Of a DNA stretch of 64,000 nt, positions 1 through 64,000 are shown piece after piece (within the stretch, counting starts at the first letter, position 1; each line of letters starts with the position of its first letter). Made by a program: the position numbers and the translations under genes. The DNA lies in contig CAJINV010000004.1 of assembly GCA_905178155.1 (NCBI GenBank), forward strand, positions 4,272,518-4,336,517, given 5' to 3'. The stretch comes from Amoebophrya sp. A120. Taxonomy: Eukaryota; Protista; Dinoflagellata. Under the pieces are notes generated by a model, which did not search any database, was not told where the DNA came from, and saw only the letters and a list, made by a program, of their open reading frames with translations.

Positions 1-204
1 ATGCTACGACGTATCCTGTGCAAAAGTATCGTACTCGTAGTAATTATCGCAGTCATGCATTACAAATCTTTATCCCAAGTCAAAACAGCATGACAAATTC
101 TATTTGTCATGCATGGCGACGCCGGCGGGGACGACGGTGGTGGCGAGTGAGGTGGTGCAAGGTCAAACAGTAGTTGTCAAGCAGTGCAGCTTTCCCCCTG
201 CAAT

Positions 205-240
205 CCTAAACCCTAAACTGCAGTAGAACCCTAAACCCCA
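205..240 (+). repeat. Degenerate telomeric repeats (CCCTAAA)n
   Basis: cctaaaccctaaa...accctaaacccc. Confidence 0.7.
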
Positions 241-598
241 ATTCTTTCACCCCCCCCACAGTCGCGGCACCTCACCCACGCATTTTTTCTACATGATCGC
301 ATTCAAACAGATGAGAGAAAATTACAATTAGCCGTTGCCGTTACGTGAACAGCATCCTGTCGATGTTTGGTCCGTTTGTTCAAAAGTATGAATTTGTCTT
401 CGTCGTCTCGTACGTCCACCTTCGTTTCTCATTCGTTTTCGGTTCGTTCTTGCTTGCTCCTGTCTCAGCACTCGTCATTGATGTCGTGCATGTGTGCTAA
501 ACGAAATTCAAATTTGTGCCTCTTCGTTCAACAATTAGAATTAGAATTAAGTACGCCGTCGTACAACTGCTCGCTCCTGCCTTCGGTTTACGGTTTCG

Positions 599-819
599 TA
601 TCATGAGGAGGCGAATCATGAGGAGGCGACAATTGCTTGCTCAGCATGACAAGTTTGTTTCTGAGCTTGTAGGTGTTGCCTATTCTGCATGACAAACTAC
701 GTTTCTGCATGACAGAAAAGTGGGGCTCTTTGGTAATGTGCATGACAGATTTAAGAGTCATGCCAGACACGCATGACAAACTTGCATTCTTCCAGACCCA
801 GACATTTTTACATTTGATA
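599..819. mobile_element. Truncated family-A introner (one TIR only)
   Basis: Ends in CTTCCAGACCCAGACATTTTTACATTTGATA and is a reverse-complement relative of 61592-61852. The other TIR is missing. Confidence 0.8.
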
Positions 820-1011
820 TCTGACCCGTGGCTTGAGTGGGGAGGTTCGGGACGGAGGCGTTTTCCTGTAGAGGTGTCGAGTCGTGATAAATCTTTTATC
901 CATGCTATTTTTTGAATCTACAAATACAATGCCGGGTTTCTCCTTGCACTTTCAGTTTCACTTTCGCTGCTGTCTACACAACAAAAAGCACATGAAACTA
1001 GCTCATTCTTG

Positions 1012-1308
1012 TCATCTTTCTACCGGAGACAGGATCGCCGTCCAGGTCCAGCTGGGCGGTGGCCGTCGGTCAAACCGAAAGCGCCCGAACGCCTCGTAGT
1101 GCGGGCGCCAAGTGTCCAGGATGCGGAACTTCGGTACGGAGATTTCCCTCTCGATGAAAAACCTCTGCACGTGCTTTTCGTGAAACATGCCTTCCAGCGG
1201 CCGGCTGTGCATCTTGGCCATCTGGTACAGCACCCACTTTTCCAACTTGTCCACCAAAGTGCGCTGTCGGGCGAGCTCCGATTGCGATACTTCCGGGACG
1301 GGGTAGAA
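1012..1308 (-). pseudogene. Orphan exon-like fragment fused to an introner remnant
   Basis: Open, protein-like frame (..RQRTLVDKLEKWVLYQMAKMHSRPLEGMFHEKHVQRFFIERE..) abutting the GCATGACAAAT/ATTTGTCATGC hairpin. No complete gene is visible. Confidence 0.4.
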
Positions 1309-1511
1309 TGCATGACAAATTCTATTTGTCATGCATGGCGACGCCGGCGGGGACGACGGTGGTGGCGAGTGAAACTGTTTCGACGCATGCGTGGACGACG
1401 ACGGTGATGTATAGTACGTAGGCTAATTGATTTACTCAAATGAAGAAGAGTCCGAGCAGCTCCACCAATCATTTCATTATCTTTTCTCACCTCTACTCTC
1501 AATATCTTCAG

Positions 1512-1868
1512 ATCGACTACCGCAAGGCCGTCCCTGCGTACCCGGAGGAGACGCCAGGCGACACGCGCAAGTCTTTGTGGGACGAGTACGTCTCCTAGGA
1601 AACTGCACAACTCCCCCTCCGCCTCCCCCTCATTTGTGTTGCATGAACAGCAATAGAAGGGCCTGCAAGAGTGCAGCTCTTGCATGACAAATTTTCACTG
1701 GATTGTAGTGGTGTGTGGGCTGTCAGAATCTGTGATGCTAACATTCAAAGGGGGCAAAGAGTGGATTTGGTATTTTGCATGGCAAATGAGGAGGAGTGGG
1801 AGTAGTTGTGCACTGTCATAACTCCAAACGCATGCGAGAGGTGGAACCGACACAGGAATGCTACGACG
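1512..1868 (+). pseudogene. Gene fragment containing an intact introner and ending in a truncated one
   Basis: After an AG: IDYRKAVPAYPEETPGDTRKSLWDEYVS|KRMREVEPTQECYD, open across insert 1596-1820. A family-B TIR starts at 1869 but has no partner. Confidence 0.5.
1596..1820. mobile_element. Introner, family C
   Basis: TAGGAAACTGCACAACTCCCCC...GTTGTGCACTGTCATA; TSD tctcc/actcc. Confidence 0.85.
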
Positions 1869-2054
1869 TATCCTGTGCAAAAGTATCGTACTCGTAGTAA
1901 TTATCGCAGTCATGCATTACAAATCTTTATCCCAAGTCAAAACAGCATGACAAATTCTATTTGTCATGCATGGCGACGCCGGCGGAGACGACGGTGGTGG
2001 CGAATGAAGTGGCCCAAGGTCAAAGAATGGTCTGCAGTGCAGCTTTCCCCCTGA

Positions 2055-2180
2055 ACCCTAAAGCCTTAACCCTAAACCCAAAGCTTAAACCCCGCAGCTT
2101 TGCCCCCTGAACTACAGAACCCGAAACCTAAACCCTAAAGCTTTCCCCCCTAAACTACAGAACCCCAAACTGTAAACCCC
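2055..2180 (+). repeat. Degenerate telomeric repeats (CCCTAAA)n
   Basis: Multiple ccctaaa/ccttaa/cccaaa units. Confidence 0.75.
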
Positions 2181-2359
2181 ACACACAGGGTCGCGGCACC
2201 ACACCCACGAACTTGAGTACTCTATCACACCCTAGAAGTACATGATCGTCATCGTATGCAAGCGAGATAAGAGATTTTCTCAGAAAATGTAGAAGCCGCT
2301 GCCGTCACGTGAACAGCATTTCCTGGCGATGTTTCGTCCGTTTGTTCAAAAGTATGATA

Positions 2360-2947
2360 TTGGTTGTACTACAGTTATCTCAACTGTGCTTGTGGATCTC
2401 AACGTTGAGACCTCACAGCTCAACGTTGAGAAATATATCTCAACGACCAGCAGTGGTTTAGGGTTTCGGGTTTAGGATTTGGGGTTTAGGGTCGTCGGGC
2501 AGGGCAGCCGCCGCCGGCCGGCCGGCCGGCGGCCGCTGCCCTGCCCGACGACTCTCTTGTCGCTCTCCTGCGCTATTGCTGCCCGGCCCGTTGTGCGCGC
2601 CCCGTTGGTTTGTGTGCCCTGTGTCTCACTATGCGCGCAGCCTCTGCGCGTTTTTCTAACTATCTATGAGCCCGCTCGCCGGCATTCGTGTTGGCAGGAC
2701 CTCTGAGAGGTTTGTTGCCCGGGCTTGATGCGCACCTTCACGCCACGGAGTTCTTCTGTGCGCAGACCGTTGAGACCAGTCGTTGAGCTCTTCGCGAATC
2801 CGTTGAGGCGTCTCAAAGCGTTGGGGCGCAACCGTTGAGATTCACTCGCTTTTACAAGAGTGATTTCGCAAGTTTTCGCTCGTGTTTTAACATAAGGCCG
2901 TGCATAGTATTGAGATTCACTCGCTGAGATTCCTGTATAACAACCTA
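2360..2947. mobile_element. 588-bp TIR element carrying TTTAGGG repeats and a GC hairpin
   Basis: TIR TTGGTTGTACTACAG / CTGTATAACAACCTA; TSD tgata. The empty site is present in the sister repeat at ~386-392. Confidence 0.85.
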
Positions 2948-3400
2948 TGATATTTGTCTTCGTCATTTCGTACGTCCATCTTCGTTTGTTTTCTTACCTC
3001 ATGCGTTTTCGGTTCGTTCTTGCGTGCTCACTCATCGTTGATGTCCTCGTACAGAAATGTGTGTTTCTTCGTCCAACAATCATGCCGTCGTACTCGCTCC
3101 TGCTTTCGGTTTATAGTTGCGTACTCGTTACGGTTACGACCGGCGTTACCGTTATTTTCGGTCACGTGTTGACTTCGAAGTCTAACACCATGGAAGTACT
3201 CAATCGAATGAAAAGAACAATATCAACACGGGAAAAAATAGAAGGCGTTTATCAACCCTACAGGTCGTTTGCGTACCCCACCATAGCGATCATTACACCC
3301 AACTTCTTTTCATATCGACCACCCATCAAAAGTTAGGTTTACATTTATCTTGCAGCGTTATTGTGTAAGTGTAAGTCGTGGCACCAGAATTGCATAGATT

Positions 3401-6400
3401 ATGCGCGGTCGTATTCCGCTATGGAAGAAGAACGATCGCAAAGCTGATCGAGCGCCAGCGGAGCAGGACGGTCCAACGCCTGAAGAAGTACAACGTGAGG
3501 GAAGCGCAGCCCCTTCAGAGATGGAGCAGGGGCCCACAAGAGAAGGCGGCGCATCGATGACCAACGAAGTAGACGTGGCCGCTACTGCAGGTGAGGTAGA
3601 TCCAAATACCCCTGCAACAGACCGCACCGCTGCAACGGTGGAAGATGCGGCTTACCTCGCAGAAAGCCAGCAGGCAGAGGAGCGTCCGCGCGGAGAAAGA
3701 ACAAACCAAGACACGACTCTTGGCGGGGATGCAACTACACAAAACGCAAACGGTGGAAACGACGGCAATACTAAATTAACCGATACCATTCCGAAGCAAA
3801 GCAAGGCGCATTTCCGAGGGACTGTCGCTGCGGAAAGGAACACGATTTCCGTGTACAGGAAGGACGCAGGGAGAGAGAAGTACAATAGTCAAGAGAAGAA
3901 GTTGATATCTGATGTCGACATGATTCGAGCGACCACGCAGCGAATCCCGGGAGCTGCACCGGAAGGAGGAGGTGCGGGAGAGGCAGGAGCAAATGTCATC
4001 AACGGAGCATCAGCTTCCGTGCGTACCAGTGCCGCTCAGAACACAGGCGCGGATGATCTTCAAGCAAATAACAGCAGAGTCGTCGGTCAGTCCGTGCAGA
4101 GTTACGATGACCTTCCAGGTGCTGGAAAAAATACAGCAGTAGACGCGAAGGCCAGCAACGCATCGACCGCCGAGAAGCGGTCGAGTCTCGACAAGCTTAT
4201 GAAGTCGATGGCCCCAGACAGATCCAGCTCGCAACGCGTCGCAACTCTGGCGGAGCGGAAGGAGAGATTGCTCAACCAGGGTCTACTCGACCAAGAGGGT
4301 AATGAAGAGGAAGAGACGAAGCGAGCTACGTATGTGCGCGGTACAGCTGGTGGCATCAGTCGCGGCAGCCCTCGTCCTTCTGCGAGAAGTAGAAGATCTT
4401 CCAACAAAGGCGAACAAGGTCTTTCACGTGAGGAACCACAGCAAGAGGACAACGATGCCGATGTCGACGCGGAGGACCAGGATGAACAAATCGAACTTGA
4501 CCCTGCCGGCGAAGTGCACCACAAGCGCATGAGCGGCAAATTGTACCAATTACGCCAGAAAAACAAGGCTTCTAACCCCGCGAGGGTCGTCGAAAAACAC
4601 GGGAACAAGCCGGCGACTTACGTGCTCGCCTCGAACAACCGCCACGGCCACAGCTTCCCCTACAGCCCCGCCCCCCAGCAGCCGCACGAGACGGCGAGGG
4701 AAAATTTGTTTGCGTGTCCGCGCTTCATAGACCGGCCGAAGCCGAGTATTGGGTACACAAATCCGGTGACCGTGCCGCACCGGGGAGTGGTGAAAGGACA
4801 GCCAGCAGTACGAGGTGAGCAAAAAGAGCGGTTGTTTTTATCCACTGCTTCCATTGACACCCGAGTGCCAATGCAAACCAATTCCGACGACCATGTTTCC
4901 ACGCAGAACCCGCTAGAGAGGAGAAACATTAACCGGCCGATCAAGATCCACGAGAAGACAAAATCGACTGTTGGCTTCATTCGTGGGCCGTTATTCTCCA
5001 CGGATTTCGATTTCGAATTCTACCAACAAACCCTACCGCACGCGCCGGTCCCTGCCTGGATTCCCAAAGACAGCAGTTACGCGCGGAGAGTTGCGAAGGT
5101 GAGTGATTGGTTTCGGGCACGGCACTACAAGTATCCGGACCACAGTGTTTTTCGGGTGGTGCAGAAACTGGCGCGTGCGGAGGACAACGGGGTGGTGTTT
5201 ATGGGAGATGAAGGAGATGTTGTTGTCGATCGTGACAACGCAAGTTCCAAAAACGTGATGTTCAATGTCGCGGATACATCTGTGCGGGAATTTTCCCCCC
5301 CTGTCAGTGGGAAAAATGTCACCTCTGCTGTGACAAGTAACGAATCACTTCTACGCCCGTCCTCCACCGCCGTGGACGCAGACGAGGGGGTCGTGGTGCA
5401 AGCTCTAGGCGAGAAGAAATCGCCGAACAAATCCGTTCGGATGCAGGGTTACTTTGACCAAATCCTCGTCTCGGCCAACCAGAGCAAAGACTCCAAGCTG
5501 ATCCGCCGTAGCGCGAGCACGGCGGCGGCGATGATGTCCTCGTCGAGGATGATGAGCAGTGGTGGAGCTGGGGCTTCTAGCAAGGTGTTGTCGCGCTCGG
5601 CGTCTCAACGAGAAAGCCAGATGAAAAGGTCAACTGCAGGGAGTAGTAGTCCAGCTCCAGCAAGCAGAAGAACTACTTCCACGGCAAAGACGAACGTAGA
5701 TCCGCGAAAGACCGCTAGTCAGCCTCGTCCCCCAACGCGTGCCATGGTTGTCAAAAAGACCAGCGTGAAGTCGCATGCAAGTGAAGATGATAGTACCTCC
5801 GCGGTGTTGAGTAGGGAAAGTGGGAAAAAAGTGAAAAACGTCGCTGCGCCAACAGTAGCTGCCCCCGGCCGCAACACCCTGAACAAGAAAGCGCAGAACG
5901 AGGCGCTGCAGGGCTTTGGGCAAATCCCCCCCTCCGCCGCGGGAACCCGGGCCAAGAAGACCCGCGCCCTGGCGAAGGTGTTTGTGAGAGCGGACGGGAA
6001 GAAGGTGCGGTTGAACCCGCGGAAAATGGGATTCGAGGGCGCGGCTGCGGCCGGCGAGGAGCTGGAGGATGATGAATCTGTTGTGGAGGAGGATGTTGAT
6101 AGCGAGGAAGACATGGAGGAAGATGAGGCGGAGTTGTCCAACACCTCTGGTGCCGAAGAGACACCGGAAGAGGGCGAAGATGCTGAAAGAACCGCTCAAA
6201 TGGCCGGAGACGAGGGAGAACACAAAAATGCGGGGGAGGATGAAGCGGATGAATCTCTGGCTGCTGCTGGTGCTGGTGCACCGGATAGAAATTCGTCTTC
6301 GAACAATGCAAAACATGCGTCCCACTCCCAGGCCCAGCGTCAGCACAGGGGGGACAACGGTAGTGTCGAAACCCCATCACCACAAAACACGGCCAGGGAC

Positions 6401-9400
6401 CTCCACAGCGAAGAACTCGATGACCCCGACCGGGTTGACACGCCGTACAGCACGGGCACTCCGGCGTTTGAGGCGGAGCACCATATCGTATTTAAAAACG
6501 TCCCCACCCCAGAGTTGTCATGCGAATCTGCATGCTGAAAATGTTTATCATGCGGAGCCCCATGAGAAGCATTTTTCAGTCGTGTATTGGAGTTTGTCAT
6601 GCTGGAATCAGCATGATATACTAGATCTGTCATGCTGCTGAACTACCTCGCACAGCACTACACTACGGGGCCAAACTTGTCATGCGAAACAACTAAAGGT
6701 GGTTGATTTGTCTAGCAGATTTCCCATTTTGACTCTGGTGTGGGGACGTTTTTGCTCAGGATACACCAGATGGAGGGGTTATCCTCCGAACAGGAGGAAA
6801 ACCGGACCAGCAGCCGAATTGAGGTTAGCCAAGGGACCTCCGCTATCAAATGCAAAAATGTCTGGGTCTGGAAGAATCCAACTTGTTATGCTGATTTTGG
6901 ATTCTAAGAAAATCTGTATTGCATGAGCAGCAAAGAGACTCCAAGTTTTGCTACACGGAAAGAGCATTTGTCATGCGGTATAGGCATCAGGAAGCCCTCA
7001 CAAAATGTGTGATGCTAGGGCATGCATCACAGGCATCAGGAGTCATGCAAAATGTGCATGACAAACCTGGCAATCTTCCAGACCCAGACACTTTTACATT
7101 TGATAGGGACCGCCCCACAAGAACTCGAGCCGCAGTCGCAGGGTACTACCGCGAGTTCTGTCGTCGACCCAAACACGCCGGTGGTTTCGTTTCTGGGGGA
7201 GCAGCAGCAGTATCTGATGTCTTCGCGACAGAATTCCCCGCGAAACAGCGCGGCGACCGCCGTGGCTGGAGAAGGAGATGCTGGAAGTGAATCCGTTAGG
7301 GGACTACAGAAGAGCGGTGCGACTGAAATAAAATCCTCCGTCGCCACTGTTTTACCGGCAGGAAGAACGAACACGACTATTGCAAGAACCAAGGTAATTC
7401 CTGATACTGTCATCCTCCAAGAACAAGATGACTACACTAACGGTCGCGTTTCAGCAGCAGCAGCAGGAACTTCAAATGACCTCCGCCGTTTGACGCTGAT
7501 CAGCATGGAAACACCCTTCCAGAGCAAAGCGGACGAAACCGCGGCAGCACAGGCGTCGGCTAACACTGTTGCGTTGGTGCAGGACATCTGGACGCCGGCC
7601 GATGCAGTCATCAACGGAAACCTAGAAGAGCAGAAGCTGGAATTGACGAGAAGCGCTGTTTTCAAGCAGTTGCGGGAACTGCAACAGAAGAAAATCGTGA
7701 ACGACGAAAAAGTAATTTCCGACGTGAAAGCGCGCATCACGATCCCATCCGAAGCTGTCGAGCCGCACATGATTTTTCAGGACGGCATGCGGTTGACCTA
7801 CATTCACCCGGAAACCGGGGAGAAGTTGAAGAGGCCGGCGAGTCCCGAACGGAAAATCCGGGACAGGGATGGGGAGCGGAAATGGATCAAATTCGAAGAA
7901 GATTACAGTATCCAAATCACCGCAAACTACAACAATTGCAACGAGGAGTTGTTTGTTGACGGGAAAAAACGGACGGTTTCCATCCCGGGCGCCTGCTTCT
8001 TACCGAAGAAGGCACCAAGGATCAATTCCCGGCTGTTCACGTTCCGCAGGGATATGCTGTTGCCAACCTGGGTGAACCAATTCTCCGTGTTGTGGGAAAA
8101 GCGGCGAAAGTCTTTGGCGCACTTGGAGGAGATGCTGGACGCGTTGGAACTAGCCCCGGAGGTGCTGCAAAGGGCGTCGAACTTCCACGCGAACACCAGC
8201 AAAGTCAACTACACGGACCTAGATTTCGCAAAATTACCGCTGCAGCACAGCAACCACAGAGATGAAAAGGAGGGACGGCCAACGTGGAACAGCAACTTCC
8301 ACCAGCTTCCGAGCGGACACGTGTTCTCCGGGATCAAGCCCGACAGCCCGCGCCGGAAGTGGGTGCCGTTTGAGCGGAAGGTGCCGAAGAGTCTCATGCA
8401 GTGGTACGCCCTGAAACACCGGAATTCCGTCGAGGGGAAAGCGTGGTCGGAAAAGGTTGCGAATTTGAAACAGGCGGAACTCGATGAGCTACACGGCGGG
8501 AATAATGCTTTTACAAATGGCTATCCTTTGAACTACAAATCTTGCGCCGACGAGCATGCTCCCTGGTCGAAAGATACTAAAGTCGAAGGCCTCTTCTCCG
8601 ATCGGGACAAGAACCTGTGGAAAAAGCGCATGAAAACCATGCAGCAGGGGCAGCAGGCGCTGCGGTGTTTCCGGAACGCGCTGGACGCGAAATACCATTT
8701 TTCAGACATTTCTTCCCCTTTGACGCTAGACGCGTTTCGCTTGCAGCAACAGAAGTTCGAAATCCACGACGGTAATATGGACGACGATTACGGCATGATG
8801 GCAGGAGTTCCACTGTCGGCGGCCAACCCCTTTCCATCCTCCGCCTTCGATGGCCCCGGTAGTTCGGAGATGATGGGTAATATGAGCATGAAGCAGCCGA
8901 TAGCTATGATGACCGCTCTGGCGGAGGAAGATGAGGAGGAAGTAGCGGACGGTGGTGGTGCGGAGAAAGCAGAAAGACCACCTGAGGAGCAAGCTACTGG
9001 CCAGCTGCCCGCTGCCGCCATTGCTCCCGGTAGTTCCACGCTTTCCAAAACCTCCATCGCCTCTGACAAGGGCCTCCGAGCCAGCGCCGCTAACCAGGCC
9101 GCACCGGGAGATGTTCTTGAGCGAGGGTCCGATGAACAGCATTTGGACCAAGTGGTCGATTCCTTGAATGAGATCCACGCCGGTGTGGTCTCTTTCGCGA
9201 AAGGACAGAAAAACCCCTGGGCGGTAGCTCCTGCGGGAACTGCAGGAACAGACGGGCGGTCAAGCGTTAGCAGCACAAATTCGGCCGGGCAACAAGGGCA
9301 AACACTATCTCAGCTCGACCAGGAGCTTCTTCGGGACAGGCGGCAAACGATCTCGGAAATTCTCCGCCTTCTCCGGGACCGCAACACGGCGCTCGCCGTT

Positions 9401-12400
9401 GCCGCGGCGGAGGCGGCGGAACACGATCGCCAGTACGAGGAGGAGTACTTTCGCCATTTGCAGCATAATCAAGACCCGGAGGAAATAACGAATTACCCAC
9501 CCCACCAATACCTCCACTTGGCGGAAGAGTTGGGGGAAACCGCGTTGTACGAATGCGTCACCTTCTTGAAATCGAGCGACGATGTGGAACGGGAGATCGC
9601 TTTGTTGGAAAAGTACCTCTACGACACGGCCTTGGTCGGCGAATCTGCGGTTGGGAGGCTCGTCTCGGATTTGCACGCCTGGCGGACCGATCCGAGTAGA
9701 GATTTGCACAGGGATTCGAAAGTGTTGAAGAAGATGCAGAACAGTCACTGGGGAAACACGAAAAAAATCCCCGGGTTTGCGATCAAACACTTACTACCCG
9801 ACGTGAACTTGTCTTTGGTAGAACGGTTGAAAGCGCGTTCCAAACCGAGGCACGTGGTTCACAACAGGACACAGAGCTTAGACGAGAAAGCGAAAAAGAA
9901 CCGCGAGGCTGCGAAGAAACAGGCGGCGGATAATGCGCGGAAAAAGTTCGGCACGAGGTCCGGGAACGTTGCGAGCAGTGGGAATTTGGGAGGTGTTGAC
10001 AAGGCTACAACCCGAAAAAGCAGTACTTTTTCGCCGCGTCAGAGTTCCGTCAGACGATCCACACAGCAGCAGAATACGCAGGCAAGTCGAGCAGGACAAG
10101 AAGGTGCGATTGCCTCGATTCTGAAATCTACTTCCGAGCGGAGATCTTCGTCGAAAGGGAACAAAGGCACTTCATCTTCGCAGCAAATGTCAGTTCTGTT
10201 TCCGGCGCAGGTCGTGTCAATTCGAGAGTCCTCTGCGGACAAGGAGGGTGACAAGCTTCTCTCCGGCCATATCACAGGAAAAAGTGTTAACGTTAACGGA
10301 ATTTGTGATGCAGAAATGCATCACAAAACGTGCCAAAATTTGTCATGCATAGCATGCATGCTAGGCAAAATTTGTCATCCATTTTTGCAATCTATGAAAG
10401 CCGTTAACGTTAACACTTTTTCCTGTGATAGGCCAGGGGGAGTTGATCAGCACAAACGAATTCCGCGCTACTGGGACGGTTAGAGATGCTGGTAGTTCAA
10501 CAAAACAGTCGGCGAATAAGATAAACTTGGATTTGAATTCCGCGATCACAAGCGATGAGGCCCGCGAACTGAAAAAGATCGGCGCCGAGACGATGACAGG
10601 CGCCTTTATGGCCAAGCAGGGGATGTTTGAATCTTTTGTCGGTGGGCCGGTAGAACAAGAACCGGAAATGATGCTAGAAAGGAGCAGCAGCCGACTGGTG
10701 TCCGGCGACGGCGGTGTGGCGGATTCCGATAGGGGGCGCTCCGAACGTGCTCAGGCGGAACAAATGCTGGACCAGCAGCGAAAAAACACGACCCAGCAGT
10801 CATCTTCTTCTGTCCGGAGCTCCAGAACTTCTTCCGTTTTCAATAAAGGCTCGGCAATTCTAAGCAAGCAAAATTATGGATCAGAACATATAGAGCCAGC
10901 AGAATCCACCAACCCCAGCAAGCTTTCCCGTCCCTCCTTCAATCGGCCACAAACGACGGCACGATCGTCCAAGTCGTCGGTAGTATCAAAGTCGTCAGCG
11001 AAAAGTGATACTCAAGAAGGAGACAACATGGAGCAGGCTGCGTTGCGGCTTTCGACGGGGGCTTCGAGGAAGTCTAGCCGCCAGTCGAACCAGGAAGTAG
11101 AACAAAGCCAAGATATGGTAAAGCAATCCACAGCTTCCAGCGTGCGGAATAAAAGCTCAAAGATCAGTGAGGGCAAGAAGTCTTCCACTATGTCTGCTAG
11201 AACCTCAGGATCCAAAGTGAGTTTGAGCAGCGATAAGAAAGCCAGCAGCCGAATCGATGCTCCCGAAGACGATTCCGAAGCGAAGCAGAAGCTCTTAGAG
11301 CATTTGAACTCGCTCGGGGAGGTAAACAGTGACGGGAATGTTGTGCTGCCAATCGACGCGGTAAATCAGTTGCGGAGTTACTTGAAAAAGAGCACGGCGA
11401 GTCAGGAGCAGGAAGAGGAAACCTCCCAGAGACAGTCCTCCACCAGGAAAGTATCTTCTGAGATGTTGAACAAGGGCCCTTCAGAGAGAAGTGCCGCTTC
11501 TGACACCAAGGGCGCAGCTCCTTCTAGACGCGATTCCTCATCCAAGCGTAGCGGTTCGGAATCGTCTGACTCAAAGCAGATGAAAACACGTCGAGAACAA
11601 ACAGCCGCAAGTCGAGCTTGCACTGTCAGGCGAGAAGAGGAAGATGAGCAGACAGATGACAGGAAGCAAAAGTCGGAAAATTTCTCTCCGCGACAAAGTT
11701 CTTCTACGTCGCAAAGAATCAGCTTGAAGCGTGAAAGCAGCACCAAAAGAAGCGTTGGCTCTTCTCCAACATCTCGCGCGGAAAGCAAGACAGGGAGCGT
11801 CAAGCGGGAGAGTTCAGTTCTTCGCAACGCAATGGAGAAAACAAGCGCTGTCGAGCAGCGCGATAGCACCGTAGTTCGTCGCGACGAGGAGGCTGCGACG
11901 AGTGTCAAGCGCGATATCAGAAGTAGTACAACTTCCGGCGGCGCAGCTTCCGTTGTGAATACGAAACAAGACCAGGAAGAAGTTGTCGAGCGGGCTGTTT
12001 CATCTAGCAAAAAATCCACCAGCTCACTGAAAGACACGGACCGGGACGGGAGCAAGAAATCGACCAGTCGCCAGTCCGACCTGTTTGTGAGCTTCGAATC
12101 GAAGAACATCAAGGCTTCCACCGCCTCTGGTGTGAACGTGAACAACGGAGACGAGGTTGACAAAGACACCAGAAGGAGCACGGCAAAGCGGAGCATTTCG
12201 AAAAGAGGATCTTCTTCTAAAAGAGAGGCCGATGTCGGTCGTGGTGGTGAAGATGATGTTCCGGATCTACTTCGAGAGGAGCAGAAATCTTCCAAAAGAT
12301 CTGAGATGTCTGATGGAAAGAAGTCCTCTCGGCGTCGTGACAGCAGCGAAATGTTGAATCAAAACCCGAATAATTACAACACCGACATGGCGGACCGGAG

Positions 12401-15400
12401 TTCCGCGGACAGTCTGACTGCCGCGATCGTCGAGGGCCCGCGGGGCCCGAGTCAGCGCAGTCTAGGGAGCGAGGCCGCGCGCGCCGCAATGGAAATTTTA
12501 GATGGCGTGAACCTCGGGGCGTATGCGGGGGTGGCGAGGGCAAGCAGCACTGCTGAAAATATCAATAGCGGCGCACCAAAAGGAATAGGTGCTGAAGAGC
12601 AACAGCAGGAGGACAATGCTCTTGCGGGACGGACATCTACTACTTCTCGACCCTCCAGCAAGCGCAGTAAAAATTCCGGCTTCACTACGCAAGATATGCC
12701 CGAAGATCTTGACTACACCACCAGGAAGAGCAAGACTTCCTCGAGAGGCACCAGGGGCGCTGGCTCTGAAGTGAAGTACAATGACGTAGTGACCAGCCCG
12801 GAGGAGGCACCAGAGCAGTCTTCGGACGAGCAGCAAGTAAAAACGCGAGAAATAAAATCGTCGAGGGTGAAATCTGGGGAGCCGGGGGAAGAAGAGAAAG
12901 AGAGTTTTTACAACCCATATCGCAAGAAAAAAGTAGTACAGTCACACATTGTGTTGCAGGAACCGCAAGACAGACAACCTTTGTCATGCAGGAAATGCTT
13001 GCGAGCCTCGTTTCCTACATATTCCCCCTTATGATCTTTGCATTACTATACAAGTTTTCTCTTCCACACAGAGAGAATTTGTGATGCAGAAACTTCAACG
13101 AATGTGTAACTGTAACACTTTTTTCTTGTGATAACCCACTAAAGAAGAAGAGTAAAACTTCCTCCCGAGGAACGTATGCATTGCAAAAGTGTCTGGGTCT
13201 GGAAGAATGCAACTTGTGATGCTGCATTTGGATGTTTACAAAATTTGTGTTGCATGAGCAGCAAAAGGAATCTATTTTTTGCTACGCGGAGAGGGCATTT
13301 GTAATGCGGAATAGGCTTCAAGAACCCCACAGGAGTCCTGTGATGCTAGGGCATGCATCACAGACGTCATGGCTCATGCACGCCGTGCATGACAAGTCTC
13401 AGAATCTTCCAGACCCAGACACTTTTACATTTGATAGAACGCGAGGAGGTTCGAAAGTCCCCTTCGCCGACGTGGCAAGTAGTTCAGACGAACCCAGTAA
13501 GCGACAGACGAGGCAATCCGACACTGCTGTTCCTCGTCGTCGTGCTGGGAGTAGTTCAACAGCTTCGGAGAAAAAACAAGACTCTGAAGACTTTGTCCCA
13601 GCAGCGGATAAGAAGAGCAAGACTTCTTCCAGGGGGACCCGCGGTGGTTCTGACGTGCGGTACGGGGACGTCGATAGTGTCGCTTTGGACGTGGACCACG
13701 ACAAGAACTCGGGAGTAGAGCAGGAGTACGCTCCTGGCACAACGCCGCTGCAAAGTGACGACCCGCGGTCTTCGTCAGACAAGTTTTTCACGGGTCTGAG
13801 CAATCCGATGCTGTCAACATCCGTTGAGCAGCAAGAGGACGGGGGGAAGTCTTCACAGAAAAAATCCTCGAAAATCTCATCTTCTTCGAGGATCGAAAAA
13901 TCCTCTAGATCCGGCAGTTCCAGTTCCAAAAAGGCTGAAAATCAAAATTCAGCAAATGCTGCAGCTACTTCATCGTCAAGGATCTCCCATCACGACGTGT
14001 CTGATTCGGAGGCGCAGCAGCATCTCATGGATGAAATCAGGAGCACCGGCGTTATCGGCTTCGACGGCACCACGCTCGATAACAAGAAGAGCGAAACCAA
14101 CCGAGATAAATATGGACAACTACTTCCTGACAGTTCTTCTCCGCAAAGTGGGCAGACGGAGTTTCTCACAGCCTTGAGCCACGACGACGAAGCTGCCGCT
14201 GTTGATCAAGGCGAAGAGAGTCAAAGACCTGGGAGTGCCAACAGCAACATAAGGATGCCATCGAGTTCTTTCTCCAAGAAAAGTTCCAAAATTTCCACGC
14301 AACAAGACCAATACCAAAACCTCGCTGAAGACGCCAATTTACACGAGTCGACGGATATCCTGCACCATGATGTTTCGGAGGACGAAGCCAAGTCGCATTT
14401 GATGAAAACCATCATGAGCATGAACACAATCAACCTCGACGGCACGACGCAGGACAAGGATACGACGGTAAGAATTTCCCAGAAAAATTCGTTGATCCAA
14501 GAGGTGGATGAAGTAGAGAAGAAATCCAGCCGAGAACAAGAGTCGACCGCTTCACGGGGTAGTGGTACGTCGAAGGAGAACGAGAGTAGTACCAAGGACG
14601 CCGAAGAACTGCACAAATCGACGAAAATTTTGCACCCGGACGACGTGTCGGAAGAGGAAGCGAAGGATCACTTGATGAAGACCATTATGTCCATGGGGAC
14701 AGTGACCTTCGATGGTGGAATCTCGCAACCGAAAGAAGAACCAGAAGAACCAGCGCATGACATGGTGAATCTGACGCCGTTGGAGAAGGACGCGAGCCGA
14801 GGGAGCCTGCTGAACGACGACAGATCTTCTGGGAAGAGGTCGTCTGGATCCGGACCTTCGCAGGCGAGCAATGCCACAAATGCCGTATCGCAGCAAAGAG
14901 GAATGGACACGAGAGGCATGCTGTTGACGTCGTCCCAGAAAGGCACAAGTGGCACACAAGATCTGGACAACATCACTGCGGGCATCATGGAAGACGAAGC
15001 GAATAAAAGTTCCTCTGCCCCCGATCTGCACCTCCACGCCGATCAGCTTATGAAGCAGAGTGTGATTGCGGAGAACATGAAAAGCAGGATTTCCAAACAC
15101 AATGTAACGGAGGAAGAGGCGAAAGATCATTTGATGGATGAGATTCTCTCAATAGGCGTCGTCAACCACGACGGAACCAGCGGTTTTCGGGAAGACCATA
15201 TTGTACTGGAAAAACAACCGACGCAGGGACTGGTGGAGGCTACAGTTGAAAGCGGGGGCGGCTCCTCGAACTTGGCGGAGGAGTCCCTCTCTGTCTCTGT
15301 CGCTTCTCCGTCTGCTCGTGGTGCAGGAGGTCCCTCGGGATTAGAAGAAAGTGCCTTTTCTCAAGTAGAGAGCGCCGCAAACAACACGGTGAAGATCCAC

Positions 15401-16354
15401 GCACCTGTCATCCCACCGACTAGCGGCCTGAAGAGCAGCAGTCAAGAAAGACTACTGCCTTCCTCCGGCGAAATCATTCAGCAGTCGTCAAGTGAGTTGA
15501 AGACAAAAGATCTTTCCTACAATGTCCCGTCAGGCTCGGACGATTTGACGCAAGTGAAGCTGCGTAGCGACAAAGCGGAACCAACGGCGGTGCCAATGCA
15601 CTACAGCTCGCAGTTTGAGACCTTAAGTAAAAATGATCCACCCTCAGGAGAACCCCAACAAACACCAGAACAGAGAATATCCAGCGAAGATAAGAAGAGC
15701 GTGAAGAAATCGCGCCGTTCCTCCGGCGTTGACGGTTCCGTGAGTGAGAAGGCGGGGATGTTCGCAGCAAAGGCGCTGGACATTGACGAGCACGAACAGC
15801 CCGGCGCACCGGGGGAGAACGTTGATAACACGAGGTCGTCCGCTGCCGAACTGACTAGAGAAGGAGAACATCAGTCTTCACAGAACACTAACGAGGATGG
15901 TTCATCACCTGATCAATACCCCGGGCCGTCAGATCCGAGGATTCCCAATCGGTACTCGCACGTGCGCGGCGCCGGGGGTCAACAAGCACAAAGTGAAATG
16001 TCGAATGTTTCTCTCCGGGCCAATAATACCGTCAACGTTTTCAAATCGGAGGACATGGCCGCACCAAACGAAAGGACGACCGGGTTTCGCTCGGTAGGGG
16101 CGTCATTAAAGTCCGAGAGGTCAGATAGCGAGAGCCCATCGAATGATCCCGAAAAAAGAGGTCCTCGAGACACCGACGCTACGGCGGCCTGGGGCCAGGG
16201 CAGTCGCGCCACCATGCGCGACGGGCCAAGTGAGATCGTTCGGCCGAGCCAGGCGTTGCCCGGAGCTGCAGGGAAGAAAAAGAGAAAACCAGACAGACAC
16301 GCGACCATGGCCGGTGGACAGACGGAAAGTAGCAGCAACGAGCAGGAGTTGTAG
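3401..16354 (+). CDS. Giant (~3,915 aa) S/T/E/K-rich low-complexity protein of unknown function, split by five TIR inserts
   Basis: ORFs 3401-6538, 7022-10483, 10425-13034 and 13232-16354 join in one frame when inserts 6484-6763, 6844-7105, 10270-10430, 12918-13133 and 13175-13436 plus one 5-nt duplication each are removed (11,748 nt). The junction exon regenerates the protein's own KSKTSSRGTRG repeat. Confidence 0.8.
6484..6763. mobile_element. Introner, family D
   Basis: TATCGTATTTAAAAACGTCCCCAC..GTGGGGACGTTTTTGCTCAGGATA; TSD cacca. Confidence 0.9.
6844..7105. mobile_element. Introner, family A
   Basis: TATCAAATGCAAAAATGTCTGGGTCTGGAAG..CTTCCAGACCCAGACACTTTTACATTTGATA. Flanks gggacctccgc/gggaccgcccc, no clean 5-bp TSD. 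Confidence 0.9.
10270..10430. mobile_element. Introner, family E
   Basis: Perfect 30-bp TIR TATCACAGGAAAAAGTGTTAACGTTAACGG; TSD ggcca. Confidence 0.95.
12918..13133. mobile_element. Introner, family F
   Basis: TATCGCAAGAAAAAAGT..ACTTTTTTCTTGTGATA; TSD accca. Confidence 0.92.
13175..13436. mobile_element. Introner, family A
   Basis: Family-A TIRs; TSD gaacg. Confidence 0.95.
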
Positions 16355-17432
16355 TGAGAACAGCGTCTGACCACGACTGTTTTGTAGGGTTTCGCTTTCG
16401 CACCATTTGCTCTTGTTGTACTAAATGTAGCTTACTTATTTAATTTTTCAGTATCAAATATTTTTCGACGCGAGTTTTCATTCTGATTCACATTAAAGCA
16501 TGAACACTTTCTCCAATATATCCAGACAATGTTATTGTCAATGTGTACGGCGAAGATTGTTTCTCATTCGCCAGCATCTTTTTTTCGTTGCGTTAGAGCG
16601 ATCCCCAAAATGCAACGAATTCGTCCATAATTCCTAAGTTCAACTAATTTCATTCCCGTACCGGTGACAGAACCAGAAAAACGTATATTTCGCCGAAAAT
16701 GAAAAATTATGTGATTCCCGACGCTTCAACTACACGTGTATCAAAAATCAATGTTGATACGTCGAGTCGCAGAAGATGAACTGAGCGATGGAGGTCTTGC
16801 ATAGTGTTCTAGCAGGAGCCGAGCCGGTGCTTCGACTCCATTTTTCTTCTGTGTCCGTATCTGGCGGCGTGTTGGTCCTTCTCTCTTGCTTGTTGTTTTT
16901 CGAAAGTGCCGTGCGCCGAATATCGGGTGTTGAGATTTTACAACTGAGTAGAACTACATTTACAATGTATCATGAGTGTCAGCGAAGATGCAGCACTTGG
17001 TATTGGTGAAGTGCGTCAGTGCGTTTTGGTTTTTTGAACTTGTGGAGGTGGACTTTTCTGCAAGTTAATTTTCGGAACGCAAGTGCTGCGCTTCAATTGA
17101 AAGAGCAAGAGCAAGCACATCAGGGCGTGGGCGGAAACTGGTGCTGCTGTATAGTAATTCTGCGCGGCGCAACACTTTTTTTTAGAACAGCAAGGAGTGA
17201 GAAGTCGTCGTGCTAGATTAGCTTTATCCATTTTGAACCTCCTAGTAGTGCTATTCGGCGATTTTTTACAAGTGAGCAGCATAATCAGAGCACGAAGTAG
17301 ACCCTTTTGTATAATACCGAAGAACAATGCCTAATCAAGCCTAGCACTGGCGCGGGGAGGAATTCCGTCCTGCCTGCGGCAGAAAAAACCAGCTTTTCCC
17401 GCGCTGCGGCTAAAGGAGCAACGCTGATCTAG

Positions 17433-19807
17433 ATGGGCAACTCGGCAAATGCGTCGGCCTTGTCACGGGATGACATCCACGGCATCGCCAGCTTCGGCGA
17501 AAGGGACATAAAACGCCTCTACAACCGCTTTCGGGCACTGGACAGTGACGGCAGCGGGTAGAAATATCCTGCTCAAAGAAGTTCTGCCTGCGTATGGTTT
17601 TTGATGGTCGTCTTTATGGGGACTAAAATCAAGGTGGGAGGATCGAAGTCGTCTCTATACAGATTCAGATTGTGGTGACCACGCTGTTTTATTCTGACAA
17701 ACTGGGTACTATTTCTATTTGCTTCATCTAGCAAACCAAAAAACCTCCACAGGCAGCTCGATCCCGCGGAGATTTTTTCTGTCGCCGAACTGAACGAAAA
17801 TCCGCTGGTGCAACGAGTAATAAACGTATTCGATGCGGTATGACAGTGCACAACTCCCCCTCCTCCTCATTTGTCATGCAAAATACCCAATCCCCCCGCT
17901 GCCTCCTGGCACTGTTTGCATGACGAGTTCTGGTAGCCCAAATAGTACTGCACTCCAGTGAAGATTTGTCATGCAAAACCGACATTCTCGCTGATGCCTG
18001 TATTGCCTTATTGGGGCGACTTGCTGTGGTAGCGCTCGGCTTTTGTATGTTGAGGTCGCCGAAAGTGCTTCCTCGCCCACCCCCCGGGGAGGGGATCCTT
18101 GACCTGTGGCGCTGGGTGCGGGTGTCCACTACATGATGATGATGATTGCCGTTCATGCTATACAACTGAGGGGGTGCAGGGGGGGTTGTGCACTGTCATA
18201 TGCGGATAACAGCGGTAGCGTTTCCTTCATCGAGTTTCTCGTCGGATTGGCAAAACTAGCAGCCGGGACGAGCGAAGAACACAAATTGAACTTTGCGTTC
18301 AACATCTACGACGTATAAAATCTTCAAAATGACAGAGTTTCTTCATCTCTTTGTCTATTGTTGATTTGTTTACACAAGAACGACTCTGTAAATGTTTCTA
18401 TTTGCTCCTGCGAGCGCGTCTTTGTTCTCTGTCTGCTTTCTTTTGGACCACAAATAGCTTGACTGCAAGAGCGGTCGCGGGTGGAGCTATTTGCATTTTC
18501 CTGCCAGTTTTAATATTAACAATCAACATAGGTGGCGAGGAACACGAATCACTCATTCTATCAGGTAAACAAGGATGGCTTCATATCAAACGGGGACCTG
18601 TTCCAAGTCATGAAAATGATGGTCGGCGATAACCTTACACAAGAACAGCTCCAACAGCTTGTGGATCGGCAGATGGTACTATGAAATGAAATATGCGGCC
18701 GTGGTGTCTCCGATACCTCTCGTGGTTGCATGTTTTTTGTTGAGCAGGCAGCTGATGTGAAGTAGATTCTTTCCGTCGCACAAAAAAGTACTAGTGACAC
18801 CAGGGAGGCTAGCAATCACGTATTGTCGCTGAGTCATCATCTACATCTTCTAGTTCTAACTACAGCAGCACAAATTTATATGTAGTGAGGTCACCGAACG
18901 GTTCTAACCAGGGAGTTTTTTTGACAGCTACCCTGAAAAACGACCGGCAGTTTTCAATCGGCCGGAAGTGTTTTTGCACATGAAAAGTTTCCATTTATCA
19001 ATCGGCCGGGGCTTTGATAGCAAACAAGCCCGGGCGGATTCTATCGGTTCCCGATTGATAAAACGACGCAGGGGAGCCGGCAAAAAGGGCGCCCTTCCGA
19101 GACGCCCGGCGCACCTATTTCCGTCGATTTGGGGCGCCCAAAAAGTGGCGCCAAGAAAATGCAAAGCAGACAAAAACCGTGAATCCGCATGGTATGGGCC
19201 GTATTTTGGCCCACTTTTGGAGGTCGCAAAGCCGGCCACCAAAAGCGGGCATTTGTAATGCGGAGAGCAGGGCAAAAAGTGCGACTTTCCAACAAAAAAA
19301 ATGAAAAAATGCGAAGGCCGCCAAAGTCTGTGAGCTAACCCGCATGCTACGGGCCCGATTTGGGGCGCCCAAGGGGCCGGCCCTGGCGGAGGCCCTTGGG
19401 GGGCCATAGCATGCGGGAAAGTGTTTCGATTCAGGAGGCGGCAGCGGCGCGGCTTTTCAACAAAAAAAACCAAAGGACGCAAATCCCGCCAAAAGCAGCA
19501 TGCCAACCCGCATGCTATGGGCCCGATTTGGGGGGCCCACAGGGCCGACCCTGGCGGAGGCCCTTGTGGGGCCATAGCGTGCGGGAGAGCGTCTCTACTC
19601 TGAAAAGAGCAAAAAGACCCGGCGTCGTCCAGTCAAAAAGACCCCGCGTGACCTCACTACCCCCGCCTCGGCGGCTATATTTGGTAACTCAATTCTTCTG
19701 TTCAGGTCCAAGCCGATAAAGATTACGACGGCAAGCTCTCCTACGAAGAATTCAAGGCAGCGGTGAAGAACATAGGAATAGCAGAGCAACTGTCGCTGAA
19801 GATCTAG
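17433..19807 (+). CDS. CNB1: Calcineurin regulatory subunit B (4 EF-hands, N-terminal MGN myristoylation-type start), ~176 aa
   Basis: Exons 17433-17557, 17753-17838, 18206-18312, 18565-18675, 19706-19807 give [108 protein letters not shown]. Three GT-AG introns plus one TIR insert. Confidence 0.95.
17839..18200. mobile_element. Introner, family C, with a nested ~138-bp insert
   Basis: TATGACAGTGCACAAC..GTTGTGCACTGTCATA; TSD tgcgg. Interrupts EF-hand 2 of calcineurin B. Confidence 0.95.
18882..19660. mobile_element. GC-rich TIR element inside a canonical calcineurin B intron
   Basis: 13-bp inverted repeat GTAGTGAGGTCAC (18882) / GTGACCTCACTAC (19648-19660) plus subterminal matches. Internal ~85-bp direct repeats at ~19337 and ~19505. 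TSD unclear. Confidence 0.6.
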
Positions 19808-19945
19808 CTGTGACAGTACGGTTGTTGACGCGGAGTAGCAGGACAAGTGCTGAAGAAGATTCTCCGTTGCAGTAGCGTCGAGCGAGCTGCAGCTACGGGA
19901 AGTAGAACTGGGCTCTGACGTTGGTCCGTCGTCTACACCACAGAA

Positions 19946-21537
19946 TATGGCGCGCTTAAAGTCGCGTTTTCAAAAGTCATAGTTTTTTTTTTTTGCTAGT
20001 CTTCAGGCACTGGCGCCGATTTTAATGCCCTGCCGATATGAGAATAGGGTCGCCCGAGCTGGCGCGCATAAATGCGATAGCACTGAGCCCCAGGAAGGCA
20101 ATTCGGACGGCGCGCAAAAGAATGCCTCGCCGCGATCCTTCGCGGCGCATTCCGCGATGCAATTTCGAAAACCCCGGGGCCGCTTCGCCTCCCCCCGCCG
20201 CCCAAAGTTCTGAGCAAAGGAAAGGCGACGCGTCGCGGCTTAATAGCCGAGCCCCGCCACAATCTGGCGCACTTGCATGAAGTCCCACCGAGGCCCGGAA
20301 AGGCCCGGCCGCCCCACATGCGCCGCTCAGCTTGGTTCTGCTTGTCAGCCGGGCGCTGTGGCCTGCATGAGGGCGGATACCAATGCCGCCACGCGCCCCA
20401 CCGGCAAGATGCGCCTCGCGGCCGCCTCATGAGCCAGGCGCGCCGGCAAGGCGAGGCCGGCCCCTTCGTGGCGGGCCGCAGAAGGCCACGGCGGCGACGC
20501 CCTTTCAACAGGAAGCGCGCAGCCGCCGGCTGCGCCAAGTAGCGGCTGCGCCTTCCGTTCGGCGAATATTCCGAATGCCGCCAAGCAACCGGCGAAGGAC
20601 CAATATGCCAGCAAGCCACCCCAATCGACCCGGGGCCCGAGATTATGTGGCCCCGACGACCTTTGCTGGTGTCCTTCCGGGGCAACCTCCGCCGGCCCCA
20701 TTCCGGAGGCCTCTTCAGAGGCCTCCTTGGGGGGCCTAGTTAGCTCGGGATTGCATGAAATCCAGGGGGGGTGATCCGGAGGCCATTCGGGCCGCCATTG
20801 TGGCCCACCAAGGGTTGCCTCAAAGGCCTCCGAAAGCGGCCCCAATGAGAAGGCTTCAGAATGGCACTTCGAATGGGCGCCCAATTTGGGGCGTTGGCGA
20901 GCCGGGGCTTGAAGGGGGGCTTTTTAGGCCAGCGGCCCTGGCTGGTTCGGGCGGGCGGGGCGGTTCGGAGGGATTCTGGGGCGGCCTAGCCTTGGGGCCG
21001 CGCCTCCGATGCTAGACCACAGGGGCCGCGCCACAACAGGGAAAACACCGCACGCGCGGCAGCAGCCTGTCTCGGCGGGGAGGCGCGGCAAGGGCCTTGC
21101 CGCGGTTGGAAGGCGTCCAAAATAGTAAAGGCGCGAGGGGTGGCGCGGTCACTAGGTCTGTAGTTACGGCTGCCGGGAGGCCAGCGTGGTGGCGCCGTTG
21201 TGGGGCCGCAGCGATGCAAGCTGAGGCAACAGGCGCAGCGCCCGCGGCCTTGCGCTTCGAGTGTCGCTTCACTTCCGGGGGTGCGGCGAGATGTGAAAAT
21301 GGATTCCGAGCATTTGCTGGCAAGCTTGCTAAAGGCGGCAGTAGCGTCGCGGCGTCCAGCCTCCCGACGGTGCCAATTCTGGCGCATGGCAAAGATTTCT
21401 TTGCGACACACCCAAGGCAAGGCGTGCGGCGTTTCGCCTACCGGCATTTAACTGAACTACCCGCGTGCCCAGTTTTTGTGCCACCTTTCAAAAAAAAAAA
21501 CTATGACTTTTAAAAACGCGACTTTAAGCGCGCCATA
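19946..21537. mobile_element. 1,592-bp GC-rich non-autonomous TIR element (intergenic)
   Basis: ~50-bp TIR TATGGCGCGCTTAAAGTCGCGTTTT(C/T)AAAAGTCATAG(T)n; TSD cagaa. Confidence 0.93.
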
Positions 21538-21860
21538 CAGAAGTCCACCTGTGCAATAGATGATGCTGGTCAGCTACAAAGCTAGACCCGGAGCTTCTTC
21601 TTCAGGCGTGGTCCAGCATCGGTGGTCTCAAGGAGCTGCCCGCTGCCACAGTTGCGGCTACAACTGTAGAAGTAAACCTGCTGCAGTGTGCTACTTTCAG
21701 CAAAAAATCCTGTCCTTGACTGCTCATCCAGCAGTCTGCCTTTGAAAGGTTCCGAGTTCTGTGCAGCCATCGCTCGCGCCGCTGTAGACAAAGGACTTCA
21801 TTTCTACAGTCCTCCCAGTCCATTTTGTTAGGCTGAAAATTGACGCACTGCAGTAGAAGC

Positions 21861-24800
21861 ATGAACAGATACTACGTTTCTGCAGGCGGGTATCGATATC
21901 CTCCTGTTGAAACTTTTCTTGCTGCACGTCCTCCCCAGCGCGCAAGACAAATGAACATGTTCCGAGCGCATCACCAAATTGTTGAGGCGTGTGTAGCACG
22001 TGTCGTCGGCATGGAAAGCCGTGATATTGACGATGAGTTGAGTGTAATCGAGATAGACATGATCCACCAGATCATCTGTGAGGAGGTCCTTCCAGTAAGT
22101 TCTTTGGACTCTTCGTCTGTTCATCCGCGGTTCATGTCGATTAAGGGCGACGGAAAAATCGAGGTCGCTGTTGCTTCCATTTGTCTGGTAGCAAGCTGCT
22201 CTCTGTTGCAACAAGTGCAACAAAAGTATACAGCAATCATGTTTGGTGCCAGCAAAACGACCGAGCAGCGTTTGAAAGCACCTGCTGCTGCCCAAGTAGG
22301 TCCCGTAGGCAAAACTCAGTCTACATCCAGTTCGGCAGGTGGAGCAGCAGCGCACCATCAACATACTACAGCAGCGCATCACCTCCATCAGGCAAAGCAA
22401 GTGGGAACCCTGGACAAACTTGCGTCGCGACTTGGCCAAGCGAGCTATTTCAACGACAAAGCGGCACAGCAGCAAGAGTAAGTACTTTTTTCATGCAATT
22501 TTTTTGTCAAAGTGTGCTGACGCTGAGTAATTTCTTTCGGCGATCATTGCAGATGTACATGTAGTGATGTAGATGCAAAACGAGCAAAAATATTGCCAGG
22601 TTTACCCAGCGCCAGGGCCGTAAATCACAGAAGAAACTCGTGGAAGAAGTCGGGGACGACGAAAGTGACTTTGGTGACCATCAAGACGCCGACGACGTGG
22701 ATGCAAGTAGAATAAAGACTCTCTTGCAAGAGGACTCGGACGGCGATCGCCATAATTTTTCGGTCGGGTGGTCGACTACAAGAAAGAAAGCTGTCATAGA
22801 TGATCGAGCAACTACTTCGACAGGAAAGAACACGAAAAATGCCAATGCGGGGGAACGGAAAGGTAGCAAAGAGCAGGGAGGTGCAGCTGGGGCAGCTGCA
22901 ACTACGTCAATGTCCTCGTCATCTTCCAAAGGCGGAGCGCGGTACGGAAAAAACCCTGATCCCCACTTGCCTTCCAACAAGTTCGAGCGGAAGAACGTGG
23001 TCCGGAATGAGTTTAAGATGCTCCTCCAGCTTGGATACGAAACGCGACTGCTAAACGATCAAAACGTGATCCAGGTCTCCAAAAACAAGGCCAAGGCGTT
23101 TTTCCACGTTTTGCAGGGGCTGGGATACCAGCCGACCAACGTGTACACGGCGGACGGGAGGCAGGTGCGGGACCAAACGATCACGGTTACGTCAGATTTG
23201 AGCATCTACCAACAGAAATTCCAGACCATGCAGAAAAGAATCGCGGAGAAATTGAGCACGCAAGCGACTCGGCAGCACAGAACGAGGCAGTATTTTTGCA
23301 ACGGCGGAAAAACTGCGGAAAATATTGCAGGTATGGACACCTACAGTCTTGGTGCTTTGCCCATTCACGTATGATAATTTTTTGTTGTTTAGACAATTTT
23401 CCCTTGAAGTGCAGTTAGAATATCAAGCAGAAGCAATATCCTTTGTAAAGAAAATCACGCCCCTTCCGCTCCTATCTGCAGGCCAATCTGCGACCGTTCG
23501 CGGACTTTTCGGACCCGCAACCGGCCCGGTGCAAGGCACAAAACCGCCAACACAGAATGTGAATGGAACTTCCTGTAAACCGCCTTTTCCTTTTGGCGGC
23601 GGCGCGATAAAAAAGCCCGGAAATAACAAGATGAAAGACGACACTGCGGGCAGAGAAGGTTCCTCGCCTTTGTCATCTCCCGGGCAGCTCGTCACAAGTC
23701 CAGCCAAGAAGAAAAACTACGGTGGGAACGAGATGGCGTCGAGAACTGGACCTAATTCTGGACCTGTACGGGAGCCTCCTGGGCATGTTGAAGTCGAAGA
23801 TAGTGCCAGAAGATGCAAAGACAAAGCAGATCGTGACGACGACGACGACGAGGAACAGCAGCTTCCAGTGGATAGCCGCGAGACCGGCGCGTCTTACTTT
23901 CACAAGGAGGACGGCGATGTCGGTGACGAGGAAAGCGAAAACGACACTCCGCCCGAGGTGGATGCAGCCGTAGCTCTTCCTGCTTCCAAAACACCAGCTC
24001 TAGTACCTTCGTCGACCACTAGCACCACTATCGGTGTGCAGATAATCGCGCCGCAGAAGCGAAAGACGCAGGACACGAGCGTCAAGTTCGCGGAGCTTTT
24101 GCAAAAAAGTTGTACTAGTAGTAACGTGAAGCTGTCTGTCGGAGGCGAGGCAACTCGTGTGCAACTACATGGGAGCTGCGCTGAAGCCGCGGGTGGACCT
24201 CGCTCTACTACTCTTGCGCCCTCTTCACAACTCGGAGAGGAGAAGAAAAAAGGGAGGTCGAGATCGTCGAGGACGAATCCCAAGAAAACCATGCTCCGTG
24301 TTGTTGAGCCACATGATGTTGACAAGCAGCAGCAACAAGGCGCTGGCGCAGGGACAAGAAGTACAAAAAGTGCGCCCCCGCAGACGACAAATGATCAGGC
24401 GGCTCGCAACCGAAGCCGAACCACGACCACCCCCTTTGAAGGAGCGCCGCGCTTCACGGTCATTCGCAAAGCGCGCAAAGGGCAAGAAGACAAGAGTGGT
24501 GATCATTGCGATAATGGAGTGAATGACGACGAGTTTCGGGTCTGCAGCTCGATGGACGAGCTGTTTGATTCCACTACAGCTGCGTCGTCGGCGGCAAGAA
24601 ATGCAGTAGGTGGTAGAACAGCAGGAGGTCAGGGCCGTAGTTCGCCATCATCACCAAGAGCAGCTGCGAGATTTTCCCGAAGAACTGCGGAAATACTAGA
24701 GAGGACCACATCAAGCCAGCACAGTTCCGCGGGCGACACCACAGCGAGGACAAATGCTGCGACCACTCCACGCTTCACTTTTCGAAAGCTAGCTTTGGAT

Positions 24801-27293
24801 TTGCAGATCGGGTCGGGTGATGCTAGTGCACATCATCATCCTGGTGGCCCCTCGTCTGGTGATCTCCTATTGCTTCACAGCATAGCTGAAGGCAGCGACC
24901 ACACGAGTAGGAAAGTAGAAGGAGGAAACGCGAGGTTCGGCTCAACATCTCCGCTACTATCTCCCCGGTCCCAGCACTTCGCGTCCTCGTCGCCGCAACT
25001 TACTAGCAGGTCAGCTGGTGGTCGCGGTTGTAACAAGATTAAGTTGATGAGTCTAGCTTTGTCTCCCTCGTCAGCAACAAGAACCTCCTCGCCGCAGCAA
25101 ATGTCATCATCAAGACCGGCGTCGAGGAAAAACGTAGGAGTAGACTCAGCGCCAGAGCTGCATCGAGACGGTATCAACTATGCTGAGATCAACCAGTTCT
25201 ATTCCCCAGGATCAGCATCACCCGGCGTGGGCTCTTCAAATAATAATTGCAGTAGTCCACGAGGACGGGTGGCGTTCGGGCAGTTTGGACTTCTCGACGC
25301 GGATGGCCATTTGCGGGAGAAGCCGAGGCAGGTCAGATCGCCGCGCATGCGGATGGATGATCATTCGGATAATTCGGAAATGATGAATTTCAACCACGCG
25401 CTTCAGCCAGAGGACCATCTCCATCAACCCGCTGTGCCTTCCAGCACAGTTCCGCAGGCCCCGGTGTTTCTCACGGAGGAGAGGCAACGGCGAGTGCGCA
25501 CGTTGCTCGAGCAGCAGGGCTATGCAATGCAAAATAAGCATCTGTACTAGTATAAATTGCATTACAAATTCCCCCAGCATTACAAATTGAATTTGCAATG
25601 CTGATTTACTTTGAGAAAGAGATTTGTAATGCATAAATGCAATTACTACGAGTGCGATACTTTTGGACAGGATAAGGGCGAAGGATCGTGGTACGACCGT
25701 TGCGTGTCGAAGCCGGTGAATATGAATGTGCACAACTCCCCCTCCCCCTCATTTGTCATGCAAAATGCCCAATCCAGGCCAGGCCTCCTAGCACTGTTCG
25801 CATGACAAGTTCTGGAAGCCGCCGAAATAGCACTACAATCCTGTGCAAATCTGTCATGCAAAACCTGCATTCTGGCTGGCGCTTGTATTGCCGTTCATGC
25901 TACACAAATGAGGGCGAGGGGGAGTTGTGCATTGTCATAGTGAAAAAAGTGCGCAACCGGGCGGAGCAACTGGAGTTTCTGGCGCAGCTTTCGCAACGAG
26001 GCAGGCGCAGCGACACAGCGTCGACGGCTCCGTCGAGTAAGGAAAAAGAGTTGGGGATAAAAAACGGCAAGGACGAGGGAGGAGCAAAACCAAAAGCTGC
26101 ATCACGAGCGGGAGAGATGAATCCAAAAAATCGAAATCCTCTTGACCAGAAGACGGTGCTGCAACAAAAGCTGAAAGGAATCAAGCAAAAGCTTTTGCCA
26201 GTTGAACAGCTGCGTCAGGACCACGCCGAGAAAGGAGGCAGTAGTACCGGGCCTCCTGCGCAGGAAATAAACGAGCGAAAAAACAGCAAAAAGGACAAAA
26301 GTTTGGAGGCTGCTGAAAAGACGCCGAACTCGGGTCCAGCAGCAGTTGTAGATGACGCCGTGAAGCACAAGACGGCGGCCGCTACAAGTAGTAGTGCACA
26401 CCACGACACGACGACAGCACACGAAAATGAATTAAACGCGGCCGACGACGTGGTCGAAGACAGCGACCCACCCCTTCCTTCTTACGACGCAAAGGAACAG
26501 CTTGCTGCAGAGAGAAGACAACAGGCCGCACAGCTGGCAACCGCATGGAATAAAGCCACGGGTGCCCCCGCTGCATCCGCCGCTGCGAAAGAGGAGCTTG
26601 GGGACAGAACGACTGGTCGTGATTTTTACAAAGAGCAGCGCAACAGCACGAAGAGCTACGGCTCTAGTGAAGAAAACCCGCCTGATGGTGAAGATGTTGA
26701 GCAGCAGGACCTCCATTGTCACCCTGAAGATGAACAACCGCAACAGGAAGATCAAGATGGTGATGAGTTAAAACAAGTATTCGACCCGATAGAGTCCTCA
26801 GTCCTGCAAAACATCGATCGCGCTTTTGATCAAGTGGCACAGCACTCAAGTATATCCTGTGCAAAAGTATCGTACTCGTAGTAATTGCAAACATGCATTA
26901 CAAATCTTGCTCTTAAGGTAAATCCGCATTACAAATTTTCTTTCTCATGCTGAGGAAATTTGTAATGCATTTATACGAGTGCGATGCTTGTTTTGCAATG
27001 CATAAAGTACCATGGGTGGGCCTGATTTACGGAAAAAATTAAGCGTGCGGCGAAGACAAAGCAGCGTTTGCGAGGCGGCAGGGGTGGAGAGATGTTGCCC
27101 TGTAGTTGAGGAGTTGCTGCAGCAAGACGAGAACCTGCTCCACAAGGACCACGGTGCAGCCAAAACGACCAGCGCAACATCTACTTCGGAGGAGCTTGAG
27201 GTGCTGTACTCCTCGGTTGTCGAGCCGTACCTCTGGAACGCGCTGGGGTCGCTGTTGAAGCAGGCGACGGGGGGAGGTGGAGCAGGTGTTTGA
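21861..27293 (+). CDS. Large low-complexity protein of unknown function (multi-exon)
   Basis: ORFs 21840-22481, 22640-23374, 23325-25550, 25688-26881 and 27012-27293 link through GT-AG intron 22478-22599, a short intron near 23331-23414 (boundaries uncertain) and TIR inserts 25521-25674, 25721-25939, 26853-27004. Confidence 0.65.
25521..25674. mobile_element. Introner, family B
   Basis: TATGCAATGCAAAA..GATACTTTTGGACAGGATA; TSD agggc. Confidence 0.92.
25721..25939. mobile_element. Introner, family C
   Basis: Family-C TIRs; TSD gtgaa. Confidence 0.93.
26853..27004. mobile_element. Introner, family B
   Basis: TATCCTGTGCAAAAGTATCGTACTCGTA..TTGCAATGCATA; TSD aagta. Confidence 0.93.
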
Positions 27294-28379
27294 TTAACCG
27301 TGGCGGAAGCGAAATTTGTAATACGGCAGCATGAGGCGGGTCGCGGTCGTCTGGATCCGCGGACAAGTGGCGCGTGCACATGATCAAGCTGTAAATACTA
27401 CGAACAAATAAAGATAAAAAATCCACCTACATGTAGATGTAGAGGAAGTTAAAGTTTGAGTTTGAGTGACATGAATTACGACCAGCAGGGCACCAGAGGA
27501 AGACGTAACTGCTACTGCTCCGAGTAGAGAAGTACTTTCATTGAGTGATTGGTGATCTTCATGGTGCGCATTGTTATCTAAGAAAGTATCTTGTTTTGTA
27601 TGATTTCACGATGAGTAAACCCCAGAACGAATTGTACGATTTGACTTGCCCTTCTTGCACGACGATCAAAATTCGGACAAACCTTGTACATGAAAGTGAC
27701 GTGCTCCAACGTGCAGAAACAGATAAAACGTGGACTATGAAGATATGTTTCGCTTCGAACGGATTTTCTTCTAGAGCCTCGCATGCACGAGTAAGTACTT
27801 ACTTGCAACTGTCAAAAGCAAAAGGATTCGGTGATTTCAGCACCACCGGTTGTAAAAAAATCGGTTGTTACGCTCAGTTGCTACATGTCAGTCGGCCAAA
27901 CAATCTTTTCGTCGCTCCTCTAGTCGGTTTCGTACGAAATTATTGGAGGAACAAAACAAAAGCCCAACATTCTTAGTTCGACGTCTGATCGGTGTTTCGT
28001 ACCAAAAGTAACAAAAAACCGCGTGCTGTCGGTCATGTCGTGCCGCCACTCGTTCCGATGATGTCACGTGCTCTCGTTTCGTTCCTTCGTCCTTTATCTC
28101 TTGCCATGTCGACCATGTTCATATGCATCAAGAAGCAAGTTTTTGCTCCTTTCTCCCGTTGCAGGCGATTACACCTCTTTGATACCCCCTAATTTCATGT
28201 TCAGTCGTGTTTTGTAGCTGACGAGTCGTTCCTGCAGAACAATAACACTCTCTTGCTCTTCTACCCCACTACATACTTCTTGCGTGGTACGATCGCCCCC
28301 TAGAGCCTTCTTTTGGAAGTAGAACATTTGCGAATACTTTGCTCAGTCGACAACTTCATCCATCTTCTCCACAGTAAAC

Positions 28380-31300
28380 ATGCAAGTCCTCGAAGAGACG
28401 CCCTCCCATTTCACCCTTCTCTGCACGTGCGATGGTGCGCAGAAATCGCTGGGAATGGCGGTGCGGCAGGATGGTCAAATCACTGCGGTCGGCCCCAATT
28501 CCTGGGCAGAGCAGATGGGGATAAAAATCCACGATGAACTACTATTCGAGGAGAAGCAGACGTATCAAGAGATGCTGATGCGCCTGAAACTGGAGAGACC
28601 CTTGGCTTTGAAACTGAAGCGCATAAAGTTTGCGGGGGAAGTGTACGAAGTGGTGTGTGCGGAACGGAAACTGGGCTTTCGCTACTACCTATCAACTGTA
28701 AAAATGTCTGGGTCTGGAAGATTGCACCTTGTCATGCTGTTTTTGGACTCTAAAAAATTTTGTATTGCATGACCAGCGAGAGGGGCGCCGATTGTGCTAC
28801 ACGGACAGGGTATTTCTCATGCGGAAGGTGCATCAGGAAGACCTCTAAATGTCTGCGATGCTAGGTCATGCATTACAGGCATCATGGTTCATGAGAAATA
28901 TGCATGACAAGTCTCGCATTCTTCCAGACCCAGACACTTTTGCAATCCATACTACCACGGCGTGGTGGTTGAGGTGAAACCGGACAGCTGGGCAGGAGCG
29001 GTGGCGGGAATATTGGTAGAGTAGCTTTTTACGTGGTGGGCGATGTTAATTTTCAGTTTTTTTGTGCTTGTGCTACTGGTACTGGTACTGCTATGTCAGT
29101 CTTGGTACTAGTTGTATGGGTCTCTCCACCAAGTGATGAAGAACTCGAATGTACTTAAGTATCCTCTTCGCTCGGTTCTAAAAATTGACTGCGACAACTT
29201 TATGATCCAAACCCACTATACAAATAAATCAGCCCGGTGACAAGCTTTTGGAGATCCAAGATCTCGATTGCACCCGACCCGGCGTCACCGCGGACGACAT
29301 GCTCGCAGCACTGCGACAGCCCCGGCCGACGAGATTGCTGCTGCAACGCCCGAAGAGCATGGACGACGCCATTGCGGACATGGCAGCGCAGATGGTCCAG
29401 ATGGAAGCCGAGAAACAAGCGGACATGATGAACACCAAAGCAAAAGCTGTTTCTGCGAATACGCCAGAACCTGAAGTTGCAGCTCACCAGCCGCAGCTGC
29501 AAGTATTAAACCTCACTGACCCAGTTGCACCAGCTGCACCAACGAACCGGAGGAGCATAGCTGCCTCCGGCAAGAACTTCACGCGCCCGACGCTGGAAGA
29601 AATCCGCGGGAGTACCGCGCCGGGATTGCCCGCTAGCGGTGGAGAAGCTGCAAACAACAACCGCAGCAGAACGCCTTCCACAGCCTCCAACTCGTCGCCG
29701 AAAAAGGACGTGAACATCCGCTGGCCGGAAGATCTGCAGCCCGGACAGCAGCTGCACCTCCACACTGGGAACACCCCAATTTCGTCCCGGTCGGGGTCGC
29801 TTGGCAATTCGTCCGCTCTAGAGCCGGTCGCGGAAGAGAATGAAGTAGAAGTAGAGAGAACTGTACTAGCGGAGGATAATGGTTTAGGAGTTTACCAGAC
29901 GAAATCGAAAACGAATCCACTTCATCAAAATGCGAAACTGACATCAACTCCGAGCAGTTCTTCTTCCCAAACGCTGAAACTCGAACCCGTTTTCGAGGAA
30001 AACGAGCAGGCCACGCATTTTCACAAGGATTTCGATTTTACGTCCCCGACTTCTTCCGGATCTCTGAAAGGCGAGGATTGGCCGGAAGATTTACTCGTTC
30101 GCTCCAGGTCCTCGCAAAGTGGCCGGGGGTTCAGCTCGCCCAGCGCGCTCGCGCCGGTTTTGGAGGAACGGTTGGAAGATTTGGCGAAGGAGCAGGACGA
30201 TGACGAGGAAAATGAGTTTGCCGTGGAGGAGTACCCGAACTCTACTTCCGACAACAATACCACCCCGGGCCGAAAACCGTCGCCCCGCGATCCCCGCGGA
30301 CCCAGCGACGCCAACGTCCAAGCAGCGGTGGCGGCGGCGAGGGACATATACTCCCTCGATGACCGGGGGGCTCCGGAGGAAGATCTGAACATTGTTTTGG
30401 CAATTAACGAACGGGAGTCCGAGAAACGGGGTCCTTCGGAAACCGATCTCGCGCTGGCGATAAACTTGGCGGAGCAGATCCAGAAGATGGAATCTGCGGT
30501 CGGAGAGCTCTCCGCAAGGAGCGACAGGCCACTTGGTGATGAACCACGGGCGGGAAATCAGTCTTCGGTCGTGACTTTACCAAGGGACTCAGCTTCGCAG
30601 GATACCGAGCGGACAAGTGGGCAAACCGAAATTATGCTACCCCGAGACAGCGCGGAACTAGGGGTAAGGCAAACGGAAGTTGGCCTACCAAGGGAGAGCG
30701 TCGACGATGATCAGCCTGATACGGAAATGCTGGCTAAGGAAACTGCGCCGAGAAGTAGCAAGAAAATCACGCAATTGCACACGAGCAAGCGCGCCAGCGT
30801 CGTTCTTGCGCCCGGCGAATCATTGACTGGAGGGACAAGAGATAAAGATTCTCTTGCACATAAAGGCCGGCAGAGTGTGCCAAGCGTGAACTTCTACAAT
30901 GACAATTTGGGCACATCATCTTCTTCGCCCTCTACAACAGAAACAGGAAATAAGCGAAGTAACCGCAGAATGTCGCTCCCAGCTGGTACGGTCGGACCAG
31001 AAAGGGGGAGATCGCTGCTGGAACTGGGAAAACAAGAAGTTTCTGATGGTGGTACAACTTTTGATGAAAAGGACTTCGACGTAAATTCCATCATGGCAGA
31101 GGCCCAAAGCATGAAGAAAGCCTACGAGAAGAATGCAGCAGGGGTCGTACTAGACAAGTCGAAAACAACTAAACCCGCCGCGCCAACGCAAAGTGCGACA
31201 AAAGAAGATGTGGACAGCCGCTACCAGTTTGCGGAGAAAACGACCCTGATTTCCCCGGAAGCGAAAGCTAGAGACGACAAGAAAATGATGAGCCAGCTTT

Positions 31301-34300
31301 CTGTACCGGGCGGGAGTGCAGCTGCAGCAGGAGGTGCTGCTATCTCTCCAAGAGGTACGGGGAAGTCATTGGTCGGAACAACACTTCCCGGAACACCAGC
31401 GTCTCCGCGGGCGCCGGATGGAAGTAAAGTAGGCGACAGAAGTCCGAAAGCATCCCCAAGACCGTCTGCTGCCCCCAGCAGCAGTGCGATGAAGACAGCA
31501 CAAAACACCACCACCAGCCCCGATGTTCTTTCGGTAGCTGCAGAAACACGACCGGAAGATTCTTCTTCTGCATCCGCAGCGGCAGCTCAAACATCAAAGA
31601 TAAAGACCCGCGACGACGTGATCCTGCAAAAAGCGAAGCTGCAGCACCAGGGCAGCATGAAGATCCCGGAGGAAAACCACGGGGAGTTGGTCCAGCATTT
31701 TCACACCACACGGCTGCATTTGAAATTGAAGAACAACAAGCACGAAGTCTTTGAAGACGATTTCGATACGCCGCACCCGAATTTCGAAGCGCCGGGAGGC
31801 GCATCTTCAACGAGTGCGCAGAAGAAGAATCTGAGTGCGGCCGCAAGAATCGACTTGCATGAGAAGGAAATATTAAACACTAACGACTTCAAATCGACTT
31901 CTAAACCAGAAGGGGAGCAGCAAGGCGGTGGGATCGGAGGACTTGACGCCCAAGGTGGTGACACCTCGGACGAGCAAAATACCGCTTCTACGGCGGCAAC
32001 GACGCCCGCGAAGACGGTGAATTTGATAGACGCGCACCACCCGCCAAGGAGGTCCGAAGGACACGAGACGGATATTCCCCGGATGCACCCCGACGAGTTG
32101 CACTCGTCGAGCGCGGAGGAAAGAGTTGTAGAGGAAAATCCTAGTACAACAGCAGGCGCCGCTGGACAGAAACAGATCCAGATGAATACCTTCATGTACT
32201 ACCCTGAACAAGAAGATGATAAGGATTCCGACGTCGATGAGAAGATCTGGAGGCCGACCGGAAAGAACAGCGTCAACAGCAATTATGGAACAACATCGAA
32301 TCCCTCCGTGATCGTGACAAAAACCACCTCCCCGTCTACCTACCAGGCTAGTGTAGAAAAACCTTTTGAGCAACATTTTCTCCTCGAGCACGGGAAAGAG
32401 GTGTTGACCGGTCGTGTGTTTCAAGCTGCAATAAATAACGGCGGGGATACTGGTAGCCCGAGCGCCCTGCCCGCAGCGGTGCCGGTGAACTACGTAGGGG
32501 GTTTGGAGTTGCACAAGAACGACCACGCGGATGAAATCATGGGGTCTTACGGAAGTAGTACTTTCTCTCCGGCGATGAAGGAGCAAATGAAAAACGAGGC
32601 TGCTCTGATGAAACAGGAAGTAGCGCAGTTGTTGCTCGGAGGAAGTAGTGCGGCTGGTTCTGCTGCGCCGATGTTGAAAAATGACGATTTTGATACCAGA
32701 TCCGTCGAGATTAAAAAAGAAAGTGCTGACGATCAAGCATCTACTTTCAAGCGTGTCAGCATCGGCGAAACCGAAACCATTACGCCATCTAGTACTTCCA
32801 CTGAGATGAATCAGCAAGGGCAATCTATGGACGCGGTAACCACCTACATACTGTACGTGCTTAAGTGCCTCAATCCGTGCACCTGCTTCCAGGATGGGTC
32901 ACCCGCGGAGGCGGACAAAAAGAATAAAGCGGCTGGTGGCGCCGGGGGACAATCACAATTATATCCCGGCGAGAAAAAGAAGCTGGTCAGACTCCGGCCT
33001 AACCGCTCAAAGAGCGAGAATAATCTGGAGGATAAGGAAAAGGATAAGGAAAACGATGTTGATAAGGAAAACGAGACCATGTCAACAAATAAAACCGCGG
33101 ATGCGGCAACGGGTGCAGCTGGACCACCAGTCGTGAACCTGAATGAGCTGACTGACGAGGTAAAAAACGAGAAGATTATCCCGACGATCCAAGACAATTC
33201 TTCCAAATCCTCAAACCCCGTGATGAAGGCGGACCGTTTTTGGCACAGCGTGAGCGGAAATGAGCTGGGGAAGATGGTGGACGCGTTCAGGAAAGAAAAT
33301 CAAAATCACGATAGGGTGCAGCGAGGAACATCAAGCCCTTTGTTTCCCGCTTCATCACCCTTGCTGCAAAAACCGAAGATGGCCGACGCGTCGACGCAGG
33401 TGTTTGTGCAGTACGTGGACCGGGTGAATGGAGCAGTGATCCCGGGCACGCCGAGACTTATGTCCGCAAGATCCCCCCGGCCGACCCCCAGAACCGCAAA
33501 CCGCGTCGTGAAAGAGAACGAGAAGCGAACGTACAACCGGGTGCGGGGCACGTCGGGGATTGTGCGAACCCATGGGTTCTTAGGAATGGACTTGCGAGTG
33601 GGAGGAAGCAAGACAATCATGCCAGAGGCTGCTGGTGGTGTTGACGGTGCAGTTCTTGCGCAAGAGAACAGTGGGAACGGGAAGATGTATGTTAGCAAGG
33701 TACTTACATGTTGTACAGCATATGATTGCTTTATTTTCTGTTTTGCGCAAAATGAGATCAGAATTCGTCGTCTCGTCGTTCATATCACCATGCCACTTAC
33801 GATAACTATGATTACCATTACCCTTATGCTTATCGTACGAAATCGATCTAAACACAGCTCCGCACGCCTCGCAGTCCCACCTCTTTGCTGAACTTGAGTA
33901 AGATCCGCACCGCGGGCCTACGTCCCAGCAGTTCGAAGGCGAAACGGTTAAGCGTTGGGGTCTTACCGGTCGTGAAGGAGCAGTCAGGAGTTCTCCCGCC
34001 CATGCAGCCGGTCACTTTACTCGGCGTGAAGGAGAACGCGTTGATACCCGCGAATAGAATCGCAAAACAACAAGAACAGCAAGAACAGCCACAATTTGTT
34101 CCCCACATGCACGAGAACCACGAAGTCACACACCTCTATGATTCCGACCCGACAAATCCAAATGCCCTGTTCGAATACACCAAAGCCAGGAAAGACGGGG
34201 TCATGTCCGTCCCGGCCCCCGTGCGGTTCGAGGCCCCAAAGGTCAACTCCGAGGCCTTTCGCGCCGCCGCGGCGGAAAGAACGGCGAAATCGGTCGAGCA

Positions 34301-34562
34301 AATGCGCGAAAAGACGCGAGTTTTGCTGAGCGGGAGTTCCACGCCAGCGCCGAGTCCGACGGGTACGGTGGAGATGAACTTGCTTTTCGAGGGAGAAACG
34401 ACAGCGACACCGAATTCCGGTAGTACGCAACACAGTAGTGCTGGGGTTGCTGCGAACAAGGCTGAGCAGGGAGCACCACAAGCGGCAGTGGCAGATCAGG
34501 AAACCACAGTCGCTCGAAGTTCGCTGATGTCGTTTTTCTACCGCCCTACTTCTCAGCTGTAA
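28380..34562 (+). CDS. Protein with two N-terminal PDZ-like domains and a long disordered tail
   Basis: KSLGMAVRQDGQITAVGPNSWAEQMGIKIHDELL and RKLGFRYY|HGVVVEVKPDSWAGAVAGIL|PGDKLLEIQD match the PDZ pattern (LG-phi..V.P.S.A...G...GD.LL). TIR insert 28690-28951; GT-AG introns ~29016-29232 and 33700-33857. Confidence 0.72.
28690..28951. mobile_element. Introner, family A
   Basis: Family-A TIRs; TSD ctacc. Confidence 0.93.
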
Positions 34563-35354
34563 GCTGTTAGCTGCACTCGAGAACATGATGAATTAAAGAT
34601 CTTCGGAGATACAGGATTTTATGGTGGTTAAACTGAATCTGAATCTGAATTCCTCGACGAGCAGTGTGTGTTTTTCTTTTTACAAAGTAGGATTTAATAC
34701 GACGAGTTTTTTCATCTTTCCGTCTTTTTTCTTGTGTTTGTATTTTTCGCAGCCTGTTGTTGTAAGTACTTGCTTTTGGCCTTATTGTTATTCGGAGGAA
34801 GAAATCTTGTTATAGTTTAGTAGATCATCATAGCTTGAAAAATATCCACAACTAGTTTTTTCGTCAACACATTGTAGGCAAGAGAAGCATGATGCGCATG
34901 CGCATACGGATTTCGTACAGATGCTTTTTCTGATCTACTTTGACTGAAGTTTGAACTAAATGTCAACAGGTTATTCCGATTGAACACCCGCCGAGCCGGC
35001 GAGCGGGAAGCACGTACCCAGCCCCTGTTCACCAGCTTTGCGAATAGTTCCCTCCTCTCGTAGCACCATGCCTGCGAGTCACCTTGTGCGTCATTAATTA
35101 TCGCAAAACTCATGATGCATTCATCGTGAGAATAAATATACTGAGAGACGGAGAAGATGAAGAACTACAAGTAGAGCATGTTGCGATGTCTTTCTACCGA
35201 GTAGAGGCGTCGACGCACCACCATTCTCATGCCGTCCTGGAGGAGAGTTTCGAGATCGTGCTTCTGTGTTGTAGTAGTGTGTGTTTGGTATGCCTGTATG
35301 TGTTTGAAGAATTAGTATTAGAAGCCTTTTCGTCAAAGAGCGCACAAACCAAAA

Positions 35355-38300
35355 ATGGTGGACGTGTTCGGGTCCGCGACGCGGCCGAATTTCTTCCTGT
35401 GGGGCAAATGGGGGGAGCGCTTCGTCCCGGCCCCCTCACTCCAGCAGTCGATTCCGGAGGGAACTGTGTCCACCGTGGTGGGCGACGGGTTCATGCTGGC
35501 GCTGACCGAATCTGGGCAGGTGATGGCCTGGGGTGCGTCCAAATCCGGGTGTCTGGGGCTGGGCGCGGAGATGACGATCGCGCCCACACCCACGCCCGTC
35601 GAGTTTAAGTTCCACGGGGGGACCGAATACGAGCCGAGCGAGGCGGAGAAGAAGGACAGTCAAGAAGAAAACAAAGACGAAAAGGACCAGGACCAATTGT
35701 CCGTGAACATTGTGGAGTTGGTGAAGGTATGCAGTGCAAAATTATCGTACTACTATAAATTGCATTACAAATTTCCTTAGCATGACAGATGAAATTTGTA
35801 ATGCTGTTTTCGCTAAGGAAGGCGATTCGTCATGCATGTCTGCAATTAGGACGAGTACGATACTTTTGCACAGAATAGAAGGGCGAGAAGCACATCCTCG
35901 CCCGGACCGATAAGGGGGAGTTGTTCGCGTGGGGCCAGAATTCCATGGGACAGCTGGGGATAGGACCGCCGACGGGCAACGACATCCACTGTGAGCCGAT
36001 ACACGTACTTATTAAGGCTATGTAGTTCTATCTCTATGTGAAAGCAACAACATATTAAGCAAGAATTTCTACCGTAAGATTAGCTATGTTGCATCTTTTG
36101 ATTTTGTTTTAGTTTACTTCTTATGCAGAATTGATGTATTTCTATTAATTAAAGATGAGTCCTTTCTTGATCTTCATTGCTGCGGTCGTAATCTCAAGTA
36201 ATCGTATCGCAGACAATAGCAATACGTCGGGGTCGGACGTGCCTTGCCCTCGCCTCTGCCAACGTACAATTTCATATGAGTACAACGAACCTTCAAACCG
36301 AAAAAACGACATTTCACTTTCAGATTCCCATGAAGGACGCGCTAACCAACCTCCCGGTCGACGTGATGCAGATCGTTGCCAAGGGCAGCAGCTCCTTCGC
36401 ACTCTCCACTGCCGGCGAGGTGTACGTATCAAATGCAAAAATGTCTGGGTCTGGAAGATTCTAAACTTGTGATGCTGTGTTTGGATTCTAAAAAGAAATT
36501 GTATTGCAGGACCAGCAAGAGGTGGACTCCAGTTTCTCCTACGCGGAAAAGACATTTCTCATGCGGTAGAGGTATCACAAAGCCCTCTAAAAATCTCTGA
36601 TGCTACGGCATGCATCACAGACATCATGGCTCAGGGAAAATATGCATGACAAGGCTAGAAATCTTCCAGACCCAGACACTTTTGCATTTCCTAGTACGCG
36701 TGGGGAAGCAACGCGGAGTTCGCGCTCGGGCTGGACAATGTCCACTCGAGTTTTGTCTCCGTCCCGACGAAAAATCTATTACTGAACAAAACCGTCGACG
36801 ACCACGCGAACCCCCAGACGGTCTACGTCACGAAACTGCAGGTGTGCACGGAGCCGGGGACGAGCTCTTTGGTAATATGACAGTACACAACTCCCCCTCC
36901 CCCTCATTTGTCATGCAAAACCGAAATACCCAGTCCACCCTTTGTCTCTGGGCACTGTTTGCATGACAAGCTCTGGTAGCCCAAATAGCACTACACTCCA
37001 GTGCAGATTTGTGACGCGAAACCGGCACTCTTACTGATGCTTGTGTTGCCGTTCATGCTATACAAATGAGGGGGAGGGGGAGTTGTGCACTATCATAGGC
37101 GATCGCGTTCGTTGAAAAAGACCGTGACAAGCTCACCGCCGCCGCGGCCATGAACGGGTTTGGGGCGGACGGGAGACATGGTGGCGAAGGCGGTGGTGGT
37201 CCGGGTGGTGGAGCTATGCATTGCAAATATGTCTGGAAGGTTGGAACTTGTGATGCGGATTATGGAACAGGCAAAATAAAAATTTGTATATGCATGATCG
37301 CCAAAACCAAAAGCTGCCCCTTTCGTGCTACGCAAGTTGCGAATTTCCCATGCAGGATAGGTATCAGAAGGCCTGCGCCTTTCTGTAAAGTAATGCTTTT
37401 GCGTGCATTACAGACCATGTGCATAGTCCAAAAGATGCATGACAAACAACGGCCTTCTTCCAGACCCAGACATTTTTGCATTTGATAGAAGCCGGGGGAG
37501 GTGCTACCAGCGGTGTGAGGAAGGGCGCGAAGAACGCGACGGCCGAGGAGCAGGAACTTTACGAGGGGATCATGAGTCTGCGAGGAACCCTGCAGAAGGC
37601 GCGGGAGTGGACGGAGAAGCTCGAGCTGCGGTTCAGTAACGAGGAAGAGGACGAGATTCTTGTGAAGCCGGATGTGGATCTGGAATCCCAGCAACAGTTT
37701 TTGCAAGAGTTCCAACTGAACCTCCTGGAGCAGCGACCGCACGGCTCCAACACAACCAACTCCGTCGCGAAGATGACGACGATTGAATTCTTGCTGAAAA
37801 TCTTCCTGGAAAACGTGCACGCGAAGCAGGAACGGGTTCTCCGGCTCCAGCGTGCCCGGGCGGTGATCGCGGCAAAAACGGAAACCGCGAAGATGACGGC
37901 GCAGATTGCGAATTTTCGCCACGACGCGTTCGAAGAAATTCGGAAATTGCAGGGCCACGACGGGAAGCTGCAGGATCTGACGTTGAACATCGAGAAGCTC
38001 CGGGTGTCGGATAATTTGACGCGGGAACTCCAAATCTCGCTGGTGGAAACGCTGATGGCGTACGCATTGCAAAACTATCGTACTAGTAGAAAATGCATTA
38101 CAAATTCGCTCAGCATGACACATGGAATTTGTCATTCTGATTTACCTTGAGCAGGAGACTTGTCATGCATAATCGCGATTGCTACGAGTGCGATGCTTCT
38201 GCAATGCATATGGCGAAGAGACAGACGAATCTGACGAAGATCGAACTGCTGAAACGGCTCCAGGGACAAGAACCCGGAAGTCACATCAAGCCAGCCTTGC

Positions 38301-39373
38301 AGATACTCGAGGACCGGTGGCGGCAAGTAAAAGAATTTTCGCTCTACAACCTGCTGGTCAACGGTACGGAGGGAAAAGCGATATTGGCGTACTGATAATT
38401 TTTCTGGAATTTTCGTTCTGATGTTGCCTTGCGTGTGCTGTTTGATCGTCGAATGATCTACATTTTTCACGACCTGTTGTAGTTCATCATCATGATCCGT
38501 GGTCACGGTGCATGTGCTTCTGTTTGTGTTGAACAAGAACCGATTTATCAAAATCATGCGCCGTATGTAAAACATAAACAAAATCTCACGACGTGCTTCA
38601 ACAGAAACCGCAAATGGTCTCCGGAACAGAGTTTCCAGAAGCTTCTTGCTTTAGCCGATACGTCGCTCGACAAGATCACCGACAGTCTGGACCGAGACAG
38701 TGTGGTGAGCCGCGACCTGTTGATTCCCTACTTCTGCTACGAACTCTTACTAGACAACGTAAAGCTGCGGAATATGAACTGCAGCAAAAGTATCGTACTC
38801 GTAGAAATGCATGACAAATCTTTTCAGCATGAGAAACAGAATTTGTAATGCGGATTTACCTTAAGAAAAAGATTTGTAATGCATGATCGCAATTACGAGT
38901 GCGATACTTTTGCACAGGATACGGAAAATTGCGAACCAATACCAGCTGCGGGTCCTGTTGATTCACCGCGGAAAGTATGCATTGCAAATATCCCTGGATG
39001 TCTGGTGGAAGAATGCAACTTGTGATGCTGCATTTGGACTCCAAAAAAATCTGCATTGCATGAGCGGCAAAGGGAGTGTAATTGTTGCTACGGGAAAAGG
39101 GCACTTGTCATGCGGAATAGGCATCAAGAAGCCCTCAAAAAATCTCTGATGCTAGGGCATGCATCACAGACATCATGGCTCATGCAAAACTTGCATGACA
39201 AGTCTCGGAATCTTCTTCCAGACCCAGACATTTTTGCATTTGATAGAAAGAACCTGCTGACCGACCCGGAAGCCGAGCTTCCGGCGGGCGAGGGTCTCTT
39301 CACCGGTGCCGGGGCGCCGTTAGGTGAGGGGGCGCAGAAGAAAAGTGGAATCTTCGGGTCCCTGTTTTCCTGA
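35355..39373 (+). CDS. RCC1-repeat (beta-propeller) protein with a helical/coiled-coil C-terminal half
   Basis: Repeats GDGFMLALTESGQVMAWGASKSGCLGLG, GEKHILARTDKGELFAWGQNSMGQLGIG and GSSSFALSTAGEVYAWGSNAEFALGL. The frame is restored across seven TIR inserts and two GT-AG introns. Confidence 0.85.
35728..35877. mobile_element. Introner, family B
   Basis: Family-B TIRs; TSD gaagg. Confidence 0.93.
36427..36693. mobile_element. Introner, family A
   Basis: Family-A TIRs; TSD gtacg. Confidence 0.93.
36876..37097. mobile_element. Introner, family C
   Basis: Family-C TIRs; degenerate TSD ggtaa/ggcga. Confidence 0.9.
37215..37487. mobile_element. Introner, family A
   Basis: Family-A TIRs (left one degenerate); TSD ggagc/gaagc. 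Confidence 0.9.
38061..38210. mobile_element. Introner, family B
   Basis: TACGCATTGCAAAACTATCGTAC..GCAATGCATA; TSD tggcg. Confidence 0.92.
38773..38921. mobile_element. Introner, family B
   Basis: Family-B TIRs; TSD cggaa. Confidence 0.92.
38976..39245. mobile_element. Introner, family A
   Basis: Family-A TIRs; TSD gaaag. Confidence 0.92.
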
Positions 39374-40356
39374 TAGAAGAAGTGAGGATTTTTTTTGTAT
39401 GATTGAAAAAGAAAAAGACCTGCCGCCGACGACGGAAGAAATCGCGGTCACGCAGATGAAACCCTTTTGCTTTTCTTTTCCTAGATGTAATTACATCAAG
39501 TCGTGGGCTAGTATTAAACACGCAATTATCCCGGCGTCAACGCATGCAGGAAGGTATCCGCTGCGCGGCCGTGAAGGCATGATGCACAAACTGTGTAGAT
39601 ACTTCTGAGCCTGCAGCCTGTTCTTCTGCCCATTTTCCTTTTTTTCGTGTCAGAAATAAATCTGGATGAATCGGTTTCGCTTTGCGGTATGTTCTATTGA
39701 ATAAATTTGTGAGCGCTGGCGGAGCTTCTGCTTTGTTACAGGGGTCATAAAACCGAGTGCCGTCAAACTTAGGGAAGTGTTATCGTCTCCCGTCGCTTTT
39801 CCTTCAAGCACTTCGTACACAGCACGAAGCTTATAAGTACTTCCCTGCTCCCTCCTTTCCTCAAAAAGTAAAAGAGAACATCTGGACGGTCGTGCGAGAA
39901 GTACGTCTTAGCGTCAAGAATGATGAATGGAAGAATTCTCGGTTTTTCTCGACGTCAGGTATTCGTATTGTATCATTGACATCATTGAGGTCCCTGCTGT
40001 CCACACGAACGTAATAAATCATTCCAACGTGGGCTCGTCTTCGTTTCTCTTTCATCTTCATGAAAAGAAATCTGTAGCTCACCGTTGAATTTCGGCGTAT
40101 GTTTTTTTTCGCCAAGAACCATATTCCTGACGACCATGACGTTGGCCCCAATAAATGCCAACAATCAAAATGTACAAGCGTCATGTAGCAGGATGTTTTT
40201 TTCGTGACCGTCGACGACGTAAAGTGGCGCAATCTTTGGGGGGCTGTGGGTAAATCCAAAATGGACGTACTACAACAAAACAATTAGGCACGAATAAACT
40301 CAAACAAAGAGGAGAAAGTATTTGTATAGCGGTCTCTCCAATACAACTCTCCGAAA

Positions 40357-43300
40357 ATGGCGGGCGGCAGTTTCGGCGGGATTTTCAAGCTGGCGGTGTT
40401 CATCATCTCGATCTGGTTTGCCGGGAAGCTGAGTAAACTCGCCGGTTTGTCGCCCATCATCATGGAGATCGCAACCGGGATGCTGCTTGGGCCCCAGGTT
40501 TTCAACCTGTTACCAGAAGAGTACACGGAATGCGCCTACCAGGACCAGCGAAACCTGTGCACAATATCCTGTGCAAAAGTATCGTACTCGTATAAAAAAT
40601 GCAAGTCTTGCATTGCAAATCTTGTTCCCAAGGCAAATCCGCAGTACAAATTTTATTTCTCATGCTGAGAAATTTGTAAATACATATACATTTATACGAG
40701 TACGATGCTTTTGGTTTTGCAATGCATACACCATGATGGACTACCAGAATATCGCCACGTATTCCAACCCCAATTACTTCGTGATCGGCGAGAACATAGC
40801 GAATCGGGTATTGAACGAAAAGGGACAGGACAAGTGCGGATCCCCTTTGACCTACAGTAGTGCAACTGCCCCCTGTAAGCAAGAAAAAAACACTATCACA
40901 ATCACTTTTGCACATTTTTGCAATACAAAAATTTTTGTCATGCGCAAAAATGCATCACAGTCAAGAGCTACAGGCGATTCCCCTTTGTGTTTTTCCAATA
41001 CAAGAAAAGTTTGTCATGCGAGAAAAATTTCTGATGCAAAACCTCCTAAGTGTGATTGTGATGGTGTTTTTTCTTGGATACCCTGGAAGGGGGACTACGA
41101 CACCTACAATGACTGCATGGAGTTTTACTGCACCAAGTACTACGACGGGAAGTGTATATCAAATGCAAAAATGTCTGGGTCTGGGAGATTGCGAGATTTG
41201 TCATGCTTGTCTGGCATGACGCTGAACTCTGTGTTGCATGGCCGCGAAGAGCTCCTCCTCCCTGTCATGCAAAAACGCAGTTTCTCATGTGGAGTACGCA
41301 ACTCAGAGCCATGGAAAAAACTTGTCATGCTTAGCAGCGCATTATAGTGAATGCACTATTTTTGCCTTTCTTGCATCACAAGTTTCCAGACCCAGACACT
41401 TTTGCAATTCATAGCGCAACTCGCGACCCAACATTTTCACGCTGCTCGGGCACTTTGGCGTTAGTTTGATGATTTTTGAGTCCGGCATGCATTTCCACTT
41501 TCCCATGCTGCACATCGTCGGCCCCATCGGGTCCGTAATCGCCTTCCTCGGGACCTTCGGCCCCATCGGCATGGGGATCGTCATGACGCTATCAAAAGGA
41601 AAAATCCCCCCTCCCCATATCAAAACGGAAATCTGTGATGCAGATTTGTTGTCACAGATCAGCTTTGTCATGCTACACGGGAAAAGATGCGGACTGCAGT
41701 GCTGGGTGGCGTGGGGGAGCCTTGCATCTTCAGCATGATAGGAGGCAGCTGAGAGTGGCAAACAGCATGACAAATTGCCTGCAAACGAGACCACGACTGC
41801 GGCTCTTGGCCTTCTAGCGTGACAAGTCGATTTGGTACCTCAAATCCTGCATCACAGATTTCCATTTCGATATGGGGAGGGGGGATTTTTCCGTTTGATA
41901 GACGCTGCTCTACGGCGGGCTGTTTGACGGCCTGGAGATTCAGGGCGACGCGGCCCCGACCATTATGAAAGCGTCAGAATTGAAATCGTCAAAGTTGAAA
42001 TACTTTGCGATGCATAAAATGCTAGACTCAAAGTGCCTGTCTTGCAGAGCAGGCAACTGAGGCCGATTATAATCCTGTTTGGGGTGTCAGATAGAGCTGC
42101 TAAAATAGCATGGCAAAAGCAGTCTTCTCTGCCCAAACAGCATGACAAATTGGATTCCCATGCTTCCAAAATTTGTCATGCGCCACTTGCAAACTGGGCT
42201 CCAGCTGGTATCCTTGCTTTTTTGCATTACAGATTATTTCAACTTTGATGATTTCGATCCTGACACCCCCATAACCATGTTCATGACCGGATTAACGGTC
42301 GGTGTGGCAATGGCGCCAACTTCCGTCGGCATCGCACTCGCGTTGCTAACCGCCGCGAAGAGGCTGGATAGCAAGTTCGGACAGACCATCATTTGCGCGG
42401 CCTTCCTGGACGACATTCTGTCGCTCATAGCCTTCTCCCTGCTCTTCAAAATTAACGAGGACGGGGTTTCGGTATGATAAAGATCTACGTAAACATTTTT
42501 TTGATTTCGCTGTCCTCGGATCGTACGGATCATGGATGTTCTTGTGGACACTGCATATAAGAAGCTAGGAAGCTGCTACTTCTGATGATGTGTGCTGGAA
42601 GCTCTCACACGAAACTGAAACACAGCTGACTGACACTGATTCACTATGTAAATGTGTCATTTTCACTATCACCATTTGGCAAATGGTATTTTTGAAAATG
42701 TTGAAACAGGTCGAGGCCTTCTTCCCCCTAATTTTCGGCGTGATCTTCCTTCTCTTCGGGGGGTACCTGGCGATGCACACGATTCCGGACCTGTGTGACA
42801 AGGTGTTCGACAAAATCCGTGCCAGATACGCCGACCAGGAGAATTCTAGTGTCAGCTCCCCCTCCCCGGACGAGGCCAACGGGTTCTTGATAGACCAGCA
42901 CCAGAAGGAGGGCAGCCACAGCGCGCCCCCTTTTGAGGCGCCGGAAGGGGAGCTAGAGCGGGTGACGGAGCAGGTCCGGGAGACCGGTGTGGAGACCATA
43001 GTAGACGACGATGCAGCAGGACCAGGAGCTACTCCAGGTGGAGCAAGTGGCGGTGCGTCTAGTAGCAGCAACCCTAACCCTATCAAACAAAAAAAGTTTG
43101 TCACGATCACTCATGCGCATTTTTGCAATACAAAGCTTTCTGTCATGCGTAAAAATGCATCACAGCTAAACTCCATCGGGGATTTCCCTACTAGTGATTC
43201 TGCAATACAAGGAAAATTTGTGATGCTAAGAAAATTTGTAATGCAAAAGCTGCAAGTTAGTGACTGTGACTGTGACTGTGACAAACTTTTTTCTCTCCAT

Positions 43301-46300
43301 AAACCCACCTCCCCGGGGGATTTTGAGCACAAGTAACAAAGGAACATTATCCTGAGTAAAAACGTACCCACACCAGAGTTGTAATGCAGATTTGCAAAGA
43401 CAGGAAGACTTGTAATGCGCATCCCCATGAGAGCCATTTCCAGTCGTGTTTTGGAATTTGTGATGCTGTGAACAGGATGAGCAGCTGGATTTGTGATGCG
43501 GCTGCACTTGCTAATCTGCACTACACTGCAGAGCGCAACTTGTCATGCGTGACTCACAAAACTCCTAGGTTTGTGTTGCAAAATCCCCATCCTGACTCTG
43601 GTGTGGGTACGTTTTTACACAGGATAAACATCGAGCAAAGTTCTTGGACAACTAGATAACGACAAGAAGTACGACGCCGACGGAAATTTGGTGATCGAGC
43701 AGGACGACGGTCAGGACGAGGGCGACGTGCCCGAACTCATACCGAAACACAACAGCAGCGCGAGCCTGTCGCCGGACGCCCCGCAGAGCGCACGGGACGC
43801 GGTGCGGGCGATCAAGACCGTGCATTTGACCTTCATGGTGGCGCTGCTCGTGTTCTACTCCTTAAGAATTGCAAAAGTATCGTACTAGTAGCAATTGCAC
43901 CAGTAGATCTCATCCGCGATACACCCGCCATCCTGCTACCGTACGCAGCAGCTCCGAACACGATCGAGCTACACCAGTACCTCAGCGTGACAAATGGAAT
44001 TTCTCATGCTGATTCACCTTGGGAACGAACTTTGTAATGCATAAATGCAATTACTACGAGTACGATACTTTTGCACAGAATACCCCTGGCTCACCGACAA
44101 GTTCGGGTCGCACCTGTGGGGCTGCTTTATGGCCGGTATGAGTTTTTCCAACGTGCCCTATCAAATGTAAAAATGTCTGGGTCTGGAAGAGTCGGGGCTC
44201 GTCATGCACATTTTGCATGACCCGTGAGGTCTGTGATGCTGGTGCTAGCAACACAGATTTTTTGAGAGCCTTTTGATGCTTGTTACGCATGAGAAACGCC
44301 CTCTCCGCGTGCCAAGAGCCGAGTCCTCTTGCTGCTCATGCAACACAGATAATTTTAGAATCCGTAGACAGCATTACAAGTTCCACTCTTCCAGACCCAG
44401 ACACATTTGCAATCCATATGCCCGGGTCCGCGCTGATATGGTCCTCGCAAACGAAGCGGCTGAACGCCTGGATGATGCGGATTTTTTTCAGCTGCACGGT
44501 CGGGTTCGCGATTCCCATCAAGGCGCTGCTGGACGGCGTGAATCTGGGGCTGGGTGTCTTGCTTGGGATCTTCGCGTGCATTTTACCGAAACTGCTGTGC
44601 GCGTTCTGGGACAAGCAGGACCGGTATGACAGTGCACAACTCCCCCTCCCCCTGATTTGCGTTGCATGAACAGCAACGCAAGCGCTGGCAAAGAGAAAGA
44701 TGCAGCTTTTGCATGACAAATTCCTAGAAGACTGTAGTGCTGTTTTGGATTCCCGAATCTGTCATGCAAAGGCAAACATTTGTAACAGGCAAAGGGTGGA
44801 TTTGGGAATTTGCATGACAAATGAGGGGGGGGGACGAGTTGTGCATTGTCATAGCCGATTCGTGATCGGCTGGGCCATGGTCGGTCGTGCGGAATTCGCC
44901 TACCTCATCGCGGTATGCACTGTAAAAGTATCGCACTAGTACTAGTTGCAGTTATGCATTACAAATTTCTTCTTCAAGCTAAATCAGCATGACAAATAAT
45001 TCCATTTGTCATGCTGAGCTAATTTGTATTGCAATACTACGAGTTTAGACAAGGAAAATCGCAGAAGTTCATCAAAAATCGAACACCCCCCTGCCCGGGG
45101 CTCCCGGGGAATATAGTTGATTTGTGTGGGCCCCAACCATCGCGCATTTCCCCCCAGCGGAGCCCGCCCCACCATCCCATGCCGCTGGCATGCGTGTCGC
45201 TTTTAGTTCTCACGCCTGCGCATGTACTAGCCGACGCGATCCCAACATTTGCTCTGCAGCCTTGCTCCGGTTCAAAGGAGGACGCCTATGACAGAACAGC
45301 TCGAAGGGGTTCGAAGATGGCGCGCTTTCGAAATCAGCGCCATTGTTCCGAAAGCGTTCCCGGGTCCTATTTTTTGTCCTGTCGCAGGGCAGAGCGCTTC
45401 CACTTTCTCACTTGAATCTCTCGCGCAGCTCGAAATATGTAAAGCAGCGCCAGTACATTCACCAGCAGAACCACCCAAAGCGCCAGGAGCAAACGGGCAC
45501 CCGCCCAGCCTGCGTCCCAGCCCCGGCCCGGTTGCCGGACGCGCCGGGCGCATGCGCTTTCGAAAGCGCCGCGCCTCCGTCGGAAATCGGCGGCAAGGCC
45601 GGCCGCGGTGCCAGTGGCCTGGGCCGATGCGATACGTTTTGCGGATGCGGCCTCCGCCCGATGACCGGAGGCGCCCCGACCGTCCCGTCTCCTGTTGTCG
45701 AAAGTTCTTGGCAGATGCAAAAGCGCGCGGCCTTGCGCCCGCCTTGGCTGCGAAGAACAGGCGGCGCGACGTTCTTTCTCCTAAAGGCCCTCGGCCGTGG
45801 GTGTCTTGGGGTGCGATTGTCTTTAAGACATAGCGGGCGCGAAGGCAGTAAAGCGAAGAAGGCGAGAAGAGAAGGTCGGGAGGATTTCTTGTCCGAAGGC
45901 GAAGTCGGGGGGGGCCCCCAGGGGGGTGCTCTAGGGGGGTACTTTTTTGGGCGCGGAATTCTTCAGTTTTAGGTGGGGGAAAGGCTTTCCAAGGGGGGTG
46001 CTTTTTGGGGGTGCTTTTTTTCGCAAAGAAGGGGGCCCCTTTGGCTGCCCGGCTGGGGCCCTCGGCGGCCGCGGAAGCAGCTTTTTTCGCTTTTGCGAAA
46101 CAAGAACGCCGGCGGCCCCGGAGCCAAGCCGGAGCTCGCCAAGCTGCCCCCCTTCGGACCGGCCGCCGCCCCGGCCGCCGGGCAAAAAAACCGATCGCAG
46201 CGAAGGCGGGCAAAAGGCCGCGCGCTTCTGCCTCTGCCGGAAACTTTCCAGACTGGGGCGAGACGTTCGGGCGGCCTCCGGCCATCGTGCGGAGGCCGCG

Positions 46301-48167
46301 CGCTCAAAGTGCATCGCACCGGGCCACGCCACTGACATCGTGGGCGGCCTCGCCGCCGACTTCCGACAGGCGCGCGGCACCTTCGGCGACGCCGGTGCCC
46401 GGCACTTCCGGCAGCCGGGCCGGGGCGGGGACAAAAACTGGGCGGCTGTTGGTTTGTTACTGGCGCTCTGGGGGGTTCTGCTGGTGAATATGATGGCGCT
46501 GCTCTACATTATCCGGGCTGTGCGAGCGATTCAGGCGGCAGGCTGGAAGGGTTCCGCGCTGTGACGGGACAAGAAACGGGGGCCGGGAACGTTTTCGGAA
46601 CAATGGGACTCATTTCAAAAGCGCACCACCTTCAAACCCCTTCGAGTTGTTCTCTCATAGGCGGGCGCCTTTGAACCGGAGCAAGGCTGCAGAGCAAATG
46701 TCGGGGGCGTTTTGCCTAGTACATGCGCAGGTGTGAGAACTAAAAGCGACACACTTGCCAGCGACAGTGCATGGCGGGGCGGGCTCCGCTGGTGGGAGAT
46801 GCAAGATGGTTGGGGCCCACACAAATCAACTATATTCCCCGGGAGCCCCGGGCAGGGGGGTGTTCGATTTTTGATGAACTTCTGCGATTTTCCTTGTCTA
46901 ACGAGTATGATACTTCTGCAGTGCATATGCGGAGATGGGCAAGGCCGCGCGGCTGATTGGCGACGACCTCTTCGCGCAGCTGATCTGGGCGCTGTATGAA
47001 ATGCAAAAATGTCTGGGTCTGGAAACTGGTGATGCAAAAATGTGCATGATGAAAACACTTCCAAATGCAGTCCGGCATGACAACTTCCCAAAACGCTTTC
47101 TCATAGGCAATCCGCATGAGAGACTGCGTTTTTGCATGACAAAAGAGGCTGCGACTTTTGTTGGTTATGCAATACAGATTTTCTAGGTGTGGAAAGCTAG
47201 CACTACAAGTTCCAACCTTCCAGACCCAGACATTTTTACAATCCATACGCTGCTGTGCGCGACGATCACAGCCCCCCTGGGGTTTTCCTACATGCTGCGC
47301 AAGAAGATTTTGCAGGGCGAGGAGGGCGCGGTACCGGAAGACGAGGCGGACCAGACCATCGCGCACACGCGGACCACCGAAGTTTTAGTCCACAGCGCCG
47401 ACCTGCACGCGAAGGCGGCCCACACCAAGGCCTCCGCCTTCCTGGGCGACCCCAACATCGGGGGCATGCTTTCGGACAGCAGTCTGGAGGGGAAGAACGC
47501 GCGCATCAACGTGGACGACGTCGAGATCATCGGCATCGGCGGCAGCACGCCGGGCGAAATGAGCCGGGAGGTGACGCCGGCGATGGGAGTCAACATCTCG
47601 AGCAAGGACCCGTCCCGGGGCACGCCGGTGTCGATCAGCGACCGGGGCGTCATGTCCGAAGCGGAGCTGACCGGCGGCGAGGAGTCGCAGGCAATGCGGC
47701 GGCAGGGCATATCAAATGCAAAAATGTTTGAGTCTGGAATGTTGCCGGGTTTGTCATGCGTATTTTGCTTGACCCAGGATGTCTGTAATGCACGTTTTAG
47801 CATCGCAGATTAGATTTTTAGTTTTAGAGGGTTTCCTGATGCCTACTCCGCATGGCAAATGCCCTCCCCGCGTAGCACATACTAGACTCCTCTCACTGGT
47901 CATGCAATACAAATTTTTTTTAGAGTCCAAAGCTAGCATCACAAGTTCCAACCTTCCAGACCCAGACACTTTTGCATTTGATAGGGCGGCATGGTGGGCA
48001 AGAAGCGCACGGACAGCAAGGGCCAACTGACGAGGTCGGGCACGTCTAGCTTTGTGCAGGCCTACATGCCCCACCAGCACTCCTCCATGTCCTACGTCGC
48101 GGCGGAACTGCGTCGGGAGCCGTCCACCGTGCTCGCACCCGCCTTTCAGGCCGCGCAGAAGAAATAG
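40357..48167 (+). CDS. Cation/H+ antiporter, CPA2 (Na_H_Exchanger) family
   Basis: Multi-TM protein with LSPIIMEIATGMLLGP, LGHFGVSLMIFESGM, APTSVGI..GQTIICAAFLDD, LWGCFMAGM, IFFSCTVGF and GWAMVGRAEFAYLIA motifs. Assembled across 13 TIR inserts and one GT-AG intron (42472-42709). Confidence 0.9.
40565..40728. mobile_element. Introner, family B
   Basis: Family-B TIRs; TSD cacaa/cacca. Confidence 0.92.
40876..41080. mobile_element. Introner, family F
   Basis: TAAGCAAGAAAAAAACACTATCACAATCAC..GTGATTGTGATGGTGTTTTTTCTTGGATA; TSD ccctg. Confidence 0.92.
41157..41413. mobile_element. Introner, family A (second subfamily, related to 61920-62175)
   Basis: Family-A TIRs; TSD gtgta/gcgca. Confidence 0.9.
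41590..41900. mobile_element. Introner, family G
   Basis: TATCAAAAGGAAAAATCCCCCCTCCCCATATC..GATATGGGGAGGGGGGATTTTTCCGTTTGATA; TSD gacgc. Confidence 0.95.
41964..42273. mobile_element. Introner, family H
   Basis: TATGAAAGCGTCAGAATTGAAATCGTCAAAGTTGAAATA..TATTTCAACTTTGATGATTTCGATCCTGACACCCCCATA; TSD accat. Confidence 0.92.
43081..43301. mobile_element. Introner, family F
   Basis: TATCAAACAAAAAAAGTTTGTCAC..GTGACAAACTTTTTTCTCTCCATA; TSD aaccc. Confidence 0.92.
43348..43626. mobile_element. Introner, family D
   Basis: TATCCTGAGTAAAAACGTACCCACACCAGAG TIR; TSD aacat. Confidence 0.95.
43863..44082. mobile_element. Introner, family B, with ~70 bp of extra internal sequence
   Basis: TAAGAATTGCAAAAGTATCGTAC..GTACGATACTTTTGCACAGAATA; TSD ctcct/cccct. 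Confidence 0.88.
44159..44418. mobile_element. Introner, family A (reverse orientation)
   Basis: Family-A TIRs; TSD tgccc. Confidence 0.93.
44625..44853. mobile_element. Introner, family C
   Basis: Family-C TIRs; TSD accgg/gccga. Confidence 0.9.
44914..46927. mobile_element. Introner, family B, expanded to 2.0 kb by a nested foldback element
   Basis: TATGCACTGTAAAAGTATCGCAC..GATACTTCTGCAGTGCATA; TSD cgcgg/tgcgg. The antiporter frame AYLIA|EMGK resumes after it. Confidence 0.9.
45045..46901. mobile_element. 1,857-bp foldback-type element with ~700-bp inverted arms
   Basis: TTAGACAAGGAAAATCGCAGAAG.. / ..CTTCTGCGATTTTCCTTGTCTAA. Arms ~45045-45755 and ~46195-46901 align; TSD cgagt. Confidence 0.93.
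46995..47247. mobile_element. Introner, family A
   Basis: Family-A TIRs; TSD cgctg. Confidence 0.93.
47710..47983. mobile_element. Introner, family A (reverse orientation)
   Basis: Family-A TIRs; TSD gggca/gggcg. Confidence 0.92.
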
Positions 48168-49498
48168 GGGAGCAGATCGACGGTCGTGGTCTTCCAATAG
48201 TGTACAACTGAAGACCTGTTTCCCGTCTATGTTATCATGTTTGTTCGATATTTCCTATAGTCAATGTCACCAGACAGTTCGTTGTGTCACTACAACTTTG
48301 AAACTTCTGAGATGAACTCAGATACCTACTCAAAACTGATTTGAGGATGAGGACATCAGAGTTTGCAAGAAGTTACAGCTCCTACACACACTTTCTCTAG
48401 ACAGGCGCAAAGATGACTTCTGGACCGAAAGAATCTTTTTTTAATGGTCTTGGTCAAATAAGGGATGTTCGTTTTTACGTATAGGTATCAGGTCGCAGTC
48501 GCACTAGCTTGTGCTTTGCGCAGGTCTAACGTTCGGAAACAAGACAGCGGTAGCAGAAAACTACAGGTATCAGTAATTATCAGAGTTTAACAGCAATTTT
48601 GAGGTCACTATTCAACACACAGAAAGCTGCTGCTAGCGGCTATCACACACGAGGATGGGGTGCCACTGGAGGGAGCGTCAGCCATCAACGGGGATGAGCC
48701 CTCCTTCTTTACGTATTACAGATTTGCTTACGTCGATGCACTATTCACTAGAAATCAATGACAGGCCAAAGCTACGGCAAATGCCCAATCAAGAAATGCA
48801 GTGTACAATTTCATTTTATTCTCCTTGACATAATGTTTTGTAGAATTTCAATTTCACTGATCTACCTTCTCGCATGAAAAAACGCGAGCGCTTATCGCAA
48901 TCTTTTTTTTTTGAGGTGGCTGTGTCTGTTTGAGCCACCTGTCGGAGTCGGATAAACTTGCATATGAACAAAAATTTTGGAAAAGGGCTGCTCAAAAAAA
49001 TTTGATTCTGAAGAGACTACCTCGCCGGTACTGGTGCAGGCAACAACGACCTCGTCCCCTGTAGTTCTGACGGTATCTTCTTCTATTGAAAGCTGAATGT
49101 TTGAAGCAGACGAGGCGTACGAGAGAAGTGGAAGTATCATCAAGAGAGAAATGAAATAATTTGACGATCGCATTTGCAAACAAAGAGAAGAAGGAGTGAA
49201 TGATTTTGAGTGGGGCATGCAAATCGTTGATGAACAATCTTCATGTACTCTGGAGTGCATCTGCAACTAGTCTCGTCGTGCTCGAGCATTTTCTTGAAAT
49301 CAATTTCAAAAGCGTGTTACTGGCTGGAGGTCTACTTCCCTTTCAATCAAAAGATGCGAGAGGATATTAGTTAGTTTCGTTACGATCGCAAGTTCGTACT
49401 ACATCAATTCGCGAGCTGCGCATACATCTGATGGAGCAGGCCTTTGGGCATTTAGTGCCTTCGTGATCTTGATATTCGCCTGCCCGAGAACTCTCCAG

Positions 49499-52400
49499 AT
49501 GTCCTCCACCACCTCCTCAACCAATGGCAGCAAAAGGTCGACTGGTCCCCGGGTGACCTACCTGATAGAGGACGTGAGCGCGGCCTCGAAAGACCGCAGG
49601 ACGAATGGAGGCGGTAACCAGAATGGCGGGGGACCGCCTGTCACAGAGCCAGACGAGTACGATCTGACCCCCGCGAACAACAGCCCTGTAGACGGCATCG
49701 ATTTTCTCGGGGCGACCACCTCCGACGGAAGACAGCAGCTTCAAGACGGTCTACACCGCTTCCAACTGTCCCAGGAGTACCAGGCTCTGGACAATGCGAT
49801 ATCCTGTGCAAAAGTATCGTACTCGTAGTAATTGCAGTCATGCATTACTAGAAATCTCCTTCTTAACCTAAATCCGCATTACAAATTCCATTTTTCATGC
49901 TGAGCGAATTTGTCATGCGATTTCTACTAGTGCGATGCTTTTGCATTTCATATGCGATGGCGATGAGCGACTTCCTGCGGTCGAGCGGCAGTAGCATAGT
50001 AGCTTCCTGCGGTGAGCTAGTTGACGACGCGATGTTGAAAACGACCTCCGACATGAAATCCGCATCCCTGCGAATTTCAGAGCCGCCTGCACCAGCAGCA
50101 TCCGGTGGCGGCGCACCAGTAGGTGTAGAAGCTGCAGCTAGCACAGATCCTGAAGCCAATCGTCTAGAATCAGCTTCGACGAACAAGAACCGTGCACGAC
50201 GACGAGGCAGCACGACGAGTGGCGAAGAAGACCAAGACCATGAAGAGGACCACGCAAACCTTCATCTGCGCACCGGCAGCATGGAGTGGGGGCTGAGTGA
50301 TCTTCTCAACGCATCCGATGCGAACGAAGAGGACATGAATAACCTCGACGGTTTTCATTTACCCGTGCTCGGTGGGAATGGTAATGGGGGAGGTGGTGCA
50401 GCTGCAGGTACAACTCGTGCAGCAGCCGGTGGAACAGGTGCAGCTAGTATCAACCACGACAATCTAGACCACAGTGCCTTCGCTTCCGTAAAGGACGAAA
50501 AGTCCTTTTCGTATTCCACACAAGAACTGCTACCGCAGGAGGAGAACAAATCCAGTTCCTCTACGCAGCACGAAGCTGCTGTCAACCGGCTTTTCCAGGA
50601 GGACCAGTGCGAAGACGACAAAATCAGCTCCATGCTACAGAAAAACCAGGAGTTAATGGACGAAGTGAACAGCCGGGGCGGGTGGAGCAAGTCTACGGCT
50701 TCGTACCACAGTGGTCAGGAAGACGTCGATAATTACACCTCTCCGCAGGAGGACCTACTTCACGCTGGCCGTCCACGAGGACAAGCAACGACGACCCGGA
50801 ATTCATCATCTGCCGGAAGTTCTTCCTTGACGAGTTTCAATCTGAGCAACACGGTCACTATGCAGCCAGCTGCTACAGCGACCACTTCCGGGGGCAGTGG
50901 CCGCGGTGCGCCATCCTCCGATCCCCATTCCTTTGGTGGAGGTCGTGCGGGTTCTGGTTCATCTTTTCCCGAGGGTTTCATTTTCTTTGCGCCGGACCAA
51001 AATTTCAATTCCACCAATTCGAGAAATGTTCTTAATAAGGAACCCCGCGGCGGTGATTGTTCCTCCAGCCGACGACCGGCTATTGCGGCTTCTTCTGGAC
51101 AAGAAATAAACAACGGCACTTCGACGAGTGCGTTTGGTTCGTCTTCTTCATCCTCGTCTTCGGCCGCAAACAGCTTTTCTGGAGCAGCCGCTGCAGCTGG
51201 GGACGAGGACTTTATTTCTAGCAGCTCTTGTTCTGCCACTGGCACTGACGACAACGAGAGGACGAACGCGGATTTGACTAAAGGCGGAATGATTTCAAAC
51301 ACCGTAAGCAAGCAAAAGCCAGTACCTCGTCCCGCTTCTGTCGGCGCCGCGAAAACGAAGTTCTTCGTGCGGAACGATATCTACGGGACCGGTTCGGCGT
51401 TTCAAGTCGATTTCGACCACGAACGGGCGCGCGTGCAGGAAGAAGCGAACTCGTGGCAGAGGAAGTTGGCGACGGGCGGCCGGGCAGGTGGTGGTCGCAG
51501 TGGAAACACTGCAGCGGGTCGTGGATCTTACGAAGAAGACAACAGCGCATCCTGGTCCACCGGGGGGACGATATCGAGGAAAACAAAGCTACCTACGGCA
51601 AGCTTCACTTTTCTTTCGTCATCGGGGGAGGCTGGCGCTGAAGGTCTTGGTGCAGGCAATGTCGATGACGAGTATAGTAGACACACACATGACGCATCTG
51701 TAGTTGGAAGAAGCACTAAGCCCGAAGAAGATGAACCTCCGCGGCCCCGCTCTGTCACAACACCAAAGTCGCGTACCCAACTCCTGATTTGGCCCGAGCA
51801 CGGAAGTCGAAGCAACCAGACGAGTAGAACAAGTTCATGGCGTAGCAGGACTAGAAGCGTTTTTGGGCAGCAGTGCAGCGCTCGCACGAATTTTCTGTTT
51901 TACAATTCGCCACGGGCGGGAGTTGGTGGTGCGAACGAGCAAACGGGAGGAGGTAGTTCGTTTGCAAATGACGGAGTTTTTACAACTGGTGTTGGAAATA
52001 CAGATGCTTCGGCAAACGATACTCATACTGCAACTGCCGCAGCCCTCGATGCTACTACGAGGAGGAACAGCAGCTCCAGGCCTTTTTCTTACTTGAACCA
52101 CAACTCTCTGTTCCCGTATAATCCGGTTCCCTCCACTTCTTCGCAAGACGGACCCCCGAAAGTGATATCGCTCGAGCCCACAAGCGCCCGCTCCCCGAAC
52201 TACCGGCGATTGTACGACTTTCTCGGAAGCACGCCGAATGAGAAAAACTTGAGCGCCGGTGCGATCGGGATCGGCTTGGTGCCAGGAGAGAAGAAAAAGT
52301 ACACCAACAGCTCTGGTGGCACAATTTCTCTTTGCCGACCCAACTTTCTACCCGAGGTAGATTGCGTCTCGGGGGTTTTTTCCAAACTAAACCCGAGCAG

Positions 52401-55008
52401 GCTGCTGTTCCCCTCTGGCAGCTCTGCGTCGGCGTCAGCAGCAGCAGGAGCAACAGCGGCTGGCTCAGCTGAACAACCCGACGTCGGCACTACAGCACGG
52501 CCCCCTCCTGTCCGCACCCCGGAGCGGCTTCGGAAGATTGAGCAGCAATACTCCGAGCTGTACTCCCCCATTCGAAAGCGGGTTTTGAGCCCCAAACACC
52601 CTATGGCGGTGGCGTCCACGGGTTACGTGGGCTCCCGGCTGCAGAGTATCCCGCCGCTGCAGCAGGCTCACATCGCCAACGACATACACGTGGCTTCCAC
52701 GCTGATCCAACAGCCCAGCCCAAACAAACTGTATCTGCATTCGGAGTCTCTGACTGCGGGTAGCGAGTATTTGGGTTTCGGGCTGGCATCAACAGGATCT
52801 AGTAGTACTCGTCTGGGCAGGGGCGGAGGTGGTGATCTCTTCGCGAAGTCCGCGTTCGCATCGCCGCGTAAACGGGACTGGAACCACGATCGGGTTGTCC
52901 CCGGCGGCGCGTCGACGAGAGCCATGAGCAGCGGCAAGGGAGATAGGGTGCTTTCTCCTTCATCTCTGACCAAGATTGATGATGAGATGAGAGGACACCA
53001 AAGCAGCAGCCTCTCTATGCCACGCCACAGCAAAATAAACTTGTTCACCGCCTCTCTGAAAGACGAGGAGCGGAGAAGGATGAAACCCAACTACGCACAC
53101 CTTACCGACGACCTTCTGAAAGAGGAGCTTACCGGATTGAGGAACTACTACCGGAAAGTAAATCGGATGACAACTACATCCTCGCGCGCAGCCTCGTCGC
53201 CGGGAGGGATCAGGAGAATGAGCGGAGGTGGTGGACAGATTTCTGTCTACTCGTCCCCGAGAATTAATACTCCGGGCGCAACTGCTGCGAGTACTGCAAC
53301 TACTACCCTTCGCATTCCACAGCCCCGGACGAGCTTCTATGCGGGTTCTAGTTCCTCACAACTGGGGCTGATGTCAGATCATGCCGCAGATTTTACGCCG
53401 TCACACCACCACGACATCAAAGTCAACTACTTCACGAATCGTGCTTCCCTGTCCTCAGCCAGAAGCCGACGGGATTATAGCCAAAACTATACCCAGTCAA
53501 TCCACAGTGAAACTCTCTACCCGCTAATTGGCACCGCGTACAACACTTTACACAACAGCGCGACCACCTTTGCAGCCTCCGCCCGGGCGGCGAAGATGAA
53601 AATTCGCGTTGGCAACCGCACGTCCAGTCCCTCCCTCTACAAAACCGAAACAGCCCGCACGACCCCCATATGAATGTGTCAGGTTTGAAATGGACAAAGT
53701 TGAAATAATTTGCCATGCATAAAATGGATGCCAGTTAGACCTGCAGTTTGTAGTCGGTGCATGACAAATTTTCCCGGTCCTGGAAGCGAGTCTGTCATGC
53801 GGTTTAGGGCAAAAGAGCTGCCTTCTGTCATGCTCGTCAGCAGTCCAACTTTTGACCCTTACCAGGACTATGATCTGCCTCCCTTGCGTCCTCTGCAATA
53901 GAGTCAGTTTTTGTATCGCATTTTATGCATTACAAGTTATTTCAACTTTGTCGATTTCAACTCTGACACATCCATACCCCACCGCCGACAAGTACATGCA
54001 GCGCCACGCGGGGACGTATGCAGGAAAAAACACCCATCCCCATCCAATTTGTCATGCAAAACATGCATAAAATCCACTATTTGTCATGCAAAATATGGAT
54101 GGGGATGGGTGTTTTTTCCTGGATAGGACGCCCTTCAGCCGGTTCCTGCACAGCCGTAGCCGGATATGGAATGCGAATTTATTTTTATTCCTGTACAGAT
54201 ACAAGATTGATACATCACAAATTATTTCGCGAACTTACTTTACTGATAGAAGAAGCGTACCCCTACATGTCATGCTCTGAATAGGATTTTTCTTGTATGT
54301 GCACCGGATGAAATTTCCTGTGGATACCGGAGCAGAACGCCACTAAACGGAAGTAACTTGTCCGGGGCTTTTGGCGGGGAGAAAATCACGCTGGAGTCGC
54401 CTACTTGTCGTTCGGACCGAAGAGTGCTCCAGGGGAACTACGACTCTGCGTCAGCTCTGATTGTGCGGGATTTTGTGGACAAAACGAACACCAGTTTTGA
54501 TGCGGTGTTTGGCGCCGGCGATGATATTACGGGAAGAAGTGGGCCGACGTCGAGGACAACTGGGGAGCGGGTGCAAGAGGTGCCGTCGGTGTTGAACAAT
54601 ACGTCGAACTTCGGTCTTGATCGGGCGGATGATCGATACAACTCCGGTACTACAACTAGCAGAACATCATTTCTTTCTCCATCGCCATCCTCACGAAGAA
54701 TAGGAAAAAATAGCGACGCGCACTGTTTTGCTCCGCAGAATCGTGGTGGTCGTGGAGGAGCAGGACAACTGTCCTCCTCTTTCATCACCTCTTCAATGAA
54801 CCAGCACGAGGACCAAATCGTGGATCACGTGCGGCAAAACCTGACGAAAATCCGGCAAAATCACTTCCGGGATTTGGAGCAGATTTTGAGTCCGCCGGGG
54901 AAGCGGATTCTCTCTGCTTTTGATGACCATAATCGGGACCACCTGCGAGGTCCTCTTGCCAGGGGAATGCGGGGTAGTGGACGGAGCGACTTTTTCTATC
55001 GGGCGTAG
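49499..55008 (+). CDS. Large S/G/T-rich low-complexity protein of unknown function
   Basis: ORFs 49463-49828, 49897-53673 and 54358-55008 join in frame after removing inserts 49800-49952, 53669-53976, 54017-54125 and 54165-54326 with one TSD each. Confidence 0.75.
49800..49952. mobile_element. Introner, family B
   Basis: Family-B TIRs; TSD tgcga. Confidence 0.93.
53669..53976. mobile_element. Introner, family H
   Basis: TATGAATGTGTCAGGTTTGAAATGGACAAAGTTGAAATAA..TTATTTCAACTTTGTCGATTTCAACTCTGACACATCCATA; TSD cccca. Confidence 0.93.
54017..54125. mobile_element. Introner, family J (109 bp)
   Basis: TATGCAGGAAAAAACACCCATCCCCATCCA..TGGATGGGGATGGGTGTTTTTTCCTGGATA; TSD ggacg. Confidence 0.95.
54165..54326. 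mobile_element. Introner, family K (reverse of 62477-62630)
   Basis: TATGGAATGCGAATTT..GAAATTTCCTGTGGATA; TSD ccgga. Confidence 0.85.
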
Positions 55009-55990
55009 GAGTGAACGACGAGTAGATGCGGAGGGGGATTCCGATGTGAATCCGATTCACGTTTGTTTCATTCGGAATGGAACAAAGAACGCATGGTCCA
55101 TGATTTTGATCTCCACCACTGCCGCGTGTTGAGCTCTTCCTCGTCCTGTATGCTTTTTGAAAAAGTGCTAGGTACTGACTGAAACTCAATATCTGCATAA
55201 ACATGACCAGATTCACATGAAGAGCTTCCTTGAGAATAATGCGGTTGCAAAATTTAGGTGATTTTTTGATAATGCTAGAGAAGCGCGGAAAAAAAGACAA
55301 AGACTATGATGAAGAAAAGGAAAAATCATTGCACGCCGCACGACCCATCGGGTTCAGAAGCATCACCAAATCTCAAACTTCAAATGCATCAAATGTAGTA
55401 CTTGTTTCGCGCCACACGATTGTTGTGGTCACAGAAAATATTTATATAGATGCAACTATACGAAACTCCGCAAGTTGTGGCAGATTTCCAACTCGAAAGC
55501 CCCTGCTCGGCATTGGGCTCTACCTGTTCATTGCCTTCTAGCGAGATTGTGTATTAGTGTTTCTGATTTGACCTTCCGTGGTGCGCGCAATCCAAAGATC
55601 CCGACGAAGATCTTGCAATAAATTTTTGCAAAGGTTCTCGCTTTCACTACTTTGGCAAGCATTTTATTCTCTCTTTTTTTCCTTTATTTCCATTTTCTTT
55701 TGACAACGTGACTGCATCTGTAAGTCTCCGATTCAGTAGCATATGACCATTACCATTGCCATGGAGTAAAATGTACCACAGCTGCCAGGGGCTCGCTCGC
55801 TCTGCAAAACAATTTAAGTCCCCGTACTAGCTGAAAATAATATTGGTCGCTTTATCGTCTTCTGTCAGCACAACAACATCACTTTTTACGACGGAGTAGC
55901 AAATTAATCCAAATCGCGAACATCCAAACTTCTTCTAATTCTTTTTGATCGTTAAGTAAAAGTAAGTATTGAAGCAGAGACGGAAAAAAA

Positions 55991-58050
55991 ATGGGGAGCG
56001 ACGACGGAGGCAGAAAAGTTGCGGTCATGTGCGCCGCTGCGGGTGCCTATCCTGAGTAAAAACATACCCACACCAGAGTCAGGATGGGGATTGTGCAACA
56101 CAAACCTAGGAGTTTTGTGAGTCACGCATGACAAGTTGCACTCTGCAGTGTAGTGCAGGTTAGCAAGTGCAGCCGCGTCACAGATTCATCTGCTCATCCT
56201 GTTCACAGCATCACAAATTCCAAAACACGACTGGAAATGGCTCTCATGGGGATGCGCATTACAAGTCTTCCTGTCTTTGCAAATCTGCATTACAACTCTG
56301 GTGTGGGTATGTTTTTACTCAGGATAGTGCCCTGGCGCTAGGCAGTCTTGCTGCGTACTACGCAGTCAGCAGCATGTCGAGCTCATCATCGAAAAACGAG
56401 TTTGACGGAAATGTATAATTAAAAGACTAGCTTGATTCCATGGGAGTTGCATATCCATACTAGCAGCGTCATCTCGCATTGCTTGGCAGATGCGAATGAT
56501 TGAGGATCGCCCTTGCTACTGCATGTACACGCATGCGCCAGTTTTCCTTACCATTTTACTTCTACCGGTCGTGGTTTTGTGAGCAAGACAGGTTTCTCGA
56601 TGAATTCAAATGCAACTACGAAACAGGTGACTGCCGCCCAGATGGTGCAGCTTTTGGAGGAAATCGTGGAGAGTCAGCAGGATATGAAGCTATGAACTGC
56701 AAAACAAGTATTGTACTCGTATGAATGCATTACAAATTTCCGCAGCATGAGAAATAAAATCTGTAATGCGGATATGCCTCTAAGAAAAATATTTGTCATG
56801 CATCATTGCAGTACAAGTGCGATACTTTTGCACAGGATAGAAGCGAATGATGGACGATTTGATGCAGGAAATTACCGCAAAGGACCTCAGCTTCGCCGAA
56901 ATATGCGCCTTGGTGCAGCAGAGAAAACCAAGGGATCTGCTGGAAGAGAAAAACATTTCGATCAAAAGATTCTCAAGTATTTATGCTGCCGCGACCAAGA
57001 TTTTGCTTCTCTTGCCAATAGCAATGTCCTAATCACGACAAACAGACCTTGAACGGATTTTCCATTTTGATGTTTTCTGTGCTTCCTGTTCCTCTTCCTG
57101 CCGTCAGCTTGCAATGCAAGAAAACAAAACTGCTTCATCAGGTCTCCTCGAAGAATTTAGTCACAATCCAACGATTCGAGCAAAGGTGGTGCAGCTCACG
57201 CAATCACAGGCGGAACCCAGCAGCTCAAAAAGCGTATTGATTTCTCATGGTTTTTGTGAATAGCATATGGCAGCAACACTGCAAGATGACGTGGTGTGAT
57301 GTATATTATTGTTGATGATCTTCGAAGGGCGTCGTGTGGTTCCCAGTCTTATTTCTCAACCAGACAAAATCCTGTATCACAGACCATATCACCGGAGCAC
57401 GTAGCGAAGCTTGCGGAGAAGCACAGTGTCACGGAAGTGATCGCCATTCACGAGTACATGCTTATGCACTGCAAAAGTTGTATCGTACTAGTACAAATTG
57501 CATTACAAATTGACTTAGCATAACAAATTGAATTTGTAATGCGGATTTGCCTTTTTAGCAAAAAGATTTGTACTATATGCATAAACGCAGTTAGTACGAG
57601 TACGATAGTACTTTTGCACAGGATAATGCTCGAGCAGCTGCAATCCATCCTGCGAGAAACCACGAGCACGGAATTTAGCTCCAGGGTTGCAACCATTAGT
57701 AGCCAAGCCTTCGTCGCCAAACTTGTGAAGAGAAAGTAAGATACTCTTTTTCATTTGCATTCTTCCTTTTTCAAGGATGTTTTTCTCTTTTGTGGTTCCG
57801 CCCCGTTGCGAAAGATAAAGTTTTTTGCTTTTGGTACTTGTTGAACCTGAACGTGAGGAGGCGGTATCCTCGTTACATAACCTCTATCAGGTATGGCCTT
57901 TCCAGCGAGGAGCTTGAAGCCGTAGTAGCGAACTATCAGCAACAGTTGGGCACGAACGACCGGTTTTTTGAGCTCGGAATCGAGATGCGGGAAGCCGTCC
58001 AGAGCTTGGTGAAGAAAGCGACCGCAAGCGGAGGACCGGCGGTGGCGTAG
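55991..58050 (+). CDS. Small helical protein with an N-terminal hydrophobic anchor, function unknown
   Basis: MGSDDGGRKVAVMCAAAGA|LALGSLAAYYAV..VTAAQMVQLLEEIVESQQDMK|RMMDDLM..EVIAIHEYML|EQLQSIL..YGLSSEELEAVV. Three TIR inserts and several GT-AG introns; middle exon boundaries uncertain. Confidence 0.7.
56048..56326. mobile_element. Introner, family D (near-identical reverse complement of 43348-43626)
   Basis: TATCCTGAGTAAAAACATACCCACACCAGAG TIR; TSD gtgcc. Confidence 0.95.
56691..56839. mobile_element. Introner, family B
   Basis: Family-B TIRs; TSD gaagc. Confidence 0.92.
57463..57625. mobile_element. Introner, family B
   Basis: Family-B TIRs; TSD atgct. Confidence 0.92.
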
Positions 58051-58664
58051 GTGAACGGTAGTGGTGTCCAGCTTTCTGCTGACGTGTTTCATTGGATGTC
58101 TTCTGCCGACGTGTTTCATTACACATTGCAGCGCTTGTGTTTGTCTTCATTCGATGTTGTCGAGAAGACGGGACCATACAAGAAAGTGTGTCGTGTTGCA
58201 GCAGTGCAACTGGTTCCTGTGCGAATTTTCCTGGAGAAGCTCCGCGCTCTTTATTGCAGCCTTGCAAGATGAAGTACTCCGACAAACACAAATGAATCAT
58301 GGATGAAGATGATGAACACGACAGAGTTGAAGATAGTCGCTTCAGCAAGCGAGTTCGCATGTTGAATATGAATACGGAACACTGAACAACAAAGGATAAA
58401 ACGACAATGATACCACACAAATTGAACGACACGACAACGACGACCGACATACTGAACATGGTTCTTCTTCTTCTACAATTCTTCAACGAAAGAAATAAAA
58501 ATTAATGCGCCGACTCTTCTTAAAAGAGTGCAAAAGCAAATGAACAACGAATTCGGAAGGAGAACACCCAGATGATCCCAGCTGAGAATCGGGATGCTGA
58601 TAGTAGCGGCTGTCTTTGTGTTCTTGCGGCCTCTGTCGTCTTTTCTTTGAAATGTGTAGTGACT

Positions 58665-60030
58665 GAAGGTATAGCGGGCTGCCAAAAGTCAAGCGCTTTA
58701 CCTCCTACGCAGTCCGCTCGCCGCCCGGATCGGGCGGCGGCGTGCCTAAATGTCGGCGATGGTTTCTGTTTGTGGGATGAGGTGAGCCAGCGCGCCGGAC
58801 TCGTGGGCCACTGGGCCGATCTGCGCGCATAGTTCCCGCGCCAGCATCGGAAAGCGCTCGCCCGTTGAGGGGGCGGGAGAAGTGGAGGGCTGCGCGGTCG
58901 CCGGGGGCCCCGCGAGTGCCTGCGCGCCGGGTGCAGAGCTGGCGCGCGGCCCTTTGCCGTGTGGTGTTTGGCGGCAGACAGAGGGCGCCGGTTGTGCGGA
59001 AAACCTAGCTCGCCCGTGGACGAGCGTCGTGGGCGCATCTCCCCGCCAACGGAATGCCGCGCGCGGCGGACACCGAGCGACCGTTCGCCCGCGGGCCGGC
59101 TTCGGGGGCAAGGAAGCATTGATGAAACCCAGCCGGTCGGCCGTGTTCTCTCCGCGCAGCCTATGCCCGGGGGGTGCCGCACTGCCTGCGCTGGCCGCCC
59201 ACCGGCATAGGGCGCCACCTTGGCGCCGCCGCGCCTCCCTTGCTTCTTCCCGGGGCGGGCCTGGAAGGGGCCAGGGCCGGTGCGCGGCCCCGCCGCCCGG
59301 CCTCTTGCGCCCGGCCGCGCGCACGCAGGCAGGCGCGCTCGGCAGGGCCCGGGCCTTTGGGGCGGGCGGCGGCCGGGCTAGTTTGGCAGGACGGAGTCCG
59401 GGGCCGTTTGACTATGACGCGCGGCAGCAGATCTTGAACGCCTTCGACTTCTTGTTGCCCGGCGCGGACGAGCCGACTCTGTACAGTGGCGATGTGATCA
59501 GCGTTCGCCCGGATTTCCCGCCGTTGACTTACGTGCCGCCGCAGTCGCTAGCACGCAGCAAAGCGCGGACGACCTCGGGTGGGCCCGCTGATTTTGTTCC
59601 CGTTCCGCCTGCTGCAAGTTGGTGCCGCCCCCCGCGCCGCCGGGCGGGCCGCTTCCGGTCTTCTGTTCTTTGGCGAGGGGGCGCGCCTTTGCGCGGCCGG
59701 CGCCGGCCCGCGCCGCCCGCTTCCAAGCGCCCCGGGCCCGCCCCCGTGTTCCCGTAGTTCGGGCGCGCGACGGGGATAGGGCGCCCGCTGGATGGCGGGT
59801 GCGAGCGTGGTGGCTTGGGCTCCCGCGCCGGCCATTGTGTGGCTGTGTGCTTGGGCGGTGCCCCTCCCTTGGTGTTCTGGTGGGCCTTTATTTTTCGTCT
59901 TGGTGCGCGGGGCGCGTGATATACATTTCTGGCCAAGCTGCCCTGCTGCCTTGCGTGTGTTGTGTGAGTGTGGGCGCCGCTCCTGCTCCGCGCGCGCGGA
60001 ATCGAATTGATTTCGCAGCGCCCCTCTAAT
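58665..60030. mobile_element. Very GC-rich intergenic segment, probable decayed TIR element
   Basis: Abrupt compositional shift resembling 19946-21537. Weak inverted ends (TATAGCGGGCTGCCAAAAGTCAA vs TTGATTTCGCAGCGCCCCTCTA); no TSD found. Confidence 0.4.
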
Positions 60031-60402
60031 TCTTCACGGCAACAAAATTACCGATCGCGACTGCCGTGGCCTTCGCTATATGTTGTTTGGTTCTGGTTGG
60101 AGATCCTGGCGCGTTGACTCTTTTTCCACATTTTCTTTAATGTCCGCTCTCGTGTTCTTTCCGGATCTTCGCTCCCCATGCAAGCAAGGAGGTGAAGGAT
60201 CGGCTTGGGTTTAGATCTGCAGTGCCCGTTGATCTTGGGCTGATGTCTTCTCGTCAATCAATGAATATGAAGATGGCGATGCATTGCCATTGCCGCGTCT
60301 TCGGGCCTCATCAATCTGTTACTATCGATCGCGTTCATTGAGTTCCTTCGTCCGTTGTACTTGTATCCGACATGAAGCACTAGAGCCGCAGCAAATGCGC
60401 AC

Positions 60403-63400
60403 ATGAATAAGGGCCAGCGCGTGTTTCTCGAAGCGTGCAAGATGCGGTCGCTCGCTTGGTGCCGGCGACGTAGACGGCGACGAAGGAAAGGCAGTGTCGC
60501 CCGCCGAAATAGAATCAAGACCGATTCTGAATCAGAAACGACCGCCCGGGCCAAAGCAGCGCTCTTGCGCAAGGGGGGACGGCTGGTTTCTGAGTGCAAC
60601 TGTTTTTCCGAGCTTCAACAGCGGGAGGCCTTCTCAGTCGTCGCTGCCCTCTTTGCTTTTCTGCTAACCGTGCGACACAAGCTCTTTTCGTTCTATTCCA
60701 CTGACGCTGACGAGGTTATAATTTCATCTGCGGATCATGGGCATTTCCCCCTGCATCGACGACCTACTTCACCCTACTTTTTCGCCCGGGCCGCTGAAGA
60801 TGTTCACACCACGACAAGAAGAACGACAACATCTTCAGCACCGACGACGCACCTGCAGCTGACTCTCGACGAAACCCTGCAGTGCCAGGGCAGCGAGTTT
60901 ATCCGGAGCCACGTCTGGGGGCATTTGAAGCAGTACACGGAGAACTGGATGGACATCCCGATCCGGGACAGTACCATGTTTGAAAAACTGGTCTTGGCGA
61001 TCGACCACAACAGCCTCCTGGAGCAGCACGCGGCGGACTGCGGGTTCGGGCTCCTGGTCCTCCTCCTCGGCTCCCTCCGCTCGATGGACTACAACCACGG
61101 CTCGGCAATCGCGCTCTACTTTTACAGGTTTGTGATCGACCGGCTGCTGCCGGATTTGCGGGAGCTCTTCGCGTTGGACCCGGACCGGGTGAACGCGGCG
61201 GGCTGGGAAAAGCTGCTCGAGAACGAAGACGCGTTGATTGAGGACGAACTGGTGCCCTACGGTCCGATGCTAGGCTACGACCCCGCGATCGATGAGTCGC
61301 CTCACCCCGGGGTGCCGCCGCCCGGGGCGTATCCGTGCAAACATGGGTACGGGCTGTAGTGGGGGTTGTGTTTTCTACTTTTTCATCTTCCATACCGCTA
61401 GAAGTACGAGGACCCACTAGCGTGTATACGCTTTGATTTTGGTTGTAAGTGAAATTGTTTCTGTTCAGGCATAACTACGACGACGGACGTTGTACGTAGA
61501 GGTACCAAGAACAAACTAAAACAAGGTTGAAGATTTTTATCTACGACTTCCCGGACCTGACTACCGGCCCGCTCCATTGCCACCATGGGCTTATCAAGTG
61601 CAAAAATGTCTGGGTCTGGAAGAGTGCGTGTTTGTCATGCTTGTGTGGCATGACTCTTGAATCTGTCATGCACGTTACCCAAGCGCTCCAGTCCATTTTT
61701 CCGTCATGCAGGAACGCAGTTTGTCATGCAGAATAAGTAGGCAACACCTAGAAGCTCAGAAACTTGTCATGCTGGGCCAGCACTTGTGGCCTCATCATGA
61801 TTCGCCACCCAGCATCACAAGTTTCCAGACCCAGACATTTTTGCATTTGATATCCGAGTGGGGCGTCGAAACGCTCATCCCCGAGTGGATTCGGCGCAGC
61901 GAGTGCCACACGACCGACGTATCAACTACAATCATGTTTCAGTCTGGGAGATCATTGCGAGATTTGTCATGCTAGTTTGGCATGACTCTGAACTCTGTAT
62001 TGCGTGGCAACGAAGAACTCCTCTTGTCTGTCATGCAAAGTCGCAGTGTCTCATGCGGAGTACGCAACTCAGAACCGCGGAAAGACTTGTCATACTGGGC
62101 AGCGCATTACAGTGCGCTCACTATTCCTTTTCTTGCATCACAGGTTTCCAGACCCAGACGTATTTGCACTGCATACGATGGCGCGAACGCGGATTTCTAT
62201 CTCGTCCCCTGGTACACGTGGTGCCAGCGCATGGTGATCCCCTTGAACCGCTCCGACGGGGAGATTGACGCCGTGTACGTGTCCATGATGAAGAACGAAC
62301 GACTCACCTATTTCCGCAAGAACGAGGGCGCGGACCACATTTTCCTCATGTCCGACCAGGGACTGATTTTCTGGACCAGCTGGCGCGACTACGTCCCGCA
62401 CAGCATCTTCTTGACGACCGAGGCGTTTACCCCGAACTGCGGCAGGCCCTGCCACCAACCCTGGAAGGACATCGTCTATCCACAGTAAATTTCCCGTACA
62501 CATACAAATGCAGTCTCCGCATGACAAAACTTGCCTTCAATCCTACCCCAGCATGACAAGTTGGGCTCTGCAAGGTAGCGAAATTTGTCATGCATTTTGT
62601 ACATGATGTACAGGAAATTTTCATTTCATATCGTCATCCCCGGACACACCGACTACTTCCGGAGCCGGCGCATGCGGAAGTTTGACTTGCCGACCAACCA
62701 GCGCCCTCTCCTTTTCAACTTCCACGGGAGGCACGCCTACATCCTGAAACAGCTGGGGAGGCAGAATTACGCGGCCAACACGCTAAGGAGGCATTTGGTG
62801 GATCTGTTCGGCGACTTCGAGGAGTTCGGGGAGGACGAGGAGTATTTGGAGAGTATCAAGGCGAAAATGATCGACAAAACGGTGCCAAAACCCTACCACG
62901 GTCGCATCTCCGTCGGCGGCTTCACGGATGACTTCTTCGAGCGGATGGGCGCGAGCCACTTCTGTCTCGTGCCGCACGGGAACACCAGCTGGACGAACCA
63001 TCTGTACAATGCATTTTTCGCCGGCTGTATCCCGGTGATTTTGTCCGACAACATGGAGGTGCCGTTCGAGGATCTGCTCGACTGGAAAATATGCAGTGCA
63101 AAAATGTCTGGGTCTGGAAGCTTTCCAGGTTTGTCATGCATATTTTGCATGACCCAGAATTGTTTGTGATGTATGCCCTACCATCACAGATTTTCAGAAC
63201 CCTTCCTGATGCCTATCCCGCACGACAAATGCCCTCCCCGCGTAGCACAAACTGGGCTCCTCTTGCTGGTCATGCAATACAGATTTTTTTAGCATGCAGA
63301 GTTAGCATGACAAGTTGCAACCTTCCAGACCCAGACATTTTTGCAATCCATAGAAAACGTTCTCGGTGAAGTGGAACCAGGAAAATATCAGCGAGAGCTT

Positions 63401-63838
63401 ATTCTTATCCTGTGCAAAAGTATCGTACTCGTAGTAATCGCAATCATGCATTACAAATCTCCATCCCAAGGTAAATCAGCATGACAAATTGCATTTCTCA
63501 TGCTGAGCTAATTTGTCATGCGATTCATACTAGTACGATACTTTTGCAATGCATAACTCTACGATTTGCAGAAGTTCTCCTACCAGCAGATTTTCCAGAT
63601 GAAACAGGAAGTCGCGAAGCACCAGTGCTGGTTCGACTACAATCTGCGCAACGCCTCGGAGTGCAGCCCCTACCAAGCGGTGATGGCGGTGTTGGCAAAG
63701 AAGGCGAAAATACTGCCGACCAAGTACAACTTCGGCAGCGAAGAAAAATGGTGGGGAGCGGTCGGGGGACCAAACATTTGGGACTACATGCCGGTGGGGA
63801 CAAAGGACAAATTGTTGGCGGCCCAGTGGGAACATTGA
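60403..63838 (+). CDS. Exostosin-family (GT47) glycosyltransferase; start codon uncertain
   Basis: LKIFIYDFP, ADFYLVP, GADHIFLMSDQG, KDIV|IPG, LLFNFHGR and MGASHFCLVPHGNTSWTNHLYNAFFAGCIPVILSDNMEVPFEDLLDW are typical exostosin motifs. Five TIR inserts and one GT-AG intron. Confidence 0.9.
61592..61852. mobile_element. Introner, family A
   Basis: Family-A TIRs. Flanks gggct/tccga do not match, but removing element plus 5 nt restores CHHG.WGVE. Confidence 0.88.
61920..62175. mobile_element. Introner, family A (second subfamily)
   Basis: Degenerate family-A TIRs; TSD cgacg/cgatg. Confidence 0.88.
62477..62630. mobile_element. Introner, family K
   Basis: TATCCACAGTAAATTTCCCGTAC..GTACAGGAAATTTTCATTTCATA; TSD tcgtc. 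Splits KDIV|IPG. Confidence 0.92.
63090..63352. mobile_element. Introner, family A (reverse orientation)
   Basis: Family-A TIRs; TSD gaaaa. Confidence 0.93.
63406..63555. mobile_element. Introner, family B
   Basis: Family-B TIRs; TSD attct/actct. Confidence 0.92.
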
Positions 63839-64000
63839 GAGTGCCCTAGTGAGTTGTGGAAAAGTAAATGTACATAAAAAGGACATCAAGTGAACCAGCA
63901 AAGTTTAAGTTGTCAGAAATGCCGAATCATGTTACAGAAGCAGATCGAGAGCTCGATGGGCTTTGCGCTATGGAACGTCTGGGTTCATGCAGCGTTCTCT

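What the first reader, a model, noticed from the sequence alone, without database searches (positions are those of the whole stretch)
6484..63555. 42 MITE-like TIR inserts act as precisely removed non-GT-AG introns in nine genes
Seen: 42 inserts from ~10 unrelated TIR families sit inside coding exons. Each has TA(T)...(A)TA ends and 30 have a perfect 5-bp flanking duplication. In every case, removing the insert plus 5 nt restores the frame, including conserved motifs (EF-hand loop [12 protein letters not shown], exostosin KDIV|IPG, RCC1 VY|AWG). Sliding the boundaries through the duplication gives exact GT-AG ends in only about two cases (35728, 36876). The same genes also carry normal GT-AG introns. 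Established: introner elements with inverted and short direct repeats forming non-canonical introns have been reported in Amoebophrya, and as far as I know their splicing mechanism is unresolved. Inference: a second, TIR- or hairpin-guided excision pathway runs alongside the spliceosome.
Basis: partly seen in the sequence, partly recalled or inferred. Interest (0 to 1): 0.9.

Follow-up and report, generated by a model that had tools for sequence, protein, structure and literature searches.

The report
Hairpin introns cut at fixed register
Forty-two small transposon copies interrupt nine genes of the parasitic dinoflagellate Amoebophrya A120, an intron class already described there; RNA data show most of them removed exactly, and the cuts fall one base before and four bases after the element wherever this can be told, which likely points to a modified spliceosome that measures from a hairpin.

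Summary
In detail: 42 TA…TA inverted-repeat inserts in nine genes, 30 with a perfect 5-bp duplication. Three spliced models equal public Amoebophrya A120 proteins, so these are the introner elements of Farhat et al. 2021: a known class. RNA contigs (one sample) show loss of element + 5 nt at 11 junctions directly and at 19 more by exact contig length; 3 are seen on one side, 9 were not shown. The new detail is the register. All 8 informative junctions fit intron = 1 nt + element + 4 nt (chance of any common register 0.04); one with no duplication pins it exactly. This puts the elements' TA at intron +2/+3, as in 13 of 13 ordinary GTA introns here, while +1 and the 3' end are free. Against: a public model removes +8 at 6844, 4 of 41 elements do not fold in register, no branch motif. 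The scan noted similar introns in two other dinoflagellate genomes.

The parts
3401..16354 (+). Gene 1, 3,915-codon low-complexity frame, 5 inserts, no ordinary intron
   Evidence: residues 1053-3915 identical to public P0034
6484..6763 (+). Insert, 280 nt, 5/5 duplication
   Evidence: frame only, no RNA test
6844..7105 (+). Insert, 262 nt, 1/5 duplication; a 4/5 copy lies 3 nt further on; public model removes + 8
   Evidence: no RNA test
10270..10430 (+). Insert, 161 nt, 5/5; a GC-AG slide exists
   Evidence: junction residues equal P0034; no RNA test
12918..13133 (+). Insert, 216 nt, 5/5
   Evidence: no RNA test
13175..13436 (+). Insert, 262 nt, 5/5
   Evidence: no RNA test
17433..19807 (+). 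Gene 2, 176 aa EF-hand protein (calcineurin B-like is a recalled label); predicted GT-AG introns 17558-17752, 18313-18564, 18676-19705
   Evidence: weak EF-hand hits on single exons, below the Pfam cut-off
17839..18200 (+). Insert, 362 nt, 5/5, inside an EF-hand loop
   Evidence: no RNA test
23258..27293 (+). Gene 3, 3' part only, open across 3 inserts
25521..25674 (+). Insert, 154 nt, 5/5
   Evidence: frame only
25721..25939 (+). Insert, 219 nt, 5/5
   Evidence: RNA piece begins at 25940, one side only
26853..27004 (+). Insert, 152 nt, 5/5
   Evidence: adjacent RNA pieces 26847/27005 in X1 and X4
28380..34562 (+). Gene 4, 1,846 aa; predicted GT-AG introns 29016-29232, 33700-33857
28690..28951 (+). 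Insert, 262 nt, 5/5
   Evidence: frame only, RNA cover too thin
35355..39373 (+). Gene 5, RCC1-repeat protein, 655 aa; GT-AG introns 36005-36323, 38389-38604
   Evidence: model equals P0001; contig 2,176 nt equals model; Pfam
35728..35877 (+). Insert, 150 nt, 5/5; GT-AG in the fixed register
   Evidence: contig length
36427..36693 (+). Insert, 267 nt, 5/5, inside an RCC1 repeat
   Evidence: contig length
36876..37097 (+). Insert, 222 nt, 3/5; a GT-AG slide exists but the public protein does not use it
   Evidence: contig length; register from P0001 only
37215..37487 (+). Insert, 273 nt, 4/5; informative (k 2-5)
   Evidence: RNA piece begins at 37490
38061..38210 (+). Insert, 150 nt, 5/5
   Evidence: contig length
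38773..38921 (+). Insert, 149 nt, 5/5; no in-register hairpin predicted
   Evidence: contig length
38976..39245 (+). Insert, 270 nt, 5/5
   Evidence: contig length
40357..48167 (+). Gene 6, Na+/H+ exchanger, 836 aa, 13 inserts; GT-AG intron 42472-42709
   Evidence: model equals P0002; contig 3,388 nt equals model; Pfam
40565..40728 (+). Insert, 164 nt, 4/5; informative (k at least 4)
   Evidence: RNA piece ends at 40563
40876..41080 (+). Insert, 205 nt, 5/5; the one insert whose retention leaves the frame open
   Evidence: contig length
41157..41413 (+). Insert, 257 nt, 3/5
   Evidence: contig length
41590..41900 (+). Insert, 311 nt, 5/5
   Evidence: contig length
41964..42273 (+). Insert, 310 nt, 5/5
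   Evidence: contig length
43081..43301 (+). Insert, 221 nt, 5/5
   Evidence: contig length
43348..43626 (+). Insert, 279 nt, 5/5
   Evidence: contig length
43863..44082 (+). Insert, 220 nt, 4/5; informative (k 2-5)
   Evidence: RNA piece ends at 43859
44159..44418 (+). Insert, 260 nt, 5/5
   Evidence: contig length
44625..44853 (+). Insert, 229 nt, 3/5; informative (k 1-4)
   Evidence: joint 44620/44855 in X1-X3
44914..46927 (+). Insert, 2,014 nt including a nested element, 4/5; informative (k 1-5)
   Evidence: joint 44909/46929, skip 2,019
45045..46901 (.). Nested 1,857-nt element, TTA...TAA ends, 643-nt inverted arms, own 5-bp duplication
   Evidence: no Pfam hit in 8 of the 13 frames listed
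46995..47247 (+). Insert, 253 nt, 5/5
   Evidence: joint 46989/47248
47710..47983 (+). Insert, 274 nt, 4/5; informative (k at most 4)
   Evidence: joint 47703/47983
49499..55008 (+). Gene 7, 1,585 aa, 4 inserts, no ordinary intron
   Evidence: contig 3,806 nt equals model from 50999
49800..49952 (+). Insert, 153 nt, 5/5
   Evidence: RNA piece begins at 49952, one side only
53669..53976 (+). Insert, 308 nt, 5/5
   Evidence: contig length
54017..54125 (+). Insert, 109 nt, 5/5
   Evidence: contig length
54165..54326 (+). Insert, 162 nt, 5/5; no in-register hairpin predicted
   Evidence: contig length
55991..58050 (+). Gene 8, 256 aa; GT-AG introns 56413-56626, 56977-57141, 57234-57382, 57736-57890
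   Evidence: all seven joints
56048..56326 (+). Insert, 279 nt, 5/5
   Evidence: joint 56042/56327
56691..56839 (+). Insert, 149 nt, 5/5
   Evidence: joint 56685/56840
57463..57625 (+). Insert, 163 nt, 5/5
   Evidence: joint 57457/57626
60403..63838 (+). Gene 9, exostosin GT47 protein, 715 aa; GT-AG intron 61347-61525
   Evidence: model equals P0003; orthologues collinear; Pfam
61592..61852 (+). Insert, 261 nt, 0/5 duplication; intron 61591-61856, ends TT..CG, not slidable
   Evidence: joint 61590/61857 with 0 ambiguous bases in X1-X3; falls in the HHGQWG motif shared by 7 of 7 aligned proteins
61920..62175 (+). Insert, 256 nt, 4/5; informative (k 4-5)
   Evidence: joint 61918/62180
62477..62630 (+). 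Insert, 154 nt, 5/5
   Evidence: joint 62470/62630
63090..63352 (+). Insert, 263 nt, 5/5
   Evidence: RNA piece ends at 63084, one side only
63406..63555 (+). Insert, 150 nt, 4/5

Best explanation
The inserts are Amoebophrya A120 introner elements, non-coding inverted-repeat transposon copies that are removed from the RNA with cuts 1 nt before and 4 nt after the element at every junction where RNA can tell, likely by the organism's own modified U2-type spliceosome. Shown: element + 5 nt is missing from RNA contigs; copies of one family are removed in both orientations; the duplication is not needed (61592); the register gives an intron N-T-A-T...A-T-A-N4. Inferred: the 5-bp duplication is a transposase target-site duplication; the spliceosome, reported to lack U1, reads U+2/A+3 as in its ordinary GTA introns and no longer demands G+1; pairing of the inverted repeats brings the ends together and stands in for AG recognition, placing the 3' cut 4 nt past the stem. 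Because both ends of an element look alike, any insertion in any orientation becomes a clean intron that leaves one copy of the target site.
For: Removal: 11 of 42 joints seen directly and 19 more inside contigs whose length equals the model to the base (2,176; 3,388; 3,806 nt). Register: 8 of 8 informative junctions allow k = 4 and no other common value; two exclude k = 5, two exclude k up to 3, one pins k = 4; chance of any common register 0.039, of one that includes 4 0.004. 5' end: T+2 A+3 in 42 of 42 inserts and in 13 of 13 ordinary introns; +4 is T in 39 of 42 and a pyrimidine in 10 of 13. In Table S4 of PMC7789003, 18 of 18 listed predominant non-canonical motifs have T at +2, in both strains, though the A25 repeats begin TTA and the A120 repeats TAT. 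U2, U4, U5, U6 and 83 of 89 spliceosomal proteins are reported, U1 is not; the Karlodinium-infecting strain has GT-AG introns and U1 (PMC12005148). The Fritillaria U2 spliceosome removes transposon-derived non-GT-AG introns. Hairpin: on average 19.5 of 25 end positions pair, against 4-10 in ordinary introns; 37 of 41 fold with z below -2.
Against: No lariat, snRNP or genetic data. G+1 in only 12 of 42 and AG ends in 3 of 42, though these bases are nearly invariant for known spliceosomes (own knowledge). No branch-point motif was seen. The stem would bury +2 onward (mean pair probability about 0.65 at element positions 1-3, 0.4 at 4-7). TA at +2/+3 could be a one-in-six coincidence with transposase-required ends, and I selected elements on TA ends. 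At 36876 the public protein does not use an available GT-AG of equal length (annotation, not RNA). At 6844 the public model removes + 8, against a strict ruler, though that model is out of frame at the neighbouring insert and a 97% similar model exists. Four of 41 elements show no in-register stem, three of them inside length-matched contigs. G-U and A-C mismatches are about equal (39 and 46), so no sign of selection on the RNA strand. All RNA comes from one sample of one study; exact pinning rests on one junction.
Confidence: 0.55

Rival explanations
1. A separate hairpin-guided endonuclease and ligase cut across the base of the stem with a 3-nt stagger and join the exons, beside an ordinary spliceosome.
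For: Same RNA facts. No G+1, AG or branch motif; orientation does not matter. The stagger (+4 opposite -7) lies within the Euglena rule N3-CDG...CH'G-N5-6, where +4 lies opposite -6 or -7, the donor spacer is strict, and the authors favour non-spliceosomal factors (PMC12501133). Euglenid introns are reported to leave as circles, not lariats (review PMC11282704). The public model at 36876 ignores a GT-AG alternative.
Against: It does not explain why T+2/A+3 match the ordinary donor in both strains, nor why U1 is missing in the two strains with such introns. No candidate enzyme was looked for (no genome held). Four of 41 elements lack a predicted in-register stem.
Confidence: 0.35
2. The elements are self-splicing RNAs, or are cut out of the DNA in the expressing stage.
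For: Strong folding; TA ends recall ciliate eliminated sequences (recalled).
Against: Thirteen unlike internal sequences, in both orientations, one with a 1.9-kb nested insertion, leave no common catalytic core. In DNA run X5 unique pieces run into the elements at both ends (for example 28925-35773), and no exon-to-exon joint is among the 15 shown of 1,813 (table cut).
Confidence: 0.06
3. The joins are reverse-transcriptase skips across hairpins with direct repeats, or the genes are dead.
For: Hairpin plus direct repeat is the known setting for template switching (own knowledge); the contigs presumably derive from cDNA.
Against: Retention breaks 41 of 42 frames; 61592 has no repeat yet joins exactly in a motif shared by 7 of 7 homologues; the same contigs lose GT-AG introns too.
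Confidence: 0.04

Closest known systems
Introner elements (IEs) among the non-canonical introns of Amoebophrya sp. A120 (Farhat et al. 2021, PMC7789003)
   Same: Same organism (three spliced models equal public A120 proteins); inverted repeats starting TAT, seven looser bases, then at least three A; 3-5 nt direct repeats; repeated families; mixed with GT-AG introns; RNA-supported.
   Different: Nothing in kind. The paper's Fig. 3 legend calls the splice sites variable relative to the hairpin and the border unknown; here one register fits all 8 informative junctions. Its figures were not visible to me, and its remark on four-nucleotide repeats upstream of the 5' end may partly anticipate this.
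Nonconventional introns of Euglena (Nomura et al. 2025, PMC12501133)
   Same: MITE-like origin proposed, paired ends, direct repeats that blur the border, fixed spacers between cut and paired motif, 3' side 2-3 nt longer than the 5' side.
   Different: Motif CDG/CH'G at +4 with spacers 3 and 5-6; here TAT/ATA at +2 with spacers 1 and 4. Unrelated lineage. The Euglena 5' end does not resemble a spliceosomal donor; this one does at +2/+3.
Non-GT-AG introns of Fritillaria borealis (bioRxiv 10.1101/2025.08.15.670264; Henriet 2019, seen only as cited)
   Same: Transposon-derived introns removed without GT-AG; attributed to a modified U2 spliceosome.
   Different: Fritillaria has preferred end dinucleotides (AG-AC, AG-AT) and keeps U1; here +1, -2 and -1 are free and U1 is reported missing.
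Introner-like elements of Symbiodinium and Polarella (bioRxiv 10.1101/2020.10.14.339549)
   Same: Dinoflagellate inverted-repeat transposons with target-site duplications that create introns, some in both orientations.
   Different: They carry or recruit GT/GC/GA and AG sites, so only some target sites work; these need no particular target sequence.

Membership tests
Amoebophrya A120 introner elements | Occur in the A120 genome | tested here: met
   Models equal P0001, P0002, P0003, labelled A120 by their sources
Amoebophrya A120 introner elements | Terminal inverted repeat TAT + 7 nt + at least 3 A | tested here: met
   TAT 39 of 42; A at element positions 11-14 in 35, 39, 36, 35 of 42
Amoebophrya A120 introner elements | 3-5 nt direct repeat at the borders | tested here: met
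   30 of 42 perfect 5 bp, 40 of 42 at least 3/5, two without
Amoebophrya A120 introner elements | Repeated in families | tested here: met
   36 of 42 in 7 multi-copy clusters within the window, 6 singletons
Amoebophrya A120 introner elements | Removed from RNA with non-GT-AG ends | tested here: met
   30 of 42 by joint or exact contig length; GT-AG in the fixed register 1 of 42
MITE (non-autonomous TIR transposon) | Short, inverted ends, constant-length duplication | tested here: met
   109-362 nt apart from one nested case; 5-bp duplication only
MITE (non-autonomous TIR transposon) | Cognate transposase in the genome | not testable with these tools
   No genome held; no Pfam hit in 22 frames taken from three long GC-rich stretches of the window
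U2-type spliceosomal intron | GT at +1/+2 | tested here: not met
   T+2 42 of 42 but G+1 12 of 42
U2-type spliceosomal intron | AG at -2/-1 | tested here: not met
   3 of 42
U2-type spliceosomal intron | Branch-point adenosine motif | tested here: inconclusive
   A is fixed at -5 (42 of 42) and -7 (41 of 42) as part of the repeat; no U2-pairing motif seen by eye in the last 24 nt
U2-type spliceosomal intron | Lariat product and snRNP dependence | not testable with these tools
   Needs lariat sequencing or inhibition
Euglena nonconventional intron | N3-CDG...CH'G-N5-6 motif | tested here: not met
   +4 is T in 39 of 42
Euglena nonconventional intron | Paired ends, 3' spacer 2-3 nt longer than 5' spacer | tested here: met
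   Spacers 1 and 4 against 3 and 5-6
Euglena nonconventional intron | Purine as first base of the downstream exon | tested here: inconclusive
   27 of 42, not tested against background
Euglena nonconventional intron | Full-length circular excision product | not testable with these tools
   No RNase R or circle data

The most novel reading that the evidence does not exclude
A120 has a nuclear mRNA splicing machine that is not the spliceosome: it measures from a terminal hairpin, cuts 1 nt before and 4 nt after it whatever the bases, and has converged on the same 2-3 nt stagger as the unexplained Euglena pathway, making tens of thousands of transposon insertions harmless in any site and orientation.
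Probability: 0.35. Interest if true: 0.85.

Novelty: already known. Interest (0 to 1): 0.5.

Why it matters
The class is published, but how these introns are removed is open, and the paper left the borders unplaced. A fixed register turns tens of thousands of ambiguous junctions into exact ones (rule N|N-TA...TA-NNNN|), names the expected ends of the excised RNA and the candidate branch adenosines, and so makes lariat against circle a direct experiment. Either answer is notable: a spliceosome that needs neither G+1 nor AG, or a second splicing machine convergent with Euglena.

Tried and rejected
No whole genome is held, so no genome-wide register count, no snRNA, Prp8 or transposase search. 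The run search listed no holder on record as RNA; X1-X4 proved spliced when laid. The first lay included DNA run X5, whose repeat-to-repeat joints filled the joint table (15 of 1,813 shown), so 25400-45000 rests on contig pieces and lengths; the second showed 15 of 22 joints. My first guesses for three ordinary introns were wrong and were corrected from RNA (38389-38604, 56977-57141, 57234-57382). G-U against A-C mismatch test for RNA-strand selection: no excess (39 and 46). Pairing of the flanks beyond the stem: 13 of 42 Watson-Crick at the first outside pair, not tested further. The 2-kb insert was left out of the folding (41 of 42 folded; 20 shuffles each). Transposase search: no Pfam hit in 8 of 14 frames at 19900-21600, 8 of 13 at 45045-46901 and 6 of 8 at 58600-60150. 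Cryptic GT-AG use: seen at none of the 11 direct insert joints. 'Unrelated families': rejected. Exons of genes 5 and 6 found only the A120 protein itself, so orthologue support exists for gene 9 alone.
Full report
What is there. A scan for TA...TA inverted ends, reading of the whole window and refinement gave 41 inserts; a frame break in gene 7 led to the 42nd. Thirty have a perfect 5-bp flanking duplication and none a perfect one of 3, 4, 6 or 7 bp. With every insert + 5 nt removed, nine frames are open, and retention of a single insert breaks the frame in 41 of 42 cases. BLAST gives 13 clusters (12, 9, 4, 4, 3, 2, 2 and six singletons), most multi-copy clusters in both orientations. All share TAT-N7-AAAA ends, and 41 of 42 carry an internal TGTVATGC motif, so they are probably moved by one kind of transposase (inference).

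Which organism. Exon searches returned proteins labelled Amoebophrya sp. A120, and my spliced models of genes 5, 6 and 9 equal them residue for residue. Pfam: RCC1 repeats, Na+/H+ exchanger, exostosin GT47. Six exostosin homologues, of 29 hits, align without a gap across all five junctions, one of the six ending just before the last. The end motif matches the A120 introner elements of Farhat et al. 2021 (PMC7789003; I read the abstract, sections 10, 11, 12, 16 and 25, passages, and supplement passages including Table S4; figures were not visible). The phenomenon is therefore published.

RNA test. Runs X1-X4 (one sample, one study, assembled contigs) lack the ordinary introns and so are RNA; X5 is unspliced. 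Eleven insert joints are seen directly, each a loss of element + 5 nt, including the 2,014-nt nested one. Three contigs equal the model to the base, 2,176, 3,388 and 3,806 nt, which covers 19 more inserts unless errors cancel. Three are seen on one side only. Nine were not shown: five in gene 1, 17839, 25521, 28690 and 63406. Both orientations of two families are among the direct joints.

Where the cuts lie. Let k be the number of bases kept from the left copy of the duplication. Eight junctions with imperfect copies are informative: 37215 (2-5), 40565 (4 or more), 43863 (2-5), 44625 (1-4), 44914 (1-5), 47710 (up to 4), 61920 (4-5) and 61592 (4 only). The only common value is 4; with random k, a common value arises in 3.9% of trials and one including 4 in 0.4%. 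Three of the eight rest on one end of a contig piece, five on full joints in three runs. Junction 61592 has no duplication, cannot slide, ends TT..CG and falls in a motif shared by all seven aligned proteins; its RNA folds into a long terminal stem, z -7.5. Public proteins agree with k = 4 at all 11 imperfect junctions of genes 5, 6 and 9, though three of these allow any k, and exclude the GT-AG slide at 36876; these are transcript-guided annotations, not independent RNA. One datum disagrees: at 6844, where a 4/5 copy of the duplication lies 3 nt further on, the public model removes + 8. That model is out of frame at the neighbouring insert and a 97% similar model exists, so it is doubtful, but I could not test it.

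How it most likely works. The intron is N-TA(T)...(A)TA-NNNN. Position +1 and the last four bases are free (27 end-dinucleotide classes in 42, GT-AG once), while +2/+3 are TA, as in all 13 ordinary introns modelled here, 8 of them RNA-backed. Table S4 of the paper lists 18 predominant non-canonical motifs and all have T at +2, TT-NN in A25 and NT-NN in A120; how the authors placed slidable borders is not stated in what I read. The paper finds U2, U4, U5, U6 and 83 of 89 proteins but no U1, whereas a strain with ordinary introns has U1 (PMC12005148, passages). I infer a spliceosome that reads U+2/A+3, has dropped G+1 and AG, and takes the 3' site from the hairpin (0.55). The rival is a hairpin-guided nuclease and ligase (0.35): Euglena nonconventional introns have fixed spacers with a 2-3 nt longer 3' side, matching the 3 nt here, and their authors favour non-spliceosomal factors (PMC12501133, abstract, passages, sections 8 and 12). 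Results against my reading: no branch motif seen, a stem that would cover the donor, four of 41 elements without a predicted in-register stem, no G-U excess, and the 36876 and 6844 models. Artefact and DNA-level removal are unlikely (rivals 3 and 4).

Literature. Searches found no paper that fixes the register or the mechanism for Amoebophrya; search 54 served for Euglena. The library lacks most subscription papers, Figs 3 and S19-S23 of the 2021 paper were not visible, and supplements of the other papers were not opened, so prior notice of the register cannot be excluded. Also seen: PMC12130899 (passages), PMC11282704 (passages and section 6), PMC11453091 (passages), PMC12621601 (passages), PMC9860276 (passages), bioRxiv 2025.08.15.670264 (abstract and passages), bioRxiv 2020.10.14.339549 (passages). 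Henriet 2019, Roy 2023 and Guminska 2021 were seen only as cited. Two earlier notes of this scan describe hairpin-bounded non-canonical introns in other dinoflagellate genomes; I did not test them. None exists for this genome.

Verdict. Real, and already known as a class. The fixed register and its match to the ordinary donor are a useful, testable addition resting on eight junctions from one sample. Interest 0.5.

Noticed in passing
window 19946-21537: Intergenic 1,592-nt GC-rich element with TAT...ATA ends, a long perfect inverted repeat and a perfect 5-bp duplication; a possible longer relative of the inserts. No Pfam hit in 8 of 14 frames.
   Followed up: partly
window 45045-46901: Nested 1,857-nt element with 643-nt inverted arms, a 5-bp duplication and TTA...TAA ends, the triplet reported for A25 repeats. 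The host insert is still removed exactly.
   Followed up: partly
window 58700-60050: GC-rich stretch between genes 8 and 9 with next to no RNA cover, perhaps another mobile element; no Pfam hit in 6 of 8 frames.
   Followed up: partly
window 18676-19705: Unusually long predicted GT-AG intron (1,030 nt) with GC-rich internal repeats, probably holding a decayed insertion.
   Followed up: no
window 1-2500: Truncated insert copies (12-112, 607-819, 1869-1969), an intact-looking one at 1596-1820 with a 4/5 duplication, duplicated gene fragments and short telomere-like repeats; looks like a rearranged region.
   Followed up: no
window 6069-7160: The public model P0034 starts in another frame and is off by one base at insert 6484, truncating a 3,915-codon frame to 3,025; a 97% similar model P0032 starts inside the insert. 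Probably annotation errors caused by these introns.
   Followed up: partly
flanks of the 42 inserts: The duplicated target has T at its middle position in only 1-2 of 42 and is C-rich at positions 3-4, a hint of target preference.
   Followed up: no
13 ordinary introns: All start GTA, 12 end CAG and one AAG; A stands at -5 in 8 of 13, the position of the invariant A of the inserts. Small sample, untested.
   Followed up: no

Follow-up and report, generated by a model that had tools for sequence, protein, structure and literature searches.

What is the purpose of a 9-bp motif that is tiled through otherwise dissimilar elements inserted into exons? The question is raised by a stretch of 64,000 nucleotides (the window) from the marine parasite Amoebophrya sp. 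A120, in which an exon is 100% identical to an A120 protein. A preliminary description took the motif, in its strict form TTGTNATGC/GCATNACAA, for a common cis-code, bound by a transposase or a host factor, that marks its carrier for removal whatever the orientation.

The window contains 43 elements of the form TAT...ATA in 10 families, 9,583 bp in all (Table 1). Family labels A-K are those of this analysis, only E and J being known to equal the earlier labels. According to the profile of the 86 element ends, the inverted repeats start with TAT (T at base 3 in 81/86), followed by seven variable bases and then by As (A at bases 11-14 in 71-79 of 86). Target-site duplications (TSDs) of 5 bp are perfect in 30 of the 43 elements and in 391 of 535 elements from loci outside the window. 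The terminal inverted repeats (TIRs), earlier called unrelated, thus begin with TA(T) in all families and share the 5-bp TSD. In A25 introners the ends are TTA. The elements are the published introners of Amoebophrya A120 (Farhat et al. 2021, PMC7789003; Gozashti et al. 2025, PMC12130899). This TAT/5-bp-TSD group is already known for A120: PMC7789003 describes inverted repeats starting TAT, seven variable bases and then As, direct repeats (3-5 nt at exon/intron borders) and RNA-supported non-canonical introns. Family lengths of approximately 109, 150, 160, 210, 260, 280 and 310-320 bp match those of the A120 rows consulted in the published data. Non-coding, with TIR and TSD, and of high copy number (read depth far above single copy in a DNA-like run), the elements also qualify as MITEs. 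Rfam searches of the window at gathering thresholds gave no match, and viral contigs gave none to the TIR pattern of family A.

Table 1. Coordinates of elements in the window, with TSD matches, motif counts and skipping in transcript-like contigs.
Feature	Position	Remarks
Truncated/duplicated pieces, families C and A	1..1980	506 bp of element pieces; 11 strict motifs
Family B element	1596..1820	left end TAG; TSD 4/5
Intergenic TIR element	2360..2947	5-bp TSD; no TTGTNATGC; own motif CGTTGAG, 9 copies, both strands
Family D introner	6484..6763	TSD 5/5; 3 strict motifs
Family A introner	6844..7105	TSD 1/5; 3 strict motifs
Family E introner	10270..10430	TSD 5/5; 3 strict motifs (10303, 10318, 10340)
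Family F introner	12918..13133	
Family A introner	13175..13436	
Family B introner	17839..18200	in EF-hand gene; nested ~140-bp insert
Large GC-rich element	19946..21537	TAT-starting TIR; 5-bp TSD; one matrix site at 21384; downstream of stop codon
Family C introner	25521..25674	
Family B introner	25721..25939	
Family C introner	26853..27004	
Family A introner	28690..28951	
Family C introner	35728..35877	
Family A introner	36427..36693	
Family B introner	36876..37097	TSD 3/5
Family A introner	37215..37487	TSD 4/5
Family C introner	38061..38210	
Family C introner	38773..38921	
Family A introner	38976..39245	
Family C introner	40565..40728	0 strict motifs, 3 weak matrix sites; skipped; cut after TSD base 4, 5 or 6
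Family F introner	40876..41080	skipped
Family A introner	41157..41413	TSD 3/5; skipped; cut after TSD base 4 or 5
Family G introner	41590..41900	skipped
Family H introner	41964..42273	skipped
Family F introner	43081..43301	skipped
Family D introner	43348..43626	5 strict motifs, all +; skipped
Family C introner, interior replaced	43863..44082	skipped; orientation opposite to 40565
Family A introner	44159..44418	skipped
Family B introner	44625..44853	TSD 3/5; skipped; cut at/before TSD base 4
Family C introner, host of 1,857-bp element	44914..46927	2,019 nt skipped precisely
Large GC-rich TIR element	45045..46901	TTAGA start; 5-bp TSD; between host's last motif and 3' TIR
Family A introner	46995..47247	orientation opposite to 41157; skipped
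Family A introner	47710..47983	TSD 4/5; skipped; cut at/before TSD base 4
Family C introner	49800..49952	
Family H introner	53669..53976	
Family J introner (109 bp)	54017..54125	motif pair 32 bp apart (54049, 54081)
Family K introner	54165..54326	no strict motif, one 8-mer
Family D introner	56048..56326	4 strict motifs, all -
Family C introner	56691..56839	
Family C introner	57463..57625	
Family A introner	61592..61852	TSD 0/5
Family A introner	61920..62175	
Family K introner	62477..62630	
Family A introner	63090..63352	
Family C introner	63406..63555	

The EF-hand gene listed in Table 1 is presumably calcineurin-B-like. Strict motifs number 110 in the window (58 on the + and 52 on the - strand). 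Of these, 98 lie within the 43 elements (10.2/kb), compared with a mean of 1.07 and a maximum of 5 in 200 dinucleotide shuffles of the elements. The five large elements (6,220 bp) possess a single copy, at 19253 in the repeat 18891-19663, and none occurs in exons, GT-AG introns or intergenic DNA, which together make up 47,691 bp. Equal frequency in the background, named beforehand as a refutation of the cis-code, is therefore not seen, and the recurrence of the motif in both orientations within elements is borne out. At least one strict copy is present in 41 of the 43 elements, 40565 and 54165 having none. The variable base is C in 65, A in 29, G in 14 and T in 2 copies, the extended consensus is approximately AAYYTGTVATGC, and GCATGACA is the top 8-mer in DNA without a match to known families (84 vs 14.8). 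Earlier coordinates are exact for the family J pair; those of family E (10304, 10319, 10341) are shifted by one, and the copy near 10373 is the variant TTGTCATCC. The motif may resemble the ApiAP2 motif TGCATGCA. Its resemblance to the TIR is loose and limited to TATG-type ends of families A, C and K, with none in most families; a TIR copied from the motif fits only some ends, and loosely.

The arrangement of the copies is regular. Same-strand pairs 31-33 bp apart occur in 34 of the 43 elements and in all 10 families, which answers the earlier call for a check of spacing and orientation. The best 3-bp spacing interval is found in 6-10 of 10 family representatives, the null reaching at most 7, in 3 of 5,000 draws. 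The spacing recurs in 663 kb of other loci (14 families, four of them without window copies), where 5-11, mostly 8-9, of 14 representatives possess it against a null maximum of 5 in 2,000 draws. Furthermore, the loci display a lattice of 16-17 bp (power 0.59 vs null maximum 0.53) that spans the whole element interior, beyond the end regions. The outermost inward-pointing sites are located 36-38, 45-48 or 56-59 bp from the element end, with R(10.5)=0.70 and a best period of 10.3 bp (p=0.003 with the search over periods taken into account; 18 points, at family level, from a post hoc test, the families being not fully independent); outward-pointing sites lack phasing (p=0.28). Family D copies with all motifs on one strand occur inverted (43348 vs 56048, 96% identical), and because such one-strand copies exist in both orientations, binding to single-stranded RNA is not needed. 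Conserved spacing and end phasing fit a protein that binds double-stranded DNA. With fair confidence we regard the helix-phased pairs as a likely double-stranded DNA binding site of the protein that mobilises the introners, removal from RNA being likely set by the element ends and not by the motif.

Helical periodicity and a lattice throughout the interior would also be expected of a chromatin or packaging signal (sites of a nucleoid-type protein, nucleosome positioning) that has nothing to do with transposase or splicing and helps elements to persist in, or insert into, genes; of 476 copies with an assigned class, 366 are flanked by exon. However, the phase is locked to the element end, and motif density is close to background both between genes (0.19/kb) and in exons (0.05/kb), so that we hold such a signal to be improbable. 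Nor do we put much weight on the families being deeply diverged heirs of a single ancestral element with a ~16/32-bp repeat, which would have passed on a motif now without function. The shared TAT ends and 5-bp TSD do imply common ancestry; inter-motif spacers resemble one another slightly more than shuffled ones do (mean score 6.3 vs 5.2), and those of families A and C look alike by eye. Against inheritance alone, motif bases differ from the local consensus in 439 of 11,579 cases (3.8%) compared with 10.6% in the interior, which makes their conservation roughly threefold that of the bases around them, and the end distances differ by whole helix turns, with no drift. The families, as originally described, do not align: with motif and terminal 14 bases masked, only two weak pairs among the 14 families gave cross-family profile matches, and no pair exceeded the threshold for spacer homology. 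Inert descent of this kind is likewise improbable.

A binding site for a mobilising protein has a parallel in the Emigrant MITEs, whose subterminal repeats are bound by Lemi1 proteins (PMC1636448, with CACTA and hAT repeats cited there). In both groups, TIR elements without coding sequence carry repeated motifs that lie at set distances from the ends and face either way. Whereas the Emigrant repeat resembles part of the TIR, the A120 motif does so only loosely and in some families; it is common to non-alignable families and fills the whole interior; unlike subterminal-repeat MITEs in general, A120 elements act as introns, and binding by a transposase is a proposal of this analysis. The 5-bp TSD is shared with TDD-4 and TDD-5 of the integrase-like Ginger/TDD transposons (PMC2836005); unlike Ginger, with termini TGTNR, the window elements end in TAT. 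In the dataset of PMC12130899, one A120 family with TA/TA termini is labelled Ginger; listed there is an A120 family of 808 bp (family 38) whose homology is integrase-like and which has a 5-bp TSD and TA/TA termini. PMC7789003 reports finding no transposase in A120, and neither an autonomous copy nor a transposase was detected in the window or the loci, nor an ORF candidate in the nested large element 45045-46901. Large elements also possess 5-bp TSDs and T(A/T)-starting TIRs. Those at 2360-2947, 19946-21537 and 45045-46901 lack the strict motif; the first belongs to another 5-bp-TSD lineage with a different tiled motif (2360-2947, L037), and the last is nested in an introner and spliced out together with it.

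All 13 elements between 40300 and 48300 are skipped, as element + 5 nt and with non-GT-AG ends, like published A120 introners, in transcript-like contigs from four runs of one sample; that these runs are RNA is our guess, though a GT-AG intron is likewise missing from these contigs. Skipping occurs in either orientation (40565 vs 43863; 41157 vs 46995). The copy at 40565 is skipped precisely despite possessing no strict motif. The cut register tracks the element ends, and a single rule likely fits the splicing, N|TA(T)...ATA NNNN with the cut after TSD base 4. In the introner at 61592 (within an exostosin-family gene) only this cut yields the conserved GQWG. The T at +2 is invariant solely at the intron 5' end (0/333 deviating vs 9/332 at the mirror 3' position, p=0.002), as the invariant sense-strand U of U2 introns would be; the GT...AG ends of that class are absent, with G at +1 in 35% and terminal AG in 9% of 210 copies. 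A branch point at minus 7 is unsupported by canonical introns, and no fixed branch-like A was found in 101 of them. When RNA pairing of the TIRs was assessed through G-U wobbles, p was 0.18. Nonconventional introns of Euglena follow the code 5'-N3 CDG ... CHG N5-6|R (PMC12501133) and likewise are non-GT-AG, with cuts at a fixed distance from a complementary terminal triplet. The code of A120 differs: its triplet, TAT/ATA, and its spacers, 1 and 4 nt long, derive from TIR and 5-bp TSD, and its U at +2 appears constrained only at the 5' end, in the manner of a spliceosomal donor. Removal from RNA thus likely depends on the ends and not on the motif.

The motif could instead be a redundant mark for host splicing, through which a host or domesticated DNA-binding protein would help to recruit a U1-less spliceosome during transcription, so that carriers are tolerated in exons. 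U1 snRNA was not detected in A120 according to the consulted part of PMC7789003. Only 1 of 366 recognisable exonic copies lacks a site, and 5-bp-TSD elements without the motif are seen only outside exons. Near-absence from canonical introns, as first described, is complete in the window and does not extend beyond it, where, among 98 predicted GT-AG introns without a family, 14 carry the motif (17 matches, 2.6 expected), 13 of the 17 on the sense strand and in three introns still as pairs 32-33 bp apart. In one protein-mapped gene it occurs in four of five canonical introns, and the family-less intron L021:15797 retains it after loss of the TSD and most TIR pairing. As a number of canonical introns have retained it, the motif may have a redundant helper role in splicing; these introns may be relics, because 10 of the 14 start with GTAT and 6 of 18 canonical introns with a matrix site still match a family profile. 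The remaining 84 of 98 lack the motif. Sites on the sense strand within the 5' half deviate least (3.1% vs 3.8-4.7%, post hoc); for sense versus antisense overall the odds ratio is 0.83 (p=0.065). Per site, motif mismatch is near neutral: it is not below that of the 3' terminal T, taken as neutral (2.7%; p=0.38), and far above that of the 5' T. It grows with TSD decay at ~0.7 of the interior rate, while site density drops slightly, from 17.2 to 15.5-15.8 per kb. Among old family-less introns of this end type, 5 of 9 with both ends and 13 of 23 with at least one end possess no site, one of the site-less ones being absent from the annotated A120 protein P0036. Moreover, the 3' cut at 44914 stays precise despite the insert that places 1.86 kb between the last motif and the 3' TIR. 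We consider a host mark unlikely. A dual role is slightly less probable still: a DNA-binding protein, perhaps a domesticated transposase, would read the phased pairs and define introns while the gene is transcribed, standing in for the missing U1 snRNP. It would act in introner mobility as well as in host splicing, that of motif-keeping canonical introns included. Of the cis-code as originally proposed, sharing across non-alignable families stands, and spacing and phasing fit its transposase branch; the mark for removal is poorly supported, as the register follows the ends, sites decay near neutrally and old introns often lose them while their ends persist.

Under the favoured reading, a mobilising protein that binds DNA, a putative transposase or its host cofactor would bind cooperatively to the sites, all along one face of the helix, and thereby help to assemble the end complex, so that only lineages with the array would spread. 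Once inserted, single sites would decay roughly neutrally. The intron 5' end would mimic the host donor GTA(T), its first base free and U required at +2, and the 3' cut would be set 4 nt past the terminal ATA without AG, probably assisted by TIR pairing. An internal shared motif, a spacing of 31-33 bp and end phasing are not described in the consulted sections of PMC7789003 or PMC12130899, and the papers covered by our search mention neither the motif nor the cut rule. PMC7789003 names two open questions: how the non-canonical introns of A120 are spliced although U1 was not detected, and which agent moves them when no transposase is known. For the second question, the end-phased pairs 31-33 bp apart offer a defined double-stranded bait for the missing protein; for the first, a single splice rule (N|TA...ATA NNNN, with a sense-specific U at +2) could replace ambiguous annotation boundaries.

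The window originates from A120, its exon 62636-63088 being 100% identical to a protein named Amoebophrya sp. A120 by its source. The exon-interrupting elements match the introners of this strain (Farhat et al. 2021), which in the available text of PMC7789003 have inverted repeats starting with TAT, followed by seven variable bases and then As, and short direct repeats. Forty-three elements of 10 families (the letters are our own labels) were curated, 109-362 bp long except for one of 2,014 bp with a nested insert. Their TSDs of 5 bp are perfect in 30 elements, agree at 4/5 bases in eight, at 3/5 in three and at 0-1/5 in two; the large motif-free elements of the window also possess 5-bp TSDs. 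The TIRs of the families, called unrelated in the preliminary description, are in fact related at their ends. In the portion available of Gozashti et al. 2025 (PMC12130899), with 41 of the 58 A120 rows of its dataset 7, most A120 families are TIR DNA elements of unassigned superfamily and one is Ginger-like with 5-bp TSD and TA/TA termini; the TGTNR termini that the available text of PMC2836005 gives for Ginger differ from those of the A120 elements.

The strict 9-mer (ttgtcatgc type) matches 110 times in the window: 98 times inside elements (9,583 bp), 11 times in truncated element pieces at 1-1980, once in five large elements (6,220 bp) and never in the 47,691 bp of other window sequence. 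Shuffled elements give 1.07 matches on average versus the 98 observed, and 41 of the 43 elements contain at least one strict copy. The recurrence of the motif across exon-inserted families is therefore far beyond chance, as first described, and the feature is real.

For an out-of-sample set, metagenome contigs were scanned with a 21-base family A pattern, resulting in at least 144 stretches from at least 141 loci, those listed all belonging to a single assembly; with 9 redundant loci dropped and 5 pairs merged, 127 sequences (663,403 bp) remained. Two exons in this set match A120 proteins at 100% and 97% identity, so the loci sample A120 itself or a genome very close to it and do not stand for a separate lineage. 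A motif-blind search of the loci for TA...TA ends with perfect TSD finds 374 elements, among them four families absent from the window, all of them motif-bearing at 1.0-2.9 strict copies per element. Homology search raises the copies to 535, with perfect TSD in 391.

A weight matrix derived from the families places same-strand sites 31-33 bp apart in 34 of the 43 window elements and in all 10 families, while opposite-strand sites cluster at 15-17, 34 and 47-49 bp. Among loci-only members of 14 families, 5-11 (mostly 8-9) of 14 random representatives have the 31-33 bp pair, whereas none of 2,000 null draws exceeds 5/14. In its place, families B and new6 (the latter from the loci) use opposite-strand pairs 46-49 bp apart. 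Once the motif and the 14 terminal bases are masked, profile matches between families are limited to G-H and new6-new13, both weak; that the motif is an inherited relic we consider improbable. The outermost inward-pointing sites are located 36-38, 45-48 and 56-59 bp from the element end, phased at R = 0.70 for 10.5 bp (best period 10.3, p=0.003 including the period search; a post hoc test on 18 family-level points); outward-pointing sites have no phase relative to the end. A protein binding one face of B-DNA would be expected to leave such a spacing, with three turns from site to site and a whole number of turns up to the element end. The array would thus be a candidate binding site for the protein mobilising the introners, the reading we hold to be the probable one; a role as chromatin signal is just as improbable as a relic. 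In the available text of PMC1636448, the Lemi1 transposase binds subterminal repeats of the MITE Emigrant. Two similar elements, the intergenic 2360-2947 and one in locus L037, have 5-bp TSDs, TTGGTT-type ends and, in place of the motif, their own repeated 7-mers on both strands, a pattern one would predict if binding sites were specific to each transposon lineage.

Several further features of the window and loci are listed with the cut positions in the table. The nested 1,857-bp element 45045-46901 begins with TTAGACAAGG, resembling the inverted repeats of strain A25, whose reported consensus has TTA, then a pair of purines, and a final G, and lies inside a TAT-type A120 introner; no transposase-like ORF was seen in it.

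Cut positions relative to the TSD, bracketed by mismatched TSD copies, and other features (window coordinates unless a locus is named; elements by their start)
Location	Feature	Cut
40565	introner	after TSD base 4-6
41157	introner	after TSD base 4-5
43863	introner	after TSD base 2-5
44625	introner	after TSD base 1-4
44914	introner	after TSD base 1-5
47710	introner	at TSD base <=4
1-1980	duplicated fragments resembling genes, containing truncated elements of families C and A	
near 200-240, 2050-2170	plant-type telomere-like TAAACCC runs	
near 360-400	empty-site-like copy of the 2360 flank	
2360-2947; L037:2011-2333; L017:3606-3787	5-bp-TSD TIR elements with own tiled motifs (CGTTGAG, GTTTAGA, AAATATT repeats)	
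18009-18150; L021:10410-10545	inserts of about 140 bp with (ATG)n tail, 98% identical, each nested in an introner; SINE-like in appearance	
18891-19663	repeat in canonical intron, one strict motif; homologs in loci L059 and L062 (about 77-80% identity)	
58671-60080	GC-rich (about 70%), no clear TIR/TSD pair, no motif	

The motif had also been proposed to mark the segment for removal, a reading that is poorly supported. In contigs of the sequencing runs X3-X6 (one sample, RNA nature presumed), every one of the 13 elements in 40300-48300 is skipped, each as its length plus 5 nt, and so is the only GT-AG intron there, with a single record covering all in three runs. In a DNA-like run, sequence continues into the elements. 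Families A and C have skipped copies in either orientation. A redundant host splicing mark, which we regard as unlikely, would accord with the single site-free copy among 366 recognisable exonic ones, with a site density that barely drops as TSDs decay, with a motif mismatch that climbs with TSD decay at about 0.7 of the interior rate, with 80 strict matches in 514 kb of loci outside recognisable elements, where GCATGACA is the top 8-mer, and with motifs in 14 of 98 family-less predicted GT-AG introns (in three as pairs 32-33 bp apart; the sense strand holds 13 of the 17 matches) and in 4 of the 5 canonical introns of one gene. However, 40565 is skipped without any strict copy (three weak matrix sites), and 44914 is cut precisely although 1.86 kb free of the motif separates its last site from the 3' TIR. 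Mismatches to the local consensus affect 439 of 11,579 motif bases (3.8%). This is about one third of the 10.6% found in the interior, yet no lower than at the 3' terminal T (2.7%, p=0.38), taken as neutral reference; the per-site difference between TSD copies is 5.8% (79/1,360). Sense and antisense sites are little different (odds ratio 0.83, p=0.065). Furthermore, sites are lacking in 5 of 9 predicted introns with both element-type ends, and in 13 of 23 with at least one, none having a BLAST-level family match; one such site-free intron, absent from the annotated A120 protein P0036, pairs 12 of 14 TIR bases and has no site even at low threshold. Many motif-bearing canonical introns start with GTAT and some still match family profiles, which makes them possible converted introners. 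The 12 introns of a gene for 282 aa (L021:13050-16366) form a gradient from young introners over family-less end-type introns to GT-AG introns still holding the motif, which suggests such conversion. The balance favours a site required by the mobile lineages and individually dispensable after insertion.

If one rule holds, the cut falls after TSD base 4, giving introns of the form N|TA(T)...ATA NNNN. At 61592, where the TSD copies share 0/5 bases, only this cut yields GQWG, present in 23 of 28 other members of the protein family (of the other five, 3 have no coverage there and 2 read differently), and the seven end-type introns in a gene of the loci that was mapped by means of A120 protein P0003 are compatible with it. 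According to our own gene model, which recovers 32 of the 43 window elements exactly, and among 342 copies with exonic flanks and TSD >=3/5, the first TIR base is unchanged at the intron 5' end in 333 of 333 exon-flanked copies, whereas 9 of 332 carry a change at the 3' end (p=0.002); for TIR bases 1-2, changes number 1/666 versus 13/665 (p=0.0009). Such an asymmetry suggests that recognition takes place in the transcript. Of 101 predicted canonical donors, 90% read GTA and about half GTAT, which means that the element end provides a donor-like NTAT; a branch A at a fixed position was not seen in these introns. The TIR of 40565 is predicted to fold into a long stem (z=-5.7), but a G-U wobble test for selected pairing of TIRs gave p=0.18.

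The elements are thus known introners, whose internal code and splice rule are apparently undescribed: neither motif nor fixed cut appears in the literature searched, including the supplement text of PMC7789003 and 12 of 14 supplement files of PMC12130899, and the available text of reviews and a later Amoebophrya genome paper (PMC11282704, PMC11453091, PMC12005148) adds no internal motif. The nearest logic to the cut is the paired-triplet code with fixed spacers of Euglena, as given in the available text of PMC12501133. The proposed single register N|TA...ATA NNNN with its sense-specific invariant T at intron +2 (40564-47987, 61591-61856) lies outside the original claim and is possibly the most useful outcome.
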